Shown here one piece after another: positions 1 through 64,000 of a stretch of 64,000 nucleotides of DNA. The stretch covers positions 202,075-266,074 of the forward strand of contig CAYPCX010000001.1 of the NCBI GenBank assembly GCA_964409365.1. Direction: 5' to 3'. Positions within the stretch are counted from its first letter, which is position 1; each line of letters opens with the position of its first letter. Both the position numbers and the translations under genes were made by a program. The notes beneath the pieces are model-generated. The model was not told the origin of the DNA. It searched no databases and worked only from the letters and a program-made list of their open reading frames with translations. The stretch comes from an uncultured Planctomycetia bacterium. Its GTDB lineage: Bacteria > Omnitrophota > Gorgyraeia > Tantalellales > Tantalellaceae.

Positions 1-765
1 TACATCAACCTCCGCCCCGTGAAACTTTACCCGGGCGTATGGACCCCGGTTAAGGACAAGGAGCCGGAACATATCGACTTTGTCGTGGTGCGCGAGAACA
101 CCGAAGGCTTGTATTCCGGTGCGGGCGGTATACTCAAAGAAGGAACGCCCGATGAAGTTGCGCTCCAGACATCGATCAATACCCGCAAAGGCGTGGAAAG
201 GTGTCTTAAGTATGCTTTTGAATACACGAAGAAGCGCAATAAGGAGAATAAGCTGACCCTGGTCGGGAAGACGAACGTTCTTACATACGGTTTTGGTCTC
301 TGGGAAAGGGCTTTCAACGAGATGGCGAAAGATTATCCTTCGATAACGACCGATTATGCGCACGTTGACGCCACCTGCATGTGGATGATCAAGAACCCGG
401 AATGGTTCGACGTCATCGTCACGGATAATATGTTCGGTGATATTATAACGGACCTCGGCGCGATGGTCCAGGGCGGTATGGGTATCGCCGCCGGAGGGAA
501 CATCAATCCTGAAGGCGTGTCCATGTTCGAACCCATAGGCGGTTCGGCGCCGAAGTATACCGGCAAGAACGTTATCAATCCGCTTGCCGCGATATGCGCG
601 GGCGGCGTAATGATGCTGGAAGAGATCGGCGAGAGTAAGGCGGCCGCGATGGTGGAAAAGGCCGTTATGGATGTGACCGCCAACAAGCTGAAAAGCCTTT
701 CGGCGGGAAAGATGGGATACTCAACGACAGAGGTGGGAGACCTAGTAGTTAAAGCATTACGATAA
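1..765 (+). CDS. Isocitrate/isopropylmalate dehydrogenase family protein, 5'-truncated at window edge
   Basis: The reading frame is open from base 1 (YINLRPVKLYPG...). Motifs NMFGDIITDLGAMVQGGMGIAAGGNI and FEPIGGSAPKYTGKNVINP are typical of beta-decarboxylating dehydrogenases (LeuB/Icd/tartrate DH family). Confidence 0.7.
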   Translation, partial: YINLRPVKLYPGVWTPVKDKEPEHIDFVVVRENTEGLYSGAGGILKEGTPDEVALQTSINTRKGVERCLKYAFEYTKKRNKENKLTLVGKTNVLTYGFGLWERAFNEMAKDYPSITTDYAHVDATCMWMIKNPEWFDVIVTDNMFGDIITDLGAMVQGGMGIAAGGNINPEGVSMFEPIGGSAPKYTGKNVINPLAAICAGGVMMLEEIGESKAAAMVEKAVMDVTANKLKSLSAGKMGYSTTEVGDLVVKALR

Positions 766-773
766 GAGTGGGG

Positions 774-838
774 ACTGAGGTTCTGGGGACACATCTGTAT
801 AAGCGCATGTAGACGAGCAGACGTGTCCCCAGAATATA
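774..838 (+). terminator. REP-like stem-loop terminator, family copy 1
   Basis: Stem TTCTGGGGACACaTCTG ... CAGACGTGTCCCCAGAA is followed by a T-rich run. The same about 65-nt element recurs at four other sites. Confidence 0.6.
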
Positions 839-859
839 TTTTTTATTTGAGGAAATATC

Positions 860-1909
860 ATGATGAAGAAGAAGGAATGTTACAATGTGGCGGTGATGGG
901 CGCGACCGGAGCGGTCGGTGCGCAGTTCCTGTCGATACTGGAAGAAAGGGACTTTCCTATAGATGAGATCCGTCTTCTTGCCAGCGAGAGATCTCTTGGC
1001 AAGAAACTGGTCTTCAGAGGAAAGGAGCATGAGGTGCAGGTGCTCGGGGAAGACTCTTTCGGCGGGATCGATATAGTTCTCGCTTCAGCCGGGGCCTCGA
1101 GGAGCAAAGAGTTCCTGCCGTCCGCTGTTGAAGCCGGCGCGGTCTGCGTGGATAATTCAAGCGCGTTCCGCATGGATGAGGATGTGCCCCTTGTAGTACC
1201 GGAAGTTAACCCGCATGCCATCGAAAAGCATAAAGGTATCATAGCCAACCCCAACTGTTCCACTATACAGATGGTTCTCCCCTTATGCGCTATACACAAT
1301 GCCGCGCGCATGAAAAGGGTCGTCGTTACCACTTACCAGTCCGTCTCAGGGGCCGGACAAAAGAACATACGCGAGATGGAGAGCCAGGTAATGGCCCTGA
1401 GCAAAAAAAAGACCCATTTCGGTGTAGGAGAACATAATATCTCCGCCGAGATGGTAAAAGAATTTCCGCATCAGATAGCATACAACCTGATACCGCACAT
1501 AGACGTTTTCCTGGAGAACTTTTACACCAAAGAAGAGATGAAGATGGTCAACGAGACCCGCAAGATCATGGAGCTTGAGGGTCTTCCGGTCACCGCGACC
1601 TGTGTGCGTGTGCCTGTCTACTACGCCCATTCTGAAAGCGTGAACGTCGAGACCGAGAAAAAGCTTACCCGTGAAGAAGTGATAGACCTCCTGAAGGGTT
1701 TTCCGGGGGTCATTGTTGTCGACGATCCTTCCGGAGCGAAGTATCCTATGCCGATAGACGCCGAAGGCAGGGACGAGGTCTTCGTGGGACGCATCAGGGA
1801 GGACGACTCCGTCGCCAACGGCATCAATCTGTGGGTCGTCGCCGACAACCTGAGAAAAGGCGCCGCTCTCAACGCGATCCAGATCGCGGAACACCTTATT
1901 ACCCGCTGA
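860..1909 (+). CDS. asd: Aspartate-semialdehyde dehydrogenase
   Basis: N-terminal NAD-binding VAVMGATGAVG and the active-site motif NPNCSTIQMV. Full length is 349 aa. Confidence 0.9.
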   Translation: MMKKKECYNVAVMGATGAVGAQFLSILEERDFPIDEIRLLASERSLGKKLVFRGKEHEVQVLGEDSFGGIDIVLASAGASRSKEFLPSAVEAGAVCVDNSSAFRMDEDVPLVVPEVNPHAIEKHKGIIANPNCSTIQMVLPLCAIHNAARMKRVVVTTYQSVSGAGQKNIREMESQVMALSKKKTHFGVGEHNISAEMVKEFPHQIAYNLIPHIDVFLENFYTKEEMKMVNETRKIMELEGLPVTATCVRVPVYYAHSESVNVETEKKLTREEVIDLLKGFPGVIVVDDPSGAKYPMPIDAEGRDEVFVGRIREDDSVANGINLWVVADNLRKGAALNAIQIAEHLITR

Positions 1910-1910
1910 C

Positions 1911-2010
1911 GATGACAAGTTACAGAAGTCAGATGACAGAAGTCAGATTATCTGTTCTCTGTTTTCTGACCCCTGACTTCTGTTATCTGACATCTGTCTT
2001 CTGTCCTCTG
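1911..2010. repeat. Purine-rich/pyrimidine-rich mirrored hairpin element (GACAGAAG / CTTCTGTC family)
   Basis: The left half consists of cagaagtcagatgacagaagtcagat repeats. The right half consists of ctgttctctgttttctga...atctgtcttctgtcctctg. The element lies between the asd stop and the truA start. Confidence 0.6.
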
Positions 2011-2015
2011 AGAAC

Positions 2016-2750
2016 ATGCGTAATATCAAGTTGACGATAAGTTACGACGGTACGGGCTACAAAGGCTGGCAGGTCCAGGCCAACGGCACGACCGTCCAGG
2101 AAGTCCTCGAGAAAGCCATAGAGAAGGTCTCGGGCAGGCACTACCGTGTTCATGGCGCCAGCCGTACGGATGCCGGTGTTCACGCCAACGCGCAGGTCGC
2201 TCATTTCAAGACGCGATCCGCGATACCCGTCGGGAAAATACCCGTTGCGCTGAATGCCGTTCTTCCCGGGGACGTGGCCGTGGTCCGGGCCGAGGAAGTG
2301 CCGGAAGATTTTCACTCACGTTTCGACGCAAGATCGAAAATATACAGGTACTACGTGATGAATTCGGACAACAGGGACCCTTTCAGGGAAAAATATTCAT
2401 GGAGACTGCCGTACAATCTCAACGTGTCGCTGATGAAAAGGGAAGCTGCCAGGCTTCTCGGACGGCACGATTTCAGGTCCTTCCAGGCGAAAGATAAGAG
2501 GGAAAGGTCCTCGGTACGGAAAGTCTGTCGTATCGGTATCAAAAAGAAGAAAGATATTATAACAATCGAAATAGAAGCCGACGGTTTCGTGTACAATATG
2601 GCGCGGAATATCGTAGGAACGCTCATCGATATCGGAAGAGGGTACATGCCCCAAGGCAGCATGAAAAAGATACTGGGTACCAGGGACCGTACGACAGCGG
2701 GCCCGACGGCCCCGGCCAAAGGCCTCTTTCTCGTAGAAGTCAAATACTAA
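2016..2750 (+). CDS. truA: tRNA pseudouridine(38-40) synthase
   Basis: ISYDGTGYKGWQVQ and the RTDAGVHA catalytic Asp motif. Length is about 244 aa. Confidence 0.9.
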   Translation: MRNIKLTISYDGTGYKGWQVQANGTTVQEVLEKAIEKVSGRHYRVHGASRTDAGVHANAQVAHFKTRSAIPVGKIPVALNAVLPGDVAVVRAEEVPEDFHSRFDARSKIYRYYVMNSDNRDPFREKYSWRLPYNLNVSLMKREAARLLGRHDFRSFQAKDKRERSSVRKVCRIGIKKKKDIITIEIEADGFVYNMARNIVGTLIDIGRGYMPQGSMKKILGTRDRTTAGPTAPAKGLFLVEVKY

Positions 2751-2810
2751 CCCCACCCAAATAGCTAACTTTTTACATATTAACAATATTGTGTAACCCT
2801 TTTTCTTTTC

Positions 2811-2839
2811 TTGACAAGTATTTTATCTTGTTATATACT
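2811..2839 (+). promoter_or_regulatory. Sigma70-like promoter (TTGACA - 17 nt - TATACT)
   Basis: A consensus -35 and a near-consensus -10 sit 36 nt upstream of the small ORF at 2875. Confidence 0.45.
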
Positions 2840-2874
2840 TTCCCTATACTTGTTACATAAAAAGAGATCGCGCC

Positions 2875-3054
2875 ATGATAAGAAAACTCAGGTTCAAGTT
2901 CTACGCTACGGTTTCGGACAGGGGACAGATCTTTATCCCGAAAGTCCTTCAGGATTATTTCGGGATAAGGAATAGGGATAAAGTGGTTTTTAAAGTGCAG
3001 GATGACGGAAGTGTCGTATTTGAAAAGAAGAAGGGAGAAAAGGATGGGCAATAG
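2875..3054 (+). CDS. AbrB/MazE (SpoVT-AbrB swapped-hairpin) family small DNA-binding protein, 59 aa
   Basis: The pattern RGQIFIPKVLQDYFGIRNRDKVVFKVQDDGSVVFEKK matches the AbrB/MazE consensus (GRvvIP..lr..LgI..gD.l.i..dd.kiil.k). It is absent from the ORF track because it is shorter than 60 aa. Confidence 0.5.
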   Translation: MIRKLRFKFYATVSDRGQIFIPKVLQDYFGIRNRDKVVFKVQDDGSVVFEKKKGEKDGQ

Positions 3055-3223
3055 TAAACTGCACTCGCATAGGGTCACTCTGGGTGAAAGGCGAAGATCG
3101 AACAAGAAGAGAAGTGACATGCTCCGGAAGGGGGTGGATAAAGGGGAGCTCCAGCAAGTGTTCAACACTTATTACAAGGACCAGGTCAAGGCCTTGTACA
3201 GAGCCATTTTTAGAAATAAATAA
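3044..3223 (+). CDS. Small basic hypothetical protein (59 aa), overlapping the upstream AbrB-like gene by 11 nt
   Basis: ATG at 3044 is preceded by GGGAG. The product is rich in Arg/Lys. No family was recognised. Confidence 0.35.
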   Translation: MGNSKLHSHRVTLGERRRSNKKRSDMLRKGVDKGELQQVFNTYYKDQVKALYRAIFRNK

Positions 3224-3295
3224 TACTACGTATTTCGAGATATTCCTTAACCGGCGTTTGGTCAGCTGAGCGTTTGAGGGGCTTTTAAAGCCATT

Positions 3296-3391
3296 ACGGG
3301 AGAGCACAGAGTATCCCGTGCTCAAACAGTTTTTGCCCAGCGGCAGGAGCGACAGCAAAAAAACTGCGCCGGGACACTCTGTGCTATCCCG
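3296..3391. repeat. Long imperfect inverted repeat (about 21-bp arms, about 50-nt loop)
   Basis: GGGAGAGCACAGAGTATCCCG ... CGGGACACTCTGTGCTATCCCG, with two mismatches. It lies between the small cassette and the rplM promoter. Confidence 0.4.
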
Positions 3392-3468
3392 GATCAGCTA
3401 AAGAGCCCCGCTCAATACAGCTTAAACACCGGCAAGCAATATCCTGTAAAATCCCGCTATATTATTTA

Positions 3469-3497
3469 TTGACAAAACCCCCCAAATATGTTATTTT
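3469..3497 (+). promoter_or_regulatory. Sigma70-like promoter for the rplM-rpsI operon (TTGACA - 17 nt - TATTTT)
   Basis: Consensus -35 with a 17-nt spacer. It lies 55 nt upstream of the rplM start. A GGAGAG ribosome-binding site sits 6 nt before the ATG. Confidence 0.5.
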
Positions 3498-3552
3498 GAC
3501 AACTCTGAATTCCTTGTAATTAAAGGAGTATTAGCGTTTTTGGAGAGAATAG

Positions 3553-3981
3553 ATGAAGACCAAGCTGTTAAAACATAATGAAGCGGGGCACGAGTGGTAT
3601 ATCGTGGATGTGTCCGACAAAGTGCTCGGCAGGGCCGCGACTCAGATAGCCACGCTGTTAAGCGGTAAGTACCGCCCTGATTTCACGCCTCACGTGGACG
3701 GCGGGGCGGGGGTCATAGTCATCAATTGCGAGAAGGTAAGGGTGACCGGCAAAAAACCGGTCCAGAAGGTCTACAAAAGGTACTCGGGATATCCGGGCGG
3801 CCTTAAAGAGACCCCTTACAGCGAGATGTTCGAAAAGGACCCTAAATACGTTGTAAGGCACGCGGTCAAAGGCATGCTCCCGAAGAACAAGCTCGGGTCG
3901 AGGATGCTGAAGCGTCTTAAGTTGTATACCGGCGCGGAACATTCTCACGCGGCACAGAAACCTAAGGAAAAAAAGATATAG
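3553..3981 (+). CDS. rplM: 50S ribosomal protein L13
   Basis: Start HEWYIVDV... and the GRAATQIA...GVIVINCEKV signature. Length is 142 aa. Confidence 0.95.
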   Translation: MKTKLLKHNEAGHEWYIVDVSDKVLGRAATQIATLLSGKYRPDFTPHVDGGAGVIVINCEKVRVTGKKPVQKVYKRYSGYPGGLKETPYSEMFEKDPKYVVRHAVKGMLPKNKLGSRMLKRLKLYTGAEHSHAAQKPKEKKI

Positions 3982-3996
3982 GACAAAGAGGCACTG

Positions 3997-4392
3997 ATGG
4001 GAGAACTGGTAGAATTTGTGGCTGTAGGCAGACGTAAAGAATCGGTGGCAAGGGTCAGGATACGGCCTGGAAAAGGCCAGATCAAGGTCAACCGCAGGGG
4101 ATTCGATGATTATTTCCCCAGGGAGACGGACAGAATAATCGTCATGCAGCCGTTCAACACGACGGGTACCGCCGAAAAGTTCGACGTTCTGGCAAACGTC
4201 TCAGGCGGAGGGATCAGCGGTCAGGCGGGAGCGCTTCGCCACGGGATCGCGAGAGCCCTCTTGAAGAGCGATGACAACCTCAGGATCACCCTGAAGAAAG
4301 CGGGTTTTCTTACCAGGGATCCGAGGGCGAAAGAACGCAAGAAGTACGGCAAAAAACGCGCCCGTAAAAGTTTCCAGTTCTCAAAACGTTAG
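3997..4392 (+). CDS. rpsI: 30S ribosomal protein S9
   Basis: [12 protein letters not shown] and the C-terminal [17 protein letters not shown]. Length is 131 aa. Confidence 0.95.
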
Positions 4393-4418
4393 TCAGATTT
4401 ATCCGGAGAGGTTGCAAA

Positions 4419-4450
4419 GCAGGTCGCGTTTCCCGCGACCTGCTTTTTTT
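4419..4450 (+). terminator. Rho-independent terminator
   Basis: GCAGGTCGCG-tttcc-CGCGACCTGC followed by TTTTTTT. Confidence 0.7.
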
Positions 4451-4602
4451 ATATATGAGCCCATTGCGGGGAATAGGGGATATAAGTATTGACACGGTAA
4501 ATCTTTTATTTTATACTTTCCCTTTCAGCGGGATTTATTAATAACTATTACACATAAGCAAAGTTATATAAAAGGGCGGCACAGCCCTGAAAGGAAGATA
4601 CC

Positions 4603-5616
4603 ATGATAAAGGTCGGAGTTGTAGGGGCGACAGGGTATACCGGCGAAGAACTGGTGGACGTGCTTTTGCGCAACCCGGAAGTGGATATTACCGCGCTTGC
4701 CGCGCTAGTGGAAGAGGAAGCCCCTTTTTCAGAGATATATCCGCGATTCGAAAAGAAACTGTCGCTTGTCTGCAAGAACCTGGACGTGGAAGAAGTGGCC
4801 GCTGCCTGTGAACTCGTGTTCTTGGCTCTTCCGCATACCGTGTCCATGGAGATCGCGCCGATGTTCCTTAAAAAAGGGAAGAGAGTGATAGATCTCAGCG
4901 CGGATTACCGTCTTCCCCGGGAACTGTACGAGAAATGGTATTCGACCAGGCACGATGACAAAGATAACCTCCATAAAGCGGTATACGGTCTTCCGGAGCT
5001 TAACAGGGAGGAGATAAAAGGGGCCTCGCTCGTGGCGAACCCGGGGTGTTACCCGACCGGTGTCATTCTGGCTCTTCTTCCTCTGGCAAAAGAGCTCGCA
5101 GAGGCGGGGCAGGACATAATAGTTGATTCGAAGAGCGGTGTGACCGGTGCCGGCAGAAAGGCTTCGATATCACTTTCTTTCGGCGAGTTGGACGAGAACT
5201 TCAAGTGTTACAGGGCGAACGAGCACCAGCATATCCCTGAGATGGAGCACGTGCTTTCACAGGCGGCTTCTTCCGAAGTGCGGGTGAATTTCACGCCGCA
5301 TCTCCTTCCGTTGAGGAGAGGGATATTATCAACGATATATATCCGGCACGAAGGGTTGCCGCCGGAAGATAAGATCCGGAAGATGTACGCAAACCGGTAT
5401 GCCGGCGAACCTTTCGTCCGCTTTATGTCCTCGGTGGATATGCCCCAGCTTTTGGGCGTCGCCGGTTCGAACTATTGCGACATAGGGTTAAAAGTGGCGC
5501 GCGGCATGCTGATAATAGTATCGGCCATAGACAATTTGCTCAAGGGTGCGAGCGGGCAGGCTGTCCAGAACATGAACATAATGTACGGCCTCGACGAGAA
5601 GACGGGGCTCTTATAA
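4603..5616 (+). CDS. argC: N-acetyl-gamma-glutamyl-phosphate reductase
   Basis: IKVGVVGATGYTGEEL and the active-site motif NPGCYPT. Length is 337 aa. Confidence 0.95.
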   Translation: MIKVGVVGATGYTGEELVDVLLRNPEVDITALAALVEEEAPFSEIYPRFEKKLSLVCKNLDVEEVAAACELVFLALPHTVSMEIAPMFLKKGKRVIDLSADYRLPRELYEKWYSTRHDDKDNLHKAVYGLPELNREEIKGASLVANPGCYPTGVILALLPLAKELAEAGQDIIVDSKSGVTGAGRKASISLSFGELDENFKCYRANEHQHIPEMEHVLSQAASSEVRVNFTPHLLPLRRGILSTIYIRHEGLPPEDKIRKMYANRYAGEPFVRFMSSVDMPQLLGVAGSNYCDIGLKVARGMLIIVSAIDNLLKGASGQAVQNMNIMYGLDEKTGLL

Positions 5617-5634
5617 TGTCGGAGCGGTGAGAAG

Positions 5635-6819
5635 ATGAACAAGTTGCCAAAGGGATTTTTTGCTAACGGCATCCATTGCGGCCTGAAAAAGAAGAGAAAA
5701 GACCTTGCGCTTTTCTATTCGGAGAAAGACTGCAAGGTGTCGGCGCTTTTTACCACTAACGTGGTAAAGGCCGCCCCGGTGATCCTGGGAATAGAGGCCG
5801 TTCGTAAGAAGAAGCCCGTAAAAGCGGTTTTGATAAACAGCGGGAACGCCAATTGTATGACCGGTTCGCGTGGTCTCGAGGACGCCAGGGATATGGCGGC
5901 CATGGCCGCGAAAGAGCTCGGTGTTCCTAAAACAGCGGTACTTGTCTCATCGACAGGGGTAATAGGCCAAGCGATGCCGATGGAGCCCTTTGAAAAAGGG
6001 ATCCACCGGCTTGTGAGGGGGCTTTCACGATCGGGACTTCATGACGCGGCCGAAGGGATAATAACGACCGACCGGTTCCCGAAGAAGATGACACGCACGT
6101 TCACCGCGGGCGGTAAGACGGTGACGATGACCGGTGTGGCGAAAGGCGCGGGGATGATACACCCGAACATGGCCACGATGCTCTGTTATGTCATGACGGA
6201 CGCGAACATAACGAAAAAAGCAATGGACAAGGCGCTTTTTTCGAGTGCGGAGGTATCTTTCAATGCCATTACCGTCGACGGGGACATGAGCACGAACGAT
6301 ACGGTCATGCTTCTCGCGAACGGAGAGGCCGGGAACAGGGTGATAGGAAATAGCGGCCGTGATCTTGCCGTGTTCCAGGAGAATCTCGACCAGGTCATGA
6401 AAGAGCTGGCGAAGATGATCGTCCGGGACGGTGAAGGCGCGAGCAAATTCATTGAAGTGCACGTAAAAGGCGCCAGGACGAAGACGGGAGCGAAAAAAGC
6501 GGCCGAAGCAATAGCAAGTTCCATGCTCGTCAAGTGCGCCGTTCAGGGAGGCGACCCCAACTGGGGGCGTATAGCTTCCTCGGTAGGTTCCAGCGGTATC
6601 CGGTTCGATCCGGACAAAATGGAGATAAAGATGGACGGCGTGACTTTTTTCAAAAAGGGGAGTGTGGTCTCTTCGAGAGAAGAGGAAACGGGGCACGTTT
6701 TCAAGGGGAAAGACGTTTCGATAGAAGTGAACCTTCATCGCGGGAAGAGCGAAGCTACGTTCTGCAGCTGCGATATCTCGAAAAGATATATCACGCTTAA
6801 CTCGTATTATACGACATGA
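5635..6819 (+). CDS. argJ: Bifunctional glutamate N-acetyltransferase / amino-acid acetyltransferase
   Basis: The self-cleavage-site region ATMLCYVMTDANI. Length is 394 aa. Confidence 0.95.
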   Translation: MNKLPKGFFANGIHCGLKKKRKDLALFYSEKDCKVSALFTTNVVKAAPVILGIEAVRKKKPVKAVLINSGNANCMTGSRGLEDARDMAAMAAKELGVPKTAVLVSSTGVIGQAMPMEPFEKGIHRLVRGLSRSGLHDAAEGIITTDRFPKKMTRTFTAGGKTVTMTGVAKGAGMIHPNMATMLCYVMTDANITKKAMDKALFSSAEVSFNAITVDGDMSTNDTVMLLANGEAGNRVIGNSGRDLAVFQENLDQVMKELAKMIVRDGEGASKFIEVHVKGARTKTGAKKAAEAIASSMLVKCAVQGGDPNWGRIASSVGSSGIRFDPDKMEIKMDGVTFFKKGSVVSSREEETGHVFKGKDVSIEVNLHRGKSEATFCSCDISKRYITLNSYYTT

Positions 6820-6820
6820 T

Positions 6821-6868
6821 TCAGAAGACAGAAAACAGATTATCTGACATCTGTCTTCTGTTATCTGG
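6821..6868. repeat. R/Y mirrored hairpin (CAGAAGACAGA ... TCTGTCTTCTG), same family as 1911-2010
   Basis: An 11-bp perfect stem immediately after the argJ stop. Confidence 0.6.
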
Positions 6869-6891
6869 AACAAGGCAGTAACGAGGTTGGA

Positions 6892-7746
6892 ATGGAAGAA
6901 GCGATCAAGAAAAGCGAAGTCCTGATAGAAGCGCTGCCTTATATCAAGCAGTTCTTCAACAAGGTAGTGGTGATAAAGTACGGCGGCAGCGCCCTGCATA
7001 ACATGCAGGTCCGCGATATGGTGCTGCAGGATATCGTCTTCATGCGGTATGCCGGCATGAAGCCCGTGCTTGTCCACGGAGGAGGCCCCAATATCACGGA
7101 GCGCCTTAAGGAAGCGGACATCGAGACGAAGTTCGTCGACGGGTTGAGGGTGACCTGTGAAAGGTCCATGGGAGTCGTTGATTCCGTTCTTATGGAGGTG
7201 AACAAGGCTCTCGTCCGGGAGATAAACGAGCTTGGAGGAGAGGCGTTCGGCCTCAGCGGGAAAGAGAACAGCATGATACAGGCGGCGAAACGTGCGGGCC
7301 CGGACCTGGGATATGTCGGGAGCGTCGAAGCGATCGATACTACCATACTGAACCGGCTTATCAATACCAATATTATCCCCGTGGTATGCCCCGTAGGGAA
7401 AGGCAAGGACGATAAGCTTTATAACGTAAACGCGGACGAGGCGGCCAGCAGCCTGGCGATAGCTCTGGACGCGGAAAAGTTCGTCGTGTTGACGAACGTG
7501 CGCGGGGTCATGAAGGACATGGAAGACCCGGGTACCCTTTTCCATTCGCTGACGATGGAGACGGCCGACCATCTTATTGAGACAGGCGTGATAGAAGGGG
7601 GTATGGTGCCTAAGACAAAGGCATGTCTCCACGCGATGAAGGGAGGCGTGAGAAAGTCGCATATAGTCGATGCGAACCTTTCCCATGCGCTGCTTCTCGA
7701 GATATTCACTGACGAGGGAATAGGTACGGAGATCATACATGGATAA
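6892..7746 (+). CDS. argB: Acetylglutamate kinase
   Basis: VIKYGGSAL, LVHGGGP and NVNADEAA motifs. Length is 284 aa. Confidence 0.95.
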   Translation: MEEAIKKSEVLIEALPYIKQFFNKVVVIKYGGSALHNMQVRDMVLQDIVFMRYAGMKPVLVHGGGPNITERLKEADIETKFVDGLRVTCERSMGVVDSVLMEVNKALVREINELGGEAFGLSGKENSMIQAAKRAGPDLGYVGSVEAIDTTILNRLINTNIIPVVCPVGKGKDDKLYNVNADEAASSLAIALDAEKFVVLTNVRGVMKDMEDPGTLFHSLTMETADHLIETGVIEGGMVPKTKACLHAMKGGVRKSHIVDANLSHALLLEIFTDEGIGTEIIHG

Positions 7747-7747
7747 T

Positions 7748-7862
7748 ACTGAGGTTCTGGGGACACGTCTGTGTAGACAACATGTAAACGACAAAACTGA
7801 GGTTCTGGGGACACGTCTGTGTAGACAACATGTAAACGACCAGACGTGTCCCCAGAATATAT
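7748..7862 (+). terminator. REP-like terminator, tandem (left-arm half copy plus complete copy)
   Basis: actgaggttctggggacacgtctgtgtagacaacatgtaaacgac occurs twice. Only the second copy is completed by cagacgtgtccccagaatatatttc. Confidence 0.6.
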
Positions 7863-7883
7863 TTCTAGATCGACGAGGATAAC

Positions 7884-9065
7884 ATGGATATGAACGGGGT
7901 CAAGAAGTTATATGATGAGTATGTGCTGTCTACATATACCCGGCAGGATATATGCCTGGTGAAAGCTGACGGCATCTGGGTAGAGGATATCGAGGGAAAG
8001 AGATACCTGGATTTTTTCCCGGGCTGGGCCGTGAGCGGCATAGGGCATCGTCATCCCCGGGTGGTCCGCAGGCTGAGAGAACAGATGGACAGGATACTGC
8101 ACGTGTCCAATAATTTCTACAACGATGTCCAGCCGGTGATCGCCGAAAAGATAATAAAGCATTCTTTTCCGGGCAAGGTGTTCTTCTGCAACAGCGGCGC
8201 CGAGGCGAACGAGGGCGCGATAAAGCTCGCGCGCCGTTACGGGAAAGGCTCAAGATACGAGATCATCACGATGGAGCAGTCTTTTCACGGACGGACGCTG
8301 GCCACGTTAACGGCTACGGGGCAGGAAAAGGTCAAGAAGGGTTTTTCACCGCTTCCGGCAGGGTTCAAGCATGTCCCCTTTAACGACATAGACGCTTTTC
8401 TGGCGGCCGTGACCGAAAAAACGGTCGCCGTTATAGTGGAACCCATACAGGGGGAAGGCGGGATAAACGTCGCCGATGATAAATATATGCGGTCATTAAG
8501 CGATATCTGCCGGGATAAGGACATGCTGCTGATGGTCGACGAAGTACAGACCGGCATGGGCCGTACGGGGAAGATGTTCGCCTACCAGCATTACGGGGTA
8601 GAGCCGGACGTCATGACCCTGGCCAAGTCGCTCGGAGGGGGTCTGCCGATCGGGGCGCTGGTCGTGGGTTCGAAGCACGCTGACGTCCTGCCGCCCGGTT
8701 CTCATGCTTCGACCTTCGGCGGGAGCCCGATAGTCTCCGCCGCCGCGCTCGGGGTATTCGAAGCTATAGAGGAAGAAGGCCTTCTCGAGAACGCGATCGA
8801 AATGGGAAAGTATCTGGTCGGGAAACTGAACGGGTTGAAGGAAAGATACCCGTCGATAGAGACCGTCAAGGGCAAGGCGCTGATGGTGGGCGTGAAACTG
8901 GCCGTGGAGGACGCTTCCTTCCTGGCCGAGGAATGCGCGAAAGAAGGACTTTTGATAAACTGCACGCAGAAGAACGTACTGCGTATCATGCCCTCGTTGA
9001 CAGTAACTGAAAAGGATGTCGATGAGGCCGTGAACAGGCTTTCAAAAGCATTGGAGAAGATATGA
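7884..9065 (+). CDS. argD: Acetylornithine aminotransferase
   Basis: Class-III aminotransferase motifs FFCNSGAEANE and LLMVDEVQTGMGRTG. Length is 393 aa. Confidence 0.9.
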   Translation: MDMNGVKKLYDEYVLSTYTRQDICLVKADGIWVEDIEGKRYLDFFPGWAVSGIGHRHPRVVRRLREQMDRILHVSNNFYNDVQPVIAEKIIKHSFPGKVFFCNSGAEANEGAIKLARRYGKGSRYEIITMEQSFHGRTLATLTATGQEKVKKGFSPLPAGFKHVPFNDIDAFLAAVTEKTVAVIVEPIQGEGGINVADDKYMRSLSDICRDKDMLLMVDEVQTGMGRTGKMFAYQHYGVEPDVMTLAKSLGGGLPIGALVVGSKHADVLPPGSHASTFGGSPIVSAAALGVFEAIEEEGLLENAIEMGKYLVGKLNGLKERYPSIETVKGKALMVGVKLAVEDASFLAEECAKEGLLINCTQKNVLRIMPSLTVTEKDVDEAVNRLSKALEKI

Positions 9066-9976
9066 AAAAAAAGGACCTTATATCGCTTGGCGATCTGAGC
9101 TCGAAAGAGATATTAAGCATAGTCAAGCTTGCCTGGAAACTGAAAAGAGCGCCCCTTTCCAGAAAAGGCATATTTAAGGACAAGACACTGGCTATGATAT
9201 TCCAGAAGCCGTCTAACAGGACCAGGATATCGTTCGAGGTGGCGATGGTCCAGCTGGGAGGGTACGCGCTGTATCTCAGTCCGAATGAAATAAAGATGGG
9301 TACGCGTGAAAGCGTCAAGGACGTGGCCAGCGTGATATCCCGTTACGTGGACGGCATAGTGGGACGGGTGTATTCGCACCAGGATATCATTGACATGGCG
9401 AGATATTCTGATGTTCCGGTCATAAACGGTCTGTCCGATACCGCCCATCCATGCCAGGCGTTAAGCGATATATTCACGATAATGGAAAAAGCGCGGAACC
9501 TAAGGAAGACCACCCTGGCGTATGTCGGCGACGGCAACAACGTGCTTAACTCGCTTCTCATGGTCTCGGCAAAGATGGGTGTGAGCATGAGGGTCGCTAC
9601 GCCCGAAGGATACGGCCCGCTTCAGGCGATCGTGAACGAGGCCGCGGAAGAGGCCGCGCGTAACCGCGCGAGTATACAGATATTCACCGATCCCCATGAA
9701 GCTGTCCGGGACAGTGACATAGTTTACACCGATGTATGGGTGAGCATGGGCCGCGAGGAAGAAAGAGAGAAGCGCCTGAAGGACTTTGAGAAGTTCCAGG
9801 TCAATGAACGGTTGATGAAGTCGGCGAAAAAAGACGCGCTCATAATGCACTGTCTTCCGGCGCACCGCGGGGAAGAGATAACGGACGTTATAGACGGGAA
9901 GAATTCGATCGTCTACGACCAGGCGGAGAACCGCATGCACGTGGAGAAAGCGATACTTCTTAAATACTTACAGTAG
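9062..9976 (+). CDS. argF: Ornithine carbamoyltransferase
   Basis: STRTR carbamoyl-phosphate motif and HCLPAHRGEE. The start overlaps the argD stop. Confidence 0.9.
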   Translation: MKKKDLISLGDLSSKEILSIVKLAWKLKRAPLSRKGIFKDKTLAMIFQKPSNRTRISFEVAMVQLGGYALYLSPNEIKMGTRESVKDVASVISRYVDGIVGRVYSHQDIIDMARYSDVPVINGLSDTAHPCQALSDIFTIMEKARNLRKTTLAYVGDGNNVLNSLLMVSAKMGVSMRVATPEGYGPLQAIVNEAAEEAARNRASIQIFTDPHEAVRDSDIVYTDVWVSMGREEEREKRLKDFEKFQVNERLMKSAKKDALIMHCLPAHRGEEITDVIDGKNSIVYDQAENRMHVEKAILLKYLQ

Positions 9977-9990
9977 GGATGAATAATGGA

Positions 9991-10094
9991 AGTGTCAAAG
10001 TGTCATCGTGCGCTTACTAGTGTCAGAGTGTCAAAGACAGCACTATGACACTTTGACACTAGCGAACACAGTGAGCGATGATACTCTGACACTG
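9991..10094. repeat. About 103-bp complex palindromic element (GTGTCA/TGACAC family), copy 1
   Basis: AGTGTCAAAGTGTCA ... TGACACTTTGACACT 15-bp inverted arms plus nested AGTGTCAGAGT/ACTCTGACACT. It lies between argF and argG. Confidence 0.65.
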
Positions 10095-10109
10095 TAAAGG
10101 AGATAGATC

Positions 10110-11285
10110 ATGGCTAAAAAGAAAGTGGTGCTTGCATATTCCGGGGGGCTTGACACTTCCGTAGCCATAAAGTGGCTCATGGACCGGGGGTTCGACGTGA
10201 TCTGCTACATGGCCGATGTCGGCCAGGGACAGGATGCGCAAAGCGGCCGCAAGCGCGCGATGAAGATCGGCGCCAAGAAATGCATAGTGGGCGACCTCAG
10301 AAAAAAGTTCCTTACCGATTACGCTTTCCGCTCGCTGAAGGCGGGGGCGCTGTACCAGGGGAAATACAACCTTGCCACGGCCCTTTCCCGGCCCCTGATC
10401 GCCGAGGCCATGGTGGACGTGGCGAAAAAAGAGAAAGCGTATGCGGTATCCCACGGGTGTACGGGCAAGGGCAACGACCAGGTACGTTTCGAGGTCACGT
10501 TTCACGTAAAGGCCCCGAAGCTGAAGGTCATAGCTCCCGTAAGGGAGTGGGAGCTTACCACGCGCGAATCCGAGATAGATTACGCGAAAAAACACAAGAT
10601 ACCGATAGAACAAACAAAGAAGAAACTTTACAGTATAGACCGCAATCTTTGGGGCGTGAGTGTGGAAGGCGGCAAACTCGAAGATCCCTGGGTGGAGCCT
10701 CCGAAGGATACATATGTCAGCATAGCCCGGCCTGAAAAAGCGCCTGCAAAACCGGGCTTCGTAAAGGTATCTTTCCGGAAGGGCATACCGGTCGCCGTTA
10801 ACGGCAGAAAGTACGACCCTGTGCGCCTGGTGCAGAAGCTTAACGACCTGGGCGGAAAGCACGGTGTAGGGAGGGTCGACATGATAGAGGACCGCCTTGT
10901 GGGCATAAAGTCCCGCGAGATATATGAAGCGCCCGGGTCCGCGATACTTTTCGCGGCGCATTCGGCGCTCGAGGAACTTGTTCTCGACCGGGAGGTGCGC
11001 AAGTATAAACAGGTCCTGGCGGGGCGTTACGCCGAGATGGTCTATTACGGCCTTTGGTTCACTCCCCTGAAGGGGGAGTTGGACGCTTTCGTGGACAAGA
11101 CGCAGGAAAAAGTGACGGGTGAAGTGAAACTCAAGTTGTACAAGGGAAGCGTCACGGTTTGCGGCAGAAGAAGCGCGCATTCACTTTACAAGTTCGAATT
11201 GGCGACGTATGGCAAAGACGACATGTTCGACCAGTCGCTCGCCAAGGGCTTCATAGATCTCTGGGCAATGCCGTATAAAAAGTAA
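10110..11285 (+). CDS. argG: Argininosuccinate synthase
   Basis: VLAYSGGLDTSV PP-loop motif. Length is 391 aa. Confidence 0.95.
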   Translation: MAKKKVVLAYSGGLDTSVAIKWLMDRGFDVICYMADVGQGQDAQSGRKRAMKIGAKKCIVGDLRKKFLTDYAFRSLKAGALYQGKYNLATALSRPLIAEAMVDVAKKEKAYAVSHGCTGKGNDQVRFEVTFHVKAPKLKVIAPVREWELTTRESEIDYAKKHKIPIEQTKKKLYSIDRNLWGVSVEGGKLEDPWVEPPKDTYVSIARPEKAPAKPGFVKVSFRKGIPVAVNGRKYDPVRLVQKLNDLGGKHGVGRVDMIEDRLVGIKSREIYEAPGSAILFAAHSALEELVLDREVRKYKQVLAGRYAEMVYYGLWFTPLKGELDAFVDKTQEKVTGEVKLKLYKGSVTVCGRRSAHSLYKFELATYGKDDMFDQSLAKGFIDLWAMPYKK

Positions 11286-11308
11286 CAAGGATAAAGGAAA
11301 AAGTAACA

Positions 11309-11411
11309 AGTGTCAAAGTGTCATCGTGCGCTTACTAGTGTCAGAGTGTCAAAGACAGCACTATGACACTTTGACACTAGCGAACGCAGTGAGCGATGAT
11401 GCTCTGACACT
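11309..11411. repeat. About 103-bp complex palindromic element, copy 2 (about 97% identical to copy 1)
   Basis: The same sequence as 9991-10094 with three substitutions. It lies between argG and argH. Confidence 0.65.
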
Positions 11412-11426
11412 TAACAAGGAGTTACC

Positions 11427-12803
11427 ATGGGTAAGTTATGGGGTGGACGGTTTTCGGGCAAAGAGATGCACCCGGATGTGCTTGGTTTCACGTCGAGTCT
11501 TGATATCGACAAGATACTCGCTAAGTATGACTGTCTGAGCAGCAGGGTGCACGTGGAAGTACTGGCGAAAAGCGGATATATCTCACCCGAGGAAAAGAAA
11601 AAGCTGCTTAAGGCCCTGGATGAACTTTCCATCGGGATAGATAACGGGACCTGGTCGCCGTCGGGGCACGAAGATATCCACTCCGCGGTACAGGACTACG
11701 TGGAGGGCAAGGTCCCCGAAGCCGCGAAGAAGATGCACACGGGCCGGTCGCGTAACGAACAGGTAGTAAACGACGTACGCTTGTATTGCAAGGATAGTAT
11801 TATCCGGATAAAAGGCTTGATCTTCGATCTTCAGTGCGAGTTGGTAGACCTCGCCGACAGACGGGCGGACGTGATAATACCGGGGTACACCCATCTTAAT
11901 CGCGCGCAGCCGGTGCTTTTTGCGCACCTGCTTCTGGCATACGTGGAGATGCTCGAACGGGATATCGGACGCCTTAACGGTGCGCTCAAGCGCTGCGACG
12001 TGTCCGTTATGGGCTCAGGCGCGATAGCGGGCTCGGCCCTGGAACTCGATCGTAAGCTCGTATCCGAAAAGCTTGGCTTCAGCATCGTGTCCACCAACAG
12101 CATGGACGCGGTCAGCGACAGGGATTTTATGACGGAAGTGGTGGCAGCGCTGTGTTTTATAGCGGTCCACCTTTCACGGATGAGCGAAGACCTTATCCTG
12201 TACAGTACTTCGGAATTCGGTTTCCTGGAGGTGGGAATGGAATACTGTACAGGAAGTTCGCTGATGCCGCAGAAAAAGAACCCGGATGTACTGGAACTTA
12301 TACGCGGGAGGACCGCCGGTGTTATAAGCGCGTTGAATTCTTTGTTCGTCCTGCAGAAGGGCCTGCCGCACGCTTACAACAGGGACCTCCAGGAGGACAA
12401 GAAGCCGCTCTTCGAATGCGTGGAGACGGTGGCGGGGGAGCTCGCCATGATGGGCGCGCTTGTAAAGACGATAAAGCTCAAGGAAGAAGCGGCCGGGAAG
12501 GCCGTCGAGGACGAATTTCTTTATGCCACGGACCTGGCAGAATATCTCGTGCGCAAGGGTGTGGCTTTCAGGGACGCGCATGACGCTGTGGGAAAGATAG
12601 TAAAGTATTGCGTCGATAAGAAGATAAATATCTCGGACCTTTCCATATCGGAGCTAAAGGATTTTTCCGATGAGCTTGAAGAGGACGTGTACGGCCTTCT
12701 CAACCCCGAGACTTCGGTGAACAACAAGAGAACCGTCGGGAGCACGAAGCCCGATATGGTGAAAAAAGAGATAGCGGGCTGGAAAAAGAAACTCAGGAGA
12801 TAA
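11427..12803 (+). CDS. argH: Argininosuccinate lyase
   Basis: MGKLWGGRF start and the fumarate-lyase signature GSSLMPQKKNPD. Length is 458 aa. Confidence 0.95.
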   Translation: MGKLWGGRFSGKEMHPDVLGFTSSLDIDKILAKYDCLSSRVHVEVLAKSGYISPEEKKKLLKALDELSIGIDNGTWSPSGHEDIHSAVQDYVEGKVPEAAKKMHTGRSRNEQVVNDVRLYCKDSIIRIKGLIFDLQCELVDLADRRADVIIPGYTHLNRAQPVLFAHLLLAYVEMLERDIGRLNGALKRCDVSVMGSGAIAGSALELDRKLVSEKLGFSIVSTNSMDAVSDRDFMTEVVAALCFIAVHLSRMSEDLILYSTSEFGFLEVGMEYCTGSSLMPQKKNPDVLELIRGRTAGVISALNSLFVLQKGLPHAYNRDLQEDKKPLFECVETVAGELAMMGALVKTIKLKEEAAGKAVEDEFLYATDLAEYLVRKGVAFRDAHDAVGKIVKYCVDKKINISDLSISELKDFSDELEEDVYGLLNPETSVNNKRTVGSTKPDMVKKEIAGWKKKLRR

Positions 12804-12804
12804 G

Positions 12805-14055
12805 ATGCACGAATTCCATTACAGGAACAGGGTGCTGTATTGCGAGGATGTGTCGTTGCAGGATATCATCAGCGAACATCCCACGCCGTTCTACCTGTAC
12901 AGCCATAAAACGGTCATGGACCATTTCAGGAAGGTACAGAGGGCGTTCAAAGAAGTGGAGCCGCTTATTTGTTTTTCCATGAAGTCCAACTCCAATCTGA
13001 ACATATGCAGGGCGCTCGTCAACGCCGGCGCGGGCCTTGATATCGTATCGGGGGGAGAGCTTTACAAGGCGCTCAAGATAGGTTGTCCTCCCAAGCGGAT
13101 AGTTTACGCCAGTGTCGGTAAGACGGAAGACGAGATAGCCGAGGCGATCAGGAAGGGGATATTGTGCTTTAACGTGGAGTCCGTCCCGGAACTCATAATG
13201 CTTGATTCGGTGGCCAAGCGGCTGAAGAAGAAGGCCAGCGTGGCTATACGCCTGAACCCGGACGTGAAATCGGGCACGCATGATTACATAACTACCGGGA
13301 CAAAAGAAAAGAAGTTCGGTGTGGATTTCAAGGTCGCCGAGGATATTTTCGACAACGCGAACAAGTATCCGCACGTGAAATTGAGGGGCGTACACGTGCA
13401 TATAGGGTCGCAGATAACCGAGACCGAACCTTTTGTAAAGGCCTTGAAGAAAGTGCTTGGTTTTCTCGATGCCGGCAGCATAAATATCGAGTGGCTTAAC
13501 CTTGGAGGCGGTTTCGGTATCGTGTACGGCCGGGAGAAAACGACGACGGCCAGGGAGTTCGCCTCCAAGATCATGCCCCTTATAAGGAACAAGCCGTTCA
13601 AGCTTATCCTTGAACCGGGACGTTTTATCGTCGGCAATAGCGGCGTGCTGGTCTGCAAGGTGTTGTATGTGAAGACGGGCTCGACGAAAAAGAAATTCGC
13701 CATAGTCGATGCGGGGATGAACGACCTCCTGAGGCCGAGTCTGTATGAAGCCTATCACGAGATCCGTCCCGTCGTGAAACGCAGGTCTGAAACGTATAAG
13801 TACGACGTAGTGGGGCCGATATGCGAGAGCGGCGATTACCTGGCGCTGGACAGGAACCTGCCGGAGATCATAGCGGGAGAATACCTTGCCGTGATGGGGG
13901 CCGGGGCGTACGGTTTTACGATGTCGTCGAACTACAACTCGAGGCCGCGCTTGGCGGAACTCATGGTCATTAACGGTGAGGCCAGGGTGGCGCGCGCGGC
14001 GGAGACGTACAGTGATCTTGTCCGTGGAGAAAAATTGCTCAAGGAACTGAAATGA
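12805..14055 (+). CDS. lysA: Diaminopimelate decarboxylase
   Basis: Orn/DAP/Arg decarboxylase fold: PTPFYLY, the PLP-Lys region CFSMKSN and EPGRFIVGNSG. Length is 416 aa. Confidence 0.9.
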   Translation: MHEFHYRNRVLYCEDVSLQDIISEHPTPFYLYSHKTVMDHFRKVQRAFKEVEPLICFSMKSNSNLNICRALVNAGAGLDIVSGGELYKALKIGCPPKRIVYASVGKTEDEIAEAIRKGILCFNVESVPELIMLDSVAKRLKKKASVAIRLNPDVKSGTHDYITTGTKEKKFGVDFKVAEDIFDNANKYPHVKLRGVHVHIGSQITETEPFVKALKKVLGFLDAGSINIEWLNLGGGFGIVYGREKTTTAREFASKIMPLIRNKPFKLILEPGRFIVGNSGVLVCKVLYVKTGSTKKKFAIVDAGMNDLLRPSLYEAYHEIRPVVKRRSETYKYDVVGPICESGDYLALDRNLPEIIAGEYLAVMGAGAYGFTMSSNYNSRPRLAELMVINGEARVARAAETYSDLVRGEKLLKELK

Positions 14056-14864
14056 AATATGACGTCAGTTTCACCAAAGCCGTGGCAAGCGGTAACGACT
14101 TTATCGTTATAGACAACAAAAGCGGCGAGCTCGATCCAAAGCAGTTTGATTACGGCGAGATGGCGAAGGACCTTTGCCGAAGGCGGCTTTCGGTGGGCGC
14201 GGACGGTATCCTGGTCCTGGAAAGTTCGGACCGGGCGGACTTCAGGATGCGTGTGATCAATCCCGACGGTTCCGAAGTAGAGATGTGCGGCAACGGGCTC
14301 CGCTCGGCCGCGTTCTATGCGGCGAACTGCGGATGGGGGAAGGAACTCTCCGTTGAGACCCTGGCCGGTATCCTGAAGGCCTCGGTCACGGGCGGCAGCG
14401 TAAAGGTCAGGATGACCGACCCTAAGGATGTGAGGCTCGATATCAACCTGGGTGTAGGACAGAACCTGATGAAGGTCCATTTCGTCAACACGGGTGTCCC
14501 GCATGTTGTGCACCTGGTCGACGATGTCGATAGATATCCGGTCAGGGAAGAAGGCCGGAAGATCCGCGAGCATGCCATGTTCGCCCCAGAGGGGGCCAAC
14601 GCCAATTTTGTCGGGGATATCACGAAAAGCGGCGCTTCCCTCAGGACGTACGAACGCGGGGTCGAAGATGAAACACTGGCATGCGGTACGGGTACCGTGG
14701 CTTCCGCCGTGGTGCTGGGCCTTCTGGGTATGGCTGTTTCGCCGGTAAAGATGCTTACCCGGAGCGGGGAAACGCTGACGGTCCATTACGGTCTTTCGGG
14801 GCACAAAGTGACCGATGTCTACCTCGAGGGCGCGGCAGACGTCGTGTATGAAGGAAGGGTCTAG
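14052..14864 (+). CDS. dapF: Diaminopimelate epimerase
   Basis: FTKAVASGNDFIVID and the catalytic motifs CGNG and CGTG. The start overlaps the lysA stop. Confidence 0.9.
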   Translation: MKYDVSFTKAVASGNDFIVIDNKSGELDPKQFDYGEMAKDLCRRRLSVGADGILVLESSDRADFRMRVINPDGSEVEMCGNGLRSAAFYAANCGWGKELSVETLAGILKASVTGGSVKVRMTDPKDVRLDINLGVGQNLMKVHFVNTGVPHVVHLVDDVDRYPVREEGRKIREHAMFAPEGANANFVGDITKSGASLRTYERGVEDETLACGTGTVASAVVLGLLGMAVSPVKMLTRSGETLTVHYGLSGHKVTDVYLEGAADVVYEGRV

Positions 14865-14890
14865 GGTCAACCTCATTAAAGGAGGAAAAG

Positions 14891-15757
14891 ATGATAAAGG
14901 GTTCGTATGTAGCTATCGTTACGCCATTCAAGAACGGTAAGGTGGACGAGAAGGCGTTCCGCAAGCTTATAGAGTTCCATATAGACAAGGGAAGCGACGG
15001 TCTTGTGCCGTGCGGTTGCACCGGGGAAGCCGCCACGCTGAGCATGGCCGAGCAGAAACGGCTTATCAAGATAACCGTGGAGACGTCAGCGAGACGCATC
15101 CCGGTGATCGCCGGGACCGGCTCTAACAACACGGAAGAAGCGCTGGAGTTGACCACTTTCACCCGGAAGGCAGGATGTGACGGGGCGCTCATGATAACGC
15201 CTTATTACAACAAACCGACGCCGGAAGGGCAGTACCGGCATTACGCGAGAGTCGCCAGCAAGGTCGACATCCCCATAATGCTGTACAACGTTCCTTCACG
15301 GACGGGGATATCCATGTCCCCGGCCACGGTAGCGCGCCTCGCGAAGATAGATAATATTGTCGCGATAAAGGAGGCGGCCGGCAGCGTACAGCAAGTGATG
15401 GATATATTGAACCTCTGTGATATCACGGTGATGAGCGGCGATGACGCCATGACCCTTCCGTTCATGTCCGTGGGCGCGGCAGGCGTGGTAAGCGTGGTGG
15501 CCAATATCATCCCCGGCCGGGTGCACGATCTTGTCCAGACCTTTCTGGACGGCAGGACAGAGACCAGCCGCAATATCCATTATGGGATATTGGAATTGTG
15601 CAAGGCCATGTTCATCGAGACCAATCCCATACCCGTGAAAACAGCCCTCAGCATAATGGGCATGGTGAACGAGGAGTGGCGGCTTCCGCTTTGTGAGATG
15701 CGCAAAGAGAACAAGGAAGCGCTGAAAACGGTGCTGAAAAAGTTCAAATTAATTTAG
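14891..15757 (+). CDS. dapA: 4-hydroxy-tetrahydrodipicolinate synthase
   Basis: VAIVTPF, GTTGE-like CGCTGEAATL and the Schiff-base lysine region. Length is 288 aa. Confidence 0.9.
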   Translation: MIKGSYVAIVTPFKNGKVDEKAFRKLIEFHIDKGSDGLVPCGCTGEAATLSMAEQKRLIKITVETSARRIPVIAGTGSNNTEEALELTTFTRKAGCDGALMITPYYNKPTPEGQYRHYARVASKVDIPIMLYNVPSRTGISMSPATVARLAKIDNIVAIKEAAGSVQQVMDILNLCDITVMSGDDAMTLPFMSVGAAGVVSVVANIIPGRVHDLVQTFLDGRTETSRNIHYGILELCKAMFIETNPIPVKTALSIMGMVNEEWRLPLCEMRKENKEALKTVLKKFKLI

Positions 15758-15760
15758 GTT

Positions 15761-15836
15761 GCAGGTATCAGGTAGCAGGTGTCAGGCGGAGGGAGAAGAC
15801 CTGTTTTTTCCAAAGACCTGAAACCTGAGACCTGAC
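15761..15836. repeat. CAGGT-heptamer / ACCTG-heptamer mirrored hairpin element
   Basis: gcaggtatcaggtagcaggtgtcagg ... cctgaaacctgagacctgaca. Between dapA and dapB. Confidence 0.55.
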
Positions 15837-15849
15837 AAGGAGAGCATAC

Positions 15850-16593
15850 ATGGTGCGAATAGGTATAGCCGGGGCGTGCGGCAAGATGGGCAGGAGGATA
15901 GCGGTCCTGGCCGCGGCGGACCCTGAGATAAAGATCATCTCGGCGCTGGAGAAGGAAGACTCGCCCGAAAAAGGTAAGGACCTTGGGGATGTCATAGGTG
16001 CGGGCAAAATGGACGTACCGGTCATGACCGGTACGGACGAGGCCTTACGGGACACGGAGTGTCTGGTAGATTTTACCCTGCCGGGATCGACGCTGGAACA
16101 TGTAGCGGTATGCCGGGAAAAGAAAGTGCCCATGGTGATAGGCACTACCGGTCTGGGGGAGGAGGCAGAGGACGTTATCGGGGAAGCTTCAAAAGAAATA
16201 CCGATAGTGTTCTCCCCCAACATGGCGATAGGAGTTAACGTTCTGTTCAATATCGTGAGCGAAGCGGCGCGGGTCCTCGGCCGCGATTTCAGCATAAAGG
16301 TGGATGAGACCCATCATGTCCACAAGAAGGATTCCCCGAGCGGGACGGCTAAGATGATAGCGAAGATCATCAGGGAAGCCTCCGGCGTGGACGCTCCGGT
16401 AAAGGCGTTCAGAGAGGGAGAGGTCATAGGCAACCACGGTATCGTGTTCGACGGTGAGTATGAGAATCTGGAGATCCGGCACGATGCGAAAAGCAGGGAT
16501 GTGTTCGCGGCAGGCGCGATAAAAGCGGCAAAATTCGTTGTGGGAAAAAAGCCGGGTTTGTACAACATGACGGATGTGCTGGGGCTGAGGTAG
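15850..16593 (+). CDS. dapB: 4-hydroxy-tetrahydrodipicolinate reductase
   Basis: MVRIGIAGACGKMGRRI NAD(P)-binding start and the DapB C-terminal domain. Length is 247 aa. Confidence 0.9.
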   Translation: MVRIGIAGACGKMGRRIAVLAAADPEIKIISALEKEDSPEKGKDLGDVIGAGKMDVPVMTGTDEALRDTECLVDFTLPGSTLEHVAVCREKKVPMVIGTTGLGEEAEDVIGEASKEIPIVFSPNMAIGVNVLFNIVSEAARVLGRDFSIKVDETHHVHKKDSPSGTAKMIAKIIREASGVDAPVKAFREGEVIGNHGIVFDGEYENLEIRHDAKSRDVFAAGAIKAAKFVVGKKPGLYNMTDVLGLR

Positions 16594-16600
16594 ACGACAG

Positions 16601-16672
16601 GGACTGAGGTTCTGGGGACACGTTTCTTGTAACGGCAGGGGAACGACGAAACATGTCCCCAGAATATATTTC
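16601..16672 (+). terminator. REP-like terminator, copy with a compensatory inner stem (GTTTC/GAAAC)
   Basis: ttctggggacacgtttc ... gaaacatgtccccagaatatatttc. The outer stem is conserved and the inner stem co-varies. Confidence 0.6.
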
Positions 16673-16695
16673 TAATATAAGCGAAAAGGAAAAAG

Positions 16696-17865
16696 ATGGA
16701 AATCGAGTTTACGAACAGGTTGAAGAAGCTTCCTCCTTACTTATTCGAGGAGATAGACAGAGCTAAACAGAAAGCCGAGGACGAAGGAAGGCCTATTATC
16801 GATCTGGGAGTGGGGGACCCTGACCGGCCGACGCCGGATTTCATCGTAAAAAAACTCTACGAAGCCAGCAAAGATCCCTCTACCCACAATTATGCCCTGA
16901 ACAGGGGGCTTAAGGACCTTCGTGAGGAGATGGCGCACTGGTACCAGACGCGTTTCGGCGTTGAACTAGACCCGGATACCGAAGTCCTGCCTCTTCTCGG
17001 TTCCAAGGAAGGGATAGCCCATATCCCGCTTGCTTTCGTCAACCCGGGGGATGCCGTGCTGTTGCCCGATCCCGGGTACCCTCCTTATAATTCCGGGACC
17101 ATATTCGCCGGAGGGGAGGCGATAAAGATGCCGCTTTTGCGGGAGAACGGTTTCCTGCCGGACCTGGACTCTATAGACGGGAGCGTCGCGCGTAAAGCCA
17201 GGCTGATGCATCTGAACTATCCGAACAATCCCACGGGCGCGGTGTGCGACAAGGCGTTTTACGAGAAAGCGGTAGCGTTCTCCCGGAAGTATGACGTGAT
17301 CATATGTTCCGACGCGGCGTATACCGAACTCAGTTACGACGGGTATGTTCCTCCGAGTTTTCTCGAGGCAGATGGAGCGAAGGAAGCGGGAATAGAATTT
17401 CATTCACTTTCCAAGACCTTTAATATGACCGGCTGGAGGGTAGGGATGGCGGTAGGCAACGCGAAGGTCCTTAACGGCCTGGCTAAGGTCAAGTCGAACA
17501 TAGATTCCGGAATATTCACGGCTATACAGATCGCTTCCATAGAAGCATTGAAGAACGCCGATAAAGTAAAAAAAGAGTTCACTAAGATCTATGCGGAACG
17601 GCGCAACGTGTTCATAGACGGTCTCAGGGCCGCCGGCTGGGATGTGCTTAAACCATTGGCGACTTTTTACGTGTGGGCGCCTGTCTTCGGCGGTTTCGAT
17701 TCGATGTCCCTGGCCAAAGCGATGCTCGAAAAAGCCGATATCGTCGCGACCCCCGGCGTGGGTTTCGGCGAAAGCGGGGAAGGGTATGTAAGGATGACCC
17801 TTACCCGGGATGCCGCTCAGCTCAAGGAAGCGGTCGACAGGATAAAGAAGACGTTTTTCAGCTGA
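16696..17865 (+). CDS. Class-I aminotransferase, probable LL-diaminopimelate aminotransferase (DapL-type), judged from context
   Basis: SKTFNMTGWRVG PLP-Lys motif and a fold-type I aminotransferase. It sits directly after dapB, and no dapD/dapC/dapE genes were seen. Confidence 0.6.
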   Translation: MEIEFTNRLKKLPPYLFEEIDRAKQKAEDEGRPIIDLGVGDPDRPTPDFIVKKLYEASKDPSTHNYALNRGLKDLREEMAHWYQTRFGVELDPDTEVLPLLGSKEGIAHIPLAFVNPGDAVLLPDPGYPPYNSGTIFAGGEAIKMPLLRENGFLPDLDSIDGSVARKARLMHLNYPNNPTGAVCDKAFYEKAVAFSRKYDVIICSDAAYTELSYDGYVPPSFLEADGAKEAGIEFHSLSKTFNMTGWRVGMAVGNAKVLNGLAKVKSNIDSGIFTAIQIASIEALKNADKVKKEFTKIYAERRNVFIDGLRAAGWDVLKPLATFYVWAPVFGGFDSMSLAKAMLEKADIVATPGVGFGESGEGYVRMTLTRDAAQLKEAVDRIKKTFFS

Positions 17866-17875
17866 CGGTCCACTC

Positions 17876-18376
17876 ATGGCGACGGCTTACCTTTGTATCG
17901 GATCGAACGTAGGGGATAAACGGTCGAACTGTGAAGAAGCCGTCAGGCGGTTACAGGCGGCCGGGGACATCAAGGTCCGGGCCCGGTCCGGTCTTTACAG
18001 GACGGAACCCGTAGGGGGCCCGCCCCAGGAAGAATACCTCAACGGTGCGCTCGGCATCGAGACAACGCTGTCTCCCGGGGATCTGCTCCGCGTCCTCAAG
18101 GATATCGAAAAGGACATGGGACGCAGAGAGACGAAAAAGAACCACCCCCGCATCATCGATATCGATATCCTTTTCTATGATGATCTGGTGATGAACTCCG
18201 AAGGGTTGACGATACCGCATCCCCGCGTACATGAAAGGTATTTTGCGCTGAAAGGGCTCGCGGAAATAGCTCCTTTTGCGTCGCATCCGGTCGTCGGCAA
18301 GACCGTGAGTGAGTTATACGAAGAGGTCGGGGAACAGAAGACAGAGGACAGAAAACAGAAAACAGAAACGAAATGA
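17876..18376 (+). CDS. folK: 2-amino-4-hydroxy-6-hydroxymethyldihydropteridine pyrophosphokinase
   Basis: AYLCIGSNVGD, RTEPVGGP and RIIDIDILFY motifs. The C-terminal tail EQKTEDRKQKTETK is encoded by a GACAGAA-type repeat. Confidence 0.85.
   Translation: MATAYLCIGSNVGDKRSNCEEAVRRLQAAGDIKVRARSGLYRTEPVGGPPQEEYLNGALGIETTLSPGDLLRVLKDIEKDMGRRETKKNHPRIIDIDILFYDDLVMNSEGLTIPHPRVHERYFALKGLAEIAPFASHPVVGKTVSELYEEVGEQKTEDRKQKTETK
18333..18370. repeat. Purine-rich half of the GACAGAA-type element, lying inside the folK 3' end
   Basis: cagaagacagaggacagaaaacagaaaacagaaacg. No pyrimidine-rich partner follows. Confidence 0.5.
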
Positions 18377-19224
18377 AACTGATCACGGCGGTAAAAGAGA
18401 TGAGGGAATATTCCCGCGGCGTGAAACGCGAGGGAAAACAAGTGGGTTTTGTCCCTACCATGGGATATCTGCACGAAGGCCATCTCAGCCTGATAAGGAC
18501 CGCTCGCGAAGAGTGCGATGCGGTCGTTGTGAGCATCTTCGTGAACCCGACGCAGTTCGGGACCGGTGAAGATATTGAAAGATATCCCCGCGACCTGGAA
18601 AGGGATAAAGAGCTTGCCGAAAAAGCCGGGGTTGATCGTTTATTCACGCCTTCCGCCGAGGAGATATACCCGCGAGGGTATATCACAAGTGTAAAAGTAA
18701 AGGGAAGCCTCACGGACACGATGTGCGCAAGGTCGCGTCCCGGTCATTTCGAAGGAGTAGCCACTGTCGTTGCCAAGCTTTTCAACATAGTCGAACCCGA
18801 CAGGAGTTACTTCGGCCAGAAAGACGCCCAGCAGGCGGTCGTTGTAAAGCGTATGGTGAAAGACCTGGACCTTCCCGTGGAGATACGCGTCATGCCTATA
18901 GTCCGAGAAGAGGACGGGCTGGCGATGAGCTCGCGCAACACGTATCTGAACCCGGACGAGAGGGAACAGGCGCTGGGACTTTTTCGTTCTTTGAACACGG
19001 CCGAAAAAATGGTCTCAGACGGCGAACTTTCGGCAGGCAGAATAAAAGAAGAAATGACAAAGGTTTTGAAAAAAGGCGGATATGTAAAAATAGATTATAT
19101 TGAGATAAGGGACGCGGATTCGCTTGAGCCGTTGGAGAGAGTAAGGGATAACACGTTGATAGCGGTAGCCGCGTTCGTGGGGGAAACAAGGTTGATAGAT
19201 AATATTATCATCAACAAGAACTGA
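18373..19224 (+). CDS. panC: Pantoate--beta-alanine ligase
   Basis: VPTMGYLHEGHLSLI HIGH-like motif. Length is 283 aa. The start overlaps the folK stop. Confidence 0.9.
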   Translation: MKLITAVKEMREYSRGVKREGKQVGFVPTMGYLHEGHLSLIRTAREECDAVVVSIFVNPTQFGTGEDIERYPRDLERDKELAEKAGVDRLFTPSAEEIYPRGYITSVKVKGSLTDTMCARSRPGHFEGVATVVAKLFNIVEPDRSYFGQKDAQQAVVVKRMVKDLDLPVEIRVMPIVREEDGLAMSSRNTYLNPDEREQALGLFRSLNTAEKMVSDGELSAGRIKEEMTKVLKKGGYVKIDYIEIRDADSLEPLERVRDNTLIAVAAFVGETRLIDNIIINKN

Positions 19225-19290
19225 GATTCTGGGGACACGTCTGTGTAGACGACATGTAAACTACCAGACATGTCCCCAGAATATATTTCC
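19221..19290 (+). terminator. REP-like terminator copy (overlaps the panC stop codon)
   Basis: ctgagattctggggacacgtctgtgtagacgacatgtaaactaccagacatgtccccagaatatatttcc. Confidence 0.6.
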
Positions 19291-19300
19291 ATAAAGGAGT

Positions 19301-20284
19301 GTGATGAAAAGACCGGAGTTTGACGCGAAATACAAGGAACACCTGACCAGGAAGATACTGGACCTGAAGAAAGAAAAAGGGGCGCTTATCGTCGCCCATA
19401 ATTACCAGCGCGACGAGATACAGGATATTGCCGACATAACGGGCGATTCGTACGCCCTTGCCTGCAAGGTAGCTAAGGCGAAAGAGGAACTGGTGGTCTT
19501 CTGCGGCGTGAAGTTCATGGCGGAGAGCGCTTATATGCTTAGCCCGGGAAAGACGGTGCTGCTCCCGGTCGAGGAAGCGGGATGCCCGCTCGCTGATATG
19601 ATCACCGTGGAGAAGCTCAAACAGAAGAGGCAGGAGTATCCGGAAGCCGCGGTAGTATGCTACGTGAACTCTTCGGCGGCGGTCAAGGCGGAAAGCGATA
19701 TATGCTGCACCTCGTCCAACGCCATACAGATCGTCAGATCCCTGAAGGAAGAGAAGGTGATCTTCGTGCCCGATAGGAACCTCGGAAGGTACGTGAGAGA
19801 GCGCGTTCCGGAAAAAGACGTGATACTATGGGACGGCTACTGCATCGTGCACAAGCGCCTGACCAAAGAAGAAGTGCTGGGGACTAAGAAACTGCACCCC
19901 GAAGCCGAGTTCATAGTGCATCCCGAGTGTCAAAAGGAGGTGCTTGACCTTGCCGACTATATAGGAAGCACGGCGGGTATGATAAAGTACGTAAAGGAAT
20001 GTCCGCGCAAGGAATTCATCATCGGCACTGAAATGGGTATCATATATCGTCTTAAGCACGACAATCCGGAAAAACAGTTTTATGTTCCGGCCGACCATTT
20101 TATATGCGCCAATATGAAGCTGACGACCCTGGGATGGCTGGCAAGGTCCCTGGAGAAGGAGATCTACAAAATAGAGGTCCCCGAGGGTGTGGCGGCAAAG
20201 GCCCGCAAGGCGCTCCAGAGGATGGTAGACGTTACCGAGAACCAGATGACAGATGACAGACGTCAGAAGACAGAAGACAGATGA
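19301..20284 (+). CDS. nadA: Quinolinate synthase A
   Basis: LIVAHNYQ, FCGVKFMAE and the three Cys ligands. The C-terminal tail ENQMTDDRRQKTEDR is encoded by a repeat. Confidence 0.9.
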   Translation: MMKRPEFDAKYKEHLTRKILDLKKEKGALIVAHNYQRDEIQDIADITGDSYALACKVAKAKEELVVFCGVKFMAESAYMLSPGKTVLLPVEEAGCPLADMITVEKLKQKRQEYPEAAVVCYVNSSAAVKAESDICCTSSNAIQIVRSLKEEKVIFVPDRNLGRYVRERVPEKDVILWDGYCIVHKRLTKEEVLGTKKLHPEAEFIVHPECQKEVLDLADYIGSTAGMIKYVKECPRKEFIIGTEMGIIYRLKHDNPEKQFYVPADHFICANMKLTTLGWLARSLEKEIYKIEVPEGVAAKARKALQRMVDVTENQMTDDRRQKTEDR

Positions 20285-20323
20285 CAGGATTACTCTTTTC
20301 TGTTCTCTGTCCTCTGTTTTCTG
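20244..20323. repeat. R/Y mirrored element (CAGAAGA heptamers / TCTGTYC heptamers), spanning the nadA stop
   Basis: cagatgacagatgacagacgtcagaagacagaagacagatgacagg ... cttttctgttctctgtcctctgttttctg. Confidence 0.55.
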
Positions 20324-20339
20324 AAACCGGGAGTTGTGA

Positions 20340-21152
20340 ATGGATAAAAAGACCATAGGAATTATAGGATGCGGTAACATCGGCGCAGCTCTCGCCATAT
20401 ATGCCGAAAAGGAACTAAAGGTCAGTATAAGCGGGATAGTTTTGTATGACATCGATCCGGAGAAGGTAAAGGACGTTTCAGAGAAGGTCGGGAATGCGCA
20501 AGTGGCAGCGAGTGCCGAAGAGGTGATCGATAAGGCGGATGTAGTCGTGGAAGCCGCTTCCCCGAAGGCGGTGCCAGGCGTTCTCGGCACGGCTATCGAA
20601 AAGGGAAAAGATATCATATTGATGAGCATAGGGGGTGTACTGGCTAACAAAGGCCTCTTGGATAAGGCGAGAGAAAAAGGCATCCGTGTTATTCTTCCCT
20701 CGGGCGCTATCTCGGGTATAGATGCTTTGAAATCAGCGCGGCTTTCCGGGATTGAAAGTGTCACGATCACGACACGGAAGGCCCCGCGTTCGATAAAGGG
20801 AGCTCCCTATCTTTCGGAAAAGGGTATAGACGTGGACCGAATAGAAGGGGAAGAGACGATATTTGAAGGGAACGCTTTAGAGGCGATAAAAGGTTTTCCG
20901 AAGAACGTCAACGTCTCGGCCCTTCTTTCCCTGGCCGGCATCGGAGCGGAAAAGACCAGGGTCAGGATAGTGGTATCCCCTTCCTACACGAAAAATATAC
21001 ATGAAATAGAAGTAGTAAGCGGGGCGGGGAAGATAATAACGCGCACCGAGAACGTGCCTTCGCCCGAAAATCCAAAGACGAGTTATCTCGCGGTGCTTAG
21101 CGCGATCACCGCACTGAGAAATCATCTGGATACCATCCGCATAGGGAACTGA
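20340..21152 (+). CDS. nadX: L-aspartate dehydrogenase
   Basis: N-terminal GIIGCGNIG Rossmann fold and the C-terminal ENVPSPENPKTS motif typical of NadX. It is adjacent to nadA. Confidence 0.85.
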   Translation: MDKKTIGIIGCGNIGAALAIYAEKELKVSISGIVLYDIDPEKVKDVSEKVGNAQVAASAEEVIDKADVVVEAASPKAVPGVLGTAIEKGKDIILMSIGGVLANKGLLDKAREKGIRVILPSGAISGIDALKSARLSGIESVTITTRKAPRSIKGAPYLSEKGIDVDRIEGEETIFEGNALEAIKGFPKNVNVSALLSLAGIGAEKTRVRIVVSPSYTKNIHEIEVVSGAGKIITRTENVPSPENPKTSYLAVLSAITALRNHLDTIRIGN

Positions 21153-21202
21153 AACATCCTTGACACTTTTTTAACTTCATGTTAACGTATCCGTGATTTA
21201 AA

Positions 21203-22900
21203 ATGAGCGGCCAACTTATCCTCATGCTTATAGGCGGCCTCGGACTGTTCTTCTTCGGCATGCAGACAATGTCCGACGGCTTGAAGAAAATAGCCGGGGA
21301 GCGTCTTAAATCTATCCTTCACATGTTCACGAAGGTACCCCTCATCGGTGTTCTTGTCGGCGCGGCGGTCACCTGTCTTATCCAGTCTTCCAGCGCCACA
21401 ACCGTGATGGTTGTCGGTTTTGTCAATGCGGGTCTTTTGGCGCTGAAACAAGCCATAGGCGTCGTGATGGGCGCGAACATAGGTACTACGTTCACCGCGT
21501 GGCTGGTATCATCTATGGCTATTTTTAAGATAACGCATTATGCCCTTCCGGCGGTAGGCATAGGTTTTGCCCTCAACACTTTCGGCAAAACGAAGAAGAC
21601 GAGGTTCTGGGGACAGGTCCTTATGGGGTTCGGCCTTCTTTTTCTCGGTCTGGGCTTCATGAAAGATGCTTTTGAGCCGCTGCGGCAGAGCCCGCACGTG
21701 AGGGATATCTTCGCCAAGTTCAGCGCTAATCCCATGCTCGGCGTGCTTGTCGGCATGCTCATAACGATGCTCATCCAGAGTTCCAGCGCGACCATAGCTA
21801 TAGTGCAGGTCATGGCTTTTAACGGCATCATAAGTTTCCCGGCCGCCATCCCTTTGATGCTCGGGGACGACATCGGCACAACGATAACCGCGCAACTCGC
21901 CGCCGTCGGGACCACTGTAGACGCAAGGCGCGCCGCAATGTCGCACACGCTCTTTAATGTTATCGGTGTCGGGTATTTCCTCATATTTGTTTACAACGGG
22001 TGGTTCGTCAAGGCCGTGGATTTCATTATACCCGGCCAGATCACCGCGAAGAACATAATGATCCATATCGCCGTCGCCAACAGCGCTTTCAAAATAATAA
22101 ATGCCCTTGTTTTCCTGCCTTTCATAGGATTGCTGGAGAAAGCGAGCATCTGGCTTGTCCCGAAGAAAAAAGGCGCTATTGAAATGGGGCCGAAGTTCCT
22201 CGAAAAACATCTTCTCGAGACGCCGCCCATAGCAATAGAACAGGCCCGCAGGGAAACAGTGAGGATGATGGGCCTTGCCAGCAAGTCCGTTTCCAGCGCG
22301 GTCAAGAGTTTCTTTGAAAACGATCTTTCCGCCCTGAAACCCGTGGCCAAATTGGAACAGGCAGTTGATAATCTCCAGTCGGCGATAACGCAGTACCTGG
22401 TCGAACTTTCGCAGAGGGTTCTGAGCCCGGAAGAGTCGCAGGAGCTCCCGGTGCTGATACACAACGTGAACGATATAGAAAGAATAGGGGATCATTCCGA
22501 GAATATTGTGGAGCTTACGGAGCGAAAGATAGACAAAAAACTGCCTTTTTCGGAAGAGGCTATTAGCGAACTCAGGCTCATGTGGAACGAGCTCAACGGC
22601 ATGATGATAGAAGCGGAAGAGGCTCTGAGGAAGAACGATTCACAAATGGCGGAAAACGTCCTGAGAAGGGAACAGCGCGTGAACAAGTTCCAGTCTGACC
22701 TGAAAAAATCACACGTGAACAGGCTCAATAGCGGTGCCTGCGACATACAGTCAGGCGTCGTTTTTATCGATTTTGTCGACAACTTGGAAAAGATAGGCGA
22801 TCACCTGACGAACGTGGCCCAGGGGGTCATCGGCGAGATGAGATGGAGAGGGTACCAGGGTGAAGACATCACCGCCGAAGAAGCTTCTTCTGCTACCTAA
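21203..22900 (+). CDS. Na+/phosphate cotransporter family protein (NptA-like) with a C-terminal PhoU-like domain
   Basis: Duplicated Na/Pi-cotransporter membrane repeats (QSSSATT... twice) and C-terminal PhoU-like helical repeats. Length is 565 aa. Confidence 0.8.
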   Translation: MSGQLILMLIGGLGLFFFGMQTMSDGLKKIAGERLKSILHMFTKVPLIGVLVGAAVTCLIQSSSATTVMVVGFVNAGLLALKQAIGVVMGANIGTTFTAWLVSSMAIFKITHYALPAVGIGFALNTFGKTKKTRFWGQVLMGFGLLFLGLGFMKDAFEPLRQSPHVRDIFAKFSANPMLGVLVGMLITMLIQSSSATIAIVQVMAFNGIISFPAAIPLMLGDDIGTTITAQLAAVGTTVDARRAAMSHTLFNVIGVGYFLIFVYNGWFVKAVDFIIPGQITAKNIMIHIAVANSAFKIINALVFLPFIGLLEKASIWLVPKKKGAIEMGPKFLEKHLLETPPIAIEQARRETVRMMGLASKSVSSAVKSFFENDLSALKPVAKLEQAVDNLQSAITQYLVELSQRVLSPEESQELPVLIHNVNDIERIGDHSENIVELTERKIDKKLPFSEEAISELRLMWNELNGMMIEAEEALRKNDSQMAENVLRREQRVNKFQSDLKKSHVNRLNSGACDIQSGVVFIDFVDNLEKIGDHLTNVAQGVIGEMRWRGYQGEDITAEEASSAT

Positions 22901-22949
22901 AGTTCCCGGAAATCCTGTCACTTACGTAAGTTGTTTCCCCCGCATCCTA

Positions 22950-23117
22950 CTTGCCCCTCGGCGTGGATACGACGTGCAGGATAAGTTCGACCACATAACT
23001 TATGTTCACTTCGTTCCATAAGTTATGGTCTCACTTGCCCCTTGGCGTGGATACGACGTGCAGGATAAGTTCGACCACATAACTTATGTTCACTTCGTTC
23101 CATAAGTTATGGTCTCA
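22950..23117. repeat. Exact tandem duplication of an 84-bp unit (2 copies, 1 mismatch), each with an internal 11-bp hairpin
   Basis: cttgcccctYggcgtggatacgacgtgcaggataagttcgaccacataacttatgttcacttcgttccataagttatggtctca occurs twice. Each unit begins with a -35-like TTGCCC. Confidence 0.8.
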
Positions 23118-23118
23118 C

Positions 23119-23146
23119 TTGACTTTTTTCACTTCTTTTGTATAAT
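23119..23146 (+). promoter_or_regulatory. Sigma70 consensus promoter (TTGACT - 16 nt - TATAAT)
   Basis: Located immediately after the tandem repeat and 60 nt upstream of the IMPDH-like gene. Confidence 0.5.
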
Positions 23147-23205
23147 ACTCCTAACCTATTTATTTACGGGTCAATATATATCATTTATAAATACAGGAGG
23201 CTGTT

Positions 23206-24366
23206 ATGGGAATGTGGGTCGGCATAGGACGTAAGGCCAGGCGCAGTTACGGTTTTGACGAAGTCGCTCTGGTCCCCGGTGAACTTACCATCAATCCGGA
23301 AGATGTCGACACCTCGTGTGAGATCGGGGGCATCAAGTTCCAGGTGCCCATAATGGCGTCGTCCATGGACGGTGTGGTCGACGTGGACTATGCCATAGCT
23401 ATGGGCAAGCTCGGGGGTATGGCCGTACTTCACCTCGAAGGCGTTTCTACCAGGTACGATGATCCGGCGGAAGCCGTCAAAAAGATAGTAAAAAGTAACG
23501 CCAAGGAATCCACGAAAGTAATACAGGACGTCTATTCCAAGCCCATCAAGAAGAAACTCATCACCAAAAGGATAAAAGAGATCAAAAGGGCGAAAGTGCC
23601 CGCGGTGGTAAGTTGTAACCCGCAGGTAGCCGGAGAGTTCGGACCTATCGCGCGTGATGCGGGTTGCGATATTTTCTGTATACAGTCCACGGTGGTGAGC
23701 CAGAGGCACGAGTCGAGTACGTATAAACCGTTGAATCTTACCAAGTTCGTCAAAGACATGAAGATCCCCGTGCTTCTCGGTAACTGCGTGAGCTATAAGG
23801 TGGCCGTGGCTCTTATGGAGACGGGGTGCCAGGGCATCTTCGTGGGTATAGGCCCCGGGACGGCGTGCACTTCACGCGGTGTTCTCGGCATAGGCGTGCC
23901 GCAGATAACAGCTACCTGCGATTGCGCGGCCGCGAGAGATTTTTATTATAAGAAATCGGGAAGATATGTCCCGATCATCACCGACGGAGGAATGGCTACC
24001 GGTGGTGACATTTGCAAGGCCTTTGCTGCGGGTGCCGACGCGGTCATGCTCGGCAACGCGTTCGCCAGGGCCAAGGAAGCTCCCGGAAAAGGATATCACT
24101 GGGGGATGGCCATGCCCCATCCATCACTGCCCAGGGGGACGCGTATAAAAGTAGGTACGGCGGGGACGCTGGAAGAGATCCTCTTCGGTCCCGCGCGGCT
24201 TGACGACGGGACACAGAACCTCATGGGGGCACTCGCTACCAGTATGGGCAACCTCGGCGCGCATAACATCAAAGAGATGCAGCTTGTTGACATGATCATC
24301 GCACCCTCTATCCAGACGGAAGGGAAGGTCTATCAGACCGCCCAGCGCGTCGGGATGAGGAAATAA
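23206..24366 (+). CDS. IMP dehydrogenase / GMP reductase family protein lacking the CBS subdomain
   Basis: TIM-barrel IMPDH-like motifs (VPIMASSMDGV, GIGPGTACTSR). Its 386 aa leave no room for the CBS pair. Confidence 0.75.
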   Translation: MGMWVGIGRKARRSYGFDEVALVPGELTINPEDVDTSCEIGGIKFQVPIMASSMDGVVDVDYAIAMGKLGGMAVLHLEGVSTRYDDPAEAVKKIVKSNAKESTKVIQDVYSKPIKKKLITKRIKEIKRAKVPAVVSCNPQVAGEFGPIARDAGCDIFCIQSTVVSQRHESSTYKPLNLTKFVKDMKIPVLLGNCVSYKVAVALMETGCQGIFVGIGPGTACTSRGVLGIGVPQITATCDCAAARDFYYKKSGRYVPIITDGGMATGGDICKAFAAGADAVMLGNAFARAKEAPGKGYHWGMAMPHPSLPRGTRIKVGTAGTLEEILFGPARLDDGTQNLMGALATSMGNLGAHNIKEMQLVDMIIAPSIQTEGKVYQTAQRVGMRK

Positions 24367-24394
24367 CCACTTCTCAAATTTACTTTGATCTATC

Positions 24395-27300
24395 ATGGCC
24401 GGACCACGATCTGATTTTGTACACCTGCATGTTCACACGCAGTACAGCCTGCTCGACGGCGCCTGCCAGCTCGACGAGCTCCTGGACCGCGCCTCAAAAT
24501 ATAACATGCCGGCGTGCGCCATAACGGATCACGGCAACATGTTCGGCGCCATAAATTTTTACCAGAAGGCCAAAGCCCGGGGGATCAAACCCATAATAGG
24601 CTGCGAGATATATGTCGCGCCGGAAAGCCGGTTTGACAAGACAAGCCACGGCATAAAAGGGGCTTCCTACCATCTGCTTCTTCTGGCCAAGAACCTGACA
24701 GGATACAGGAACCTTCTCGAGATAGTTTCGATCGGCTACCTGGAAGGGTTCTATTACAAACCGAGGGTGGACAAGGAGGTCCTGGGCCGGTGCAGTAAAG
24801 GCCTTGTCGCCATGTCGGCCTGCCTCAAGGGGGAAGTGTCGCATTTTCTGCTTTCCGATCAGTGGGACCAGGCGAAAAGGGCCGCCGCGGAATATGCCGA
24901 TATATTCGGCAAAGAAAACTTTTACCTGGAAATACAGGAGAACAACCTGGAGGAGCAGCGCCGCCTGAACGCGGGTTTAGTTAAACTGGCCCGGGAACTC
25001 GATATACCGGTGGTCGCGACCAACGACGTGCATTATCTCGATAAGGACGACGTGAAGGCGCACGACGCGCTTCTTTGCATACAAACCGGCACGACCATCG
25101 ACGAGACCAATCGCATGAAGTTCCACACCGACCAATTGTATTTCAAAACGGCCGATGAGATGAAGGAGTCGTTCGCGGAGCTTCCGGAAGCCATATCGAA
25201 TACCACGAAGATCGCGGATATGTGCCAACTGGAGCTCGATTTCGACGAACTTCACCTCCCGCGGTTCACCGCACCGGACGGGGAGGACAACGACGCTTTT
25301 TTCAGGCGCCTTGTCGAAGAGGGGCTTAAAAAGCGTTACAGCGAGATCACAGTGCAGATAACCGAGCGCGTCGGGAACGAGATTAGGATAATCCAGGACC
25401 TGGGGTATGTCAGTTATTTCCTGATAGTGTGGGATTTCATAAACCGCGCCAAACAGATGGGCATACCTGTCGGTCCGGGGAGGGGCTCAGCGGCCGGGAG
25501 CATAGTAAGTTACGCCCTCGGTATTACCGATATAGACCCGCTTAAATACGGGCTCATCTTCGAACGTTTTCTCAATCCCGAGAGGGTCACCATGCCCGAC
25601 ATAGACATAGATTTCTGTTTCGAGAGAAGGAACGAGGTAATAGATTACGTCATAGACAAGTACTCGAAGGCTAACGTCGCACAGATAATAACGTTCGGCA
25701 CAATGATGGCCAAAGGCGTCCTCAGGGACGTGGGAAGGGTCATGGCCATACCGTACGCGGAAGTGGACAAAATAGCGAAGCTGGTCCCCAACGACCCGGG
25801 GATCACGCTGGACCAGGCGCTTGAGATAGAACCCGAGCTTGCGCACATATACGAGGACGATCCGACGATAAGACAGCTTATTGACACCTCAAGGAGGCTG
25901 GAGGGCCTTAACAGGCACGTTTCCATTCACGCGGCAGGCGTGGTCATCTCTGACAAACCTTTGCTGAAACGTATACCGCTTTTCAAGACGGGTGACGACC
26001 AGATCATTACCGGGTTCGACATGAAGTCACTTGAGAAAATAGGCATGCTCAAGATGGACTTCCTGGGTCTCAAGACGCTCACGGTCATCCAGCAGACGAC
26101 GCAGATCGTCAAACGCACCCGGGAAAAGGATGTCCGCATGGAGGATATCCCCCTCGACGATAAACGCACTTTTGACCTCCTGGCCAGGGCCGAGACCGCG
26201 GGTGTGTTCCAGCTTGAATCCGGCGGGATGAGAGACCTCTTGAGGAAGCTCAAACCGGAAAAGTTCGAGGAGCTCATAGCGATCCTCGCGCTTTACCGGC
26301 CCGGTCCCATGGGCAGCGGCATGCTTGACGAGTTCATAAAAAGGAAACAGGGCCATATTGACGTCAAGTATGATCACCCGGCGTTGGAACCTATACTGAA
26401 GGAGACTTACGGCATCATCGTCTTCCAGGAACAGGTCATGAACATAGTGTCCGCGCTGGCCGGTTTCAGCATGGCAGAAGCGGATAACGTCCGCAAGGTC
26501 ATGTCCAAAAAGAATCCCGAAGCCATGGCCGAACTGAAGGAAAAGTTCCTGCGCGGCACGGGTAGGAACGGAGTGGGCAGGATAACGGCCGAGAAGATAT
26601 ACGATCTCATAGCGTACTTTGCCGGTTACGGGTTCAACAAATCCCACAGCGCCGCTTACGCGATGATCAGCTACAGGACGGCGTACCTCAAGGCGAACTA
26701 CCCCGTGGAATTCATGACGGCCCTTCTCACGAGCGAGAAGAACAACACCGATAAGATATCCGACTATATCAACGAGTCGATAAGAATGGGTATCGATATA
26801 CTGCCTCCCGACGTGAACGAGAGTTTCAAGGATTTCACGGTGGTCGGGGAGGACATCCGTTTCGGCCTTTCGGCCGTGAAGAACGTGGGCTCCGGCGCGG
26901 CGGATTCGATAATAACCACCAGGCAGGAGAGCGGCAAGTTCGAATCGCTTTACGACTTCGCGGAAAAAATAGATCCCAGGATGGTCAACAGGAAGGTCAC
27001 GGAAAGCCTCATCAAGTGCGGGGCCTTCGATTCCACCGGCATCTACAGGTCACAGGCGATAGCCGTACTTGACAAGGTACTGGACATGGCGGGCAAGACG
27101 CACAAGGACAGGCGCAACGGGCAGTTGTCCTTCTTCGATGACGCGCACGCGGATGAAAGTTTCAAGGAGACCTTCCGGGAAGTACCCGACATTCCCGAAT
27201 GGCCGGAGCATGAACTCCTTTCCAGCGAAAAAGAGATGCTCGGTTTTTACATCACAAAACATCCGCTGGCCAGGTTCGAACGGCTCCTTAACGCGTATTC

Positions 27301-27847
27301 GACCTGCGGTATATCAGAACTTTCCGGCTTATCTGACGGGCAGGAGGTCCTCGTAGGGGGGATAATCAACAAGGCCAAGATCACGGTCACTCGCAAGAAG
27401 GCCGAAAAAATGGCCATCGTGACCCTGGAAGACCTGGAAAGCTTCGTAGAGGTGCTGGTCTTTCCAAAGACCTACAGGAAAGATCCGGAGCTCGTCAAGG
27501 AAGACAACATGGTCTACGTACATGGGCGCCTGAACCTTCGTGAGGAAGAACCCAAAATAGTGGCCGAGGATATCATACCGCTCGAAAAGGTCAAAGAACG
27601 TTTCACCAGGTCCGTACTGATACGGCTCTCTACCACCGGCCTTGAGGAGAACATGCTCAAGGGTATAAGGAGGGTCATCAGGAAATACAAGGGTAAGATC
27701 CCCGTGTACATAGACCTCTTGTCGCCCGAAGGGCGGAAGATACGGCTTTCTACGGATAAAGATATGTCGGTATTCCCGACTGACGATCTTATAGGCGAGA
27801 TGGAGCAAATAGCCGGGACGGGCAATGTGAAGCTCCTGACGAAGTAA
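24395..27847 (+). CDS. dnaE: DNA polymerase III subunit alpha
   Basis: N-terminal PHP domain FVHLHVHTQYSLLDGA, the palm motif GLLKMDFLGLKTL and OB-fold. Length is 1150 aa. Confidence 0.95.
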   Translation: MAGPRSDFVHLHVHTQYSLLDGACQLDELLDRASKYNMPACAITDHGNMFGAINFYQKAKARGIKPIIGCEIYVAPESRFDKTSHGIKGASYHLLLLAKNLTGYRNLLEIVSIGYLEGFYYKPRVDKEVLGRCSKGLVAMSACLKGEVSHFLLSDQWDQAKRAAAEYADIFGKENFYLEIQENNLEEQRRLNAGLVKLARELDIPVVATNDVHYLDKDDVKAHDALLCIQTGTTIDETNRMKFHTDQLYFKTADEMKESFAELPEAISNTTKIADMCQLELDFDELHLPRFTAPDGEDNDAFFRRLVEEGLKKRYSEITVQITERVGNEIRIIQDLGYVSYFLIVWDFINRAKQMGIPVGPGRGSAAGSIVSYALGITDIDPLKYGLIFERFLNPERVTMPDIDIDFCFERRNEVIDYVIDKYSKANVAQIITFGTMMAKGVLRDVGRVMAIPYAEVDKIAKLVPNDPGITLDQALEIEPELAHIYEDDPTIRQLIDTSRRLEGLNRHVSIHAAGVVISDKPLLKRIPLFKTGDDQIITGFDMKSLEKIGMLKMDFLGLKTLTVIQQTTQIVKRTREKDVRMEDIPLDDKRTFDLLARAETAGVFQLESGGMRDLLRKLKPEKFEELIAILALYRPGPMGSGMLDEFIKRKQGHIDVKYDHPALEPILKETYGIIVFQEQVMNIVSALAGFSMAEADNVRKVMSKKNPEAMAELKEKFLRGTGRNGVGRITAEKIYDLIAYFAGYGFNKSHSAAYAMISYRTAYLKANYPVEFMTALLTSEKNNTDKISDYINESIRMGIDILPPDVNESFKDFTVVGEDIRFGLSAVKNVGSGAADSIITTRQESGKFESLYDFAEKIDPRMVNRKVTESLIKCGAFDSTGIYRSQAIAVLDKVLDMAGKTHKDRRNGQLSFFDDAHADESFKETFREVPDIPEWPEHELLSSEKEMLGFYITKHPLARFERLLNAYSTCGISELSGLSDGQEVLVGGIINKAKITVTRKKAEKMAIVTLEDLESFVEVLVFPKTYRKDPELVKEDNMVYVHGRLNLREEEPKIVAEDIIPLEKVKERFTRSVLIRLSTTGLEENMLKGIRRVIRKYKGKIPVYIDLLSPEGRKIRLSTDKDMSVFPTDDLIGEMEQIAGTGNVKLLTK

Positions 27848-27926
27848 AAGGGTATATTAGCGTTGACACGGAACATAACCCGTGTTAATATAAGCACTTA
27901 AATAAAGTTAACGAAGGGAGGAATAA

Positions 27927-28205
27927 ATGACTAAAAAAGACATCATTCTTAAGATCTCCGAGGACACCGGCCTGAAGCAGGTCGAGGTCAAAGAGGTCGT
28001 CCAGCGCACCTTTGATATGATCGTCGACAGCCTGGGCAAGGGCAAAAAGGTCGAGCTCAGGAACTTCGGCATCTTCAAGGTAAAGACCCGCAAGGGCAGG
28101 ATGGGGCGCAATCCCAGGACAGGCGCCAGTGTCTCGATACCCGACAAGAAGGTAGTGGCCTTCAAGCCGGGCATGAAGATGAAGATCGACGTTGAAGCCA
28201 TATAA
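27927..28205 (+). CDS. HU/IHF family DNA-binding protein
   Basis: GFGIFKVKTRKGRMGRNPRTG arm motif. Length is 92 aa. Confidence 0.85.
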   Translation: MTKKDIILKISEDTGLKQVEVKEVVQRTFDMIVDSLGKGKKVELRNFGIFKVKTRKGRMGRNPRTGASVSIPDKKVVAFKPGMKMKIDVEAI

Positions 28206-28223
28206 CCGGCTAAAAGGGTTGAT

Positions 28224-29486
28224 GTGACTGGCAAGCTCAAGTACAGATCATTGAGAGGCATGCCGGATGTCCTTCCCGAGAACGCGGCCCTTATGAGCTG
28301 GGCCGAGGGAAAGGCCCGGGAGGTCTTCCGGGTGTTCGGTTACGAGGAGATACGAACGCCTCTTCTGGAAGAGACGGAAGTCTTCACCCGCAGCATAGGC
28401 GAAGATACCGATATCGTGGAAAAGGAGATGTATTCCTTTTCCGACAGGGGAGGGAAGAGTGTCTCCCTGCGGCCCGAGGGAACGGCTTCCGTGATCCGGG
28501 CATATATTGAACACGGGTGGCATAAGGAGGCTGACCTTGTGAAGCTTTTTTATGCCGGTCCCATGTTCCGGGGGGAACGTCCTCAGAAGGGCCGGCTCAG
28601 GCAGTTCCATCAAATAGGCGCCGAGATCATCGGCGGTTCTGACCCGTACATCGATGCCGAGCTCATTTTCAACCTTGACGTGCTTCTCAGGACACTCGAG
28701 GTGGATGATTTCACTATACTTTTGAATTCACTGGGCTGTGTCAAGGACCGTGAGCGTTACAAGAAGGCCCTTTCGGCATATCTGGAAAAAAAGATGTCAC
28801 GGCTTTGCGATGACTGCAAGCGCAGGGCCGGGACCAACGTCCTGCGCGTCCTGGACTGTAAAAGGGAAGGGTGCCGGGACGTCGTGAAGAACGCGCCGGG
28901 AGTGCTGGATCACCTGTGCGGTGAATGCCTCAAGGACTACGAGACCCTTAAAAAGGTCCTTTCGGACGCGGGCGTCAGCTTTCGGGAAAAAAAGGACATG
29001 GTAAGAGGGCTCGATTACTATACCCGGACCATTTTCGAGGTCGTCCATCCCGCTCTGGGTTCGCAGGATGCCATAGCGGCCGGGGGCAGATATGATAACC
29101 TGACCGAACAGATGGGCGGACCCGACGTAGGGGCGACAGGGTACGCGATAGGCCTCGAAAGGCTGTTTCTGATCATCGGGAAGAAGGGTGTCCCGCCCGC
29201 GCGAGCGGGAGTACTTGTGATACCGGTAGAGGAAAAGGCGCGCATGGAAGCTTTCCGTATCACGAGACATCTACGCATTTCAGGTGTACCTTCCGAGATG
29301 GACCATTCCGGAAGGTCGCTGAAAGGGCAGATGCGCAAGGCCCATAAAGAGGGGAGAAGGTTCGTTATACTGCTCGGAGAGGATGAGATCAGAGAAGCGA
29401 GAGTGCTCGTCAAGGACATGGAAGCCGGCGAGCAGAAAGAACTGTCCCTGGACGAAGCGACCGTTTATCTGAAGGAAAAACTGTGA
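28224..29486 (+). CDS. hisS: Histidine--tRNA ligase
   Basis: GTG start. Class-II motifs (LRPEGTA, FHQIGAE, GGGRYD) and a C-terminal anticodon-binding domain. Length is 420 aa. Confidence 0.9.
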   Translation: MTGKLKYRSLRGMPDVLPENAALMSWAEGKAREVFRVFGYEEIRTPLLEETEVFTRSIGEDTDIVEKEMYSFSDRGGKSVSLRPEGTASVIRAYIEHGWHKEADLVKLFYAGPMFRGERPQKGRLRQFHQIGAEIIGGSDPYIDAELIFNLDVLLRTLEVDDFTILLNSLGCVKDRERYKKALSAYLEKKMSRLCDDCKRRAGTNVLRVLDCKREGCRDVVKNAPGVLDHLCGECLKDYETLKKVLSDAGVSFREKKDMVRGLDYYTRTIFEVVHPALGSQDAIAAGGRYDNLTEQMGGPDVGATGYAIGLERLFLIIGKKGVPPARAGVLVIPVEEKARMEAFRITRHLRISGVPSEMDHSGRSLKGQMRKAHKEGRRFVILLGEDEIREARVLVKDMEAGEQKELSLDEATVYLKEKL

Positions 29487-29565
29487 TTTGGTCCGCGGTT
29501 TATGGTCTACAACCTGTGGGCTGGCAACTGTGAACAGTGGACAATAAGTTGTTATAAAAGGGAAC

Positions 29566-31358
29566 GGATGATACGCACACACACTTGCGGTGAATTAACG
29601 GCAAAGGACATCAAAAGGGATGTCGTGCTTTGCGGGTGGATAGTCGCCAGAAGGGATCACGGCGAGATAATCTTCATGGACCTCTGGGACAAGCACGGCA
29701 TGACGCAGATCGTCTTTGACCCCGAAGAGAACAAGACAGCTCATGAAAAAGCCCATCAGCTGCGCAATGAGTACTGCGTGAAGATCTATGGCAAGGTCGC
29801 TAAAAGGCCCGAAGGCACGATCAACCCGAAAATAACGACAGGCGAGATCGAAATAGACGTGGACAAAATAGAAGTTCTTTCCGAATCCGACACGACCCCG
29901 TTCGAGATAAGGGAAGACTGGGGAAAGAAGAATATCTCGGAAGAGGTCCGTCTCAAGTACAGGTATCTGGACCTCAGACGTCCCTCGATGCTGGAGAGGC
30001 TCCGCATAAGGCATAAGGTCTGCAAGTCTTTCTCCGATTTCCTTGACGGGGAGGGTTTTATATCGGTGGAAACGCCCATGCTCACCAAGTCCACCCCGGA
30101 AGGAGCAAGGGATTATCTGGTGCCCTGCAGGATACAGCAGGGCAGTTTCTACGCGCTTCCGCAGTCGCCGCAGATATTCAAACAGCTTCTCATGGTAGGG
30201 GGGGTCGAAAAATATTTCCAGATAGTCAGATGTTTCCGCGATGAGGATCTCCGCGCCGACAGACAACCGGAGTTCACGCAGCTCGACATGGAGATGTCGT
30301 TCGTCGAACAGGACGACATTTTCGACGTTTGCGAACGCATGTTCAAAAAGCTTTTCAAGGACGTAGCGGGAGTGGATATAAAGATCCCTTTCCGGAGGAT
30401 GGATTATGACGAAGCGATGGACCGTTACGGCAGCGATAAACCGGACACGCGTTTCGATCTTTTCCTGCATGACCTGGCCGGGGAGGTGAAAGATTGCGAT
30501 TTCAAGATATTCAGGGACGTCCTCGCCGCGGGAGGCAGGGTGATGGGGCTCGCCGCGCCGGGTTACGGCGGGATAAGCAGGAAAGAGATAGATGACCTTA
30601 CTTCTTTTGCCGCCGATCACGAAGCCCGGGGGCTGGCGTATTTCAAGGTGGAAGAAAACGGACTCGTTTCCCCGGTCGCGAAGTTCTTCTCTAAAGGAAC
30701 GCTTGAGGCCCTGCGCGAGAGGACCGGCGCGAAGACGGGCGACATGATATTCATGGTCGCCGACGCCGACAAAGATATCGCGCGCGGAGCGCTCGGCGCT
30801 CTAAGGCTCAAGATCGGCAGGGACAAGGGTTTAATAGACCAGGACAGGTTCGACCTTCTCTGGGTGGTTAACTTCCCGCTTTTCAAGTGGAACAGGGATG
30901 AGAAGAGATGGGTATCGGAACACCACCCGTTCACGTTGTTCAGGGAAGAGGACATGGAGTTCCTGGACAAGGGCGAGCTCGATAAGGTCAGGTCGCTGTC
31001 CTATGACTGCGTCCTGAACGGGAGCGAGATAGCTTCGGGCAGCATAAGGATACACAGGAGGGACATACAAAAGAAGATATTCGACACGCTCGGCCTGACA
31101 AAGGAGGAGTGCGAAGTAAAGTTCGGCTTCCTGCTGGAAGCCTTCAAGTATGGCCCTCCTCCGCACGGGGGGCTGGCTTTCGGTATAGACAGGCTGATAA
31201 CCATGTTCACGAAGGACCAGTCTATCCGTGAGGTCATCCCGTTCCCCAAGACGCAGAAAGGCGTTTGCCCTCTTACCGGGGCGCCGACACCGGTGGATAA
31301 CAAACAGCTCGGGGAATTGGGACTGAAGTTAGTAAAAGCGAGAAACAATGACAAATGA
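29566..31358 (+). CDS. aspS: Aspartate--tRNA ligase
   Basis: N-terminal OB fold (RTHTCGEL...GWI), the FRDEDLRADRQPEFTQLD motif 2 and the GGLAFGIDRL motif 3. The ATG at 29566 is preferred over the upstream ORF-track start. Confidence 0.9.
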
Positions 31359-31404
31359 CAAAATCCAAATGACAAAAGTTTTGTCATTTGTGCTTTGATA
31401 TCTG
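31346..31404. repeat. AATGACA heptamer repeats plus an AAATGACAAAAG/TTTTGTCATTT hairpin, overlapping the aspS stop
   Basis: aatgacaaatgacaaaatccaaatgacaaaagttttgtcatttgtg. Confidence 0.5.
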
Positions 31405-31425
31405 TCATTAACAAAGGGGGACGGT

Positions 31426-31797
31426 ATGCGTAAGATATTCCTTCTGTTAATAGTTGCAGGCGTTGTGACGGCGGTTTTTTCGGGTGTTAAAGCCGATGCT
31501 ATAGACATTTATACCTTCAAGAAAGACCGGGTGGACCAGACCATGGGCGGCAACAGGGGATACATAAGCGGTAAACCCGCCGACATGAAACCCGAAACGC
31601 TGCACAGGAAAAGGACGCTGATAGGCGTGGACATAGAGCTTCCCTCGGGCAGGTCTTCCGCTTCCGACGAAGAGAGCGAACCGGCCACTGAAAAAGAACC
31701 GGTGCAGAAGAAAGCCGCGCCCGCGCCGAAAAAGGAACAGGTCAAAAAGACAGTTGTCGTCGACCAGGAATTCGAGGAAGAAGAATATATAAAATGA
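31426..31797 (+). CDS. Hypothetical secreted protein
   Basis: N-terminal signal peptide MRKIFLLLIVAGVVTAVFSGVKA. The C-terminus is acidic and low-complexity. Confidence 0.5.
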   Translation: MRKIFLLLIVAGVVTAVFSGVKADAIDIYTFKKDRVDQTMGGNRGYISGKPADMKPETLHRKRTLIGVDIELPSGRSSASDEESEPATEKEPVQKKAAPAPKKEQVKKTVVVDQEFEEEEYIK

Positions 31798-31870
31798 CAA
31801 GGTCGGGACAGGTTCTCCGCAGCAGCATAAATTGCGGGAGGAAACCAGTCCCGTTATTTTCAGTTCTATA

Positions 31871-32830
31871 ATGGCGGAAGCAACGATACAGATCAATAAC
31901 GATTCCGAGGCTAAGGCCCTTTTCGGGAAACACGACGAGAACCTGAAAAAGATAGAAAAGGCTTTCGGCGTGACCACGTCCTTTCGCGACGGGACGCTTA
32001 AGCTCTCGTCCGAAGACAGGGATTCCCTGAAGAAGGCCGAAAATATACTGAATGAATTCCTGGCCGTAGTGAGGGAAGGCGTGCACCTTTCCCCGCGGGA
32101 CGTAAAATACGCCATCAAGAACAAGAACATTTCCATGAAGCTGCATGACATCTACCTGGACAGGATAGAGGTCTTTTCCAAACGGGCGTACGTGACGCCC
32201 AGGAGCGAAGGACAGAAACGTTACATAGACGCGATAAGGAAACACGACATAGTCTTTGGCATCGGTCCCGCGGGTACGGGCAAGACGTATCTGGCCATGG
32301 CCATGGCCGTCAACGCTCTCAGGAAGAACATCGTTTCGCGTATAATCCTGACCCGCCCCGCGGTCGAAGCCGGCGAGAGCCTGGGATTTCTGCCCGGGGA
32401 CATCTACGAGAAGGTCAATCCCTATCTCAGGCCGCTTTATGACGCGCTTTACGACATGGTGGAACCCCATATGATAAAGGATTATCTCGACAGGGGTATA
32501 ATAGAGGTGGCCCCGCTCGCGTTCATGAGGGGGAGGACTCTCAACGATTCGTTCATCATCCTGGATGAGGCTCAGAACTCGACACCCGAACAGATGAAGA
32601 TGTTCCTCACCCGCATAGGTTTCGATTCAAAGACGGTCATAACGGGAGATGTCACGCAGAGCGACCTTCCCAAAGGAAGGAAGTCGGGTCTTTTACACGT
32701 GAAATCGCTCCTGGAGCGTATAGATGGCATAGAGTTCGTCATGCTGAAAGGTCTGGACGTGGTGAGGCATGAACTGGTCCAGAAGATAATAAAGGCGTAC
32801 ACGGAGGAAGCGGGATCCGGAGATGAATAA
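31871..32830 (+). CDS. phoH: PhoH-like ATPase
   Basis: Walker A GIGPAGTGKTYLAMAMAV and the PhoH C-terminal domain. The ATG at 31871 is preferred (the TTG at 31832 is possible). Confidence 0.85.
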   Translation: MAEATIQINNDSEAKALFGKHDENLKKIEKAFGVTTSFRDGTLKLSSEDRDSLKKAENILNEFLAVVREGVHLSPRDVKYAIKNKNISMKLHDIYLDRIEVFSKRAYVTPRSEGQKRYIDAIRKHDIVFGIGPAGTGKTYLAMAMAVNALRKNIVSRIILTRPAVEAGESLGFLPGDIYEKVNPYLRPLYDALYDMVEPHMIKDYLDRGIIEVAPLAFMRGRTLNDSFIILDEAQNSTPEQMKMFLTRIGFDSKTVITGDVTQSDLPKGRKSGLLHVKSLLERIDGIEFVMLKGLDVVRHELVQKIIKAYTEEAGSGDE

Positions 32831-35084
32831 AGAACTGAAAAAGCAGGGAGTAGAAGGCATAGTGGGCATTCTGAAAAGGAATGAAACGTTCTCGATACTT
32901 TTGATATTTTTGTTCCTGGTGGCGGCCCTTTCCAGCATATTCATCAGTCCGCGTTTTTACCATGGTATCGTGAACGAGGGCGATGTCGCTCTCAAAGAAG
33001 TATTCGCGCCGTATGATTTCACTTATTTTTGGGGAGTGGACGAGGAGGGAACACAAAAAGCCAGAAAAGAAGCAGTAGAAGCGGTACCATATTTTCTGTA
33101 TCGCGATATCGACTCCGAGGAAAAAACAAGATCGCGGCTGGGCAGGTTCTTCGACGCCCTGAAACAGCAGAAGCAGGAGGAGGCCGCTCTGGACGTGAAA
33201 ATAGCGGCCGTTAAAAAAGAGGGTGGAACAGACTTGTCCGACAGGGACATCCGGTCGCTCATGGATCACCCGGATGCGGACGCCCTGAGGAGCACGACCC
33301 TTGAGATCCTCGACAAGATCTACCTGCTTGGTTTTATCGGCAAAAACAATATCGAGATGCTTAAGAAAGAGCAGGCGGAGAAGGTCATTATATTTGATAG
33401 GGCTACGGGTGTGTATGTAGAACGCGACGCGCAGGACCTTCTCGACGAGGACAGGATGAAGGAGACCGTGCGCGAGATGGTCACGGAAGACCTTGACGCG
33501 AACAGGAAGACCAAACAGGCGGACGAGGCTCTGCTGACCGGGTACATATCGCCGAACCTCGAGCCGGACGAGAAGACCACTTTGGACGAGAGGGAAGAGG
33601 CTCTTAATAAGACAGAGCCGATATACAAGAGCTGGACCGTGAAGAAGAACGAGCTCATCATCGGTAAAGGCATGAGGGTAAGCGCCCGGCATGTCGCGCA
33701 GATAACGCAGATAAGGAGCATTTTTAGGCCCGGCAAGTCCCCGGTGTTCTTTTTCGGCGTACTCCTTCTTTTTGCCCTCATGGGCCTTGCCGCGGGCATT
33801 TTTACGGCCTTTAACCGGAAAATGAATTTCCTGAGGAACACCAAGGAGATCGCGATCGTCCTTATCAATATGCTGCTGGTTATCGTGATCTCGGATTTCA
33901 TAGTGCAGTCCCCGCAGCCCAGTTATTTCATCCCGATGGCGAGCGTAGGAATGCTTATCACGCTTCTTGTGGGTTTCAATATAGGTTTCTTGAGCGTGGT
34001 CATCATGAGCATACTGATCTCTGTCCTTGTCGGCGGGAAGGTGGAACTGGCATTCGTACTGTTCATAGGGAGCGTAGTAGGTATGTTCGCCGTCAGGGAG
34101 GCGCGGCGCCGCGCGAATATATTGTGGGCCGGCCTTTTTGTGGGCCTGGCGAAGTTCCTCGCGATAGTCAGTATTGGCCTCATAAACAACATGGATATCG
34201 ATTTTTTCCTGGACGACGGCGTTTGGGGCATAGCCAGCGGCATGTTGTCGGGTTTCATTGTCATGGGTCTTCTCCCCGTGTTCGAACATTTCTTTAAGGT
34301 GCCCACTAATATCAGCCTGCTGGAGTTATCCGACCTTAATCATCCGCTTCTCAGGAAACTGGCGGTCGAGGCCCCGGGCACATACCATCACAGTATAATG
34401 GTAGGGAACCTCGCCGAGGCGGCCTGTGACGCGATAGGGGCGAACAGCCTGCTGGCGCGCGTGGGCGCATATTATCATGATATCGGCAAGATGACCAAGG
34501 CGGAATATTTCAGCGAGAACGAGATGGGCGCCGGCAGCAAGCATTCCAAGCTCACGCCGCAGATGAGCGCGCTTATCATAGGTAAGCACGTGAAGGAAGG
34601 CGTCGAGATGGCCAATAAGTATAAGCTCAACAAGACGATAATCGACTTCATCAACCAGCACCACGGCACCAGTCTGATACAGTATTTTTACCAAAAGGCC
34701 ATCGAAAAATCCCCGCAGGGTGAAGAGCTTAACGAAGCGGTTTACCGTTATCCCGGGCCCAGGCCGCAGACGAAGGAAAGCGCCATAGTGCTTCTCGCGG
34801 ACTCGGTAGAGGCATCGAGCAGGTCTCTTGAGGAACCGACCCCTTCGAGCATAAGGAATCTCGTAAGGAAGATAGTGAACAACAAGTTCATAGACGGCCA
34901 GCTTGATGAGTGCGACCTCACGCTCAAGGACATGCACAAGATAGCGGAGAGCTTCGTGAGGGTGCTCATGGGTTTTTTCCACACGCGGCTAAGCTATCCC
35001 GAAGACGTGAAAAAGGACAATAGCGGACAACCAGATGAGAATAACGGTAAACTGCGAAAACAGAAACCGCCGAAGAAAAGTTGA
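32823..35084 (+). CDS. 7TM-receptor / HD-domain phosphohydrolase (PgpH/YqfF-like cyclic-di-AMP phosphodiesterase family)
   Basis: An extracellular N-domain, 7 TM helices and a C-terminal HD domain (HHSIMVGNLAE...YYHDIGKM). Length is 753 aa. Confidence 0.85.
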   Translation: MNKELKKQGVEGIVGILKRNETFSILLIFLFLVAALSSIFISPRFYHGIVNEGDVALKEVFAPYDFTYFWGVDEEGTQKARKEAVEAVPYFLYRDIDSEEKTRSRLGRFFDALKQQKQEEAALDVKIAAVKKEGGTDLSDRDIRSLMDHPDADALRSTTLEILDKIYLLGFIGKNNIEMLKKEQAEKVIIFDRATGVYVERDAQDLLDEDRMKETVREMVTEDLDANRKTKQADEALLTGYISPNLEPDEKTTLDEREEALNKTEPIYKSWTVKKNELIIGKGMRVSARHVAQITQIRSIFRPGKSPVFFFGVLLLFALMGLAAGIFTAFNRKMNFLRNTKEIAIVLINMLLVIVISDFIVQSPQPSYFIPMASVGMLITLLVGFNIGFLSVVIMSILISVLVGGKVELAFVLFIGSVVGMFAVREARRRANILWAGLFVGLAKFLAIVSIGLINNMDIDFFLDDGVWGIASGMLSGFIVMGLLPVFEHFFKVPTNISLLELSDLNHPLLRKLAVEAPGTYHHSIMVGNLAEAACDAIGANSLLARVGAYYHDIGKMTKAEYFSENEMGAGSKHSKLTPQMSALIIGKHVKEGVEMANKYKLNKTIIDFINQHHGTSLIQYFYQKAIEKSPQGEELNEAVYRYPGPRPQTKESAIVLLADSVEASSRSLEEPTPSSIRNLVRKIVNNKFIDGQLDECDLTLKDMHKIAESFVRVLMGFFHTRLSYPEDVKKDNSGQPDENNGKLRKQKPPKKS

Positions 35085-35496
35085 TCTTTCAAAAGCGAAG
35101 AAAGTAGCCGAGACCGTATTGAAGACCTTCGGCAAAAAAGACGCCGTGGTGAACATTGTCTTTATCAGCAACCAGAAGATAAGGGCGCTCAACCGCATGT
35201 ATCTCGGCAAGGACTCTTCGACGGATGTCCTTGCCTTCCCGAGCGGGGATACTGCGGGTCTCAGGTCTCAGGTCTCAGGTCTCAGGAAAGGTTTTCTGGG
35301 GGACGTGGCGATATCGTCGGACAAAGCGGCCGGGAACGCCGGGGAATACGGCACTGCTTTCAAAGAGGAAATAGCCCTTTACGTGATACACGGGGTCCTG
35401 CACCTCCTGGGGTACGATGACAGGACGAAAAAAAGCAGAAAAGTTTTACAGCGAAAAGAACATGAGCTCCTACAAAAAGCAAAAGCAGTCATATAG
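35035..35496 (+). CDS. ybeY: Endoribonuclease YbeY (rRNA maturation factor)
   Basis: HGVLHLLGYDD zinc-binding motif. It contains an in-frame (GGTCTCA)x4 heptamer insertion (GLRSQVSGLRKG). Confidence 0.85.
   Translation: MRITVNCENRNRRRKVDLSKAKKVAETVLKTFGKKDAVVNIVFISNQKIRALNRMYLGKDSSTDVLAFPSGDTAGLRSQVSGLRKGFLGDVAISSDKAAGNAGEYGTAFKEEIALYVIHGVLHLLGYDDRTKKSRKVLQRKEHELLQKAKAVI
35257..35286. repeat. (GGTCTCA)4 heptanucleotide tandem repeat inside the ybeY CDS
   Basis: gggtctcaggtctcaggtctcaggtctcagg. The same motif occurs in intergenic CAGGT-family elements. Confidence 0.7.
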
Positions 35497-36190
35497 AGGC
35501 GACACTTTTTTCCACAGCGTCTCCGCGGCCCTGGAGGGGATAGTGCACGTGCTCAAGCAGGAGCGCAGTATGCGCCTGCATTTTCTCATAGGTTTTCTTG
35601 TCGTCATAATGGGCATCTACCTGGGGCTGAGCTCGGTAGAGTTCATGATCCTCTGTCTCGCCGTGAGCTTTGTCCTGGTGTCAGAGATGGTCAACACCGC
35701 CATCGAGCATTTTGTGGACATTATGAGGGAAGAGTTCCATCCCGTGGCCAAGATCGTAAAGGATATAGCCGCGGCCGCGGTGTTCGTCAGCGCCGTGAAC
35801 GCGACCATAGTAGGATATTTTCTGATAATAAAACAGCTGGATTTCGGACTGAAGGATTCCTTTCTGAGGATCAAGCAGTCGCCGTGGCATATAACGCTGA
35901 TAGCTCTTCTGATAGTCGTGGGACTGGTGCTTTTTGTTAAAATATTGCGCGGCGAAAGATCGCTCTTGAGGGGCGGAATGCCCAGCGGGCATACCGCCGT
36001 GGCGTTCGCGATATGGACGGCGGTCTCACTGGTGACCGGGAATATCCTGGTGAGCGTGCTGGTGCTTTTGCTTGCCCTTATTATCGCGAGAAGCCGGCTG
36101 ATAAACGGATTGCACACGCTGTGGGAGATCATAGCCGGGGCATTTCTGGGCACTTTGGTGACGCTCTTGGTGTTTCAGTTACTTTCGTAA
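35417..36190 (+). CDS. dgkA: Diacylglycerol/undecaprenol kinase (DgkA) fused to a C-terminal PAP2-family phosphatase domain
   Basis: The N-terminal half matches prokaryotic DgkA (three TM helices; SEMVNTAIE). The C-terminal half carries PAP2 motifs PSGH and SRLINGLHTLWE. The start could be the ATG at 35462. Confidence 0.7.
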   Translation: MTGRKKAEKFYSEKNMSSYKKQKQSYRGDTFFHSVSAALEGIVHVLKQERSMRLHFLIGFLVVIMGIYLGLSSVEFMILCLAVSFVLVSEMVNTAIEHFVDIMREEFHPVAKIVKDIAAAAVFVSAVNATIVGYFLIIKQLDFGLKDSFLRIKQSPWHITLIALLIVVGLVLFVKILRGERSLLRGGMPSGHTAVAFAIWTAVSLVTGNILVSVLVLLLALIIARSRLINGLHTLWEIIAGAFLGTLVTLLVFQLLS

Positions 36191-36220
36191 AGTATCGAGT
36201 ATCAAGTATCAAGTATCAAG
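36191..36220. repeat. (AGTATCR)4 heptanucleotide tandem repeat
   Basis: agtatcgagtatcaagtatcaagtatcaagg, directly after the dgkA stop. Confidence 0.7.
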
Positions 36221-36239
36221 GGTTGAGGAGGAGATAGAG

Positions 36240-36881
36240 ATGAAGAGGATATGGAACAATTTTTTCGTGAGCTTCCTGAACGGGATAGTCATTCTTCTTC
36301 CGGTCGCTATAACGGTACTTATTATCAGGTACCTGGTGATCAAGCTCAACCAGGCGATACTGAACCCGCTTTTGAAAATAATAGCTTTGGATATGCAGGG
36401 AGCGGAAGTATTTTTGGCCAAGGGCGCCATCCTGGTCTTTGTAATAGCCGTTATCGCCCTCATAGGATGGGGCGCCAAGATATTCATAATAAACCGTGTG
36501 TTCGCTTTCGGCGAGGGCATACTGCTCAGGGTACCTATAATGGGAAGGATATACAGAGCCGTGAAACAGATATCCTCCGCGTTTTTGGGGCAGGGCAAGA
36601 CCATATTCAAACAGGTCGTGCTCGTGGAATACCCTCGCAAGGGGCTGTATTCGCTGGGGTTCACGACGGGTATTTCCAGGGGGGAGCTAAGGGATTCTGT
36701 CGGGCAGAGCTGTATCAATGTGTTCGTCCCGACTACGCCGAACCCGACCAGCGGGATATTCATCGTAGTGCCGAAGGATAACATACAGTTCCTCAAGATG
36801 AGCGTGGAAGAGGGCATGAAGATGGTCGTCTCCGGAGGTTCGGTGTCCCCGCCGTACGAAGCGGACAAGGAAGACGAATAG
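36240..36881 (+). CDS. DUF502-family membrane protein
   Basis: Two N-terminal TM helices and a conserved C-terminal region of DUF502 type (inferred from pattern memory). Length is 213 aa. Confidence 0.55.
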   Translation: MKRIWNNFFVSFLNGIVILLPVAITVLIIRYLVIKLNQAILNPLLKIIALDMQGAEVFLAKGAILVFVIAVIALIGWGAKIFIINRVFAFGEGILLRVPIMGRIYRAVKQISSAFLGQGKTIFKQVVLVEYPRKGLYSLGFTTGISRGELRDSVGQSCINVFVPTTPNPTSGIFIVVPKDNIQFLKMSVEEGMKMVVSGGSVSPPYEADKEDE

Positions 36882-36884
36882 AAG

Positions 36885-37652
36885 ATGGCGACGGCCCAGA
36901 GCGCGGAAGGGATCATACTCAGGAAGTATTACCTGAGGGAGACAAGCTACATACTTGTCGTGTTCACGAAGGAATTCGGCAAGATAAAAGGGGTTCTCAA
37001 GGGGATCAGGAACCCATACCCGCAGTTCGCGGGGAACTTCGAGATATTCACGCTTTGCCAGCTGCTCTTTTACAGAAAGAAGAAGAAAGGCATGGACCTT
37101 ATCACCCAGTGCGAGGCGATGGATCTCTTTTACCCCGTGAGAAAAGACATAGAAAGGTTGACATACGCCAGTTATTTTATAGAATTGGTAGAAACGATCA
37201 CCAGCGATCATGATGTCAACGAGGGCCTTTATGAAGTTCTCCTCGAGAGCCTGAAGCTCCTGGCCACCGACTCCAGCCCCAGGCGTGTCGGGAGGATATT
37301 CGAACTTAAACTGCTCGACTCGCTGGGCCTCAGGCCCATGCTTGAGGGATGCGCCGTCTGCGGAAGGGCCGCGGAGGACAAGGTCCGGTTCAGCGCGGCG
37401 AACGGCGGTTTGCTCTGCGGCGGATGCGCGGGATCCGACGAGACGGCTTTTCCCGTATCCAGGGGCGCTGTGAATTTCATGCGCAAGATACTGGTCAGCC
37501 CTATCTATAGGACTGCGCAGATAAAGGTAAGCAGGGAAGTCGGGAAAGAGATCGAAAGGATATTGAAAAGGTTTGTCGGGTATCACGTGGCAAGGCCCGT
37601 AAGGTCGATGAGGTTCCTCGAGCAGCTGCAAAAACAGAGATTGATAAATTAG
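36885..37652 (+). CDS. recO: DNA repair protein RecO
   Basis: N-terminal OB fold and a C-terminal zinc finger (CAVCG...CGGC). Length is 255 aa. Confidence 0.85.
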   Translation: MATAQSAEGIILRKYYLRETSYILVVFTKEFGKIKGVLKGIRNPYPQFAGNFEIFTLCQLLFYRKKKKGMDLITQCEAMDLFYPVRKDIERLTYASYFIELVETITSDHDVNEGLYEVLLESLKLLATDSSPRRVGRIFELKLLDSLGLRPMLEGCAVCGRAAEDKVRFSAANGGLLCGGCAGSDETAFPVSRGAVNFMRKILVSPIYRTAQIKVSREVGKEIERILKRFVGYHVARPVRSMRFLEQLQKQRLIN

Positions 37653-37671
37653 CCGTAGAAGGGCGAAAAAA

Positions 37672-38976
37672 ATGACAGAAGTCACATTAAAGGATATAGC
37701 CAACCTGTGTAAAAGGCGCGGTTACATATTCCAGGACAGCGAGATATACGGCGGTATAGGGAGCGTGTGGGACTACGGGCCACTTGGCGTGGAACTCAAA
37801 AAAAGCGTCAAGGACCAATGGTGGAAATCCATGGTGTACGAACGCGACGACGTCGAGGGACTTGACGCCGCTATACTGATGAACCCCGAGACCTGGAAAG
37901 CTTCCGGACACGTCGCTTCGTTCGCGGATATGCTCTCTGACTGCAGGGACTGCAAGAAGAGGTTCCGGATAGACAAGATCAAAGGCGATAAGTGCCCCGA
38001 ATGCGGCGGGGAGCTCACCGAACCCAAGAGCTTTAACCTGATGTTCAAGACGCAGGTAGGGTCGGTCGAAGGCGAGGCCCAGGACGTGTATATGAGGCCT
38101 GAGACGGCGCAGGGCATCTTCGTCAATTTCGAGAACATACTCGTGGCATCCAGGAGAAAACTCCCGTTCGGCGTGGCACAGATTGGCAAGGCTTTCCGCA
38201 ACGAGATAACCACGGGAAATTTCACGTTCAGGAGCCGGGAGTTCGAGCAAATGGAGCTGGAATATTTCGTTAAACCCGGCGAGGACGAAAAGTGGTACGA
38301 ATACTGGCTGGACGCGCGGATGAGCTGGTACCTCTCGCTGGGGATAAGGAAGGAGAACCTGAAGCTCCGTGAGCACGAGAAAGAAGAGCTGGCACATTAC
38401 GCCAAAAGGTGCCACGATATAGAATACCTTTTCCCGATGGGCTGGTCGGAGCTCGAGGGAGTGGCCAACAGGACGGATTTTGACCTCAAGCAGCATTCCC
38501 GGATCAGCGGGAAAGAGTTGACCTATTTTGACGACGCGACCGAAGAACGTTTTACGCCTTACGTAATAGAGCCTTCAGGGGGAGTGGACAGGGCGGTCCT
38601 GGCGTTCCTGGTAGATTCGTATCGCAGCGAGGTCGTGAAGGACAGGAAACGGGTGTACCTTTCACTGGACAGGCGCCTGGCGCCGATCAAGATCGCGGTG
38701 CTGCCGCTTCTTAAGAACAGGCCGGAGATAGTGGAGATGGCACGCAGGATACGCGACGATATCGGCGGGAACTACCGGGTCGTCTACGATGATACCGCCG
38801 CTATCGGGCGGCTTTACCGCCGGCAGGACGAGATAGGCACGCCTTTCTGCGTGACGGTCGACGTGGATTCGCTGACGGACGGCAAGGTCACGGTCAGGGA
38901 AAGGGATTCGATGGGCCAGGACAGGATCGAGGCCTCGAAGCTCAAGGAGTATATGACGGAAAAATTCGGATTCTGA
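37672..38976 (+). CDS. glyQS: Glycine--tRNA ligase (single-chain alpha2 type)
   Basis: N-terminal RRGYIFQDSEIYGG, class-II motifs and a C-terminal anticodon-binding domain. Length is 434 aa. Confidence 0.9.
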   Translation: MTEVTLKDIANLCKRRGYIFQDSEIYGGIGSVWDYGPLGVELKKSVKDQWWKSMVYERDDVEGLDAAILMNPETWKASGHVASFADMLSDCRDCKKRFRIDKIKGDKCPECGGELTEPKSFNLMFKTQVGSVEGEAQDVYMRPETAQGIFVNFENILVASRRKLPFGVAQIGKAFRNEITTGNFTFRSREFEQMELEYFVKPGEDEKWYEYWLDARMSWYLSLGIRKENLKLREHEKEELAHYAKRCHDIEYLFPMGWSELEGVANRTDFDLKQHSRISGKELTYFDDATEERFTPYVIEPSGGVDRAVLAFLVDSYRSEVVKDRKRVYLSLDRRLAPIKIAVLPLLKNRPEIVEMARRIRDDIGGNYRVVYDDTAAIGRLYRRQDEIGTPFCVTVDVDSLTDGKVTVRERDSMGQDRIEASKLKEYMTEKFGF

Positions 38977-39032
38977 CCAAGAACATACATCGGGTGTATA
39001 ATAATACACCCGATGTATAAACAAAAGGAGGA

Positions 39033-41816
39033 GTGAAGAAGATGGCAAAGAAGGTGAAAAAGGCAACTGCGACGAAAAAGAACAGATCTAAGAAAAATGT
39101 ATATTTTTTCGGGGACGGCAAGGCCGACGGCAAGGCCGAGATGAAGAACCTTCTTGGTGGTAAGGGGGCCAACCTCGCCGAGATGGCGGGTCACCCGAGC
39201 CTGAGGATACCTGTGCCGCCCGGATTCACGATAACTACAGATGTGTGCACATATTACTACAAGAATAAAGGCAAATATCCCACAGGCCTTAAGGAAGAGG
39301 TCCAGACCGCCTTGAAGAAGGTGGAAAAGGCGATGGGCAAGAAGTTCGGCGACCCGAAAGATCCGCTTCTTGTTTCAGTGCGTTCCGGCGCCCGCCAGTC
39401 GATGCCCGGGATGATGGAGACCGTTCTTAACGTGGGGCTGACGTCCAAGACCATAGACGGCCTGATACAGCGGTCGGGTAGCGAGCGCTTCGCCTACGAC
39501 GCTTACAGACGTCTTATCACCATGTACTCGGACGTTGTTATGGAAAAAGCCGCTGGCCTGGAACCCGAAGAGGGTAAGGGCATACGCCAGCAGCTGGAGA
39601 AGCTGCTTGCGCAAAAGAAAAAACAAAAAGGCGTTACGCTGGATACCGACCTCGATGCTGGAGATCTCAAGGACCTTTGCGGGAAGTACAAGAAAAAGGT
39701 CAAGGAAGTTCTCGGTAGGGCATTCCCGGATGACGCCATGGAACAGCTCTGGGGAGGGGTGGGCGCGGTGTTCACCTCATGGAACGGGAAGCGTGCCATT
39801 TCATACCGCCGCATTGAGAACATCCCCGACGAGTGGGGCACGGCCGTGAACGTCCAGACGATGGTGTTCGGGAACATGGGCGATAATTCCGCTACGGGAG
39901 TCGCGTTCACGCGTAACCCGGGTAACGGTGACAACAAGTTCTACGGCGAATACCTGGTCAATGCACAGGGCGAGGACGTCGTAGCAGGAACAAGGACGCC
40001 CGCGCCGATAAACAAAAACTCCCAGAGCGACCACAACAAGGACCTCGTGATGCTGAGCGCTCTCATGCCCAGGATATACAAACAGCTTGACAGCATCCAG
40101 AAGAGACTGGAAAAACATTACCACGACATGCAGGACATCGAGTTCACCATAGAGGATGGACGGCTTTTTCTTCTACAGACACGTGTGGGCAAACGCAACG
40201 GCCCCGCCGCGGTGAAGATGGCCGTCGATATGGTGAAGGAAGGGCTGATAAACAAGAAGACGGCTGTCATGAGGGTCAAACCTGCACAGCTTGACGAACT
40301 TTTGCACCCGATCATCGACCCGATGGCCGAGAAGACGAATAAATTCATAGCCAAGGGACTCCCGGCGGGTCCCGGCGGAGCAAACGGCCAGATCGTCTTT
40401 GATTCCGACACGTCGGTCGAATGGGCCAACGAAGGGAAGAAGGTCATACTTGTTCGCGAAGAGACCAATCCCGAGGACGTCGAAGGTATGAGGGCCGCCC
40501 AGGCGATACTTACTGCTCGCGGAGGCATGACATCCCATGCGGCTCTCGTGGCTCGCGGCTGGGGAAAATGCTGTATCGTCGGTTGCGGTGATATGGAAGT
40601 GGATTATTACACGAAGACGCTGGAAGTGCATGGCAAGGTTTTCAAAGAGGGCGATAAGATCACACTGAACGGCACCAAGGGCCTTGTATATGAAGGCGTG
40701 CTCCCCATGATAGACGCCACCAAAGAGAATAAAGTGCTCAACGACTTTCTCAAGATGTGTGACAGCGTGCGGAAAATGGGCATAAGGACCAATGCGGACA
40801 CCCCGGAGGATGCCAGAAAAGCGCGCCTCTTCGGAGCGGAAGGCATAGGTCTTTTCAGGACCGAGCACATGTTCTATGGCGAGGGTTCCGAAGCGGCTCT
40901 TTTTAAGCTCCGCAAGATGATACTTTCGGATACGACCGAGGAAAGAACAGAAGCGCTTAAGGAACTTTTCCCGTACGTGAAAGCCGACATCAAGGGTACG
41001 CTTGAGGCCATGGCGGGCCTGCCGGTGACCATACGGCTCCTGGACCCGCCGCTTCATGAGTTCGTTCCGCACCAGAGGGAACAGCTCGAGGAGCTGGCTA
41101 GAAGTCTGAACATAGGCATGGAGCGTCTTGAGAAGCGCGTAGCCCTCCTCAGGGAGAGCAACCCCATGATGGGGCATCGCGGCGTGCGTCTGGGCGTCAC
41201 TTATCCCGAGATCACCGAGATGCAGGCTCGTGCGATCATGGAGGCCGCGGCCGAGCTTATCAAGGCCGGCAAGAAGGTGTATCCCGAGATAATGATACCC
41301 GTCGTCGGCGCTGAAGAGGAAATAGTGAACCAGAAAGAGATAATCAGTCGTGTTTACGACGAGGTGAAAAAGAAATACAAGCTCAAGAGCTTGCCGGTGC
41401 TCGTGGGTACCATGATAGAGATACCGCGCGCCGCACTTACCGCTGACAAGATAGCGGAGGCGGCCGAGTTCTTCTCGTTCGGGACAAACGACCTGACGCA
41501 GATGAGTTACGGTTTCTCGCGTGACGATATGGGCAGCTTCCTTGCTCCGTACCTGGAAAAGCACATACTTCCCAAGGATCCGTTCCAGTCGCTTGATACC
41601 GAGGGCGTCGGGCAGCTGGTAAAGGTGGGCATCGAGCGGGGAAGGAAGACCAGGCCGAAACTCAAGGTAGGTATCTGCGGCGAACATGGAGGCGACCCGG
41701 ACTCCATTAATTTCTGTTACAAGGCAGGCATGAACTACGTCAGTTGTTCTCCGTTCCGCGTGCCGATAGCGAGACTTGCCGCCGCGCAGGCAGCGATAAG
41801 AGATTGTAAGGTATAA
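39033..41816 (+). CDS. ppdK: Pyruvate, phosphate dikinase
   Basis: VYFFGDGKADG...LLGGKGANLAEM, catalytic His (GGMTSHAALVARGWG) and a C-terminal PEP-utilising TIM barrel. It has an unusual Lys-rich N-terminal extension of about 20 aa. Confidence 0.95.
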   Translation: MKKMAKKVKKATATKKNRSKKNVYFFGDGKADGKAEMKNLLGGKGANLAEMAGHPSLRIPVPPGFTITTDVCTYYYKNKGKYPTGLKEEVQTALKKVEKAMGKKFGDPKDPLLVSVRSGARQSMPGMMETVLNVGLTSKTIDGLIQRSGSERFAYDAYRRLITMYSDVVMEKAAGLEPEEGKGIRQQLEKLLAQKKKQKGVTLDTDLDAGDLKDLCGKYKKKVKEVLGRAFPDDAMEQLWGGVGAVFTSWNGKRAISYRRIENIPDEWGTAVNVQTMVFGNMGDNSATGVAFTRNPGNGDNKFYGEYLVNAQGEDVVAGTRTPAPINKNSQSDHNKDLVMLSALMPRIYKQLDSIQKRLEKHYHDMQDIEFTIEDGRLFLLQTRVGKRNGPAAVKMAVDMVKEGLINKKTAVMRVKPAQLDELLHPIIDPMAEKTNKFIAKGLPAGPGGANGQIVFDSDTSVEWANEGKKVILVREETNPEDVEGMRAAQAILTARGGMTSHAALVARGWGKCCIVGCGDMEVDYYTKTLEVHGKVFKEGDKITLNGTKGLVYEGVLPMIDATKENKVLNDFLKMCDSVRKMGIRTNADTPEDARKARLFGAEGIGLFRTEHMFYGEGSEAALFKLRKMILSDTTEERTEALKELFPYVKADIKGTLEAMAGLPVTIRLLDPPLHEFVPHQREQLEELARSLNIGMERLEKRVALLRESNPMMGHRGVRLGVTYPEITEMQARAIMEAAAELIKAGKKVYPEIMIPVVGAEEEIVNQKEIISRVYDEVKKKYKLKSLPVLVGTMIEIPRAALTADKIAEAAEFFSFGTNDLTQMSYGFSRDDMGSFLAPYLEKHILPKDPFQSLDTEGVGQLVKVGIERGRKTRPKLKVGICGEHGGDPDSINFCYKAGMNYVSCSPFRVPIARLAAAQAAIRDCKV

Positions 41817-41830
41817 AGAAAGGATAGGTC

Positions 41831-41920
41831 GCAGGTATCAGGTCTCAGGTGTTAGGGTAAAGAAGAAGACGTGTCTTTATCCAACGGCCTGAAACCTGGA
41901 ACCTGAAACCTGAAACCTGA
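41831..41920. repeat. CAGGT-heptamer / CCTGAAA-heptamer mirrored hairpin element (same family as 15761-15836)
   Basis: gcaggtatcaggtctcaggtgttagg ... cctgaaacctggaacctgaaacctgaaacctga. It ends 2 nt before the sigma-factor ATG. Confidence 0.55.
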
Positions 41921-41922
41921 AT

Positions 41923-42792
41923 ATGGACGCAATAAAACTTTATCTCAAAGACATACGCGACCTGCCGCTCCTTAAGCCGGACGAGGAAAAAGCGCTGGCG
42001 AACAAGGTCAAGAAGGGCAACAAAAAAGCCAGGCAGCAGATGATCAAGAGCAACCTGCGCCTTGTCATCAACATCGCCAAGAAGTACAGCTATCTCGGCG
42101 TGCCGATGCTGGACCTTATAGAGGAGGGTAACCTGGGCCTCATGAAGGCCGTCAGCAAGTACGACCCTGACAAAGGTTACCGTTTCTCGACATACGCCGC
42201 GTGGTGGATAAAACAGTATATCACCAGGGCCGTCGCCAACCAGGGCAAGACCGTGCGCATCCCCGTGTATGTCATGGAGCTCTTGATGAGGTTCCAGAAG
42301 GTCAAGAAGCACCTGCAGCAGAAGATGAAGAAGGCGCCGCAGATAAACGATATCGCCAAGAAGATGAAGCTTCCGGTGGGCCGCGTCCGGCAGCTCAACC
42401 ATATGGCGTCGAACATATCGAGCCTCAATGCCCCGATCGGCGAATCGGGCGATTCGGAGTTCATGGACCTGATAGAGGATGAAAGCATCGTGACTTCCGT
42501 GGATGAACTCTCGAAATTCCTGCTTCACGAGAGGATCGAAGGCCTGCTCGATAAGATGACCGAACGCGAGAGAAAGATCCTCACCCTGAGGTTCGGCCTC
42601 GGAGAGGACGGAGTGACCCATACTCTCAGGGAGACGGCCAAGCATTTCGGCATCACCAGGGAAAGGGTCCGCCAGATAGAAGCCGCGTGCATGGTCAAAC
42701 TGCGCAAGATGATGGAAGAGCAGGAAAAAGAAGGCGAGAAGCTCCTCAAGAAAAAGTACGGCAGGAAACATAAAAGAACACGTAGGCGGTAG
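41923..42792 (+). CDS. RNA polymerase sigma factor, sigma-70 family (RpoD/SigA-like, regions 1.2-4.2)
   Basis: Region 2 motif TYAAWWIKQYITRAV and region 4.2 HTH. There is a basic C-terminal tail KKKYGRKHKRTRRR. Confidence 0.85.
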   Translation: MDAIKLYLKDIRDLPLLKPDEEKALANKVKKGNKKARQQMIKSNLRLVINIAKKYSYLGVPMLDLIEEGNLGLMKAVSKYDPDKGYRFSTYAAWWIKQYITRAVANQGKTVRIPVYVMELLMRFQKVKKHLQQKMKKAPQINDIAKKMKLPVGRVRQLNHMASNISSLNAPIGESGDSEFMDLIEDESIVTSVDELSKFLLHERIEGLLDKMTERERKILTLRFGLGEDGVTHTLRETAKHFGITRERVRQIEAACMVKLRKMMEEQEKEGEKLLKKKYGRKHKRTRRR

Positions 42793-42836
42793 GGTGGTTT
42801 TTTAGTTGTTAGTTATGTAAAGCGAGTTTAACAGGG

Positions 42837-43100
42837 GTCCCCGTAGCTAAATGAGACTACAAGTTACGGGAGCGAAGCAGCCGTAACTTGTAAAGTCGAA
42901 TTTATGCAAAGCGTTTAAACTAGCGTCCCCGTAGCTAAATGAGGCCACAACTTAAGGAGCGAAGCGAACAGAAGTTGTAAGGCCGAATTTATGCGAAGCA
43001 GGTTCAACTGGTGTCCCCGTAGCTAAATGAGGCCACAACTTAAGGAGCGAAGCGAACAGAAGTTGTAAGGCCGAATTTATGCGAAGCAGGTTCAACTGGT
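42837..43100 (+). repeat. Three tandem 88-bp structured repeat units, each beginning with the first 12 nt of the downstream tRNA-Arg
   Basis: The GTCCCCGTAGCT anchors lie at 42837, 42925, 43013 and 43101, an exact 88-nt period. Units 2 and 3 are identical. Unit 1 differs, and its changes keep both the inner and outer hairpin stems base-paired. Confidence 0.85.
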
Positions 43101-43177
<77 letters not shown>

Positions 43178-43185
43178 TAAATTAA

Positions 43186-43217
43186 AAAGGCTCATTAACC
43201 TATGAGCCTTTTTTTTG
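43186..43217 (+). terminator. Rho-independent terminator after tRNA-Arg
   Basis: GGCTCAT-taacct-ATGAGCC followed by TTTTTTTT. Confidence 0.65.
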
Positions 43218-43239
43218 TTGTCCTTCCCGCAGAAGCGGG

Positions 43240-43640
43240 AATCTAAAAACCCGGTGCCTTTTTAATTTATTCCATAGGGGGGAAACCCAGGTTTCCCCCT
43301 TCATGGCGCTCGTTATTGTGCCAGTTAAAACAGCAAGTCACTTGCTGTTACCCCCTTCCTGGCGGATTTATATAAAAGCAATTCCTGTTATCCAAAGAAG
43401 AAGAGGGAGGTATATCCCCCTTCTTCTTTGGAATAATAACCCCCTCAAGTTGTGTTTTGGGATAGGGGAACCAATGGTTCCCCCTTAATGTCCCCCCCTC
43501 CTTTATAGGAAATAGAAACAAAAATAAGGGGACTGGTTTATACCCAAGTTTATGCTACTACAGTAAACCTGTCCCCACTAAATTGGAAAAGGGGAGAGTA
43601 TTTCCCCCCTTTCCTGTGGAACGATACCCCCCACCCCCTA
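43240..43640. repeat. Array of 4-5 different G-arm/C-arm hairpins (GGGGGAAA...TTTCCCCC type)
   Basis: Examples: GGGGGGAAACCcagGTTTCCCCC; CCAAAGAAGAAG...CTTCTTCTTTGG; GGGGAACCAaTGGTTCCCC; GGAAAAGGGGAGA...TCCCCCCTTTCC. The only ORF here (61 aa) looks non-coding. Confidence 0.4.
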
Positions 43641-43644
43641 AATA

Positions 43645-43735
43645 TGACACTCTGACACTAGTGAGCGTAGCGAGCGACGACACTCTGACACTTTTCTCTG
43701 TCCGCTGACATCTGTTTTTTGACACCCGACACCTG
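43645..43735. repeat. Partial third copy of the GTGTCA/TGACAC palindromic element family
   Basis: gacactctgacactagtgagcgtagcgagcgacgacactctgacact resembles the right half of the argG-flanking elements. Confidence 0.5.
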
Positions 43736-43838
43736 ATTCCCCAATTAACGCTTGTAATATCCGGTGATATGGGAGTAGAATAACTCGTGATTCTGGTGGC
43801 TTTGGTCCCATGATTTGATAATAACAAAGGAGGCCGGG

Positions 43839-44183
43839 ATGAAAAGGTTAGGCGTTGCTTTAATGGTGTTCTTTCTTGCCGTAAGCGTAACGATGGCAGG
43901 GTGCACCCAGAAGGCCGCTTCGAGCAGAGAGGCGATCGATACGGCCAAGATGATGAAGACCACGCAGGAACAGACGAAGTACCTCATAGCGCAGGGCAAG
44001 GCTTTTATCAATTCGGACGATTTTCAGGGCGCCATAGACGTGCTCCAGTATGTGCTCACATATCTTGATAAGGATTCACCTGAAGCCAAAGCCCTGCTCC
44101 AGAAAGCCAAGGACGACCTGGCCGCCCAGCTGAAACAGAAAGCGGAGGATGTCAAAAAATCCTTCGGGGATTTCGGCAAATAA
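43839..44183 (+). CDS. Hypothetical lipoprotein (helical)
   Basis: Signal peptide with lipobox MAGC. A strong AGGAGG-like RBS precedes the ATG at 43839. Confidence 0.5.
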   Translation: MKRLGVALMVFFLAVSVTMAGCTQKAASSREAIDTAKMMKTTQEQTKYLIAQGKAFINSDDFQGAIDVLQYVLTYLDKDSPEAKALLQKAKDDLAAQLKQKAEDVKKSFGDFGK

Positions 44184-44193
44184 AGGAGGAGAA

Positions 44194-45054
44194 ATGAGAA
44201 ATATACTGGGTATCCTGGTAGTGGCCCTGGTGGTCGTATTTGTCCTGTCTTTTACCAAGGACGTGATCATTAAGGTTTCCGCGGAAAAGAGCGTGGAGAT
44301 GGTCACAGGGCTCGGGTTGAGGATAAAGAGCCTGCAAGTAGGGCTGATCAAGACGCTTATAGGGATAAAGGACCTCCGTCTTTATAACCCTAAAGGTTAC
44401 AAGGACAGGGTGATGCTGGATATGCCGGAGGTATACGTGGATTATGACCTTGCCGCCGCTTTTAAGGGGAAGGTCCACCTGACCGATGTGAGGATAGACC
44501 TGAAGGAATTCGTGGTCGTCAAGAATGAAAGAGGCGAGCTCAACCTGGATTCGCTGAAAGTGGTCCAGGCCCAGAAGGAAGGCGCGGGGCCCGGACCCGC
44601 GAAAAAGGGAGTAACCCCGGAGATCTGGATCGATAACCTGGAACTGAAGGTGGGAAGGGTCATTTATAAGGATTATTCAAAAGGCGGGGAGCCTTCGGTC
44701 CAGGAGTTCAACGTGGACCTTAATGAAAAATACAGTGACGTAAAGGATATGAACAAGCTGGTCGCCGTGATAATGGTGCAGGCGCTCAAGAACACCACCA
44801 TCGCGCGTCTTACCGGTTTTGACCTGAAGGGCATGGAGAGCACCGTCTCCGATACGCTTTCGACGGCCCAGGAGGTAACGGCGGGTGCTATAGATACGGC
44901 CGGAAAAACAATAAAGGGAGTAGTGCCTGAAGGGACGCATGGGGTTGTTGAGGGTGCCACCGATTCCGTTAAAGAGACCACAAAAAAGGTAGGCGAAGTG
45001 TTAAAGTTCCCTTTCGGCGGCTCCGGGGCAAGAGAAGAAAAAGTGCAGAAGTAA
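44194..45054 (+). CDS. Hypothetical membrane-anchored protein
   Basis: The ATG at 44194 follows a GGAGGAG RBS. N-terminal TM helix ILGILVVALVVVFVL. No family was recognised. Confidence 0.45.
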   Translation: MRNILGILVVALVVVFVLSFTKDVIIKVSAEKSVEMVTGLGLRIKSLQVGLIKTLIGIKDLRLYNPKGYKDRVMLDMPEVYVDYDLAAAFKGKVHLTDVRIDLKEFVVVKNERGELNLDSLKVVQAQKEGAGPGPAKKGVTPEIWIDNLELKVGRVIYKDYSKGGEPSVQEFNVDLNEKYSDVKDMNKLVAVIMVQALKNTTIARLTGFDLKGMESTVSDTLSTAQEVTAGAIDTAGKTIKGVVPEGTHGVVEGATDSVKETTKKVGEVLKFPFGGSGAREEKVQK

Positions 45055-45084
45055 TTTTCAAAAAGCGGGAAGCGGAATGATCAA

Positions 45085-46620
45085 ATGACGTCTGACGAAA
45101 CGTACAGGCGGGAATACGGGGAATCCGTCGGTTTGCTGAAAAATCTTATAGCTGGCCCCGAGTCCGGATCCATAGGATATTTCGCTTCGTCCGTAGACAA
45201 GGATAATTACAAGCGTCTTTTCACCAGGGACGCTTTCTGGATAGGCGTGGCGGCCCTGTTGACGGGTGATGACGGCCTGATCGAAGGGTTTAAGGCGAGC
45301 CTCGCAGCTCTTGCCGGACACCAGCGCGAAGATGGGGCCATCCCGAGCAACATCTCTTCCGATGGGAAGGTCAGTTACGGTATTATTAATCCCCGTGTCG
45401 ATCCCACCACTCTTTATGTTTTAGGCTGCGTGCTGTTCCACGAGGAACGGTGCGATAGTGGATTCCTCAGGCAGTATTCCGGTTCAGTCGACCTGGCTAT
45501 GGATTATCTTGAAAAGACATGGGAGAACCCGGAGCTGGAACTGCTCTATATCCCCAGGGCCGGCAATTGGGCTGATGAATATTTGCAGCAGGGATATGTG
45601 CTTTATGATGAAGTGTTATGGTATCTGGCCTTGAAGGGGTACGCAGGTCTTATAGCAAAAAAGGACAGTGACAGGGCGCTTTATTATCGCGGCAAAGCGG
45701 AACGCGTAAAAAGGCTGATCAGGGAAAGGTTCTGGATAAGGAAGATACGGGTCGAAGACGACGATATTTACGGACAGATACGTAACAGGTTCGATTTCAA
45801 CAGGACAGGGTATTTTCTGCATTTTTTTCACGTGACGGACAGGTCTGATCCTTTTCTGGGACATTCACACGGCATATTTGACGCGTTCGGGAACGCCCTT
45901 GCGCTTCTCGCGGGGATCCCGACCGAGGAACAGGCCCTCAAGATAGCGGGGTTTGTCGACGAGATATCGGTTAACAAATATCCGCTGGTCCCGGCACATT
46001 ACCCTTTCTTTTCGGAGGATATTTTCAGGTCGCGGAAACTCCATCAATACCGTTTCAAGGAATACGTCGGGCATTTTCATAACGGTGGGCTCTGGCCGTG
46101 GTATACGGGACTTTATGCGGCCTATTTCGCCAGAGAGGGTGATACCGGGCGTGCCCTGAAGTTCCTGGAAGGCATAATGAAAGCGAACCGCGACAAGAAG
46201 AACGGAATGAGGTTTTATGAATATCATTCGGGCAAAAAAGCGGAGATAGACTTGAAAGTGGGATACGCGCGCGGGGTGGATTTTTATTTATCGATGCTTA
46301 TGTCCGGGCTAGTCAAAAGGAGCAAGTCGACGGTACGCATCAAATATGGCGGCAAGAAGGTCGAAACGGGAGACGATATCGCCGTGCGAGGACTTGATGT
46401 GAAGAAAGGCGACAGGATCAGGGTCATAGCCGTGGGCCCCGATTCGGGGGAGGTCCTTTCGGAAATGATGATGCTCAAGCACGGGAACGTTAAGTTCTTC
46501 GAGGGTGGTAAACTCGTGGTCAAAGGCAGCTACCCCGGAGGAGCGCCTTTTTTGGGCGTTAGTGCCGCCGCTTTCATCATAGCTTACAAGGCCGTTTTTG
46601 ACGAGAAATGCATACTGTAA
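45085..46620 (+). CDS. Glycoside hydrolase, probably GH100 (alkaline/neutral invertase-like) (alpha/alpha)6-barrel family
   Basis: NYKRLFTRDAFWIGVAAL resembles the GH100 N-terminal motif NYDQVFVRDFVPSALAF. FHNGGLWPWYTGLYA is typical of six-hairpin glycosidases. There is an extra C-terminal region of about 80 aa. Confidence 0.45.
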   Translation: MTSDETYRREYGESVGLLKNLIAGPESGSIGYFASSVDKDNYKRLFTRDAFWIGVAALLTGDDGLIEGFKASLAALAGHQREDGAIPSNISSDGKVSYGIINPRVDPTTLYVLGCVLFHEERCDSGFLRQYSGSVDLAMDYLEKTWENPELELLYIPRAGNWADEYLQQGYVLYDEVLWYLALKGYAGLIAKKDSDRALYYRGKAERVKRLIRERFWIRKIRVEDDDIYGQIRNRFDFNRTGYFLHFFHVTDRSDPFLGHSHGIFDAFGNALALLAGIPTEEQALKIAGFVDEISVNKYPLVPAHYPFFSEDIFRSRKLHQYRFKEYVGHFHNGGLWPWYTGLYAAYFAREGDTGRALKFLEGIMKANRDKKNGMRFYEYHSGKKAEIDLKVGYARGVDFYLSMLMSGLVKRSKSTVRIKYGGKKVETGDDIAVRGLDVKKGDRIRVIAVGPDSGEVLSEMMMLKHGNVKFFEGGKLVVKGSYPGGAPFLGVSAAAFIIAYKAVFDEKCIL

Positions 46621-46731
46621 AGGAAGCTAAATACTTGTCATATTGGCGGGTTTAGAGTTAAAATAATAAAGTACGCGCGTATCTGCCTTAAAGAAAGGGA
46701 ACGATCCTGATTTCAAGGATCCTGGAAGACC

Positions 46732-47766
46732 ATGAAAATATATGATTTCGGTCTGAATTGGGACAAGGATGAGTGTCTTTTCACCGACCTCGTTGAGGCC
46801 GGCTGCAGGAAAAAAGGCCTTTCTTTCGTGCAGGTCACGAGGAACAGGGTAAGGGAAGCCGTAAAGGGCCTTGAATCCAACCAGCTTCGCATAAAAGTGC
46901 TTCTTGACACGGAGGCCACCTACGACGTGCCCGGTGATCTTTTTGCCCGCGTCTGTTATGCCGTGAAGGATTCAGGCGGGGTGGTCATCAACGATCCCGA
47001 CCGGACCAGGATGGCCGTTGACAAGGCGGTAATGTATTATGAACTGCTGGACTCGGGTATCAACACCCCTTACACGGTAATAGTGCGTAACTGGGAACCC
47101 ACTTCTTTCCGCCTTACGGCGGAGGAACGGGCCAGACTGGGCATACCGTTCGTCATAAAACCGGGATGCGGTTGGGGACACCAGGGCGTTGTGTATAATG
47201 CCTCCGGCACCATAAGGGAGATAGCCGAGGCGCGCAATTATGACCGCGGGGACAATTTTCTCTTGCAGGAAAAGGTGAACCCCCTGGAATGGAACAGGAA
47301 AAGGGCCTGGTTCAGGGTGTTTCACGTGTTCGATAAGATAATACCATGCTGGTGGGACGACAGGAACGGTACTTATGAGCATGTGACGGGGGATGAGTTC
47401 AAAGCCTTACGCCTCGCTACGCTCGCCAAATACGCTACCAGGATAGGCGGTATGACAAGAATGACCTGGTTCTCAACCGAGATCGCTATGGATAAAAAGA
47501 ACGACCAGCAGCGTTTCCTGTCGATCGATTACGTCAATGACCAGTGTGACATGACGGCAAGGTCCGAAAGCCCCGACGGGGTCCCTGACAACATAGTGAG
47601 AGTTACCGCAAATTCCATTGTCGACGAGGCCTACCGGCTTATATTCGGAAAAGACAGAGCCAAAGGGAAGAAATACACTATACTGCTGAAGAAAACGGGC
47701 TTTTTCGGGATACGCGGCCTCGGGTATCCGCCTGATCTATTGGTGCATATACCATTCAAGGTGTAG
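46732..47766 (+). CDS. ATP-grasp-like domain protein (hypothetical)
   Basis: FVIKPGCGWGHQGV resembles the ATP-grasp central-domain motif (RimK-like VVIKPLDGSGGRGV). Length is 344 aa. Confidence 0.4.
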   Translation: MKIYDFGLNWDKDECLFTDLVEAGCRKKGLSFVQVTRNRVREAVKGLESNQLRIKVLLDTEATYDVPGDLFARVCYAVKDSGGVVINDPDRTRMAVDKAVMYYELLDSGINTPYTVIVRNWEPTSFRLTAEERARLGIPFVIKPGCGWGHQGVVYNASGTIREIAEARNYDRGDNFLLQEKVNPLEWNRKRAWFRVFHVFDKIIPCWWDDRNGTYEHVTGDEFKALRLATLAKYATRIGGMTRMTWFSTEIAMDKKNDQQRFLSIDYVNDQCDMTARSESPDGVPDNIVRVTANSIVDEAYRLIFGKDRAKGKKYTILLKKTGFFGIRGLGYPPDLLVHIPFKV

Positions 47767-47867
47767 CTGTTGAATACAAAGCCCGGTATGGTATTTTGAC
47801 AATTTGCTTGACAAAGAGCCCCGTTGATGTTAAAATTATAAAAATTTAGCAAACTGGAGGCTGCAAG

Positions 47868-48026
47868 ATGACCAAGGTCAAAAAGAACACGGCTGCGGAA
47901 AAAGAGTCGTCCCGTGACGAACAGAACAAAAGCAGTGTAAAAGAATGCGCGGATCTGGTAAGCTTTTACCTGAAGCGGTATCTGGACGAACGGGAGAAGG
48001 AAAGAAGCGTCAAAGAACCGTCATAA
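47868..48026 (+). CDS. Small hypothetical protein (52 aa)
   Basis: ATG at 47868 preceded by GGAGG. Charged, low-complexity product. Weak. Confidence 0.2.
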   Translation: MTKVKKNTAAEKESSRDEQNKSSVKECADLVSFYLKRYLDEREKERSVKEPS

Positions 48027-48168
48027 AAGATCGCACTTTAGGTCTTAGCAGAGATCACATCCCTTAATTTCTTTTCACCGGAAGTATGGGACCATCCCAA
48101 ATATCGCAAAATATCCTTTATATGAATTCCCGTTTAAGTTACAATTATATTTGTGCAGGAGGTGCATC

Positions 48169-48549
48169 TTGAAAAAGATCGTGACGCTTGCCTTGATCGT
48201 GGCATTTGTCCTGGGCAGTATGACCGTTTTCGCTGACAGGGATTCTTCCGATATTCTCAGGCAGGGCCTTCTGGGCGCGGGGGCCGGAGCCGTAGGCGGG
48301 GCCGCTTCCGGGGCCAAGGGGGGAGATATATGGAAAGGCGCGCTGGCCGGGGCCGGGGTGAACATTCTCGGAGGGGCGCTTCTGGACTCGATAAGCGGGG
48401 AAAAGGTTTCATCTACCCAGCAGGTAGACAACTCCCATCCGAGGGACGCGTATTCCCAGGGATACCAGGACGGCTACAACAACGGGTACAAAGCCGGGTA
48501 TACCTCGGGCTATAAAGAGGGCCTGCAGGAAAGTTATAAAGGGCGCTGA
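48169..48549 (+). CDS. Secreted glycine-zipper domain protein with a Tyr/Gly-rich C-terminal repeat
   Basis: TTG start 7 nt after AGGAGG. Signal peptide, then GAGAGAVGGAASGAKGG...GALAGAGVNILGGALL glycine zipper, then (GY..GY)n. Confidence 0.5.
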   Translation: MKKIVTLALIVAFVLGSMTVFADRDSSDILRQGLLGAGAGAVGGAASGAKGGDIWKGALAGAGVNILGGALLDSISGEKVSSTQQVDNSHPRDAYSQGYQDGYNNGYKAGYTSGYKEGLQESYKGR

Positions 48550-48555
48550 TCGGAC

Positions 48556-49008
48556 ATGAGACTTTATCTTGTGCAGCACGGCCTTGCGTTATCCAAGGAA
48601 GAGGATCCCGAAAGGCCCTTGAGCGAAAAGGGGAAGGCCGAGACCCGGAAAGTGGCCGCGTTCCTGGGATCCAAAGGCATAAAAGTGAGCCGCCTCTGGC
48701 ACAGCAAAAAGCTTCGCGCGGTCCAGACCGCCCGGATCATCGCAGGGGCCGTAAAATGTGAAGACGTAACGGAACGTGAAGATCTTAGTCCCAACGATCC
48801 TGTCGAGAAATTCGGGCAAGAGATCATAGTTGCGGGGTCGGATGTCATGATCGTGGGACACCTGCCGTTCCTCCAAAAACTGGCTTCCCTGCTTTTGACG
48901 GGATCTTCCGATAAAGAAGTGGTTTCCTTCAGGTTCAGCGGAGTGGTCTGCCTGGAATATGAGCAAATATGGAAACTGGCCTGGTTCGTTCTTCCCGATC
49001 TTTGCTGA
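48556..49008 (+). CDS. sixA: Phosphohistidine phosphatase SixA-like (histidine phosphatase superfamily)
   Basis: MRLYLVQHGLA catalytic RHG-type start. Length is 150 aa. Confidence 0.7.
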   Translation: MRLYLVQHGLALSKEEDPERPLSEKGKAETRKVAAFLGSKGIKVSRLWHSKKLRAVQTARIIAGAVKCEDVTEREDLSPNDPVEKFGQEIIVAGSDVMIVGHLPFLQKLASLLLTGSSDKEVVSFRFSGVVCLEYEQIWKLAWFVLPDLC

Positions 49009-49081
49009 GGAGCAGATTTTCCTTTCCATAAACGCGTATAACGCATATAATACTGATATTATTATCTAAAGGGGGTGAAGA

Positions 49082-49321
49082 ATGAAAAGGTTATTGGTAT
49101 TGGCAGTATTAGCAGTATTTACTTTGAGCGCAATAACAGCGTTTGCCGCACAAGCGACACAGGGTAAACCCATGAGCAAGGAACCCGGTAAAGGCGCGTT
49201 CCAGGCAGCCAGCGATCACATAGCTGAATGGGGAAAATCCTCTGCTATCGTTAGAGAGCAATCTCTTCGCGGCGCGACGAAACCGGCCGAGAGAGAAGGA
49301 ACGGAAGCGCAAACAAAATAA
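49082..49321 (+). CDS. Small secreted hypothetical protein
   Basis: Signal peptide MKRLLVLAVLAVFTLSAITAFA. Length is 79 aa. Confidence 0.45.
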   Translation: MKRLLVLAVLAVFTLSAITAFAAQATQGKPMSKEPGKGAFQAASDHIAEWGKSSAIVREQSLRGATKPAEREGTEAQTK

Positions 49322-49351
49322 TCCATTTACCGGTTATATGACGGATTATAA

Positions 49352-49388
49352 ACAGAGGTTCTACCCATGGTAGGACCTCTGTTTTTCT
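49352..49388 (+). terminator. Rho-independent terminator
   Basis: ACAGAGGTtCTACC-cat-GGTAGgACCTCTGT followed by TTTTT. Confidence 0.6.
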
Positions 49389-49406
49389 GGAGCCAGGAGT
49401 GAGCGT

Positions 49407-50036
49407 ATGAAAAAGTTTTTTTCGAGCATGATACTGGCGGCTCTTTTATGTGTTCTTGTTGCCGGGCGAGGTCATTCCCAGAGCATGGAAGACGTAAAGT
49501 CGCAGATCCGGGAGCAGGTAAAGAGAGAGATGGGTGTGAGCGATGCGTCTCAACAGCCGCAGCAGCCCGTGCCGCAAAGAAGAGAGACAGCCGCTGTGAA
49601 GAAGAAAGTGGCGGTCAAGCAATGGAACGTTCCGTTACTGGATGAACTTGACGATGAGACGCTCGTCAAGCTTCTTTTGGTCCTTATGGTCATAGCCCTG
49701 TTGCCGGCGGCCATAGCCAAGGCGAAAGGCCGCAGTTTTATAGCCTGGTGGGTGCTGGGGGTCCTGTTCTTTATCATAGTGTTCCCGGTTTCCGTGTTCA
49801 TGAAAAGTGCCAAGCGGTCCAAGGCCGGTCCATCCCGGGAAAAAAGGAAGAAGGCGGTTGAGACGGAAGGGGAGAACCCCGCCGAGAAGGACGCACCGCG
49901 GGAGCCGGAAGCGGAAAGGAACGACGCCGTAGGCATCTATGACAAGATAGAAAGACTGGCCGCGCTGAAGGAAAAAGGCGTTATATCCGAAGAAGAGTTC
50001 CAGTCCAAAAAGAACGAACTTCTGGACAGGATATAA
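49407..50036 (+). CDS. Membrane protein with a C-terminal SHOCT domain
   Basis: Signal peptide or N-terminal TM, a central TM pair, and a C-terminal IERLAALKEKGVISEEEFQSKKNELL (SHOCT motif). Confidence 0.6.
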   Translation: MKKFFSSMILAALLCVLVAGRGHSQSMEDVKSQIREQVKREMGVSDASQQPQQPVPQRRETAAVKKKVAVKQWNVPLLDELDDETLVKLLLVLMVIALLPAAIAKAKGRSFIAWWVLGVLFFIIVFPVSVFMKSAKRSKAGPSREKRKKAVETEGENPAEKDAPREPEAERNDAVGIYDKIERLAALKEKGVISEEEFQSKKNELLDRI

Positions 50037-50046
50037 AGGGATCAGT

Positions 50047-50613
50047 ATGAACGGCGCCGAACGGCAGATCAAGGACATAAAGGAAGTCTCGATAGCGATA
50101 GACACGTGGGATGACATCTTTTCCGACTTCGATCCCAGGCCTTTGGGTGAAAGGGTGCTGTCGGAGGACTTTCTGGCCGAACTCAAGAAGAGGTACAGGG
50201 AAACACGGACGGGAAGATTCCTGATATCGATATGTGCCCCTGTGTCGCTCGAGGACGCGCAGGCGGAGAAGGTCGTCATACAAAGGCTTAAAAGGGACTT
50301 CAAGCATAAAGTGTTGCAAAGGCAGAAGGAGATCATGCGGATAAGGCTCCGCGGCGCCGTTTTTGTCATGTTCGGCGTATGCAATCTGGGGATCCTGACG
50401 CTGATCACCTATTTCAAGGTCTTTAACCAGTTGAATACGGAACTTCTGGCTATCATATTGATGCCCCTGGGCTGGTTCGGCATCTGGGAGGGGTTCTCGA
50501 AGATCATAGATACCTCTCCCATGATTATCCAGGAAGAGAAACTATTCAACAAACTCGCGAACGCTGATTACAAGTTCAAATATATCCAGGAAGAAAGGGG
50601 GAGAACGGAGTAG
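50047..50613 (+). CDS. Hypothetical membrane protein
   Basis: Soluble N-domain and two C-terminal TM helices. Its stop overlaps the start of the next gene (tagATG). Confidence 0.45.
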   Translation: MNGAERQIKDIKEVSIAIDTWDDIFSDFDPRPLGERVLSEDFLAELKKRYRETRTGRFLISICAPVSLEDAQAEKVVIQRLKRDFKHKVLQRQKEIMRIRLRGAVFVMFGVCNLGILTLITYFKVFNQLNTELLAIILMPLGWFGIWEGFSKIIDTSPMIIQEEKLFNKLANADYKFKYIQEERGRTE

Positions 50614-51351
50614 ATGAGCGTGAGAAGGATGCTGGCCATTTTCGGGGTAGTTCTGTGCGCGGCGTTTCTGACGGCGGTCCTGATGGGGTTTTCGTCCCGG
50701 CCGCAAGAAACGGGGACTGTGGGCTGGAAAGAGGACTTCGATACCGCCGACACCGAAAGCAGTCATTCCGTGCCGGAGGGATGGACGTTCAGAGGCAAAC
50801 CCGGCACTCCGAAAACGGTCTTTTCCGTTGTAAAGGGCAAAGGCGACGGGCAGTCTTACCTGCATATGGAAGCGGACAAGGCTACCGGTTCGGTGATCTG
50901 CCAGATAACAGGCGTCGATCTGGAACGGACGCCCATACTTCGTTGGCGCTGGAGGGTGACCGAACTGCCGGAAGGGGCCGACGGCAGGGTAAAGGCAAAA
51001 GATGACCAGGCGATAGGCATCTATTTGGGTACCGGAGGTATGCTGAGCAATAAGTCCGTGTCTTACAGGTGGGACACCGATACGCCCGATGGAGCGAAAG
51101 GCGACTGCGTGTATGGAGGGGGAACGGTAAAGGTTAAATGGTATACCCTGAGAAATAAAGAAGACGCGAAGCACGGCAAATGGTATGTTGAGGAACGAGA
51201 TTGCGCCCGTGACTTTAAAGAGGCATGGGGTTTTTGTCCGGGGAAAATATTTTTGAGCGTGTGTTGCAACAGCCAGTACACCGGTACCGAGGCCGAAGCC
51301 GACCTGGATTGGATCGAGTTCGTGTCCGGACGGTCTGATGAGCGTAATTAG
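50614..51351 (+). CDS. Secreted DUF3047-like protein
   Basis: N-terminal TM or signal peptide. The RWRWRV...LPEGADGRV...DDQAIGIYLG pattern is shared with the paralog at 61701. Confidence 0.45.
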   Translation: MSVRRMLAIFGVVLCAAFLTAVLMGFSSRPQETGTVGWKEDFDTADTESSHSVPEGWTFRGKPGTPKTVFSVVKGKGDGQSYLHMEADKATGSVICQITGVDLERTPILRWRWRVTELPEGADGRVKAKDDQAIGIYLGTGGMLSNKSVSYRWDTDTPDGAKGDCVYGGGTVKVKWYTLRNKEDAKHGKWYVEERDCARDFKEAWGFCPGKIFLSVCCNSQYTGTEAEADLDWIEFVSGRSDERN

Positions 51352-51374
51352 GTAGGGGAAAAAGGAGCTTATGT

Positions 51375-52193
51375 ATGGTTACCAGGAACAGCTTACCGAG
51401 GCATATTGTGGATCCTCCCATTCTGGCGGAAAAGGGCCATTTTCTGGTCAAACTTGCCGACAATCATGAAGAGATCGAAAAGGCACAACGCCTGAGGTTT
51501 GAGATCTTTAATCTCGAGCAGGGAAGGGGCTTACGTGGTTTGCAGAGGTATGGTATCGATTTCGATGAATTCGACGAGCATTGCCTGCACATCCTGGTAA
51601 TAGAGAAGGATTCCGGCAGGGTTATCGGGACATATCGCGCTCATTTGGGGGCGATCGCCAATACGGCAAAAGGATTCTATTCATCAAGGCAGTATGACAT
51701 AAGAGGTATCTACGGGATAGCTGACAAGTGCCTGGAGCTCGGCCGTTCGTGCGTTTCCCCCGAATTCAGGTCCGGCACCGTTGTCGCGCTTCTATGGCGC
51801 GCGATATCCGAGATACTGGTCAGGGCGAAACTGATATATATGCTGGGATGCGTAAGCCTGGACGAGACCGACCCGAGGATAGGATGGGCTTTGTACGAGT
51901 ATTTCCGGAAAAACGGTATAATATGCAATAACATAAGCGCCAGGCCGCGTCCGGGTTTCCGCCTTGAACGCCCCCCCGAAAGGGATATCGAAAGAGAACT
52001 GTCTAACGAAACCGCTTTAAAGAGACATATACCCCCGATCCTCAAGGGGTATCTGCGGCTGGGAGCCCTGATCTGCGGGGAACCCGCGTTGGACGAGGAG
52101 TTCGGGACTATAGATTTTTTCATATTTGTCGACGCTGCCAGTGCGCCGGAGCGGTATAGAAAGCATTTTCACTATACGAAAGACACGGACTGA
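51375..52193 (+). CDS. olsB: GNAT-family N-acyltransferase, OlsB-like (ornithine lipid N-acyltransferase)
   Basis: Acetyltransf_5 / putative-hemolysin type. An acyltransferase gene follows immediately. Confidence 0.65.
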   Translation: MVTRNSLPRHIVDPPILAEKGHFLVKLADNHEEIEKAQRLRFEIFNLEQGRGLRGLQRYGIDFDEFDEHCLHILVIEKDSGRVIGTYRAHLGAIANTAKGFYSSRQYDIRGIYGIADKCLELGRSCVSPEFRSGTVVALLWRAISEILVRAKLIYMLGCVSLDETDPRIGWALYEYFRKNGIICNNISARPRPGFRLERPPERDIERELSNETALKRHIPPILKGYLRLGALICGEPALDEEFGTIDFFIFVDAASAPERYRKHFHYTKDTD

Positions 52194-52197
52194 TATC

Positions 52198-52983
52198 ATG
52201 TCCATCCTGCGACGCCTGTATAGAGTAACGGCCATATTTTTCTGGACATTGTTCATGATACTCAGGGCTCTGCCGCATCAGTTCGGCGGATGGGAAGGAA
52301 GAAGAAAAATAGCCGATCTTCTCCGGACCTGGTCCAGGGGTGTCGCCGGGATACTGAACCTGCGAGTTGAGGTGCGCGGAAAAATACCCGACGACTTTTC
52401 CGGCCTTGTGGTATCCAACCATCTCGGATATATCGATATAATCACGCACGGGACCGTTTTCCCCCTCCGTTTTACGTCCACTACCGTTGTAGCCCGGTGG
52501 CCCATATTCGGGAGCATGATAGCGGTTACCCAGCCGGTGTTGGTCAACAGGGAATCCAGGCCCGCGTCCAGGAAAGCGCTCAGGGATTTCGCCAAGACCA
52601 TGAGAAAGGGTATGTGCCTCATAGTCTATCCGGAAGGTACGAGTACCGACGGGAAGGGCGGCATACTTCCTTTTAAATCCACATCTTTCGAGGCGGCTAC
52701 GTTCGGGGATATGCCGATCCTTCCGGTCCTGACGCGTTATATCGAAGAACCGGGAAAACCCACAGTGTGCTGGTACGGCGATATGACCCTGCTGCCGCAC
52801 ATGTGGCAGGTACTGGGACTTTCCTCCGTGGAAGCGGAACTTCATATCCTTCCTCCGGTCTACCCGGAAGGCATGTCAAGAAAAGAGGTATCTTCTCGCG
52901 TGCATGGTCTGATGGAGAAGGAGTACAGCCGTGTTACAGGTCGCGATGCACAAGAGTTAACCCCCGCGGATTTGCCTTTTTAA
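52198..52983 (+). CDS. olsA: Lysophospholipid acyltransferase, OlsA/PlsC-like
   Basis: HX4D motif NHLGYID and the PEGT box YPEGTST. The ATG at 52198 follows the olsB stop. Confidence 0.65.
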   Translation: MSILRRLYRVTAIFFWTLFMILRALPHQFGGWEGRRKIADLLRTWSRGVAGILNLRVEVRGKIPDDFSGLVVSNHLGYIDIITHGTVFPLRFTSTTVVARWPIFGSMIAVTQPVLVNRESRPASRKALRDFAKTMRKGMCLIVYPEGTSTDGKGGILPFKSTSFEAATFGDMPILPVLTRYIEEPGKPTVCWYGDMTLLPHMWQVLGLSSVEAELHILPPVYPEGMSRKEVSSRVHGLMEKEYSRVTGRDAQELTPADLPF

Positions 52984-53049
52984 ATTACGTTAGGTATATT
53001 AAACTTAGCGTTTTTGTAATGTTAACAGGCAATTAATTTTGCTATACAA

Positions 53050-53397
53050 ATGAAAAGCATGAATATAGGGAGTCGCGGGTTTACGCTTATCGAGATCATG
53101 ATAGTGCTCTTGATACTGGGGCTTTTGGCCGCGGTCGCGACCCCGGCTTTTCTTAACGCCTCGGCCAGGGCGAAGACGAACGTTTGCATTTCACATCTCA
53201 AACATATAGATGACGCCAAATCCATGTGGGCTGTCTGGGAAGGGGCGATCTCGGGAGATATCCCCGAATGGGACGATCTTGTTCCCGACTATCTTACCGA
53301 GGTACCCGCCTGTCCGAGCAACGGTACTTATGACATCAAGCCGATCGATGTAAAACCTACCTGCAGTATAGAGGGGCATGTTCTGCAAGGCAGCTAG
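53050..53397 (+). CDS. Prepilin-type N-terminal cleavage/methylation domain protein (pseudopilin/type IV pilin-like)
   Basis: G|FTLIEIMIVLLILGLLAAVA class-III signal with Glu+5. The globular part carries conserved Cys residues. Confidence 0.75.
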   Translation: MKSMNIGSRGFTLIEIMIVLLILGLLAAVATPAFLNASARAKTNVCISHLKHIDDAKSMWAVWEGAISGDIPEWDDLVPDYLTEVPACPSNGTYDIKPIDVKPTCSIEGHVLQGS

Positions 53398-53412
53398 ACC
53401 TCCGTCATAGTA

Positions 53413-53745
53413 ATGAATATCAAAGGGGATAGAGGGTCCATTCGTCTTGAGTCGATAATCGCCATGATAATAGTGGCATTGCTCGCGGCTATAGCCTTCC
53501 AGAATTATACCGAAGCCTGGCGCAGGATCAGGGTGGAAAGCTGTATAGCTAACCTGAAGAGCATAGATATGGCGAAGACGTTATGGGCTTTCCGGAAAGG
53601 GCGAGACATCTCAGATGTCCCGTCCTGGCGGGAACTTATACCTGAGTATCTTAAAGAGACCCCCGTTTGCCCGTCAGGGGGAACTTATTTCCTCACGGGG
53701 ATCAAGGGAAAACCCATCTGTACCATAGCCGACCACAACCTGTAA
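53413..53745 (+). CDS. Pilin-like paralog with a degenerate prepilin signal (G|SIRLESIIAMIIV)
   Basis: It shares the body pattern C(I)xNLKxIDxAKxxWA...P(S/E)W(D/R)(D/E)L(V/I)P(D/E)YL.E.P.CPS.GTY with the 53050 protein. Confidence 0.55.
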   Translation: MNIKGDRGSIRLESIIAMIIVALLAAIAFQNYTEAWRRIRVESCIANLKSIDMAKTLWAFRKGRDISDVPSWRELIPEYLKETPVCPSGGTYFLTGIKGKPICTIADHNL

Positions 53746-53813
53746 CCCATTTCAACCCCCGGGGTTGAAATGGTCTTGTCAGATGTTCTGTAAAAGGTTA
53801 AAATACAAATACT

Positions 53814-54932
53814 ATGAAAAAGACCTTGATACTGGTGCTGGTGCTTGTTTTCTCCTGCCCGGGTCTTTTTGCCGCCGTGATGGAAAAAGAAGTTGTCGCC
53901 GAGGGGGTAGCCGCCGGCGATTCGCTCCAGGCAAGGGACTCGGCGCTTGCCAGGGCCCAGCGTAATGCGATAGAGCAGGCGGTGGGCGTTCTGGTGGACT
54001 CCGAGACGATGGTAGAGAACTATGAACTTCTGGATGACAAGATCTATACTAAATCCAAAGGTTATATCAAAGGCTACGAAGTGATCTATGACAATAAAGG
54101 AGAGGGCGGCCTTTACAAAATAAAGATAAAGGCGGATGTGGCTCTGGGGGCCCTGACAAAGGAAGTCAAGGCCATGGGGATATTGCGGGAAAGGATGAAA
54201 TACCCCAGGATAGTGGTCCTTATTGACGAGTATATCGACGGCGTCGAACAGCCCCGTAATATTGTAGGGATCGAGATGGAAAAGGCTTTTATGAAGAAAG
54301 ACTTCCCCGTGGTAAGCAGGGACCAGACCGAGAAGATAAAGATGAGGGACGCCGCGCTTTCCTATGACGATCCGCAGAAAGCTGCCGCTTTAGGCAGAAG
54401 ATACGGGGCGGAAGTGGTCATCATGGGGAGGGCGACCAGTGATCTGGCCGGCAGCAGCCAGCCGTACGGGGTGACCGTTTATGCATATGAGGCCCGAGCC
54501 GAAGCCAGGGCGGTAAAAGCCGATAACGCGCAGGTGCTGGCGTTGGATACGGAGGCTGTAACGGCCCGGGGTAACGGAAGGGTCCCTACCGCGAACAAGG
54601 CGCTCTCCGGCACGGCCGAGAAGCTGGCTGAAGGACTCATGAAAAGGATAGCCGAAAGCTGGAGAAGCGAGGTGTATAATGAGAGAAGCATCCAGCTTGT
54701 GTGTGAGAACGCCGATACAATGAAAGCCTACGGCCTGAAACAGGTTCTTAAATCAATGAGGGACACCAGAGGAGTAAGCGAACGTTCGCTCGTTTCGGGA
54801 GTCCTGGAACTTGACGTGAGGTTTTTTGGGACTACCGAACAGCTTTCCACGATATTGTCCGAGATCAAGGATCCCGCCGTCGAGATCACAGCCAGGACGC
54901 CCAACAGGATAGATATAAGGTTCAAAAGATAA
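53814..54932 (+). CDS. Lipoprotein with an LPP20/FlgP-like N-domain plus a CsgG/TolB-N-like middle domain
   Basis: Lipobox VFSC. Domain 1 (ARAQRNAIEQAVGVLVDSET...) is LPP20-like. Domain 2 (PRIVVLIDEY...GAEVVIMGRATSD) is flavodoxin-like and CsgG-like. Confidence 0.55.
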   Translation: MKKTLILVLVLVFSCPGLFAAVMEKEVVAEGVAAGDSLQARDSALARAQRNAIEQAVGVLVDSETMVENYELLDDKIYTKSKGYIKGYEVIYDNKGEGGLYKIKIKADVALGALTKEVKAMGILRERMKYPRIVVLIDEYIDGVEQPRNIVGIEMEKAFMKKDFPVVSRDQTEKIKMRDAALSYDDPQKAAALGRRYGAEVVIMGRATSDLAGSSQPYGVTVYAYEARAEARAVKADNAQVLALDTEAVTARGNGRVPTANKALSGTAEKLAEGLMKRIAESWRSEVYNERSIQLVCENADTMKAYGLKQVLKSMRDTRGVSERSLVSGVLELDVRFFGTTEQLSTILSEIKDPAVEITARTPNRIDIRFKR

Positions 54933-54948
54933 CTTAAGGAGCGGCAAC

Positions 54949-55953
54949 ATGAAAAGAAGCGGTATATTGCTGGTGTGTGTGGTGGCAGTGATTTCCATGG
55001 CTTTTGCTGTGAACGGCTTTGCCGAAAGCAGTTACGAAAAGGCCAGAAAAAGGGCAAAGAGCGGCAGGAAGAGCGCAAGTCCGAAGATCGAGGAGCTGTC
55101 TTCCCTTAAGGGTCCGAAAAAGACCATAGCGGTCATGGATTTCGATAACAAAGCGGGCGGCTGGTCGGAATGGAATATAGGCAACGGCATGTCCGAAATG
55201 CTTACTACCGCGCTTTTCAACAGCGGCAGGTTCGTGGTGGTGGAAAGACAGGCGATCACTGACGTTTTGGCGGAACAGGATCTCGGCGCAAGCGGAAGGA
55301 CAACGGAAGCCGGCGCTGCTAAAATAGGCAAGGTATTGAACTCACAGGTACTTGTTAGAGGGGCCGTGACCGAGTTCAGTAACCGCTCGCAGGACGCGAG
55401 CAATCTCGTCAGCTTTGCCGGTGTGAACGTGGGCCTGGCAAGCTCAAGTGCCCACGTGGCCGTGAACATAAGGCTGTATGACGCCACTACCGGCGAAGTG
55501 ATCGAGAGCATAAGGTGCGAAGGAAAGGCCAGTTCCGGGGGGATATCCGGGGGATATAGCGGCTCCGGTCTCGGCGGCCTGAACTTCGGTTCTAAAGCTT
55601 TCCTGAAGACGCCTCTTGGCAAGGCGACCCAGAAGGTAATAGACAACGCGGTCTACCAGATCTCTCAAAAGATGGAAGAAGTGCCCTGGCAGGGAAAGGT
55701 CGTTACCGTCAAAGGCGATACGGTCTATCTGAACGCCGGAGCCAATTCAAACGTGCAGATAGGCGACATCTTTACCGTCTATAAAAAGGGAGAGAGCCTG
55801 ATAGACCCTGATACAGGTATATCGCTTGGCAGCGAGGATACGAGGGCAGGCCAGGTGGAGGTCTTCGCCGTCGAGGAAAAATTCTCAAAGGCGCACGCGA
55901 CGGCCGGGTCGGCAGGTTCGTTCGATCGCGGTGATGTCGTAAAAGTGCTATAG
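54949..55953 (+). CDS. CsgG-family outer-membrane lipoprotein with an extra C-terminal beta domain
   Basis: KKTIAVMDFDNKAG...GNGMSEMLTTALFNSGRFVVVERQAITDVLAEQDLGASG...AAKIGKVLNSQVLVRGAVTEF matches the CsgG core. Confidence 0.75.
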   Translation: MKRSGILLVCVVAVISMAFAVNGFAESSYEKARKRAKSGRKSASPKIEELSSLKGPKKTIAVMDFDNKAGGWSEWNIGNGMSEMLTTALFNSGRFVVVERQAITDVLAEQDLGASGRTTEAGAAKIGKVLNSQVLVRGAVTEFSNRSQDASNLVSFAGVNVGLASSSAHVAVNIRLYDATTGEVIESIRCEGKASSGGISGGYSGSGLGGLNFGSKAFLKTPLGKATQKVIDNAVYQISQKMEEVPWQGKVVTVKGDTVYLNAGANSNVQIGDIFTVYKKGESLIDPDTGISLGSEDTRAGQVEVFAVEEKFSKAHATAGSAGSFDRGDVVKVL

Positions 55954-55963
55954 GCGGGGATCT

Positions 55964-56992
55964 TTAGATAAGGTATTCTTCGAATTCATCCGCGTTCACC
56001 ATGACCGGTCCCGTCAGGCAGTCATCCCCGAAGATATCTCCCGTGACCGGCGACAATTCCGCCAAGAGCCGCGAACCTTTGGTTTCCACCGTCATCTGAA
56101 CGGAACCGTCAGAGCGGTATACCACGCTTTTTTCTTTCGCCCCCCTGACCACGCCGTGCACCTTCTTTTTAACGACTTCTTCCTTTTCGGCGTAATTTTC
56201 GAGCGTAGTCCCGGAATCTATGACAACGCCGTAGATCTTAGCGGCGAGGTTCCTGTAAGCGTCAGCACGGGCGGCGCGTTTCGCGGAAACAAGAATCTCG
56301 GCGCCGAACATCTCAAGATATTCTTTTTCGCTGATAACATGCGGAGCGGGCAGTATTTCTTTATTCGGGGCGAAACCTGTACCTTCCGCGCTCAGGACGG
56401 TCTTTTTCCAGGGAGAGATCTCTCTTTCCTCGTTCTTTTTTACCACGGCTGATTTATCCGGGTCGCTGACGCTGCTCAGCACTACGGAGTTCTGCGCGAC
56501 AGCTACGCGTGTCAGGGACTTTTGCTTCCGTGAGGTGACCTTGTATCTGGTGCCTCTGGCGCCGCAGGTGGCGTTGGGAGTGCGTATCTCAAACTCTGAT
56601 CCGCGGGGAAGGTCTGCCAGCGATGAAAGGACCGTCCCGTCGATCAGTTCTATTTTCTCGCCGTCTTTCAGTTTCAGGACCACAAAGGTATCGGGCTGGA
56701 CCTTCACCACGTTGCTTTTTTTATCGTTGAAAGCTAATTCCGCCGAAGACAGCTCATTCGTTCTGATACTATCGCCGGTCCGCAGGGTCATACCTTCACG
56801 GGCGTCTTTCCAGACGGTATGGCCGCTTGGGAGCACCTTCACGGTGCCTGAGATGTTGAACACCAGGACAGAAGAGGAGCTTTCAGCAGGTTCGGCGAAA
56901 CACGGGAAGGTGAAAGAAAGACAGAAGACCAGGAGTGACGCCAAAGTTCTCAGGCAGATATTTTTAATTTTCATAAGCATATACATAGACAC
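55964..56992 (-). CDS. FecR-domain protein with a C-terminal LPP20-like domain
   Basis: Signal peptide. FecR-like core (GTVKVLPSG...EFEIRTPNATCGARGTRYKV). The C-terminus (ARADAYRNLAAKIYGVV...) resembles the N-domain of the 53814 lipoprotein. Confidence 0.6.
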   Translation of the reverse strand: MSMYMLMKIKNICLRTLASLLVFCLSFTFPCFAEPAESSSSVLVFNISGTVKVLPSGHTVWKDAREGMTLRTGDSIRTNELSSAELAFNDKKSNVVKVQPDTFVVLKLKDGEKIELIDGTVLSSLADLPRGSEFEIRTPNATCGARGTRYKVTSRKQKSLTRVAVAQNSVVLSSVSDPDKSAVVKKNEEREISPWKKTVLSAEGTGFAPNKEILPAPHVISEKEYLEMFGAEILVSAKRAARADAYRNLAAKIYGVVIDSGTTLENYAEKEEVVKKKVHGVVRGAKEKSVVYRSDGSVQMTVETKGSRLLAELSPVTGDIFGDDCLTGPVMVNADEFEEYLI

Positions 56993-57938
56993 CGTCCACC
57001 AACTGGTAGTCCGAAAGGTGATGATCGGCCCAGCCGCATATCTGGTCGGGGGTCAGGGTATGCCAGGACCCGTAAAAACCGCGGTAGTAAGGGAAGTCAT
57101 AGTAGTTTCTGTACATCACATAGTACTTGTACTTTTCCCGTTCTTTGTCATTTGCCTTTGTCGCGGCCAGATATTCCATCTTTGACGATATTTCCTTGTC
57201 AGCTGAAGCGCGCATCGTCTTCTGGGCCTCGACGCTTATCTTTCCGGGGCCCGCCACGCTTTCGCCGTAAGGTTCCCATCCCGGCGGGGGAGGGGTGTGC
57301 CCTTTTCTGATGTATCCGAAGTTCTTGGCCATCAGGGAATATTCCCCGTACAGTTCCATATTGCCGGTCTTTCTGGCCAGTTCCGCGAACGCGGCGGCGG
57401 CGGCGCCGGATCCCGAAGAGAGCACGGTCTTTTTTGCCGCGGCCAGGTATTTTTCAAGCATTTCCTTTTTTTCGATCTTGTGAAGAGCTTCAGTGGCCTC
57501 CAGAAGGCCCCTCCAGTCCTTTTTATCACGGGCGATCTTGAAAGCGGCCTTAAGGGCTGAGACCGCCTTGTTCTTTACCGCAAGGCTTTCGGGAAGGCTT
57601 GCGTAGGAGTACGAGGCCGCGACAAGCCCCCGCCAGTCCCGCCGTGACAAGGCTATCCTGCGGGCTTTATCTAAGGGGGAGACGGATCTTCTGGGTTTCC
57701 CCAGGGCGGAGAAGGCATTACCCGTGTCGACAAGTCCCTTCCAGTTCTTTGCTTTAGCGGCGTAAGCGGCGCTTTTGGAAAAATGGTCCAGGGCACTGCG
57801 GGTATCGTTCCGTCCGGCGGCGAGATATCCTCTTGCCAGAGCGTCTTCCATTTTCTGGAGGTCCGCATCAGCGGCAAGGACGGACGTACCGAAGACAAGA
57901 AGCAAGAAACATGTAAAAAAGAGTTTGTTCATTTTCAA
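56964..57938 (-). CDS. Secreted helical-repeat protein (W-[KR]-G-L repeats)
   Basis: Signal peptide. Repeated NWKGLVDTGNAFSALG / DWRGLVAASYSYASL / DWRGLLEATEALHKI units. It overlaps the FecR gene start by 29 nt. Confidence 0.5.
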   Translation of the reverse strand: MKMNKLFFTCFLLLVFGTSVLAADADLQKMEDALARGYLAAGRNDTRSALDHFSKSAAYAAKAKNWKGLVDTGNAFSALGKPRRSVSPLDKARRIALSRRDWRGLVAASYSYASLPESLAVKNKAVSALKAAFKIARDKKDWRGLLEATEALHKIEKKEMLEKYLAAAKKTVLSSGSGAAAAAFAELARKTGNMELYGEYSLMAKNFGYIRKGHTPPPPGWEPYGESVAGPGKISVEAQKTMRASADKEISSKMEYLAATKANDKEREKYKYYVMYRNYYDFPYYRGFYGSWHTLTPDQICGWADHHLSDYQLVDGVYVYAYEN

Positions 57939-57957
57939 ATTTATTATAAAATTTAAT

Positions 57958-58638
57958 ATGAAAATAGTAAATCAAAAAGTTACAACAGCTAAAACTATGG
58001 GATTAGAAGGCGCGATCAAAAAAAAGTTCGATGCTTGGACTTTGGGGCTAAACCGGGAAGAAAGCCTTATCAGGATATTCGAAAAAGTAAGGGATATACC
58101 GTTCGCCGTGGACAATGAACTTTTCGATCTTGAAAAAGGCCCTGTCAGGATGCTTGAGCGCAATAAAGGTTTTTGCGTCCCGAAGCATTATCTCCTGGGG
58201 ATGATGTTCCATGAGCTGGGCGTTCCGGTGAAGTACTGCACCTATGCTTTCAACTGGGGCGAACAGAGGATCGATTATCCCGAGCGGCTGAAGGAGCTGG
58301 CCCGGAGAATACCGGCCACATACCATCTGGCATGCAGGGCTTTTCTCGGCGGCAAATGGGTGTTCATAGACGCTACATGGGACCCGCCCCTCAAGAAAGC
58401 CGCTTTTGATGTGAACGAGAACTGGGACGGCAGGAGCGATATGGCGAATGCCGTAAAGCCTTTAGATGAGTTTGTCCATGAGGATGCTTCGGAAAGAGAA
58501 AAGGCGTTCGGCGAAAAACTAAAGAATTACACCCTGTCCGAAAAACTTGAACTTTCCAGGTTTTCCATAGAGCTTAACAGATGGCTTGAGGAAGTCAGGT
58601 CTCAGGCCCCAGGTCGCAGGCCTGGGGGACAAGCGTGA
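57958..58638 (+). CDS. Transglutaminase-like (papain-fold Cys-His-Asp) domain protein
   Basis: GFCVPKHYLL catalytic Cys context, with the downstream H and D (FIDATWD). The ATG at 57958 is chosen so as not to overlap the convergent gene. Confidence 0.55.
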   Translation: MKIVNQKVTTAKTMGLEGAIKKKFDAWTLGLNREESLIRIFEKVRDIPFAVDNELFDLEKGPVRMLERNKGFCVPKHYLLGMMFHELGVPVKYCTYAFNWGEQRIDYPERLKELARRIPATYHLACRAFLGGKWVFIDATWDPPLKKAAFDVNENWDGRSDMANAVKPLDEFVHEDASEREKAFGEKLKNYTLSEKLELSRFSIELNRWLEEVRSQAPGRRPGGQA

Positions 58639-58676
58639 AGCCATATTGTATTTTTAGTCCATTCATGATAGACTTT

Positions 58677-58707
58677 CACCTGAAACCTGAGACTTGAAAC
58701 TTGAAAC
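58677..58707. repeat. Pyrimidine-strand half of the CCTGAAA heptamer element
   Basis: cacctgaaacctgagacttgaaacttgaaac. No CAGGT partner lies upstream. Confidence 0.4.
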
Positions 58708-58724
58708 TTTTCCCGGAGGTGTTC

Positions 58725-59372
58725 GTGATAGATCTGCATACACACACGCTTTTGAGTGACGGAGACCTTCTTCCGAGCGAGCTTGTGAGGCGCGCGTATG
58801 TCGCGGGCTGCAAAGCGATAGCCCTTACTGACCACGTGGACCGGTCGAATATAGACACCGTACTGCACGGACTGGCGGAAGCGTCGAGGACACTGAACAA
58901 ATACTGGGATATCCTGGTTCTACCCGGCGTGGAGATCACCCATGTGCCTGTCGAGACCTTTGCCGAACTTGCCAGGCATGCAAGGAAAAAAGGCGCTAAG
59001 ATAGTCGTGGGGCACGGGGAGTCCCCGGTCGAGCCTGTGATACCGGGCACCAACAGGGCCGCGATAGAGGCCGGGGTGGATATACTGGCGCACCCCGGGT
59101 TCATCAGCGAAGAAGATGCCCGCCTGGCCGCGGAGAAGGGGGTATGCCTTGAGATAACCTCCCGCGAAGGCCATTCGGAGACCAACAGGCACGTATTCGA
59201 CATGGCCATGAGGACGGGCGCTAAACTGGTCATTAATACCGATTCCCATTCGCCGGATGACATCCTTACTCCTGAACGAAGAGAGGATATACTTTCTTCC
59301 CTGACGGATTCGGTCAGCATCAAGTCCGACATAATACGCAACTCTGAGGAGCTTGTGGAGCGGGTCAGGTAG
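58725..59372 (+). CDS. PHP-domain metal-dependent phosphoesterase
   Basis: GTG start after GGAGG. IDLHTHT...DHVD...HP...D..H PHP motifs. Length is about 215 aa. Confidence 0.65.
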   Translation: MIDLHTHTLLSDGDLLPSELVRRAYVAGCKAIALTDHVDRSNIDTVLHGLAEASRTLNKYWDILVLPGVEITHVPVETFAELARHARKKGAKIVVGHGESPVEPVIPGTNRAAIEAGVDILAHPGFISEEDARLAAEKGVCLEITSREGHSETNRHVFDMAMRTGAKLVINTDSHSPDDILTPERREDILSSLTDSVSIKSDIIRNSEELVERVR

Positions 59373-59433
59373 AATTGTTAACTTTTAATTGATGTTCAGT
59401 TCTCTTAACACACGATTTTTGAATGTTTCAGCC

Positions 59434-59461
59434 TTGACACAGTAGGATAACATGCTATACT
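59434..59461 (+). promoter_or_regulatory. Sigma70 consensus promoter (TTGACA - 16 nt - TATACT) with an about 250-nt leader
   Basis: It lies about 255 nt upstream of the outer-membrane protein gene. The leader contains a GAACAGGCttgcCTGTTC hairpin. Confidence 0.4.
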
Positions 59462-59715
59462 TTCATCCAAATGTTATGTCCGTAGATGTATCTATATAAT
59501 AGATATGTTTACGGAAAGTTCTTTTTTATAATTGTCTTCAAGGTACCGCCGAGGCAGTTTCAATCCTGGCAAAGAAAGGGGGGAGGAAACTAAGGTCCGA
59601 GTGGACCAGCCGGAAGCTGTCAACCATTCAAGGCGATACTTATATAAAAAACAAAAAGAACAGGCTTGCCTGTTCGTTAAAATATGATAGTTCTATTACC
59701 TTTTAAGGAGGTAAG

Positions 59716-61209
59716 ATGAGATTATTGAAGGTACTATGCGTAATGGCTCTTGTTATCGCTGTGTCAGCGATAGCCTACGCCGAAACGCAGAGTGTGAAGG
59801 TAAGCGGCGACATAACGCTGCGTACTTTTGCGAGAGACAATTATGACCTGGACAACAACGATCCCAACGACGTTATGACCGGTGAAGAATCGACCGACTG
59901 GGCGACATACCTGACGAGCACCGCGGAGATCCAGATCGATGCCGATCTTACTGACAACGTTTCCGGCGTTATCAGGATCATCAACCAGAGAGTATGGGGC
60001 AACCTGAACTATGAGAGCGCCAACAACCAGAACCGTGAAGAGCTTGGTTCGACGGCCTCCGGTTACACGCCGTTCAGGGACACCGTCGTCAACAGAGCGA
60101 TGGCCCCCGGCACCGATGCGTTCGACATCGAGATCGATCTGGCTTACATCGAGCTGAAAGAGTTCCTGTACTCGCCCCTCACGCTGAGGATAGGCCGTCA
60201 GGACCTCTGGTTCGGCCGCGGCTTCATCATCGGGGCCAACCTGCAGGACAACCAGCTCGCACTGTACGCGACCGAGTACACGGCCGTTCAGTCCTTCGAC
60301 GCCATAAGGGCGACACTGGACTATGATCCGTGGACGATCGACGCCGTTTTCGCGAAGATCGGTGAGAATCACAGAAGAGCCGATGATGACAGGAACCTCT
60401 GGGGCGTGAACGTCGGTTACGTCTTCGACAGCTACAACGCCGAAGCCGAAGCCTACTGGTGGTATTCGCAGGAAAGATACTGCGGTACGGCCGACAACGC
60501 CACCACAGAGATCAGCGTCATCAACAGCCACGACTCCAACGACATACACTGTGTCGGTGGCCGCGGCAGCTTCGACCCGATAGAGGACTGGACGATCGCC
60601 CTCGAAGGCGCTTACCAGTTCGGCGAATATCTGGGCGCGATCAACCAGCAGGAACTGAGAAGAAGAAGCGCATGGGCGCTCGATGCGATGATCGAATGCC
60701 GTTACTGGCAGGATGATTTCGCGTGGAGACCCGTCATCGGCGCCGAATACATATTCTACTCAGGCGAGCCGAACATCGGCAACGTGAACCCGGCGGATTC
60801 CGGCACCTACAAGGGCTGGGACCCGATGTTCAGGGGCAAGTTCGACACCGCGATCCGCGAGTTCCAGAACGTGTTCTACGCGACGCGTATGCAGAGCTGC
60901 CCGTCCTACACCAACCAGCACCAGATACTGGTGAGGGGCCAGGTGGAACCGACGGACAGCCTTACGTTCAAGGCCCTGTATGGCCACTTTTGGCTCGTAG
61001 AGGCATGGACGACGCAGAGCCAGAGAGCACCTGAGAACAGGCAGAAGAACGTGGGCGACGAAGTCGACCTTCAGCTGATATGGGATTATACCGAGGACGT
61101 GCAGTTCAGCTTGCTGACCGCATGGTTCTTCCCCGGTGACCATTTCTCCAGTGAAGAAGGTCATGACACTGCCACCGACATCGTCGGTTCAGTGAAGCTC
61201 AGCTTCTAA
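59716..61209 (+). CDS. Outer-membrane beta-barrel protein (porin/export-channel-like)
   Basis: Signal peptide, alternating amphipathic beta strands and a C-terminal ...VKLSF with terminal Phe. Confidence 0.6.
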   Translation: MRLLKVLCVMALVIAVSAIAYAETQSVKVSGDITLRTFARDNYDLDNNDPNDVMTGEESTDWATYLTSTAEIQIDADLTDNVSGVIRIINQRVWGNLNYESANNQNREELGSTASGYTPFRDTVVNRAMAPGTDAFDIEIDLAYIELKEFLYSPLTLRIGRQDLWFGRGFIIGANLQDNQLALYATEYTAVQSFDAIRATLDYDPWTIDAVFAKIGENHRRADDDRNLWGVNVGYVFDSYNAEAEAYWWYSQERYCGTADNATTEISVINSHDSNDIHCVGGRGSFDPIEDWTIALEGAYQFGEYLGAINQQELRRRSAWALDAMIECRYWQDDFAWRPVIGAEYIFYSGEPNIGNVNPADSGTYKGWDPMFRGKFDTAIREFQNVFYATRMQSCPSYTNQHQILVRGQVEPTDSLTFKALYGHFWLVEAWTTQSQRAPENRQKNVGDEVDLQLIWDYTEDVQFSLLTAWFFPGDHFSSEEGHDTATDIVGSVKLSF

Positions 61210-61233
61210 GTGTATAATACAGCATAGCAATGA

Positions 61234-61271
61234 AGCCCCGGTCCGGTTAATCCGGACCGGGGCTTTTTTTT
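61234..61271 (+). terminator. Rho-independent terminator
   Basis: AGCCCCGGTCCGG-ttaat-CCGGACCGGGGCT followed by TTTTTTT. Confidence 0.7.
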
Positions 61272-61385
61272 ACCCCGCCGAATAACATTGACTTTTAGCA
61301 CATAATCTTTAGAATATATTTATTAATATAACTACTTTATAAAATTTAAGGGTATCTGTTTCGCCGTAAAGAAAGGAATGGCCCG

Positions 61386-61685
61386 ATGACCAGAGGCAAA
61401 ATGTATTCCATGATCTCTTACGTTTGGCTCCTCTGTCTGATACCGCTCCTTGCCGAGAAAAAGGACGAGGACGTGAGATTTCATGCCAGGCAGGGGCTGA
61501 CGCTTTTTATCGTCGAGGTCGGCGTGAGCGTACTGGGCATAATACCTTTTCTTGGCGGTATGATATTCAAGTTCGGCACGTTTGTCTGCGGGTTGCTCTC
61601 CATCGCCGGTATAATCCAGGTGTTAAGGGGCAAGAAGTGGAAGATGCCCGTTATCGGGGACTGGGCCGAACAGTTGACAATATAG
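61386..61685 (+). CDS. DUF4870-like small membrane protein
   Basis: Two TM helices flanking the conserved FHARQGL motif. Length is 99 aa. Confidence 0.5.
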   Translation: MTRGKMYSMISYVWLLCLIPLLAEKKDEDVRFHARQGLTLFIVEVGVSVLGIIPFLGGMIFKFGTFVCGLLSIAGIIQVLRGKKWKMPVIGDWAEQLTI

Positions 61686-61700
61686 ACATAAGGAAATTTT

Positions 61701-62534
61701 GTGAATCGGCTGGGAAGGGTTTTAATAATATCCCTGATCATAGCTGTAATAGTCGTTGCGTTCGGGACATCCTTTTTTTTCTGGATAAAAAGACCTGTTA
61801 CGGGAAAAGGCCACGAAGTGGTAAGGAATTTCCCGTTCGCGTCGCTTAAAAGCCTTGATGAGTGGGATGAAAGGGCGCTGGTCCGGAAGGAAACAAAGTA
61901 CGTCTTGACCAACAACGACGGGCGGAAATGCGTCAAGGCGTTCAGCGAGGATTCGGCATCCGCGCTTTACGTCAAACAGCGCCTTTCACACGAAAGGCCG
62001 ATCTTTGTCAGCTGGGACTGGAAAGCCGAAAAGTTCCCCCTGAGAAGAGACGAAGAGACCCTGGAAGAGAAAGACGAGTTCGATTTCGTGGCCCAGGTCT
62101 ACGTGATATTCGACGCGAGATATTTTCTCAATTCCAAGGCCATACAATATGTGTGGACAGAGAAGCTCCCGGCCGGCACGGTCGCGACCAGTCCTTACAC
62201 GAAGAACGTGAAGATGCTCGTGCTGGAATCGGGTTCCGCGAACGAGTGGAAGCACGCGGAACGTGATATCCAGAAAGATTACAGGGACCTCTTCGGAGAG
62301 GACCTTGGAAAAGACGTGGTGGCGGTGTCTTTTATGACCGATTCCGACAGCACGGATTCAAGTGCAGCCGCTTATTACGGGAACATTTCCATCGGGTACC
62401 TGGAAACGCCTGAAGGCGGAATGGAAAAAGACAAAAAAACCGGGGAAAACGAATTGTTTTCATTCATATACAAGGTTCCTTTTTTGAAGAAGTTCTTGAA
62501 TGCCAGGGAAAGGGGGCAGCCATCAGATACTTGA
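61701..62534 (+). CDS. DUF3047-like protein (paralog of the 50614 gene)
   Basis: N-terminal TM. W.W+....P......E...D....Y pattern: SWDWKAEKFPLRRDEE...DEFDFVAQVYVIFD. Confidence 0.45.
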   Translation: MNRLGRVLIISLIIAVIVVAFGTSFFFWIKRPVTGKGHEVVRNFPFASLKSLDEWDERALVRKETKYVLTNNDGRKCVKAFSEDSASALYVKQRLSHERPIFVSWDWKAEKFPLRRDEETLEEKDEFDFVAQVYVIFDARYFLNSKAIQYVWTEKLPAGTVATSPYTKNVKMLVLESGSANEWKHAERDIQKDYRDLFGEDLGKDVVAVSFMTDSDSTDSSAAAYYGNISIGYLETPEGGMEKDKKTGENELFSFIYKVPFLKKFLNARERGQPSDT

Positions 62535-62935
62535 ACAGGTCGTTACAGTCAAAATACCTTTTTATAATCATCCTCTCGATGGTGATACCTACGGTCTTTG
62601 TGGGCGGTTGCCTTTATTACTTTATTTTTACCATACTGGCCGAACAGATGGTGCTCCCGGACGTTATAGCCAGGGACCTCCTGCCTGTAGTCAATCATAT
62701 AAACTTCTTTCTCGCGGTAGGTGTGCCGGTGGTTTTCATCGTCCTGATGACCTGGGCCGTGATACTGTCCTATAGATTCGTGGCGCCGCTGGAAAGGCTG
62801 GAAGAAGATATCAAAAGGATCGACGAGGGCGACTATACGGTCCGCCTTCAGATAAACAAGGATCACGATCTGAGCCCCATAGCGGACGTGATAAATGACC
62901 TTGTGGACCAGCTCGAAAAACATACAGGGAAATAG
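62531..62935 (+). CDS. Membrane protein with a HAMP-like domain and no output domain
   Basis: TTG start. Two TM helices, then RFVAPLERLEEDIKRIDEGDYTVRLQ (HAMP-like). Confidence 0.45.
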   Translation: MNRSLQSKYLFIIILSMVIPTVFVGGCLYYFIFTILAEQMVLPDVIARDLLPVVNHINFFLAVGVPVVFIVLMTWAVILSYRFVAPLERLEEDIKRIDEGDYTVRLQINKDHDLSPIADVINDLVDQLEKHTGK

Positions 62936-62936
62936 G

Positions 62937-63731
62937 ATGGGGATACACAAAACCGCGATCGTGTCAAGTTCCGCCGAGATAGACCCGTCGGCCGAGATCG
63001 GGCCGGGCGTCATAGTGGAAGAAGGGGTCGTCATAGGCAAGGACGTCACCCTCATGGCCAACGTTTATATTTTCAAAGGGACGGAGATAGGCGAAGGGAC
63101 GGAAGTGCATATGGGCGCCGTCATAGGGAACGTCCCGCAGGATTACGCCTACAAGGGCGGCAGGACGTACGTGCGGATCGGAAAGAACAATATCATCAGG
63201 GAGTATGTCACCATACACCGGGGCACCGCGGAAGGCTCCGCGACGGTCGTCGGCGATAATAATTACCTGATGGTCCAGTCCCACCTGGGACACAACTGTG
63301 TCATAGAGGATAATGTGGTGATCGCCAACGGGGCCCTGCTCGCGGGGCACGTGTCTGTCGAGAAGGGCGCGTTCATATCGGGCAATGTCGTCTTTCACCA
63401 GTTCTGCCGTGTAGGCCGGTATGCCATGATAGGGGGGTTCAGCGGGGTGAACAAGGATGTCCCGCCGTACATGCTGGTGAGGGGGCCTTCCGCCATAAGG
63501 GGGATCAACCTCGTGGGTCTCAGGCGCGCGCATTTCGGCAGGGAAGCGATAAAAGAGGTGAAAGAGGCGTACAATATATTGTTCCATTCCGATCTTGAGG
63601 TCAGCGAGGCGCTCGAGCGTATCAGGGAAGAATTGAGCTCTGAAGAGATAGGGCATCTGGTGTCTTTTGTGGAAAAATCCAAGCGCGGGATATGCGTGTA
63701 CAGGTACAGCAAGGAACAATATTTCGAGTAA
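62937..63731 (+). CDS. lpxA: Acyl-ACP--UDP-N-acetylglucosamine O-acyltransferase
   Basis: Left-handed beta-helix hexapeptide repeats and the LpxA C-terminal helical domain. The ATG at 62937 is preferred over the ORF-track start. Confidence 0.85.
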   Translation: MGIHKTAIVSSSAEIDPSAEIGPGVIVEEGVVIGKDVTLMANVYIFKGTEIGEGTEVHMGAVIGNVPQDYAYKGGRTYVRIGKNNIIREYVTIHRGTAEGSATVVGDNNYLMVQSHLGHNCVIEDNVVIANGALLAGHVSVEKGAFISGNVVFHQFCRVGRYAMIGGFSGVNKDVPPYMLVRGPSAIRGINLVGLRRAHFGREAIKEVKEAYNILFHSDLEVSEALERIREELSSEEIGHLVSFVEKSKRGICVYRYSKEQYFE

Positions 63732-63782
63732 ACACGAAAAGTGTTTTTGGTCTTTGAACAGTAATAAAGAAAGGAGAAAAGG

Positions 63783-64000
63783 ATGGCCAAGAAGAAAGAT
63801 ATGAGCAACGTCATGGATAAGTACGGGCCTATGCTGAAGAAGTTCGGGGATGAAGTAGGCGAGGTCGCCAAGAAAGGAGAGGAAGGCGTCATAAAGATGT
63901 CTAAGTTCGTCAAGATCCAGCTCGACATGCTGGGTATGTCGCTGCAGAGGGAAAAGCTTTACTATGAGATCGGGAAAGAGGTCTCGGCGAAGCTCCTGAA
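63783..64000 (+). CDS. Hypothetical protein, 3'-truncated at window edge
   Basis: ATG after AAAGGAGAAAAGG. Coiled-coil-like. No family was recognised. Confidence 0.35.
   Translation, partial: MAKKKDMSNVMDKYGPMLKKFGDEVGEVAKKGEEGVIKMSKFVKIQLDMLGMSLQREKLYYEIGKEVSAKLL

Follow-up and report, generated by a model that had tools for sequence, protein, structure and literature searches.

Short hairpin repeats, probably of REP/REPIN type, in the operon spacers of a Candidatus Omnitrophota clade

The window (the whole stretch of 64,000 nt of an Omnitrophota contig that was analysed) carries four full copies and one left-half copy of a hairpin element, all on the + strand and located in the leuB|asd, argB|argD, dapB|dapL, and panC|nadA gaps (Table 1). 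This agrees with a sequence-only reading of the same DNA, which had placed the element after an idh-like gene (identified here as leuB), after argB as a left-half plus a full copy, and after dapB and panC. The left-half unit opens a two-left, one-right array that begins 1 nt past the argB stop codon and forms a tandem repeat with a period of 48 nt (1.9 copies, 100% match). Three copies had been thought to overlap the upstream stop codon, but only the panC stop TGA (19222–19224) lies inside an element, in the foot ACTGAGA of copy 4; the stops of leuB (763–765), argB (7744–7746), and dapB (16591–16593) end 8, 1, and 9 nt before ACTGAGG, respectively. On the other side, the Shine-Dalgarno sequence GAGGA and the ATG (860) of asd come straight after copy 1, and the ATG of argD (7884) follows copy 2. 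An invariant 18-mer, TGTCCCCAGAATATATTT, occurs 4 times in the window versus 0.01 expected by chance, and the left arm, GAGRTTCTGGGGACAC, 5 times in the window elements versus 0.02 expected for the pattern. The window hairpins have predicted folding energies of −29.6 to −36.4 kcal/mol (z −4.7 to −7.5). Two further arrays lie 1–5 kb upstream of the window on the same contig, which holds 6 element arrays in 81 kb.

Table 1. Hairpin elements and related hairpins in the window (positions are counted from the first nucleotide of the window).
Feature	Position	Strand	Location	Parts	Score (bits)	Folding energy (kcal/mol)
Copy 1	774–848	+	leuB|asd gap	foot ACTGAGG 774–780; left arm 781–797; right arm 818–834; tail TATATTTTTTATTT 835–848	63.4	−29.6
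Left-half unit, 48 nt	7748–7795	+	argB|argD gap	foot, left arm and loop, without right arm
Copy 2 (full)	7796–7869	+	argB|argD gap	left arm 7803–7819; right arm 7841–7857; tail 7858–7869	67.1	−36.4
Copy 3	16603–16676	+	dapB|dapL gap	left arm 16610–16626; right arm 16648–16664	73.9	
Copy 4	19220–19294	+	panC|nadA gap	left arm 19227–19243; right arm 19265–19281	66.8	
Weak cousin-family match	31786–31869	+	between two + strand ORFs	GGGACAGGTT...AAACCAGTCCC hairpin; TTATTTT tail	19.8 (E 0.06)	
Cousin-family hairpin	43512–43590	−	repeat-rich gap after tRNA-Arg	GGGGACAGGTTT...AAACCAGTCCCC; TTATTTTTG tail	36.7	

The element is about 70 bases long (54–86 nt from arm to arm). It starts with the 5′ foot (A)CTGARG, varying between GAGG and GAAG, continues into a stem of 17–18 bp that encloses a spacer or loop of 13–28 nt, and ends in the A/U-rich 3′ tail TATATTTTTATT. 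Conservation across species covers the lower 11–12 bp of the stem (TTCTGGGGACA/TGTCCCCAGAA), and nearly all copies have a C·A mismatch in the stem. The upper stem and the loop vary among copies, yet self-complementarity is retained. The arms are not self-complementary; the sole alternative pairing, a weak one, joins the inner left arm to the loop (CGTCT/AGACG). Left arm and loop are often present in tandem, with one to four left units followed by a single right arm, while the right arm is never repeated. A loop motif GTAGAC...ACATGTAAAC, described earlier as shared by the copies, is present in two of the four and missing from the other two; the loops of the wider family have only a 3′ motif, CATGTAGACGAC, in common.

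An exchange of the inner stem with pairing kept had been pointed out for the dapB copy, and we can confirm it: copy 3 has GTTTC/GAAAC instead of GTCTG/CAGAC, with two pairs changed on both sides, and belongs to a different subfamily. A hairpin related to copy 3 is also found at the dapB|dapL junction of the metagenome-assembled genome (MAG) JBDRKO01 (JBDRKO in the following). Over the alignment 87.8% of the cells pair, compared to 81.3% in shuffles and 32–52% when the partner is slid, and 77 cells are changed on both sides versus 24.7 in shuffles. At least 12 different inner stems occur, all of them paired, and compensation is also seen in the outer-stem variant TTCCGGGG/CCCCGGAA. Constant arms contrast with drifting loops: within a genome, per-site diversity is 0.02–0.04 for the left arm versus 0.16–0.39 for the loop, and the stem arms are 8–10 times less variable than the loops. 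Since most copies were gathered with an exact right-arm pattern, the invariance of the right arm is partly due to construction. Tails of the TATATT type are also found in 11 copies that were retrieved without this pattern and in 6 copies on the window contig that had not been selected by any pattern. Between two species, conservation is higher for the elements than for the surrounding genes, with 84–94% identity for the copies and 66–79% for the genes.

About 100 distinct copies were collected from at least 7 related Omnitrophota genomes. The 18-mer matches at least 42 times in JBDRKO01, 17 times in JAYEOV01, and 2–3 times in each of three more Omnitrophota MAGs; outside of these MAGs, 13 single matches compare to about 17 expected by chance. 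A census with a covariance model resulted in about 85 sense-strand copies in 619 kb, and metagenomes added 23 further stretches with the repeat. According to the gene calls around the copies, no copy lies inside a gene. Relative to the flanking genes, 61 copies are in sense and 17 in antisense orientation (78% versus 22%, p = 6e-7). Lone arms are found at chance rate (32 versus about 35 expected).

Comparison of syntenic genomes demonstrates that copies were gained and lost at orthologous gene junctions. The argB|argD gap comprises 137 nt with the element in the window but 3 nt in Aadella gelida, and unrelated hairpins occupy it in three other genomes. The panC|nadA junction is filled in the window and only 2 nt long in L076, while hisS|aspS and recO|tRNA-synthetase are empty in the window (15 and 19 nt) and filled in L099 and L102. 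Such filled and empty junctions are ready-made markers of strain- and species-level evolution. The sequence-only reading had proposed one sequence family instead of independent terminators. That further copies exist, on this contig and in related genomes, supports this proposal, as do the low variability of the arms and the filled and empty states of orthologous junctions.

Omnitrophota are uncultured, and to our knowledge their gene-expression signals and mobile DNA are unexplored; we know of no REP system described in this phylum. We favour the view, with a probability of roughly 0.55, that the elements represent a lineage-specific family of short non-autonomous hairpin repeats of the REP/REPIN/MITE type, residing in short co-directional spacers of one Candidatus Omnitrophota clade and constituting a new relative of REP/REPIN. 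REP/REPIN elements with their RAYT transposases are known from E. coli and Pseudomonas (PMC3116915, PMC3337134), and REPINs combine conserved arms with a variable yet hairpin-forming spacer (PMC3337134). Like these, the Omnitrophota elements are extragenic and lineage-specific with tens of copies per genome, have two conserved inverted arms that form a long hairpin with a varying but still pairing spacer, carry a conserved tetranucleotide at the 5′ foot of the stem, and show higher-order tandem arrangements and decayed half copies, the sequence type persisting across related species. A hallmark of REPs is GTAG (GT[AG]G) before the arm, and each REP arm is itself a short imperfect palindrome. 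The Omnitrophota element has GARG in place of GTAG, arms that are no small palindromes, and a short spacer; its A/U-rich 3′ tail is conserved and asymmetric, and tandem multiplication is limited to the left arm. The earlier designation as REP-like fits the inverted arms, the structured variable spacer, and the extragenic location, but not this hallmark.

A RAYT, for which a search had been suggested, was not found near any copy, nor was any other Y1 transposase, in about 0.9 Mb around the copies (phmmer against all ORFs of at least 70 aa, with approximate sequences of IS200, IS608, and E. coli RAYT as queries; best E-value 0.15). No transposase is listed in the precomputed Pfam annotation, which covers 81 kb of the contig. 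Paired copies enclose ORFs of housekeeping genes, and the sampled loci showed no autonomous parent element with the same ends. The missing REP hallmarks may point to a different mobilising enzyme. If the REP/REPIN assignment is correct, it extends this kind of biology to a new phylum, in a form lacking both GTAG and, within the 0.9 Mb, a RAYT. Rfam matches to the element are confined to miRNA-like hairpin noise well short of the threshold, and in the window only the tRNA-Arg passes the gathering threshold.

Other repeat families share some of these features. Within long intergenic regions of JBDRKO, the hairpin and other short repeat motifs are arranged in an ordered mosaic. This resembles the BIMEs of enterobacteria, as does the position between genes of one operon, but the hairpin is accompanied by arrays of 7-nt period instead of BIME linker motifs. 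Correia/NEMIS elements of Neisseria and similar MITEs (also ERIC, RUP, and BOX) are likewise short non-autonomous repeats with terminal inverted repeats, to which the 17–18 bp arms correspond; they are inserted beside genes, co-transcribed, and can supply promoters, terminators, or RNase sites. Correia elements, at 100–155 bp, carry an IHF site and are flanked by a duplicated TA target. In contrast, the Omnitrophota element has about 70 nt and asymmetric ends, and no direct repeat indicative of a target-site duplication is shared by the flanks of the six copies on the window contig.

To account for the spread of a REP/REPIN-type family, we assume that the element is copied by an enzyme encoded elsewhere, which would recognise the tail, the foot, and the conserved base of the stem. 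By analogy to the HUH/Y1 enzymes acting on REPs, it would probably act on the folded single strand. Most copies would be transcribed within operons in sense orientation, and between the cistrons a strong stem-loop with a U-rich stretch behind it would form. RNA polymerase should read through this stem-loop at a useful rate, making it at most a leaky terminator or a hairpin that protects the 3′ end, and the A/U-rich tail would then be the unstructured leader of the next cistron. Two counterpoints should be mentioned: the arms could stay complementary through templated repair within the hairpin, in the absence of selection, and a purely selfish element does not predict the bias for sense orientation.

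The elements lie between essential biosynthetic genes, sometimes provide the stop codon or extra codons to the upstream protein, and abut true starts, so that they affect gene calling and operon prediction. Assembly of MAGs is affected as well, since several contigs end in a copy. The conserved 18-mer together with the covariance model provides a simple metagenome marker for this clade.

Alternatively, the copies could be working intrinsic terminators or attenuators of the upstream gene, their shared sequence reflecting common descent of a "portable terminator". The strong stem (−23 to −37 kcal/mol) followed by UAUAUUUUUAUU and a T-rich tail downstream on the coding strand in 78% of the copies are in line with this, and co-option for attenuation was proposed for REPINs flanked by A and T runs (PMC3337134). 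Rho-independent terminators likewise consist of a stem with G+C and an adjoining U-rich tract, and they mostly lie on the coding strand behind a gene. Nevertheless, we regard this alternative as unlikely. The copies sit inside the leu, arg, dap, and pan-nad operons, and the start codon of the next gene, which corresponds to the true N-terminus for QueA, TrpG, ThiL, and LipA, follows only 9–31 nt past the stem. This leaves no room for a promoter, and the element lacks the −35 box that is clear in the organism's own promoters. Transcripts must therefore read through the elements, and efficient termination would silence asd, argD, dapL, nadA, queA, trpG, and others. Compared to Rho-independent terminators, the stem (17–18 bp) has an A/U-rich base, the loop is 13–28 nt long, the U-tract is interrupted, and the sequence is conserved genome-wide and between species; a clear terminator of this genome (4416–4446) does not resemble the elements. 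Antisense copies (22%) would have no U-tail in the transcript, and the same junctions are just 2–3 nt long in relatives, where no terminator is needed. A consensus terminator scan did not call the elements because their loop exceeds 8 nt. The label "terminator", if meant as efficient termination, thus appears doubtful from the sequence, although the hairpin and U-rich tail of the sense copies fit it.

Another view, which we consider quite unlikely, is that the element is an intercistronic expression cassette. Either the TATAnT tail would serve as −10 box to restart transcription (a terminator-promoter insulator), or a sequence-specific RNase would cut the stem base and leave a protected 3′ hairpin upstream and a short A/U-rich or leaderless 5′ end downstream. 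The T-A...T positions, the most important ones of a −10 box, are retained in the tail variants TATATT, TATAAT, TATACT, and TATAGT, TATAAT/TATACT-N6-ATG in one species puts the start codon where a leaderless transcript would begin, and in the genome of the window the Shine-Dalgarno sequence begins 7–14 nt after the TATAnT box. The stem base is conserved in sequence beyond structure, as expected of an RNA site recognised by a protein, and the sense bias is consistent with a cassette. However, there is no conserved −35 box or TG extension, a promoter scan made no + strand calls at these sites, and half of the cases lacking a Shine-Dalgarno sequence have only 3 nt between box and ATG, which leaves too little distance for transcription to start at the ATG. 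In JBDRKO the tails run into other repeats and gene starts are 50–2500 nt away. No candidate RNase was identified.

Other hairpin and 7-nt-period repeat families fill almost all intergenic gaps of these genomes. It is conceivable, though decidedly improbable, that the hairpin is a mobile "operon punctuation" module, in which a clade-specific protein would recognise the stem base including the C·A mismatch and either cut the polycistronic RNA or use the TATAnT tail to restart expression. With each insertion the upstream gene would gain a stop codon or 3′ stabiliser and the downstream gene an A/U-rich or leaderless start region, along with an insulator, and the other repeat families would belong to the same punctuation system.

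It is very improbable that the arms are binding sites in double-stranded DNA or DNA-uptake sequences in inverted pairs, on the model of the Neisseria DUS pairs that double as terminators. The 11–12 nt core conserved across species, the lineage-specific variation beside it, and the inverted-repeat layout would fit, but lone arms do not exceed the chance rate and compensatory changes keep pairing, for which a binding site in duplex DNA has no need. Uptake sequences are spaced at about one per kb, are found on either strand, and also lie within genes, as opposed to 6 arrays in 81 kb with none in genes.

Integron attC sites separating gene cassettes share with the element imperfect inverted repeats, a variable centre, a conserved stem mismatch, and a position directly after ORFs of one orientation, sometimes over the stop codon, but have virtually no chance of being correct here, because the neighbours are syntenic core biosynthetic operons conserved across five genomes instead of cassettes, RYYYAAC/GTTRRRY core sites are lacking (GTTCTGG deviates at position 4, and CCAGAAT does not fit either), no integrase is annotated in the 81 kb of contig, and antisense copies exist.

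A sixth match in the window (21601–21615) is no copy of the element; it codes for the conserved peptide TRFWGQV of a Na/Pi transporter.

Four full copies of a hairpin element of about 70 nt, built from a foot, a left arm, a loop, a right arm and an A/U-rich tail, lie between genes of the window, and the second of them is preceded by a left-half unit consisting of foot, left arm and loop (see the table). The sequence-only reading had described copies after an idh-like gene, which is leuB, after argB (as a left half plus a full copy), dapB and panC, and all of these were found in place. It had also stated that three copies overlap the upstream stop codon; only the panC stop does so (TGA at 19222–19224, within ACTGAGA), while the stop codons of leuB, argB and dapB end 1–9 nt ahead of the element. 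The loop motif GTAGAC... that it reported is present, but common to only two copies.

Repeats in the window
Feature	Gap or neighbours	Position (nt)	Strand
Full copy	leuB–asd	774–848	+
Left-half unit, 48 nt, fused head-to-tail to next copy		7748–7795	+
Full copy	argB–argD	7796–7869	+
Full copy	dapB–dapL	16603–16676	+
Full copy	panC–nadA	19220–19294	+
7-nt-unit palindrome	asd–truA	1908–2011	
7-nt-unit palindrome	argJ–argB	6814–6867	
7-nt-unit palindrome	folK–panC	18320–18368	
7-nt-unit palindrome	nadA–nadX	20228–20323	
7-nt-unit palindrome	after aspS	31344–31409	
Second heptamer family, inverted array	intergenic	15755–15835	
Second heptamer family, inverted array	intergenic	35257–35289	
Second heptamer family, inverted array	intergenic	41825–41920	
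Second heptamer family, inverted array	intergenic	58591–58704	
~104-nt repeat	one side of argG	9990–10093	
~104-nt repeat	other side of argG	11308–11411	
~104-nt repeat, further match		43643–43693	
Perfect 84-nt tandem duplication, 2.1 copies	Na/Pi transporter–IMPDH	22949–23116	
88-nt tandem repeat, 3.3 copies	adjoins tRNA-Arg(CCT)	42826–43112	
tRNA-Arg(CCT)		43101–43177	
Cousin hairpin		31786–31869	+
Cousin hairpin		43512–43590	-

All four full copies have an identical right arm plus tail, TGTCCCCAGAATATATTT, which occurs four times in the window, compared to 0.01 expected from shuffles. The left arm GAGRTTCTGGGGACAC has eight matches in the window (0.02 expected), namely five element left arms, two right arms on the opposite strand and one intragenic match. 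This last match (15 nt, 21601–21615) was rejected as a sixth copy and regarded as coincidence, since it encodes the peptide TRFWGQV of a Na/Pi cotransporter, conserved in five of five orthologues. Folded as RNA, the window copies form stems of 17–18 bp, and the folding energies range from −29.6 to −36.4 kcal/mol (z −4.7 to −7.5). The window belongs to a metagenomic contig of 337,834 bp (ENA ERZ27256778 k141_1613178), of which 81 kb were examined (the window, 10 kb upstream and 7 kb downstream). Two further arrays are located in the upstream 10 kb, between two ABC-ATPase genes and in the leuD–leuB gap, and no copy lies from 20 to 64 kb of the window or in the 7 kb past its end. All six arrays of the 81 kb lie inside one 24-kb block of biosynthetic operons.

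The sequence-only reading had proposed a genome-wide census of the motif. A scan of one genome per species (185,579 species, 596 Gb) with the 18-mer of right arm plus tail returned 74 stretches. The Omnitrophota MAG JBDRKO01 had 42 matches, JAYEOV01 17, Candidatus Aadella gelida 3, and the MAGs JBDRBI01 and JBDRNI01 2 each; unrelated taxa had 13 single matches, with about 17 expected by chance in 596 Gb. The 18-mer-positive genomes all differ in species from that of the window (about 73% DNA identity in syntenic genes). Searching JGI metagenomes with a two-arm pattern yielded 23 more stretches, most of which belong to a single additional species (Ga0180431/Ga0180432, here Ga018043x). When the 619 kb of fetched DNA were searched with a covariance model trained on 60 copies, about 85 sense-strand copies were identified, and about 100 distinct hairpins were gathered in total. 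Further copies thus exist both on the contig and in related Omnitrophota genomes.

The consensus consists of the foot (A)CTGARG, the left arm TTCTGGGGACA-C-NNNNN, a loop of 13–28 nt, the right arm NNNNN-R-TGTCCCCAGAA and the tail TATATT-TYT-ATT. In all species sequence conservation extends over the tail and the lower 11 bp of the stem; the upper 5–6 bp are specific for a genome or subfamily, yet always paired (GTCTG/CAGAC, GCCTG/CAGGC, TCTTC/GAAGA, CCTTC/GAAGG, GTTCC/GGAAC, TTTTG/CAAAA, GTTTG/CAAAC, ATCTG/CAGAT, TTTAC/GTAAA and GTTTC/GAAAC). In an alignment of 60 copies standard pairs made up 87.8% of the cells, compared to 81.3% after shuffling and 32–52% when the partner was slid, and changes on both sides were seen in 77 cells versus 24.7 in shuffles. 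In some copies the outer-stem variant TTCCGGGG is matched by the compensating CCCCGGAA. The substituted inner stem of the dapB copy, previously described as co-varying, is indeed paired, but it represents a second subfamily: this copy is probably old and not a local compensatory event, because a related hairpin, also with a GTTTC inner stem, is present at the same dapB–dapL junction of JBDRKO01.

Of 100 copies, 86, drawn from every lineage, carry a C·A mismatch at stem position 12; one subfamily has a fixed A·C at position 6. Overall, 127 cells of the sense strand were A·C and 10 were G·U, and due to this excess the reverse-complement RNA is more stable than the sense RNA in 75 of 92 copies. 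Since the excess stems from two inherited positions, the G·U and A·C counts cannot decide on the functional strand, and it is regarded as a possible recognition feature, not as proof of such a strand. Within a genome the left arm has a diversity of 0.02–0.04 per site, compared to 0.16–0.39 in the loop; elements of the window species and Ga018043x are 84–94% identical, their genes 66–79%. Judging from these sequence comparisons, the element sequence itself is under constraint.

The left half followed by a full copy, seen once (at argB) by the sequence-only reading, recurs in several genomes. In the fetched DNA, 70 elements have one left unit and one right arm, two left units ahead of a single right arm were found in 7 rows (6 distinct arrays), three left units twice and four once; repeated right arms did not occur. 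The tandem unit (46–49 nt) runs from the foot through the left arm into the loop, most of which it includes; JAYEOV01, Ga018043x and the window's genome all have such arrays. Left units inside one array are nearly identical and therefore arise locally. Besides, right halves occur on their own and left halves in decayed form.

The gene order argJ-argB-argD-argF-argG-argH-lysA-dapF-dapA-dapB-dapL-folK-panC-nadA-nadX is common to five genomes (folK is absent from the gene calls of locus L077). The argB–argD gap has 137 nt including the element in the window and 3 nt in Aadella gelida; in other relatives it has 65 nt (with other hairpins) or 108 and 124 nt (with palindromes of 7-nt period). At panC–nadA, filled in the window, Aadella gelida has a divergent relative (39 bits, L078:12737-12821), JBDRKO01 a left-half relic, L077 39 nt of unrelated sequence and L076 2 nt. 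The leuB–asd gap, filled in the window, contains a different palindrome in JBDRKO01. The hisS–aspS and recO–tRNA-synthetase gaps are empty in the window (15 and 19 nt), and hold the element at loci L099 and L102, respectively. The element sites are not conserved regulatory positions, and the elements therefore come and go. The palindrome at leuB–asd of JBDRKO01, TAGGGGCACGGCATGCCGTGCCCCTA, is itself dispersed (L036:4270-4300 and 5415-5500, with flanks in L019, L034 and L074); as the same junction harbours different palindromes, hairpin families replace each other there.

Gene calls came from a simple codon-model caller, for which the annotated genes of the contig served as training set, and none of the copies placed against these calls was intragenic. 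All copies with two called neighbours lie between co-directional genes, which is uninformative because 97% of the junctions in these genomes are tandem (358 of 369 called in the window and all related loci); avoidance of convergent or divergent junctions was not significant (p = 0.15). The orientation is biased, with 61 sense and 17 antisense copies (78% sense, p = 6e-7). Replication strand was rejected as a strict rule for this orientation: the co-directional housekeeping cluster L020 (PSP1, metG, tatD, CAAX protease, mtnA) contains one copy in sense and four in antisense orientation, and contig JBDRKO010000026 carries both orientations amid plus-strand genes. The coding strand is strongly purine-rich in the window and related loci (GC skew and AT skew both about +0.1).

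In the window's genome the element occupies the entire spacer: the foot follows the upstream stop codon by 0–9 nt, and from the start of the tail it is 12–25 nt to the Shine-Dalgarno sequence and start codon. In Ga018043x an ATG without Shine-Dalgarno sequence follows 9–12 nt past the stem (e.g., TATAATTTTATTATG). Family profiles identify the ATGs after the element as true N-termini for QueA, TrpG, ThiL and LipA. Some upstream ORFs extend into the element before they stop, and in four cases their stop codon is the TGA of ACTGAGG. At the hypC–hypD junction of locus L088 (element at 11653-11711, minus strand), the HypC frame gains nine element codons and stops in the loop. When the HypD ORF is read from the ATG behind the tail, its match to the HypD profile does not begin until profile position 32, so that the 5′ end of hypD may have been lost through the insertion.

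The genome itself has ordinary promoters (TTGACA-17-TATACT) and one or more ordinary terminators. An outward sigma-70 promoter within the element was rejected, as there is only a −10-like box and no −35 box conserved across subfamilies; expression of the genes downstream must therefore depend on read-through. Efficient termination by the element is unlikely, because copies are operon-internal and start codons abut them. A leaky terminator or a 3′-protective stem-loop would be the most economical effect at the RNA level. Liang, Rudd and Deutscher reportedly found in 2015 that E. coli REPs no more than about 15 nt from the stop codon stall terminating ribosomes; the elements described here have the same spacing. 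The tail also resembles a −10 box (TATAnT, T6 nearly invariant), and its distance to the Shine-Dalgarno sequence or ATG is partly compatible with a restart promoter or a processing site, roles that we consider less likely. A purely selfish element would leave one main observation unaccounted for, the bias towards sense orientation. A riboswitch, leader or known RNA was rejected, since Rfam gave no such match (window at gathering level, one copy at E<=10).

A search of every ORF of 70 aa or more in about 0.9 Mb around the copies revealed no Y1/RAYT (IS200-IS605) transposase (best E-value 0.15, with approximate queries of lowered sensitivity). ORFs bracketed by two copies were FtsQ-, FtsA-, ThrC-, FtsW- and aspartate-kinase-like, with no transposase among them, and the precomputed Pfam annotation of the 81 kb of contig contained neither transposase nor integrase.

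The element fits a REP/REPIN-like non-autonomous repeat: it is extragenic, has tens of copies per genome and has persisted for long within a lineage; its inverted arms and the tetranucleotide of its foot are conserved, its spacer varies but keeps its structure, and half-copy relics and higher-order arrangements occur. The same set of properties has been described for REPINs (PMC3337134; PMC3116915). In contrast to REPs, the foot is GARG instead of GTAG and the arms are not small palindromes. Since the element lacks these two testable defining features, the label used here is REP/REPIN-like, not REP. The family is new within a known kind of element, and its host phylum is unstudied; the literature searched contained no link of Omnitrophota with REP or palindromic repeats. 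Its unusual traits are left-only tandem arrays, the conserved C·A mismatch, the conserved asymmetric tail and insertion flush with start codons.

The window contains other repeats as well. The 7-nt-unit palindromes have ACAGAAG/CAGATGA on one arm and TCTTCTG-type units on the other; arrays of 7-nt period with other units crowd the intergenic DNA of JBDRKO01, JAYEOV01 and Aadella gelida, and resemble the STRR heptamer repeats of cyanobacteria. In the second heptamer family GGTCTCA/CAGGTnT faces CCTGAAA/ACCTGAn on the opposite side. Each 88-nt unit includes about 12 nt from the start of the tRNA gene (GTCCCCGTAGCT) and, after them, unrelated hairpin-forming sequence; the final unit is where tRNA-Arg(CCT) itself begins. 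The array may be the scar of an integration site, or a repeat that copies the 5′ end of the tRNA. The two argG-flanking copies are 98% identical and contain short TGACACT-type repeats and a promoter-like TTGACA-18-GATGAT site. The 84-nt duplication holds the hairpin CATAACTTATG...CATAAGTTATG and has short matches at JBDRKO01 and JAYEOV01 loci (L035, L057, L061). The cousin hairpins (GGGGACAGGTTT...AAACCAGTCCCC, then TTATTTTTG) have the GGGGAC/GTCCCC theme and a T-rich tail in common with the main family, and the divergent panC–nadA copy of Aadella gelida (L078:12737-12821) has a tail of the cousin type.

Follow-up and report, generated by a model that had tools for sequence, protein, structure and literature searches.

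The 64,000-nt stretch of DNA analysed here (the window), from a genome assigned to Candidatus Omnitrophota, contains eleven tandem arrays of 7-nt units, seven of which have reverse-complement arms that fill the spacer between two genes. These elements are probably best read as REP/MITE-like stem-loops, tolerated between cistrons and evolving through slippage of heptads. They are not a single family: two dispersed families at least can be told apart, besides singletons.

Heptad periodicity and a common YAG formula

Tandem arrays of period 7 or 14 were located with Tandem Repeats Finder (n = 11, Table 1). All the arrays named in a preliminary description of this DNA were found at or very near the positions given there, and its claim of a 7-nt periodicity beyond chance was borne out. 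In a strict self-match test of periods 2–24, only 7 and its multiple 14 passed, period 7 covering 209 nt of the window in six segments versus 0 in 20 dinucleotide shuffles. Under relaxed thresholds it covered 496 nt, where 2.1 nt were expected.

One formula, (YAG-N4)n followed by (N4-CTR)n, fits nine of the eleven arrays; YAG is absent from those at 31346 and 36190. We found 24 matches to (YAG-N4)x3-YAG in the window (0.04 expected), 23 of them within nine elements. Together with the lineage enrichment and the recurrence of families in distant genomes (see below), this formula supports the earlier view that the elements are sequence-specific and not unrelated hairpins. The GACA/TGTC core that had been proposed for many of them is indeed 5.5-fold enriched over 16 intergenic elements, with counts inflated by within-element repetition, but it belongs to a subset only and is nearly missing from the CAGGT family. 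Mismatches cluster in two of the seven phases (0.693 versus 0.596 ± 0.014), which fits recognition of a core, although two-unit duplications could mimic such clustering. A separate REP-like family, TTCTGGGGACACGTCTG, also lies in the window beside the heptad elements.

Table 1. Heptad elements of the window, with their tandem arrays, paired arms and supporting evidence.
Element	Strand	Tandem array	Paired arms	Type and location	Features	Evidence
1911..2012	+	1922-2011	1911-2012	CAGA-family inverted heptad hairpin, asd|truA spacer	5' arm 1911-1949, ~5 CAG-N4 units; 3' arm 1951-2012, 9 CTG-N4 units, ending 4 nt 5' of truA ATG (2016); RNA fold -43.6 kcal/mol	Tandem Repeats Finder; inverted pairs I1, I2, I8; Pfam flanking genes; YAG-heptad matches; fold z -5.0
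6819..6868	+	6842-6867	6821-6868	CAGA-family hairpin, argJ|argB spacer	Starts at argJ stop codon (6817-6819); Shine-Dalgarno (SD) GAGG and ATG at 6892 unpaired	Tandem Repeats Finder; inverted pair I18; fold z -2.6
11276..11311	+	11276-11311		A-rich heptad array (TAAAAAG/AAAGGAA type), directly 3' of argG stop codon	No complementary arm	Tandem Repeats Finder
15755..15838	+	15756-15835	15755-15838	CAGGT-family element, dapA|dapB spacer	5' arm TAGGTTG CAGGTAT CAGGTAG CAGGTGT CAGG, first unit supplying dapA stop codon TAG; 23-nt centre; 3' arm of 3 ACCTGRR units; SD AAGGAG; ATG at 15850	Tandem Repeats Finder; fold z -4.0; alignment to 41820 copy; YAG-heptad matches
18332..18373	+	18333-18368		Solo CAGARRA heptads (AACAGAA x5), folK 3' end	Ends at folK/panC ATGA overlap	Tandem Repeats Finder; YAG-heptad matches; translation
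20240..20323	+	20243-20323	20240-20323	CAGA-family hairpin, nadA|aspartate-dehydrogenase-like gene	5' arm of 7 CAG-N4 units, including nadA stop codon (20282-20284); 3' arm of 4 CTG-N4 units, then SD GGGAG	Tandem Repeats Finder; fold z -3.5; YAG-heptad matches; translation
31346..31409	+	31347-31376	31346-31409	AATGACA-type hairpin, spacer aspS|unknown ORF	Arms 31 nt, 81% complementary; heptad-periodic, no YAG core	Tandem Repeats Finder; inverted pair I3; fold z -2.1
35253..35289	+	35257-35286		CAGGTCT x4.3 array, perfect (100% matches), within ybeY	In frame	Tandem Repeats Finder; Pfam YbeY; alignment to PDB 1oz9; translation
36188..36224	+	36190-36220		Solo AGTATCR x4.4 array (91% matches), dgkA/PAP2 gene|DUF502 gene	From dgkA/PAP2 stop codon (TAA, 36188-36190) to SD of DUF502 gene; no YAG core; spacer fold not better than shuffles	Tandem Repeats Finder
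41824..41922	+	41832-41921	41824-41922	CAGGT-family element, ppdK|sigma-70-family gene spacer	5' arm of 5 YAGGNNN units; centre homologous to that of 15755 copy; 3' arm of 5 ACCTGRA units, ending 1 nt 5' of ATG at 41923; no SD; fold -47.4 kcal/mol	Tandem Repeats Finder; fold z -7.5; alignment; YAG-heptad matches; Pfam
58592..58712	+	58681-58709	58595-58712	CAGGT-family element with long centre, ORF 57775-58638|PHP-domain gene	5' arm CAGGTCT CAGGCCC CAGGTCG CAGGCC (58595-58622), within 3' end of ORF; 3' arm ACCTGAA ACCTGAG ACTTGAA ACTTGAA (58677-58712), 5' of SD GGAGG	Tandem Repeats Finder; inverted pair I17; fold z -2.1; Pfam

Hairpins at gene boundaries

The seven paired elements extend from the upstream stop codon to just 5' of the next ribosome-binding site, and their RNA folds score z = -2.1 to -7.5 against dinucleotide shuffles. 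Consistent with the purine-rich and pyrimidine-rich arms already described, the 5' half is the purine-richer in all seven (0.57–0.72 versus 0.30–0.51 in the 3' half). The repeats first called mirrored are inverted (reverse-complement) repeats and not mirror repeats, and the supposed half copy at 58677 is matched by an arm lying 63 nt upstream and 80% complementary to it. Nor are all the elements listed at the outset long hairpins: the AGTATCR array at 36190 has no complementary arm and is therefore not one. Two solo arrays beyond that list, AACAGAA at 18333 and CAGGTCT at 35257, also lack such an arm.

Arrays lie mostly between co-directional genes. Those on the 5' side begin at or over the stop codon, and those on the 3' side finish 5–25 nt upstream of the next start. 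Of 21 cases, 13 have array and stop codon in phase, versus 15% for other phases. The arms pair equally well in many registers, and there is no unit-by-unit covariation. Summed folding energies are -987 kcal/mol for the sense and -964 kcal/mol for the antisense strand with similar G-U pair counts, and thus carry no RNA-specific signature. No heptad element matched an Rfam family. Canonical terminators were rejected as an identity for the hairpins: none carries a T-tract, though the same scan detects canonical stem-plus-T-tract terminators elsewhere in the window (4416-4446, 43184-43213). Promoters, too, are present elsewhere in the window.

Array sequence is also found within genes. The solo array in folK is translated as a non-conserved C-terminal tail, EQKTEDRKQKTETK, and FolK of relatives aligns over residues 1 to about 150 of 166 only. 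Likewise, the 5' arm at 20240 provides the tail codons of NadA, and NadA of relatives aligns to residues 1–311 of 326. The ybeY array encodes GLRSQVSGLR at a loop position, and the corresponding loop of the solved Aquifex YbeY homologue (PDB 1oz9) is shorter by 6–8 residues.

Arrays in the Omnitrophota and beyond

We compared the window with its relatives, as the preliminary description had proposed. In relatives whose gene order matches, arrays likewise sit at these kinds of junction and are usually built of other units; the syntenic junctions of ten relatives are 0 to 400 nt long and hold differing unit families. Across 39 Omnitrophota-like loci (642 kb), period 7 is in excess, with 78 arrays versus 10 and 16 for periods 6 and 8. 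In the 42 other loci, the 26 arrays of period 7 do not exceed the 31 of period 8. The YAG/CTR core was found in 40 of 94 Omnitrophota-like arrays (~43%) versus 15.3 ± 3.4 expected, with control triplet sets at expectation, and in 5 of 61 non-Omnitrophota arrays. The YAG excess is specific to the Omnitrophota-like lineage.

Element families are shared between distant genomes. The window copies at 15755 and 41824 align through their centres, loop included (84% mean column identity), and three copies in locus L010 have a 34-nt centre in common. A TAGCG element of ~80 nt shows 47–48 invariant columns among L088 (two copies), L048 and L020, at differing gene junctions, and its covariance model detected further copies only in Omnitrophota-like loci and IMG/VR contigs. 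That this element is kept between genomes with DapL ~60–70% identical to the window's suggests constraint or recent transfer. A-rich heptad arrays resembling that at 11276 also occur in L009 and L048. The same units are found in genomes of 35–64% G+C, and a phage-like contig of 64% G+C has them at nearly every gene junction.

Elements differ between relatives both as wholes and in unit number. Two L088 elements are missing at the orthologous junctions of L087 (85% DNA identity), where the genes overlap by ATGA; the insertions resemble replacements of about 15 nt, with no clear target-site duplication at either. Homologous copies in L020 and L048 differ by whole units, the arms of the L010 copies have 4/5, 7/4 and 3/6 units, and the 3' arms of the 15755 and 41824 copies have three and five. 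All other assemblies of the window organism are 100% identical over the arrays.

Origin, function and known counterparts

How might such elements arise and act? We propose that they represent a lineage-wide class of small dispersed insertion-type palindromes, with an upstream (YAG-N4)n arm and a complementary downstream (N4-CTR)n arm, placed in spacers of co-directional and probably co-transcribed genes. The upstream arm starts at the preceding stop codon or supplies it, and the downstream arm stops a few to ~25 nt before the next start codon with the Shine-Dalgarno sequence left free. Whole heptads are gained and lost in the arms, most likely via replication slippage, with several pairing registers possible. 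The transcript, or single-stranded DNA, would form an imperfect stem-loop of about 25–40 base pairs built of 5–6-bp helices with 1–2-nt mismatches between them. Because this fold would tuck the inserted spacer away, the upstream stop and downstream start would remain close. Such elements would most likely be tolerated, selfish or near-neutral, their main effect being that of an intercistronic stem-loop, as in REP/BIME elements; the fold could also serve as a ribonuclease barrier or processing site. The dispersed families, the gain or absence of whole elements at orthologous junctions, the differences in unit number and the array sequence within genes (YbeY loop, FolK and NadA tails) favour this reading. 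Against it, we found no transposase or other mobilising gene among the window ORFs scanned (housekeeping or unknown function), and the lack of a clear target-site duplication in L088, the conservation of the TAGCG element and the clustering of mismatches in two phases also count against it.

A purely selfish or structural model predicts neither the YAG core nor the order of the arms. Both would suit the main rival, a less likely one in our judgement, in which the upstream arms are RNA operators for a putative protein that reads YAG every 7 nt, much as hexameric HutP reads XAG. The bound protein would block pairing of the two arms, and common control would extend over the intercistronic hairpins of the genome and its phages, numbering dozens to hundreds. 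Several features are consistent with such a protein: (i) the unifying formula is (YAG-N4)n with four or more units, and YAG is enriched in the Omnitrophota-like lineage only; (ii) half of the cores are CAG and a TGA/CGA control set is not enriched, so that stop-codon supply cannot explain the core; (iii) the YAG arm comes first in all paired elements examined except one (L006), which is the order needed if a protein binds before the hairpin forms; (iv) solo arrays, after manual reclassification of mis-called pairs, comprise ~8 with sense-strand YAG and 2 with CTR; and (v) mismatches concentrate in two phases, and the phage-like contig repeats the same units. HutP itself provides a precedent, as it reads A and G of XAG motifs at 7-nt spacing (PMC2425495). 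However, no candidate was found in the sequence available, two window arrays entirely lack YAG, and the conserved core is confined to ~43% of Omnitrophota arrays. Folding and G-U pairs show no sense/antisense asymmetry, and this kind of regulation would be hard to understand for the arrays that lie within coding sequences.

Alternatively, ordinary heptanucleotide microsatellites could have arisen in place by slippage, with quasi-palindrome template switching equalising the arms and with neither mobility nor function. Polymerase slippage has been proposed for the abundant heptanucleotide repeats of many bacteria (as given in PMC4679880 and PMC4692102), and the perfect array within ybeY, the whole-unit differences between homologous copies, the many equally good arm registers and the equal folding of both strands all agree with it. 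We nevertheless consider this origin improbable: copies at different junctions have non-repetitive centres and an order of unit variants in common, close relatives differ in having or lacking entire elements, the same units span genomes of 35–64% G+C, and the YAG enrichment is lineage-specific.

The strand symmetry and the equal folding of both strands would also suit double-stranded DNA sites for a putative protein that recognises contiguous 7-bp units whatever their orientation, by analogy with the omega/ParB repressor of plasmid pSM19035. Contiguous runs of at least four heptads, direct and inverted, occur in the elements, and omega requires such runs (PMC9499535); moreover, the CAGA family is near the Geobacter metallireducens MTYCTGA unit (six matches at three mismatches versus 0.06 expected). 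This possibility appears remote, as the elements lie between probably co-transcribed genes and at a distance from the window's promoters, there is no known candidate protein, and core sequences vary between families of one genome, so that a single protein could read at most YAG. Unconventional terminators or attenuators that partition long gene arrays without a U-tract are the least probable: long stable stem-loops do lie exactly at gene boundaries and 11 of the 18 window spacers of 50–160 nt hold a strong hairpin (z <= -4), but no heptad hairpin matches the terminator scan, no strong promoter follows the elements, and they interrupt biosynthetic pathways whose genes, in relatives, overlap or are tightly linked (argJ|argB, dapA|dapB, folK|panC).

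Proteobacterial REP/BIME elements and REPINs resemble the heptad elements: they too are short imperfect palindromes, dispersed over intergenic spacers, intercistronic ones included, and form stem-loops. REPs owe their mobility to RAYT transposases and can have a stabilising effect on the mRNA upstream; the window showed no RAYT gene. REPs differ from the heptad elements in having a conserved GTAG-type head and no tandem heptads. The HutP sites of the Bacillus subtilis hut terminator comprise at least three XAG triplets 4 nt apart on the 5' side of a hairpin (U498, U505, U512), A and G being the recognised bases (PMC2425495). HutP, however, acts on one Bacillus operon through two sets of three triplets (PMC2425495), whereas the heptad elements would provide many sites per genome, with 3–9 units, in a phylum without a shown HutP relative. 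The omega heptads of pSM19035 (operators/parS) are at least four contiguous 7-bp units, direct and inverted, but they are plasmid promoter and centromere sites of one consensus in duplex DNA (PMC9499535); those of the window are chromosomal, between genes, off promoters and varied in unit.

The GGGAATC/GGGGAYT repeats of Xanthomonas and Nostoc form intergenic heptamer arrays with some inverted pairs, and related species of Xanthomonas have them between the same genes, where both their length and their sequence vary extensively (PMC4692102); they are G-rich and quadruplex-capable (PMC4692102), whereas the window units have no G-runs. TAACTGA direct repeats of marine Beggiatoaceae, some Cyanobacteria and Bacteroidetes (MacGregor 2015, PMC4679880) are heptamers present in 2–6 copies that, like the window arrays, lie a few nt upstream of start codons, and a protein that binds them post-transcriptionally (S1, Csp or CsrA) has been proposed (PMC4679880). 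Their reverse complement, TCAGTTA, contains YAG, and both kinds of array contain stop codons, so that gene ends overlap the arrays only slightly. In Beggiatoaceae, however, there is a single unit, almost always direct (one inverted set of 170) and without a predicted stem-loop (PMC4679880), whereas window-type elements have many unit families, mostly paired with a complementary arm. In G. metallireducens, class 3 sites are pairs of five MTYCTGA heptanucleotides on opposite strands (PMC2700814), which, like the window elements, can lie between biosynthetic genes (proB-proA) and whose unit is close to the CAGA family. Shown only as a supplement alignment, with eight pairs in that one genome, they were read as sites of DNA-bending proteins, with unidentified 'global regulators' proposed as binders, and their description notes neither a YAG rule nor a pattern across a phylum (PMC2700814).

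Our literature searches returned no report of such heptad arrays from Omnitrophota. The periodicity had at first been called unusual, and it is far beyond chance; as such it is not new, because heptanucleotides had already been reported to be commoner, in many bacteria, than any other class of long simple repeat (Mrazek et al. 2007, as cited in PMC4679880 and PMC4692102). According to the same two sources, these long simple repeats (LSSR), including the STRR of heterocystous cyanobacteria (Calothrix PCC 7601 report), also over-represent tandem 7-nt units relative to other lengths, are mostly intergenic and have no known function, slippage being the cause proposed. In contrast, window-type arrays are short (3–9 units), have two degenerate positions and a lineage-specific YAG core, usually occur as complementary pairs that bracket a gene spacer, and belong to dispersed families with conserved centres. 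They are a well-defined, phylum-wide form, in the Omnitrophota, of a known oddity of bacterial heptamer repeats.

Period-7 arrays in the window and in related genomes

Tandem 7-nt units had been described at several gene boundaries of the window, and we could read them at each of those sites. TRF found period-7 or period-14 arrays of 2.7–6.4 copies at 11 sites (see table). The periodicity is as unusual as the preliminary description had held: in a self-match scan of the window over periods 2–24, only 7 and its multiple 14 gave a signal. Period 7 covered 209 nt in 6 segments, with none in 20 dinucleotide-preserving shuffles, and 496 nt against 2.1 expected at a relaxed threshold. The shuffles thus rule out chance and composition as the source of the arrays. 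Both marks of heptanucleotide LSSR/STRR-type repeats, at least three head-to-tail 7-nt copies and a period-7 excess, are present. An assembly artefact is also rejected, since an ENA assembly and several Logan assemblies have identical arrays and dozens of independent MAGs show the same pattern. By exact-protein look-ups and a metagenome scan, other assemblies of the window organism are 100% identical over the arrays, and the relatives that these searches found share at most 73% protein identity. The heptad feature is real and statistically solid. Two Logan short-read contigs of the window organism (L002 and L003) start or stop inside repeat elements (window 11356 and 18363), consistent with multi-copy elements that break assemblies.

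Heptad arrays, other repeats and transcription signals in the window
Feature	Position	Paired-arm element	Remark
Heptad array	1922-2011	1911-2012	CAGA family
Heptad array	6842-6867	6819-6868	CAGA family
Heptad array	11276-11311		
Heptad array	15756-15835	15755-15838	CAGGT family
Heptad array	18333-18368		CAGARRA units, solo
Heptad array	20243-20323	20240-20323	CAGA family
Heptad array	31347-31376	31346-31409	
Heptad array	35257-35286		CAGGTCT units, in YbeY
Heptad array	36190-36220		
Heptad array	41832-41921	41824-41922	CAGGT family
Heptad array	58681-58709	58592-58712	CAGGT family
REP-like hairpin	781-834		TTCTGGGGACACGTCTG ... CAGACGTGTCCCCAGAA; spacer other than those of the heptad elements
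REP-like hairpin	7755-7857		same family; other spacer
REP-like hairpin	16610-16664		same family; other spacer
REP-like hairpin	19226-19282		same family; other spacer
Octamer-built element	9990-10097		108 nt, flanks argG; 97% identical to next
Octamer-built element	11308-11414		108 nt, flanks argG
84-nt tandem repeat	22949-23121		2.1 copies, 98% matches; upstream of IMPDH-like gene
88-nt tandem repeat	42826-43177		3.3 copies; runs into 5' end of tRNA-Arg(CCT), 43101-43177
AT-rich hairpin	38985-39018		perfect, 15 bp (ACAUCGGGUGUAUAAUAAUACACCCGAUGU); just upstream of ppdK SD; z −7.3
Canonical terminator	4416-4446		
Canonical terminator	43184-43213		
Promoter	2811		TTGACA-17-TATACT
Promoter	4489		TTGACA-17-TATACT

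By exact-protein look-up the window lies on a 338-kb metagenome contig that has identical copies in other assemblies. The genomes nearest to it are those of Candidatus Omnitrophota, the best being Ca. Aadella gelida (76% identity on a DapL-type aminotransferase). We counted 78 period-7 arrays in 39 Omnitrophota-like loci (642 kb), where periods 6 and 8 gave 10 and 16; in 42 loci from other phyla, period 7 was not in excess (26 vs 31 at period 8). Array density differed between loci: L004-L010 have many, L011-L013, L016 and L018-L019 few or none. A few mirrored heptad pairs occur outside known Omnitrophota, for example in a deltaproteobacterial locus (L038) and in taxonomically unassigned metagenome contigs (L119, L120).

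The units obey a common rule. On one strand, nine of the 11 window arrays read (YAG-N4)n, and YAG-N4-YAG-N4-YAG-N4-YAG matched the window 24 times against 0.04 expected, 23 of these matches lying inside elements. A conserved YAG triplet, or its complement CTR, occurs in 40 of 94 Omnitrophota-like arrays (15.3 ± 3.4 expected); control triplets in the same arrays stayed at expectation (YGA/TCR 16, GAY/RTC 12), and arrays of other phyla had no YAG/CTR excess (5 of 61, 10.3 expected). Differences between units cluster in two of the seven phases (0.693 vs 0.596 ± 0.014), a figure to which two-unit (14-nt) duplications, which do occur, could contribute. One-mismatch single-linkage clustering chained all units together; families were built from exact canonical units. 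The GACA/TGTC core put forward earlier is 5.5-fold enriched across 16 intergenic elements, but mainly through the CAGA, REP-like and octamer families. Stop codons in all three frames were also considered as the cause of the heptads. This is a tendency only (33% of array-bearing spacers, 9% of others; TAG at +7, +14 and +21 past a stop 12, 12 and 13 times against a background of ~7), and as a general cause it is contradicted by the CAG cores, which make up half of the total, and by the lack of enrichment in the YGA control set.

Structure and position between genes

Seven elements have reverse-complementary arms, and all seven fold better than their dinucleotide shuffles (z −2.1 to −7.5). The hairpins announced as mirrored do have two matching arms, but these are inverted repeats and not mirror repeats; for that reason, and in view of window units devoid of G-runs, we set aside triplex (H-DNA) and quadruplex readings. 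The AGTATCR array at 36190, listed as a hairpin, has no partner arm, nor have the previously unlisted arrays at 18333 and 35257. The supposed half copy at 58677 turned out to have its partner arm at 58595-58622. The stems consist of 5–6-bp helices, with a break of one or two mismatches at each seventh position, and the 5' half exceeds the 3' half in purine content in 7/7 hairpins.

Does the folding bear a signature of RNA? Summed over sense and antisense strands, folding energies were −987 and −964 kcal/mol with similar G-U pair counts, so this comparison gave no RNA-specific signature. Several in-phase registers pair about equally well when arms are compared unit by unit, which accounts for the lack of a covariation signal; in the TAGCG element, a heptad element of relatives' genomes, the RNAalifold consensus had 24 pairs and zero compensatory changes. 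Several equal registers and no compensatory change thus do not demonstrate selection for one particular structure. Nearly all genes in window 1-64000 lie on the + strand, and both skews, GC and AT, stay positive along its whole length, giving a purine-rich coding strand. With almost all genes on one strand and uniform skews, the orientation of elements relative to transcription is inseparable from that relative to replication.

The position of the paired elements is precise. The preceding gene's stop codon marks the start of the upstream arm: TAG of dapA opens the first unit of TAGGTTG CAGGTAT CAGGTAG CAGGTGT, and the stop codons of nadA and aspS fall within the arm. The downstream arm stops 1–21 nt short of the next start codon, and the Shine-Dalgarno sequence stays unpaired. 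Among 18 co-directional spacers of 49–160 nt, lag 7 is the best self-match (at least 45% identical positions) in seven, and 11 fold with z ≤ −4. The other strong hairpins belong to the REP-like and octamer families; thus, heptad elements are one of several intercistronic hairpin kinds. The argG-flanking elements, tandem octamers (AGTGTCAA) with their complements, have the heptad-element architecture but at period 8.

Intrinsic (Rho-independent) terminators have a G+C-rich stem followed by a T-tract. No heptad hairpin was among the matches of a terminator scan that found canonical ones elsewhere in the window, and we found no canonical promoter at any heptad element of the window. Over the ~17 kb from argC to the aspartate-dehydrogenase-like gene there was no canonical terminator and no strong promoter.

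Further repeats share the spacers. The REP-like copy at 7748-7840 contains a perfect 48-nt tandem duplication, and GGGGACAC-type hairpins also occur in the spacers of relatives (L004, L005, L010, L012, L048, L084). The ACAUCGGGUGUAUAAUAAUACACCCGAUGU hairpin has no relation to the heptad families. The 84-nt and 88-nt tandem repeats each have one copy fewer in ENA versions (L001, an assembly of the same organism, and L164, the same contig, respectively); the latter could be an integration remnant at a tRNA gene.

Three window arrays are translated. One encodes the final ~14 residues of FolK, which relatives lack, their alignment covering residues 1 to ~150 of 166 only; NadA has ~13 such tail residues, also missing from relatives, which align to 1-311 of 326 only. 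In a YbeY loop, the in-frame insertion is a perfect CAGGTCT array of 4.3 copies. The comparison loci L087 (7193-7220) and L088 (5949-5984) have an in-gene heptad array (GACGARR / AGCCGAA) at orthologous positions, equal in length and different in unit, and a similar array occurs in L017 (15765-15798).

Dispersal, probable slippage and possible explanations

Gene order from argJ to dnaE is kept in ten relatives, with spacers of 0 to ~400 nt. Where spacers are long, a heptad array often marks their start, at the stop codon, and its complement their end, ahead of the SD; other nested repeats sometimes lie between the two arms. The unit at a given junction usually differs from that of the window, as at folK|panC (AACAGAA in the window, AACTTAC in L007). 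Another dispersed palindrome of ~150 nt (GTCATCCCGA ... TCGGGATGAC) is found in L004 (6740-7009, 14823-15033), L009 (310-527) and L011 (13641-13781). Its L004 copies are nested between heptad arms or adjoin them, which suggests that spacers collect successive insertions.

Empty and filled sites can be compared directly between L087 and L088, which share 85% DNA identity. Two ~90-nt TAGCG-type elements of L088 (2284-2381, 6236-6333) are missing in L087, where the genes overlap by ATGA; the flanks show no clear target-site duplication, and one site resembles a ~15-nt replacement. Within the window, the alignment of copies 15755 and 41824 extends across their non-repetitive centres, and three copies in L010, a relative's locus, have a common 34-nt centre. 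Across L088 (two copies), L048 and L020, ~80 nt of the TAGCG element align with 47–48 invariant columns, and at least three of these four copies sit at different gene junctions (argF|argG and lysA|dapF in L088, nadA|aspDH in L048). All further copies found with a covariance model of the element lay in Omnitrophota-like loci or in IMG/VR contigs that had been selected for the unit. Between loci or genomes, homologous copies vary by whole units, and arm counts within one element may be unequal (4/5, 7/4 and 3/6 in L010; 3' arms of 3 and 5 in the window). Dispersal of the elements and slippage of their units are supported; the mechanism behind them is resolved only in part.

A scan with two units found window-type heptads in viral contigs of 35–64% G+C. 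In the phage-like contig L200 (IMGVR_UViG_3300039412_000416, 35-10095; 64% G+C), almost all gene junctions hold a YAG-heptad array or a mirrored pair; the units are CAGGGAA, AACCTGA, TAGCTNC/GCTAGAA, CAGGGGT and CAGGTTT. The contig encodes DUF5131/phrog_2045, most of its ORFs are unassigned, and a search for relatives among annotated phages returned none. Two other IMG/VR contigs carry much longer CAGGTTT/AACCTGA arrays: ~20 perfect units in L192 (11955-12100), and several arrays with T-runs between them in L198 (2365-7790, 35% G+C). This unit therefore forms long satellites outside Omnitrophota-like contexts too.

What are these elements? On balance, we lean towards dispersed, insertion-type palindromes of a REP- or MITE-like nature, with arms evolving by slippage, that are tolerated as intercistronic stem-loops. 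Slippage would add heptads to the arms or remove them, and the elements would colonise co-directional gene junctions as the only permissive places of a compact genome. Tolerance may have three sources: (i) the element supplies a stop codon; (ii) it leaves the ribosome-binding site free; and (iii) the extra ~50–100 nt would be folded into a stem, keeping the upstream stop near the downstream start. If the elements have a function, they would act as intercistronic stem-loops, for example by blocking mRNA decay or as sites of RNase III-type processing.

Alternatively, a protein could read YAG every 7 nt. We consider this main rival unlikely, and several observations speak for it: the lineage-specific YAG core, the rule that the YAG arm comes first, a weak sense-strand bias among solo arrays, the conservation of whole elements over deep divergence and their use in phage-like contigs. 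HutP offers a precedent by analogy: in XAG triplets that recur every 7 nt on a hairpin's 5' side, A and G are the bases it recognises (PMC2425495), and the heptad elements resemble its operator in having at least three YAG spaced by 4 nt and a YAG arm upstream of its complement. More specifically, and more doubtfully still, (YAG-N4)n might be the sites of a putative protein acting on nascent RNA in the manner of HutP or, less probably, on DNA. If so, the arrays would be a genome-wide punctuation in Omnitrophota and some phages, opening or closing a hairpin at each gene boundary; one factor could control relative cistron expression within very long operons; and at least part of the bacterial heptanucleotide excess, recorded since 2007 with no accepted cause, would have a concrete one.

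Slippage purely in situ, in which arrays would arise where they now lie, would account for whole-unit differences; with centres shared among copies at different junctions, we judge it improbable. A reader of heptads in duplex DNA, such as omega of pSM19035 (PMC9499535) or the 'global regulators' proposed for Geobacter (PMC2700814), is very improbable. Least credible of all, given the terminator scan, are unconventional terminators.

Comparison with known repeat classes

Rfam 15 matched no element at gathering threshold, its sole match in the window being tRNA-Arg (43101-43174). Like REPs and REPINs, the elements are multi-copy imperfect intergenic palindromes, and members of a family in one genome have arms and centres in common. 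The hallmark of REPs and REPINs is a conserved GTAG-type head with an associated RAYT (Y1 transposase) gene, whereas the heptad elements lack a constant head tetranucleotide and no RAYT was among the scanned window ORFs; a Pfam scan of 20 window ORFs found no transposase or other mobilising gene. Inverted-repeat arms and presence or absence at orthologous sites (L088 vs L087) recall MITEs, and no autonomous insertion-sequence partner was seen in the sequence examined. Cyanobacterial STRR have the units CCCCAGT, TTGGTCA and CAACAGT; we rejected this class, the window units being CAGRNNN, CAGGTNN, AATGACA and AGTATCR and the host an Omnitrophota bacterium.

Heptanucleotides are the commonest class of long simple repeats in many bacteria, and polymerase slippage has been suggested to cause them (Mrazek et al. 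2007, cited in PMC4679880 and PMC4692102). Earlier case studies are few, each of one unit in one group: TAACTGA repeats 5' of start codons in Beggiatoaceae (PMC4679880), GGGAATC/GGGGAYT repeats, some as inverted pairs, in Xanthomonas and Nostoc (PMC4692102), the Geobacter pairs, and cyanobacterial STRR, on record for Calothrix. In G. metallireducens, class 3 consists of five tandem MTYCTGA units, with pairs on opposite strands (PMC2700814); the three-unit consensus matched the window six times at 3 mismatches against 0.06 expected, none exactly (1911, 20240, 41824).

Literature searches turned up no description of heptad elements from Omnitrophota, which does not disprove that one exists. The window and its relatives have a sharply defined form, with YAG every 7 nt and a fixed order of parts (stop codon, YAG arm, centre, complementary arm, ribosome-binding site). 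Their dispersed families are conserved throughout an uncultured phylum and occur in phage-like contigs too. A vague statistical excess thereby becomes a group of elements that can be aligned, that have both empty and filled sites and that are open to comparative genomics, metatranscriptomics and phylogenetic profiling for a mobilising or binding protein. The arrays also matter for annotation, as they provide stop codons, protein tails (FolK, NadA) and loop insertions (YbeY) and break short-read assemblies. The window elements belong to a loosely defined, already recorded kind of heptanucleotide repeat, and they stand apart from the recorded cases in their YAG rule, their mirrored stop-to-RBS architecture, their dispersal in several families and their phylum.

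Follow-up and report, generated by a model that had tools for sequence, protein, structure and literature searches.

Near-identical hairpin repeats on either side of argG in an Omnitrophota genome: probable members of an interspersed intergenic repeat family

Introduction

In the arginine biosynthesis gene string of an Omnitrophota contig, argG is bracketed by two almost identical palindromic elements, one in each adjoining spacer. Do these elements form a device that acts on argG, or are they copies of a more widely dispersed repeat that happen to lie there? An earlier note on the window (the whole stretch of DNA analyzed, 64,000 nt) had offered four options: excision or amplification of argG, gene-specific attenuation, termination, and mobilization in the manner of miniature inverted-repeat elements (MITEs). 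We examined the elements, their relatives on other contigs, the spacers they occupy, and their predicted behavior in RNA.

Results

Two compound hairpins flank argG

The elements are direct repeats of 104 nt, spaced 1318 nt apart, with two mismatches (98.1% identity), at 10068/11386 and 10083/11401. This is essentially what the earlier note had described (103 bp, 97%), and the copies lie in the argF-argG and argG-argH spacers, where it had placed them.

9062..9976, + strand: argF; hairpin A has its base 14 nt past the stop codon
9990..10093, + strand: element copy A, compound hairpin in the argF-argG spacer
10046..10093, + strand: module M of copy A (TGACACTTTGACACT, then AGCGAACACAGTGAGCGA, then TGATACTCTGACACT), from the nhmmer search and the alignment of 19 M copies
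10110..11285, + strand: argG (argininosuccinate synthase; NCBIfam NF001770, 582 bits), between copies A and B
11308..11411, + strand: element copy B, argG-argH spacer, 98% identical to copy A
11364..11411, + strand: module M of copy B, from the same search and alignment
11427..12803, + strand: argH; AAGGAG ribosome-binding site (RBS) just 3' of hairpin B, not sequestered

Copy A consists of two octamer pairs (AGTGTCAR x2), one 9-mer, two further octamers, a 12-nt loop, and a conserved part that we call module M. The 15-bp inverted arms (AGTGTCAAAGTGTCA/TGACACTTTGACACT) and the nested second pair reported earlier are both present. The ends are terminal inverted repeats, in which AGTGTCAAAGTGTCA pairs with TGATACTCTGACACT; by sequence and fold, this outer pair in copy A departs from Watson-Crick pairing at two positions, with an A.C mismatch at one and a G.T wobble at the other. 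With up to two mismatches allowed, the window contains 9 occurrences of the 15-mer arm, whereas shuffles predict 0.07. The heptamer AGTGTCA is confined to the elements, as its 5 occurrences outside the three elements of the window compare with 3.8 expected; on this count a DNA uptake sequence (DUS/USS) was rejected. Copy B has TAACA on both flanks and adjoins a duplicated AAAAAGTAACA(AGGA). No target-site duplication was present at copy A or at the full copies in two related loci (L149 and L207), so that the fixed-length duplication characteristic of a MITE was not found.

Independent ENA and JGI assemblies contain the two copies and agree on the two single-nucleotide differences that tell them apart. 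A Logan contig breaks inside both copies, and two Logan contigs end within the repeats. On these grounds the pair is not an assembly artifact.

The conserved module occurs between unrelated genes

M spans 48 nt (TGACACTYTGACACT, an 18-nt core, TGACACTYTGACACT) and comprises two TGACACTN octamers, the core of two AGYGARCGA 9-mers, and two more octamers. The full element is an inverted doublet made up of a degenerate reverse-complement M, a short loop, and M. The complementary half is variable, being a plain octamer array in loci L149 and L196, and M is well conserved.

Across 81.5 kb of the source contig, a profile of M detected four copies, namely two doublets (full) and two singlets (half). 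The third, partial copy to which the earlier note had pointed is real.

43645..43692, + strand: singlet M, without a complementary arm; 40/48 positions identical to A and B

This singlet corresponds to the 3' half of the element alone (blastn, 84% over 50 nt), is followed directly by CTGWCNT heptamer units (43693-43735), and lies 122 nt upstream of an open reading frame (ORF) at 43815. The second is on this contig too, about 8 kb past the end of the window, with a DUF3108 gene on one side and a flavodoxin gene on the other. On the source contig (n = 4), the doublet modules agree with each other at 46/48 positions, and the singlets agree with the doublets at 40/48 (83%) and 45/48 (94%).

A metagenome scan with a gapped two-arm pattern gave mostly plain (AGTGTCAR)5-6 arrays among the matches listed, and the JGI contig that carries the window was not one of them; blastn and nhmmer then picked out diverged copies among these matches. 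On the other metagenome contigs, M lies between UDG and priA, malic enzyme and a hypothetical gene, TPR and metH, aminotransferase and DAHP synthase, and murG and murC, always intergenic and never adjoining argG. All 19 of the 19 M copies lie between ORFs. Gene-specific attenuation, as proposed earlier, is unsupported because the same module occurs in so many other contexts.

Spacers of the arg gene string are filled by several hairpin families

The nearest relatives have the same argCJBDFGH-lysA-dapFAB order, with spacers of 9 to 40 nt and without the element. The argF-argG spacer measures 133 nt in the window versus 39 to 40 nt in the relatives, and the argG-argH spacer measures 141 nt versus 14 to 22 nt. 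ArgG is 78 to 81% identical to its counterparts in the relatives, and its GC3 is 0.69, both within the range of the neighboring genes; argG is a native gene, compositionally and phylogenetically. Horizontal acquisition was rejected on these two measures.

The operon had been described as otherwise tightly packed, which is wrong. Hairpin repeats of at least three families enlarge 6 of the 11 spacers of the gene string, and four of these spacers (argJ-argB, 72 nt; argB-argD, 137 nt; dapA-dapB, 92 nt; dapB-aminotransferase, 102 nt) hold families other than the one around argG.

6822..6860, no strand assigned: different hairpin repeat, a heptamer-array palindrome, argJ-argB spacer
7747..7865, no strand assigned: another family of hairpin repeats (TTCTGGGGACACGTCTG...CAGACGTGTCCCCAGAA), argB-argD spacer; contains a tandem duplication of 48 nt
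15757..15840, no strand assigned: heptamer-array palindrome (GTNNCAG)n...(CCTGANA)n, dapA-dapB spacer
16610..16664, no strand assigned: TTCTGGGGACAC-family hairpin, dapB-aminotransferase spacer

The elements form stable hairpins and are probably transcribed

The RNA structure prediction that the earlier note had proposed gave a hairpin of about 45 bp (-57.7 kcal/mol, z -9.3); the DNA fold of the element reached -28.4 kcal/mol (z -6.2). The copy B spacer folds at -60.7 kcal/mol, and with wider flanks (11278-11443) at -64.0 kcal/mol. The hairpins of copies A and B and of loci L149 and L207, all built of inverted modules and a spacer, range from -52 to -64 kcal/mol. Neither of the two differences between A and B disturbs the RNA fold of the sense strand; one lies in a bulge and the other changes U-A to U.G. 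Clear compensatory changes, or covariation, were not seen in the element copies compared.

4489..4517, + strand: likely promoter of the arg gene string, TTGACA-17-TATACT, by consensus match only

A terminator-like hairpin (4416-4446) precedes this likely promoter. No terminator lies between the promoter and the spacers flanking argG, so the elements are probably transcribed within a polycistronic arg mRNA. Neither element was listed by a terminator scan; the tails (GTAAAGGAG and TAACAAGGAG) have no T-run after the hairpin, which leaves the suggested intrinsic termination unsupported. At the gathering threshold, Rfam matched tRNA alone in the window and no riboswitch, leader, or small-RNA family for the element, and a permissive search of the element returned only subthreshold microRNA-precursor models, which reflects a long hairpin of a generic kind. 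Immediately 5' of copy A, at 9980-9987, TGAATAAT resembles one half of an ARG box, a match that is weak by itself.

Neither a RAYT nor any other transposase was found in the approximately 81 kb inspected (precomputed Pfam lists, which cover the window up to about 32.9 kb and from about 51.5 kb, and 10 atypical window ORFs), or in a Pfam check of array-flanked ORFs in loci L150, L160, and L197. Likewise, no insertion sequence (IS) was seen in any sequence inspected. Mobilization is therefore putative.

Octamer arrays of fixed polarity recur in other phyla

A pattern scan of genome contigs with AGTGTCARAGTGTCA was unspecific (about 2,000 chance matches expected in 596 Gb), and the source genome was not among the matches listed. 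Among those listed, AGTGTCAR octamer arrays were found in several phyla. Each arm carries two tandem units in the window and 3 to 7 in related loci; at least 3 were present in 42 of the 119 genome loci among the matches listed. The tandem 7- to 8-nt units are confined to intergenic DNA, as in arrays of the TAACTGA/STRR type. Over all loci fetched, the AGTGTCA array came first in 56 pairs (36 loci) versus 4 pairs (3 loci) with the TGACACT array first. Gp5_trimer_C matches in L150, L160, and L197 are probably translated long octamer arrays (8-residue periodicity) and not real genes.

The occurrence of fixed-polarity arrays of the same octamer in several other phyla is the only mildly novel aspect of these elements. 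They might represent a class of hairpins not yet described, shared across phyla and oriented with transcription, 5'-(AGUGUCAR)n-loop-(YUGACACU)n-3', that fill the stop-to-RBS spacers of operons (in Omnitrophota, Nitrospirota, Nitrospinota, Lentisphaeria, and others), with octamer and polarity reflecting a conserved trans-acting factor (an RNA-binding protein, an RNase, or a RAYT-like enzyme). We hold this wider reading to be doubtful; if true, it would make the arrays operon punctuation or a replicator system and not neutral junk.

Discussion

A probable interspersed repeat family

With a probability of about 0.6, the elements are non-autonomous, interspersed intergenic repeats resembling REP sequences, REPINs, or BIMEs, present as inverted doublets and singlets, and their position around argG is most likely a coincidence. 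A reading as an argG-specific device is not supported, as the elements are probably copies of a repeat dispersed through this Omnitrophota genome and its relatives. The earlier note would have given up a special role in the face of a ubiquitous repeat with hundreds of copies and no particular association with argG. The lack of association is largely what was found: M lies elsewhere on the contig and between unrelated genes in other genomes, the corresponding spacers of relatives are empty, and neighboring spacers hold other hairpin repeats. The count, which covers 81.5 kb of the source genome, is two full and two half copies. Only the last of the four options fits, taken in the sense of an interspersed non-autonomous repeat, which supports the earlier interpretation in part.

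The family would have entered or expanded in this lineage after its split from the relatives with 9- to 40-nt spacers, an expansion apparently accompanied by at least two other hairpin-repeat families. Copies A and B are closest to each other; probably one arose as a copy of the other across 1.3 kb, or gene conversion may have homogenized the two. Each copy follows a stop codon and precedes an RBS that is intact and left free, a place where insertion would be tolerated. Each element would then give a very stable intercistronic stem-loop in the polycistronic arg mRNA. In Escherichia coli, REP sequences can block 3'-to-5' exonucleases or serve as RNase III-type processing sites. Such a block or processing site is the most likely effect here as well and might leave the mRNA segments before and after argG with different stabilities.

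Alternative readings

The hairpins may instead have been kept by selection as cis-acting RNA punctuation, for transcript processing or stabilization (RNase III, exonuclease barrier) or for tuning translation between stop codon and RBS, possibly via a protein that binds the AGUGUCA/UGACACU octamer. We consider this unlikely, although several observations are in its favor. The hairpins are very stable, the differences between A and B leave the RNA fold intact, and array polarity is strongly biased. Hairpin A begins 14 nt after the argF stop codon, and both hairpins end 4 to 6 nt before AAGGAG. Singlet modules lie 10 to 16 nt before start codons when in sense and 2 to 44 nt after stop codons when in antisense, a positional rule that rests on small numbers. 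A post-transcriptional regulator has, moreover, been proposed for TAACTGA arrays (MacGregor 2015, PMC4679880). Against selection stand the relatives, which run the same operon without any such element, the lack of visible covariation, and the several unrelated hairpin families in equivalent spacers, which suggest that the spacers tolerate hairpins rather than need a specific signal.

Internal promoters are a distinctly improbable alternative, in which each element would carry an outward-facing sigma-70-like site and argG and argH would not depend on the operon promoter for their expression.

10053..10082 (copy A) and 11371..11400 (copy B), + strand: putative promoter-like TTGACA-18-GATGAT inside M, 10/12 consensus positions

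TTGACA is contained in the reverse complement of the octamer, and transcripts from the predicted start would have a leader of about 20 nt with the RBS in it. At the -10-like hexamer, copies A and B have GATGAT versus GATGAC, a poorer -10, in most other M copies, which lack the T at position 6. The sites are consensus matches only, in a region with 14 promoter-like sites versus 8.6 expected by chance; the -10 is weak, the spacer is 18 nt long, the site would be inside a stable hairpin, and the sigma-70-like consensus may not be that used by Omnitrophota.

That the repeats allow or drive RecA-mediated excision or tandem amplification of argG is very improbable: direct repeats of this length, identity, and spacing offer homology enough for occasional recombination and make such events physically possible, but argG is single-copy, or the contig is broken in the repeat, in all public contigs with identical ArgG or ArgH (neither deletion nor duplication was seen in the 9 with identical ArgH), the gene is typical of its neighbors in identity (78 to 80%) and GC3, the same module flanks unrelated genes elsewhere, and deletion would create an auxotroph.

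Taken as interspersed repeats, the elements have little consequence for argG, the bracketing most likely being a by-product of a family spreading through tolerant intercistronic spacers. Near-identical repeats of this kind break short-read assemblies and may be taken in error for gene cassettes or for signals of regulation. The octamer, recurring as polar hairpin arrays in poorly studied phyla, offers a handle on how such repeats originate and spread and on their possible part in the processing of operon mRNA in uncultured bacteria.

Comparison with known repeat systems

The exact arm sequences had no match in a literature search, and no REP-like elements were found described for Omnitrophota. 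REPINs are REP doublets that form hairpins, are mobilized by RAYT transposases, and are more conserved than REP singlets (Bertels and Rainey 2011, PMC3116915). Like REPINs, the present elements are extragenic, about 100 nt long, and built of inverted short modules around a short spacer, giving a long single-stranded DNA or RNA hairpin; they coexist with singlets that appear more diverged (here among n = 4 M copies) and have no coding capacity and no consistent target duplication. Unlike REPINs, they have no RAYT in the approximately 81 kb inspected, their module consists of tandem 8-mers and 9-mers instead of a 16- to 25-nt imperfect palindrome, their two halves are unequally conserved, and their host is an Omnitrophota metagenome-assembled genome and not a proteobacterium.

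The BIMEs and ERIC/IRU sequences of enterobacteria are intergenic mosaics of short motifs, often within operons, whose stem-loops can stabilize upstream mRNA; gyrase, IHF, and Pol I are binding partners of the BIME type. The elements share with these a mosaic of motifs in an order that differs from site to site and, probably, transcribed stem-loops, but there is no sequence relationship, the motifs here being octamers, heptamers, and a GAGCGAAGCGA-like core. MITEs such as Correia, RUP, and Nezha are likewise about 100 nt long, with terminal inverted repeats, intergenic, cotranscribed, and possibly acting as promoters or processing sites, all of which applies or may apply here; unlike MITEs, the elements have no consistent target-site duplication, and no parent IS with matching ends was seen.

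Cyanobacterial STRR sequences are intergenic short tandem heptamers. Intergenic TAACTGA heptamer arrays occur in Beggiatoaceae, Cyanobacteria, and Bacteroidetes, often lie just upstream of start codons, and are in essence always direct repeats, with one indirect repeat reported among 169 direct-repeat sets (MacGregor 2015, PMC4679880). The present elements resemble both in having 7- to 8-nt units in short tandem that are almost exclusively intergenic and often a few nucleotides upstream of starts and, as with TAACTGA, the unit is common to distant phyla without an evident transfer mechanism. Unlike the TAACTGA arrays, those described here are usually paired with an inverted array to form a hairpin and carry, in addition, a conserved 18-nt core.

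Near-identical hairpin elements flank argG

Direct repeats of 104 nt were found at 9990-10093 (copy A, in the argF-argG spacer) and 11308-11411 (copy B, in the argG-argH spacer), differing at two positions only (10068/11386 and 10083/11401). The earlier note had reported such a pair, and the 15-bp inverted arms and nested palindromes that it described were indeed present in each copy (AGTGTCAAAGTGTCA and TGACACTTTGACACT, with a second, nested pair AGTGTCAGAGTGTCA and TGATACTCTGACACT). Allowing up to 2 mismatches, the arm 15-mer occurred 9 times in the window versus 0.07 times expected from shuffles. The RNA of 9985-10100 was predicted to fold into a single long imperfect hairpin (-57.7 kcal/mol, z = -9.3), and the corresponding DNA fold reached -28.4 kcal/mol (z = -6.2). 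The repeats are genuine, since two contigs that encode an identical ArgG, one from ENA (337 kb) and one from JGI (15 kb), each include both elements, down to the two SNPs that distinguish the copies. They also break short-read assemblies, because a 1.3-kb Logan contig with an identical ArgG starts and stops inside the elements.

Comparison with diverged copies located the conserved unit in the 3' half of the element, a 48-nt module (M) in which two TGACACTYTGACACT stretches enclose an 18-nt core (two AGYGARCGA 9-mers). The 5' half of a full element corresponds to M in reverse complement but is more degenerate, with two octamer pairs and only one 9-mer in the window and a plain (AGTGTCAR)n array in metagenome contigs L149 and L196; in L216, the 33-nt arm plus core unit is itself repeated in tandem. 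An nhmmer profile of M gave five matches in the window and also matched 15 other contigs. Copies on the source contig were as follows:

M of copy A and M of copy B: nhmmer matches in the window
43645: M alone (singlet), nhmmer match in the window
5' halves of copies A and B, reverse strand: weaker nhmmer matches
20449-20496 of L224 (ENA contig of the source genome), ~8 kb past the window end on the same contig: singlet M with DUF3108 and flavodoxin genes on either side

The modules of A and B were identical at 46/48 positions, and the source-contig singlets matched them at 40/48 and 45/48 positions. The third partial copy noted previously at 43645 is a real match (43645-43692), restricted to the 3' half of the element.

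The elements are absent from relatives, and other repeat families occupy neighboring spacers

By NCBIfam, the gene string is argC, argJ, argB, argD, argF, argG, argH, lysA, dapF, and dapA, and the nearest ArgG homologues are from Candidatus Omnitrophota MAGs (73-81% identity). Three loci of Omnitrophota relatives were inspected (L004, L006, and L007), none with the elements. The full order rplM-rpsI-argCJBDFGH-lysA-dapFAB-aminotransferase was common to the window, L004, and L007; L006 is a shorter locus starting just upstream of argG, with the same order from argG onward. The argF-argG spacer was 39-40 nt in L004 and L007 versus 133 nt in the window, and the argG-argH spacer was 14-22 nt in all three relatives versus 141 nt. 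In L004, the 40-nt argF-argG spacer contains a tiny palindrome (5965-5990) built from heptamer-like units (CGTAACG TGTTACG CGTTACG), and related lineages may therefore have reduced forms of such arrays. Along the string, spacers measured 18, 72, 137, -4, 133, 141, 1, -4, 26, 92, and 102 nt in the window and -4 to 40 nt in the relatives. The description of the arg operon as otherwise tightly packed was wrong, because four further expanded spacers contain stable hairpins of other repeat families. Several such families have colonized the source genome, and the spacers beside argG are two among many that are occupied:

TTCTGGGGACACGTCTG...CAGACGTGTCCCCAGAA interspersed hairpin family (five sites within 21 kb): 781-834, 7755-7857 (7755/7803), 16610-16664, 19226-19282, 21588-21619
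Tandem-heptamer palindromes: 1911-2008, 6822-6860, 15757-15840, 20243-20323, 31347-31409, 41827-41921
Further tandem heptamer arrays at gene boundaries: 18333-18368, 36190-36220, 58591-58709

The TTCTGGGGACACGTCTG...CAGACGTGTCCCCAGAA copy in the argB-argD spacer contains an exact 48-nt tandem duplication. Heptamer arrays (units such as GACAGAA, CAGGTAT, and AATGACA) were at many gene boundaries usually followed by an inverted array, giving a hairpin whose purine-rich arm was always 5'. Those at 18333 and 20243 overlap the folK and nadA open reading frames (ORFs) at their 3' ends. A perfect (GGTCTCA)x4.3 array at 35257-35286 lies in frame within the YbeY endoribonuclease ORF (ybeY, 35035-35496), adding the residues GLRSQVSGLR; heptamer arrays are therefore not strictly extragenic. 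At 42826-43112, 3.3 tandem copies of an 88-nt unit extend into the gene for tRNA-Arg(CCT) (43101-43177). Every unit opens with the first 12 nt of this tRNA (GTCCCCGTAGCT) and contains a hairpin with a loop, GAGCGAAGCGAAC, similar to the M core; these repeats may represent repeated partial tRNA duplication, e.g., from integration events. A tandem duplication of an 84-nt unit (98-99% identity) lies at 22949-23121, upstream of an IMPDH-like gene, and contains a hairpin with a loop, TTCACTTCGTTC, that corresponds in reverse complement to a segment of the M core, GAACGAAGTGAA.

Insertion footprints

Judging from the L007 sequence (…AAATCGTAAAATAAGGAGTTATCATG), the ancestral argG-argH junction may have read …AAAAAGTAACAAGGAGTTACCATG. 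TAACA lies directly on both sides of copy B, TAACAAGGA is found around it at 11283-11291 and 11412-11420, and AAAAAGTAACA occurs at 11277-11287 and 11298-11308. No flanking duplication was present at copy A or at the full copies in metagenome contigs L149 and L207, and a fixed-length target duplication, expected of a cut-and-paste MITE, is therefore not a family feature. Among the possibilities raised in the earlier note, MITE-like mobilization is the only one in agreement with the data, if taken to mean an interspersed, non-autonomous repeat. The lack of a fixed duplication is compatible with, and does not prove, either transposition of the IS200/IS605 or RAYT type or copying through recombination or template switching. 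Neither ~81 kb of contig with Pfam information nor the ORFs scanned yielded a transposase.

Comparison with known signals

At gathering thresholds, Rfam returned nothing besides a tRNA; at permissive thresholds, it returned only sub-threshold miRNA-precursor models, the element being a generic long hairpin. With no T-run behind either hairpin, A and B are not intrinsic terminators, contrary to the termination role once considered. Both hairpins leave the downstream AAGGAG ribosome-binding site (of argG or argH) free, at a distance of 4-6 nt 3' of the hairpin base. The arg transcription unit likely begins behind a terminator-like hairpin (4416-4446), with TTGACA-17-TATACT at 4489-4517 (consensus matches only), which would place the elements probably within polycistronic arg RNA. 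That the stable hairpins were selected as RNA punctuation or for protein binding seems rather unlikely. Internal promoters, suggested by TTGACA-18-GATGAT in each M of A and B (a promoter-like 10/12 consensus match), are more doubtful still. An uptake-signal-type motif was ruled out, because AGTGTCA is not dispersed (5 occurrences outside the three elements versus 3.8 expected). Directly 5' of copy A, TGAATAAT (9980-9987) corresponds to a half-site of the classical ARG-box consensus, TNTGAATWWWWATTCANW; as its partner half is not apparent, the match is probably due to chance.

No association with argG

Other contigs carry the element or M in UDG/priA, TPR gene/metH, aminotransferase gene/DAHP synthase gene, and murG/murC spacers or next to a malic-enzyme gene. 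With copies between such unrelated genes, there is no special association with argG, a lack that the earlier note had named, together with a copy number in the hundreds, as decisive against its reading. The gene itself is native, with 78-80% identity to its L004 and L007 orthologues (neighbor genes, 63-85%) and a GC3 of 0.69, similar to that of its neighbors. An identical ArgH is encoded on nine public contigs, seven with the argF-argG-argH arrangement and two starting inside the repeat. The product of excision through the flanking repeats, an argF-element-argH deletion form, was not observed among the nine. A recombination cassette for argG is very improbable.

Octamer arrays in other phyla

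A 15-mer scan across species-representative genomes lacked the specificity needed to find the source genome. Among the matches listed, arrays of at least 3 octamer units were present in 42/119 loci (~0.3 expected by chance extension), with an inverted array at most 150 nt away in 22 loci. These were mostly from Nitrospirota, Nitrospinota, Omnitrophota, and one Lentisphaeria MAG, with single cases in Elusimicrobia, Chloroflexia, Desantisbacteria, and others, again among the matches listed. The Omnitrophota cases include the complete genome of Ca. Velamenicoccus archaeovorus.

Loci with intergenic AGTGTCAR arrays and array hairpins: L009, L013, L026, L027, L043, L049, L058, L085, L103, L110, L113, L114, and others

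The array loci occupy short spacers, starting right behind stop codons or ending right ahead of ribosome-binding sites. Among loci listed and fetched, the AGTGTCA array preceded the TGACACT array in 56/60 pairs (36 loci) and followed it in 4/60 (3 loci), a polarity that belongs to the palindrome, whichever strand is read. The singlet M copies, small as their number is, obeyed the same rule relative to transcription, ending 10-16 nt ahead of the next start codon where the TGACACT strand is sense and starting 2-44 nt past the preceding stop codon where it is antisense. Long octamer arrays in WNGR01 metagenome contigs (L150, 547-1743; L197, 182-817; L160, 4122-4616) create 8-residue-periodic ORFs matching Pfam Gp5_trimer_C (PF22178), matches that are probably spurious and caused by the DNA repeat.

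Discussion

The argG-flanking element represents a new family of extragenic palindromic repeats, in itself an ordinary type of sequence. In the best-supported reading, to which we assign a probability of about 0.6, it is a non-autonomous interspersed extragenic repeat with an anatomy matching that of REPINs. Such a repeat could have spread by RAYT-like transposition or by local copying or conversion between A and B. In the arg transcript, the hairpins might serve as an exonuclease barrier or an RNase III substrate; alternatively, stalling of ribosomes terminating on argF is conceivable, because hairpin A starts 14 nt past the argF stop codon. REP sequences in Escherichia coli affect mRNA stability and translation.

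We found no paper with these arm sequences and no description of such repeats in Omnitrophota. Still of interest are the octamer-array hairpins, which occur across phyla and are undescribed, together with their strict polarity. Among described repeats, the closest analogue of the short-unit arrays is a heptamer repeat, TAACTGA, known from Beggiatoaceae, Cyanobacteria, and Bacteroidetes (PMC4679880). In REPINs, two inverted copies of a conserved module fold into a hairpin of ~100 nt; REPINs are exclusively extragenic and are accompanied by more diverged singlets (PMC3116915). The element shares with them the inverted doublet, the ~100-nt hairpin, the occurrence of singlets, and the extragenic location.
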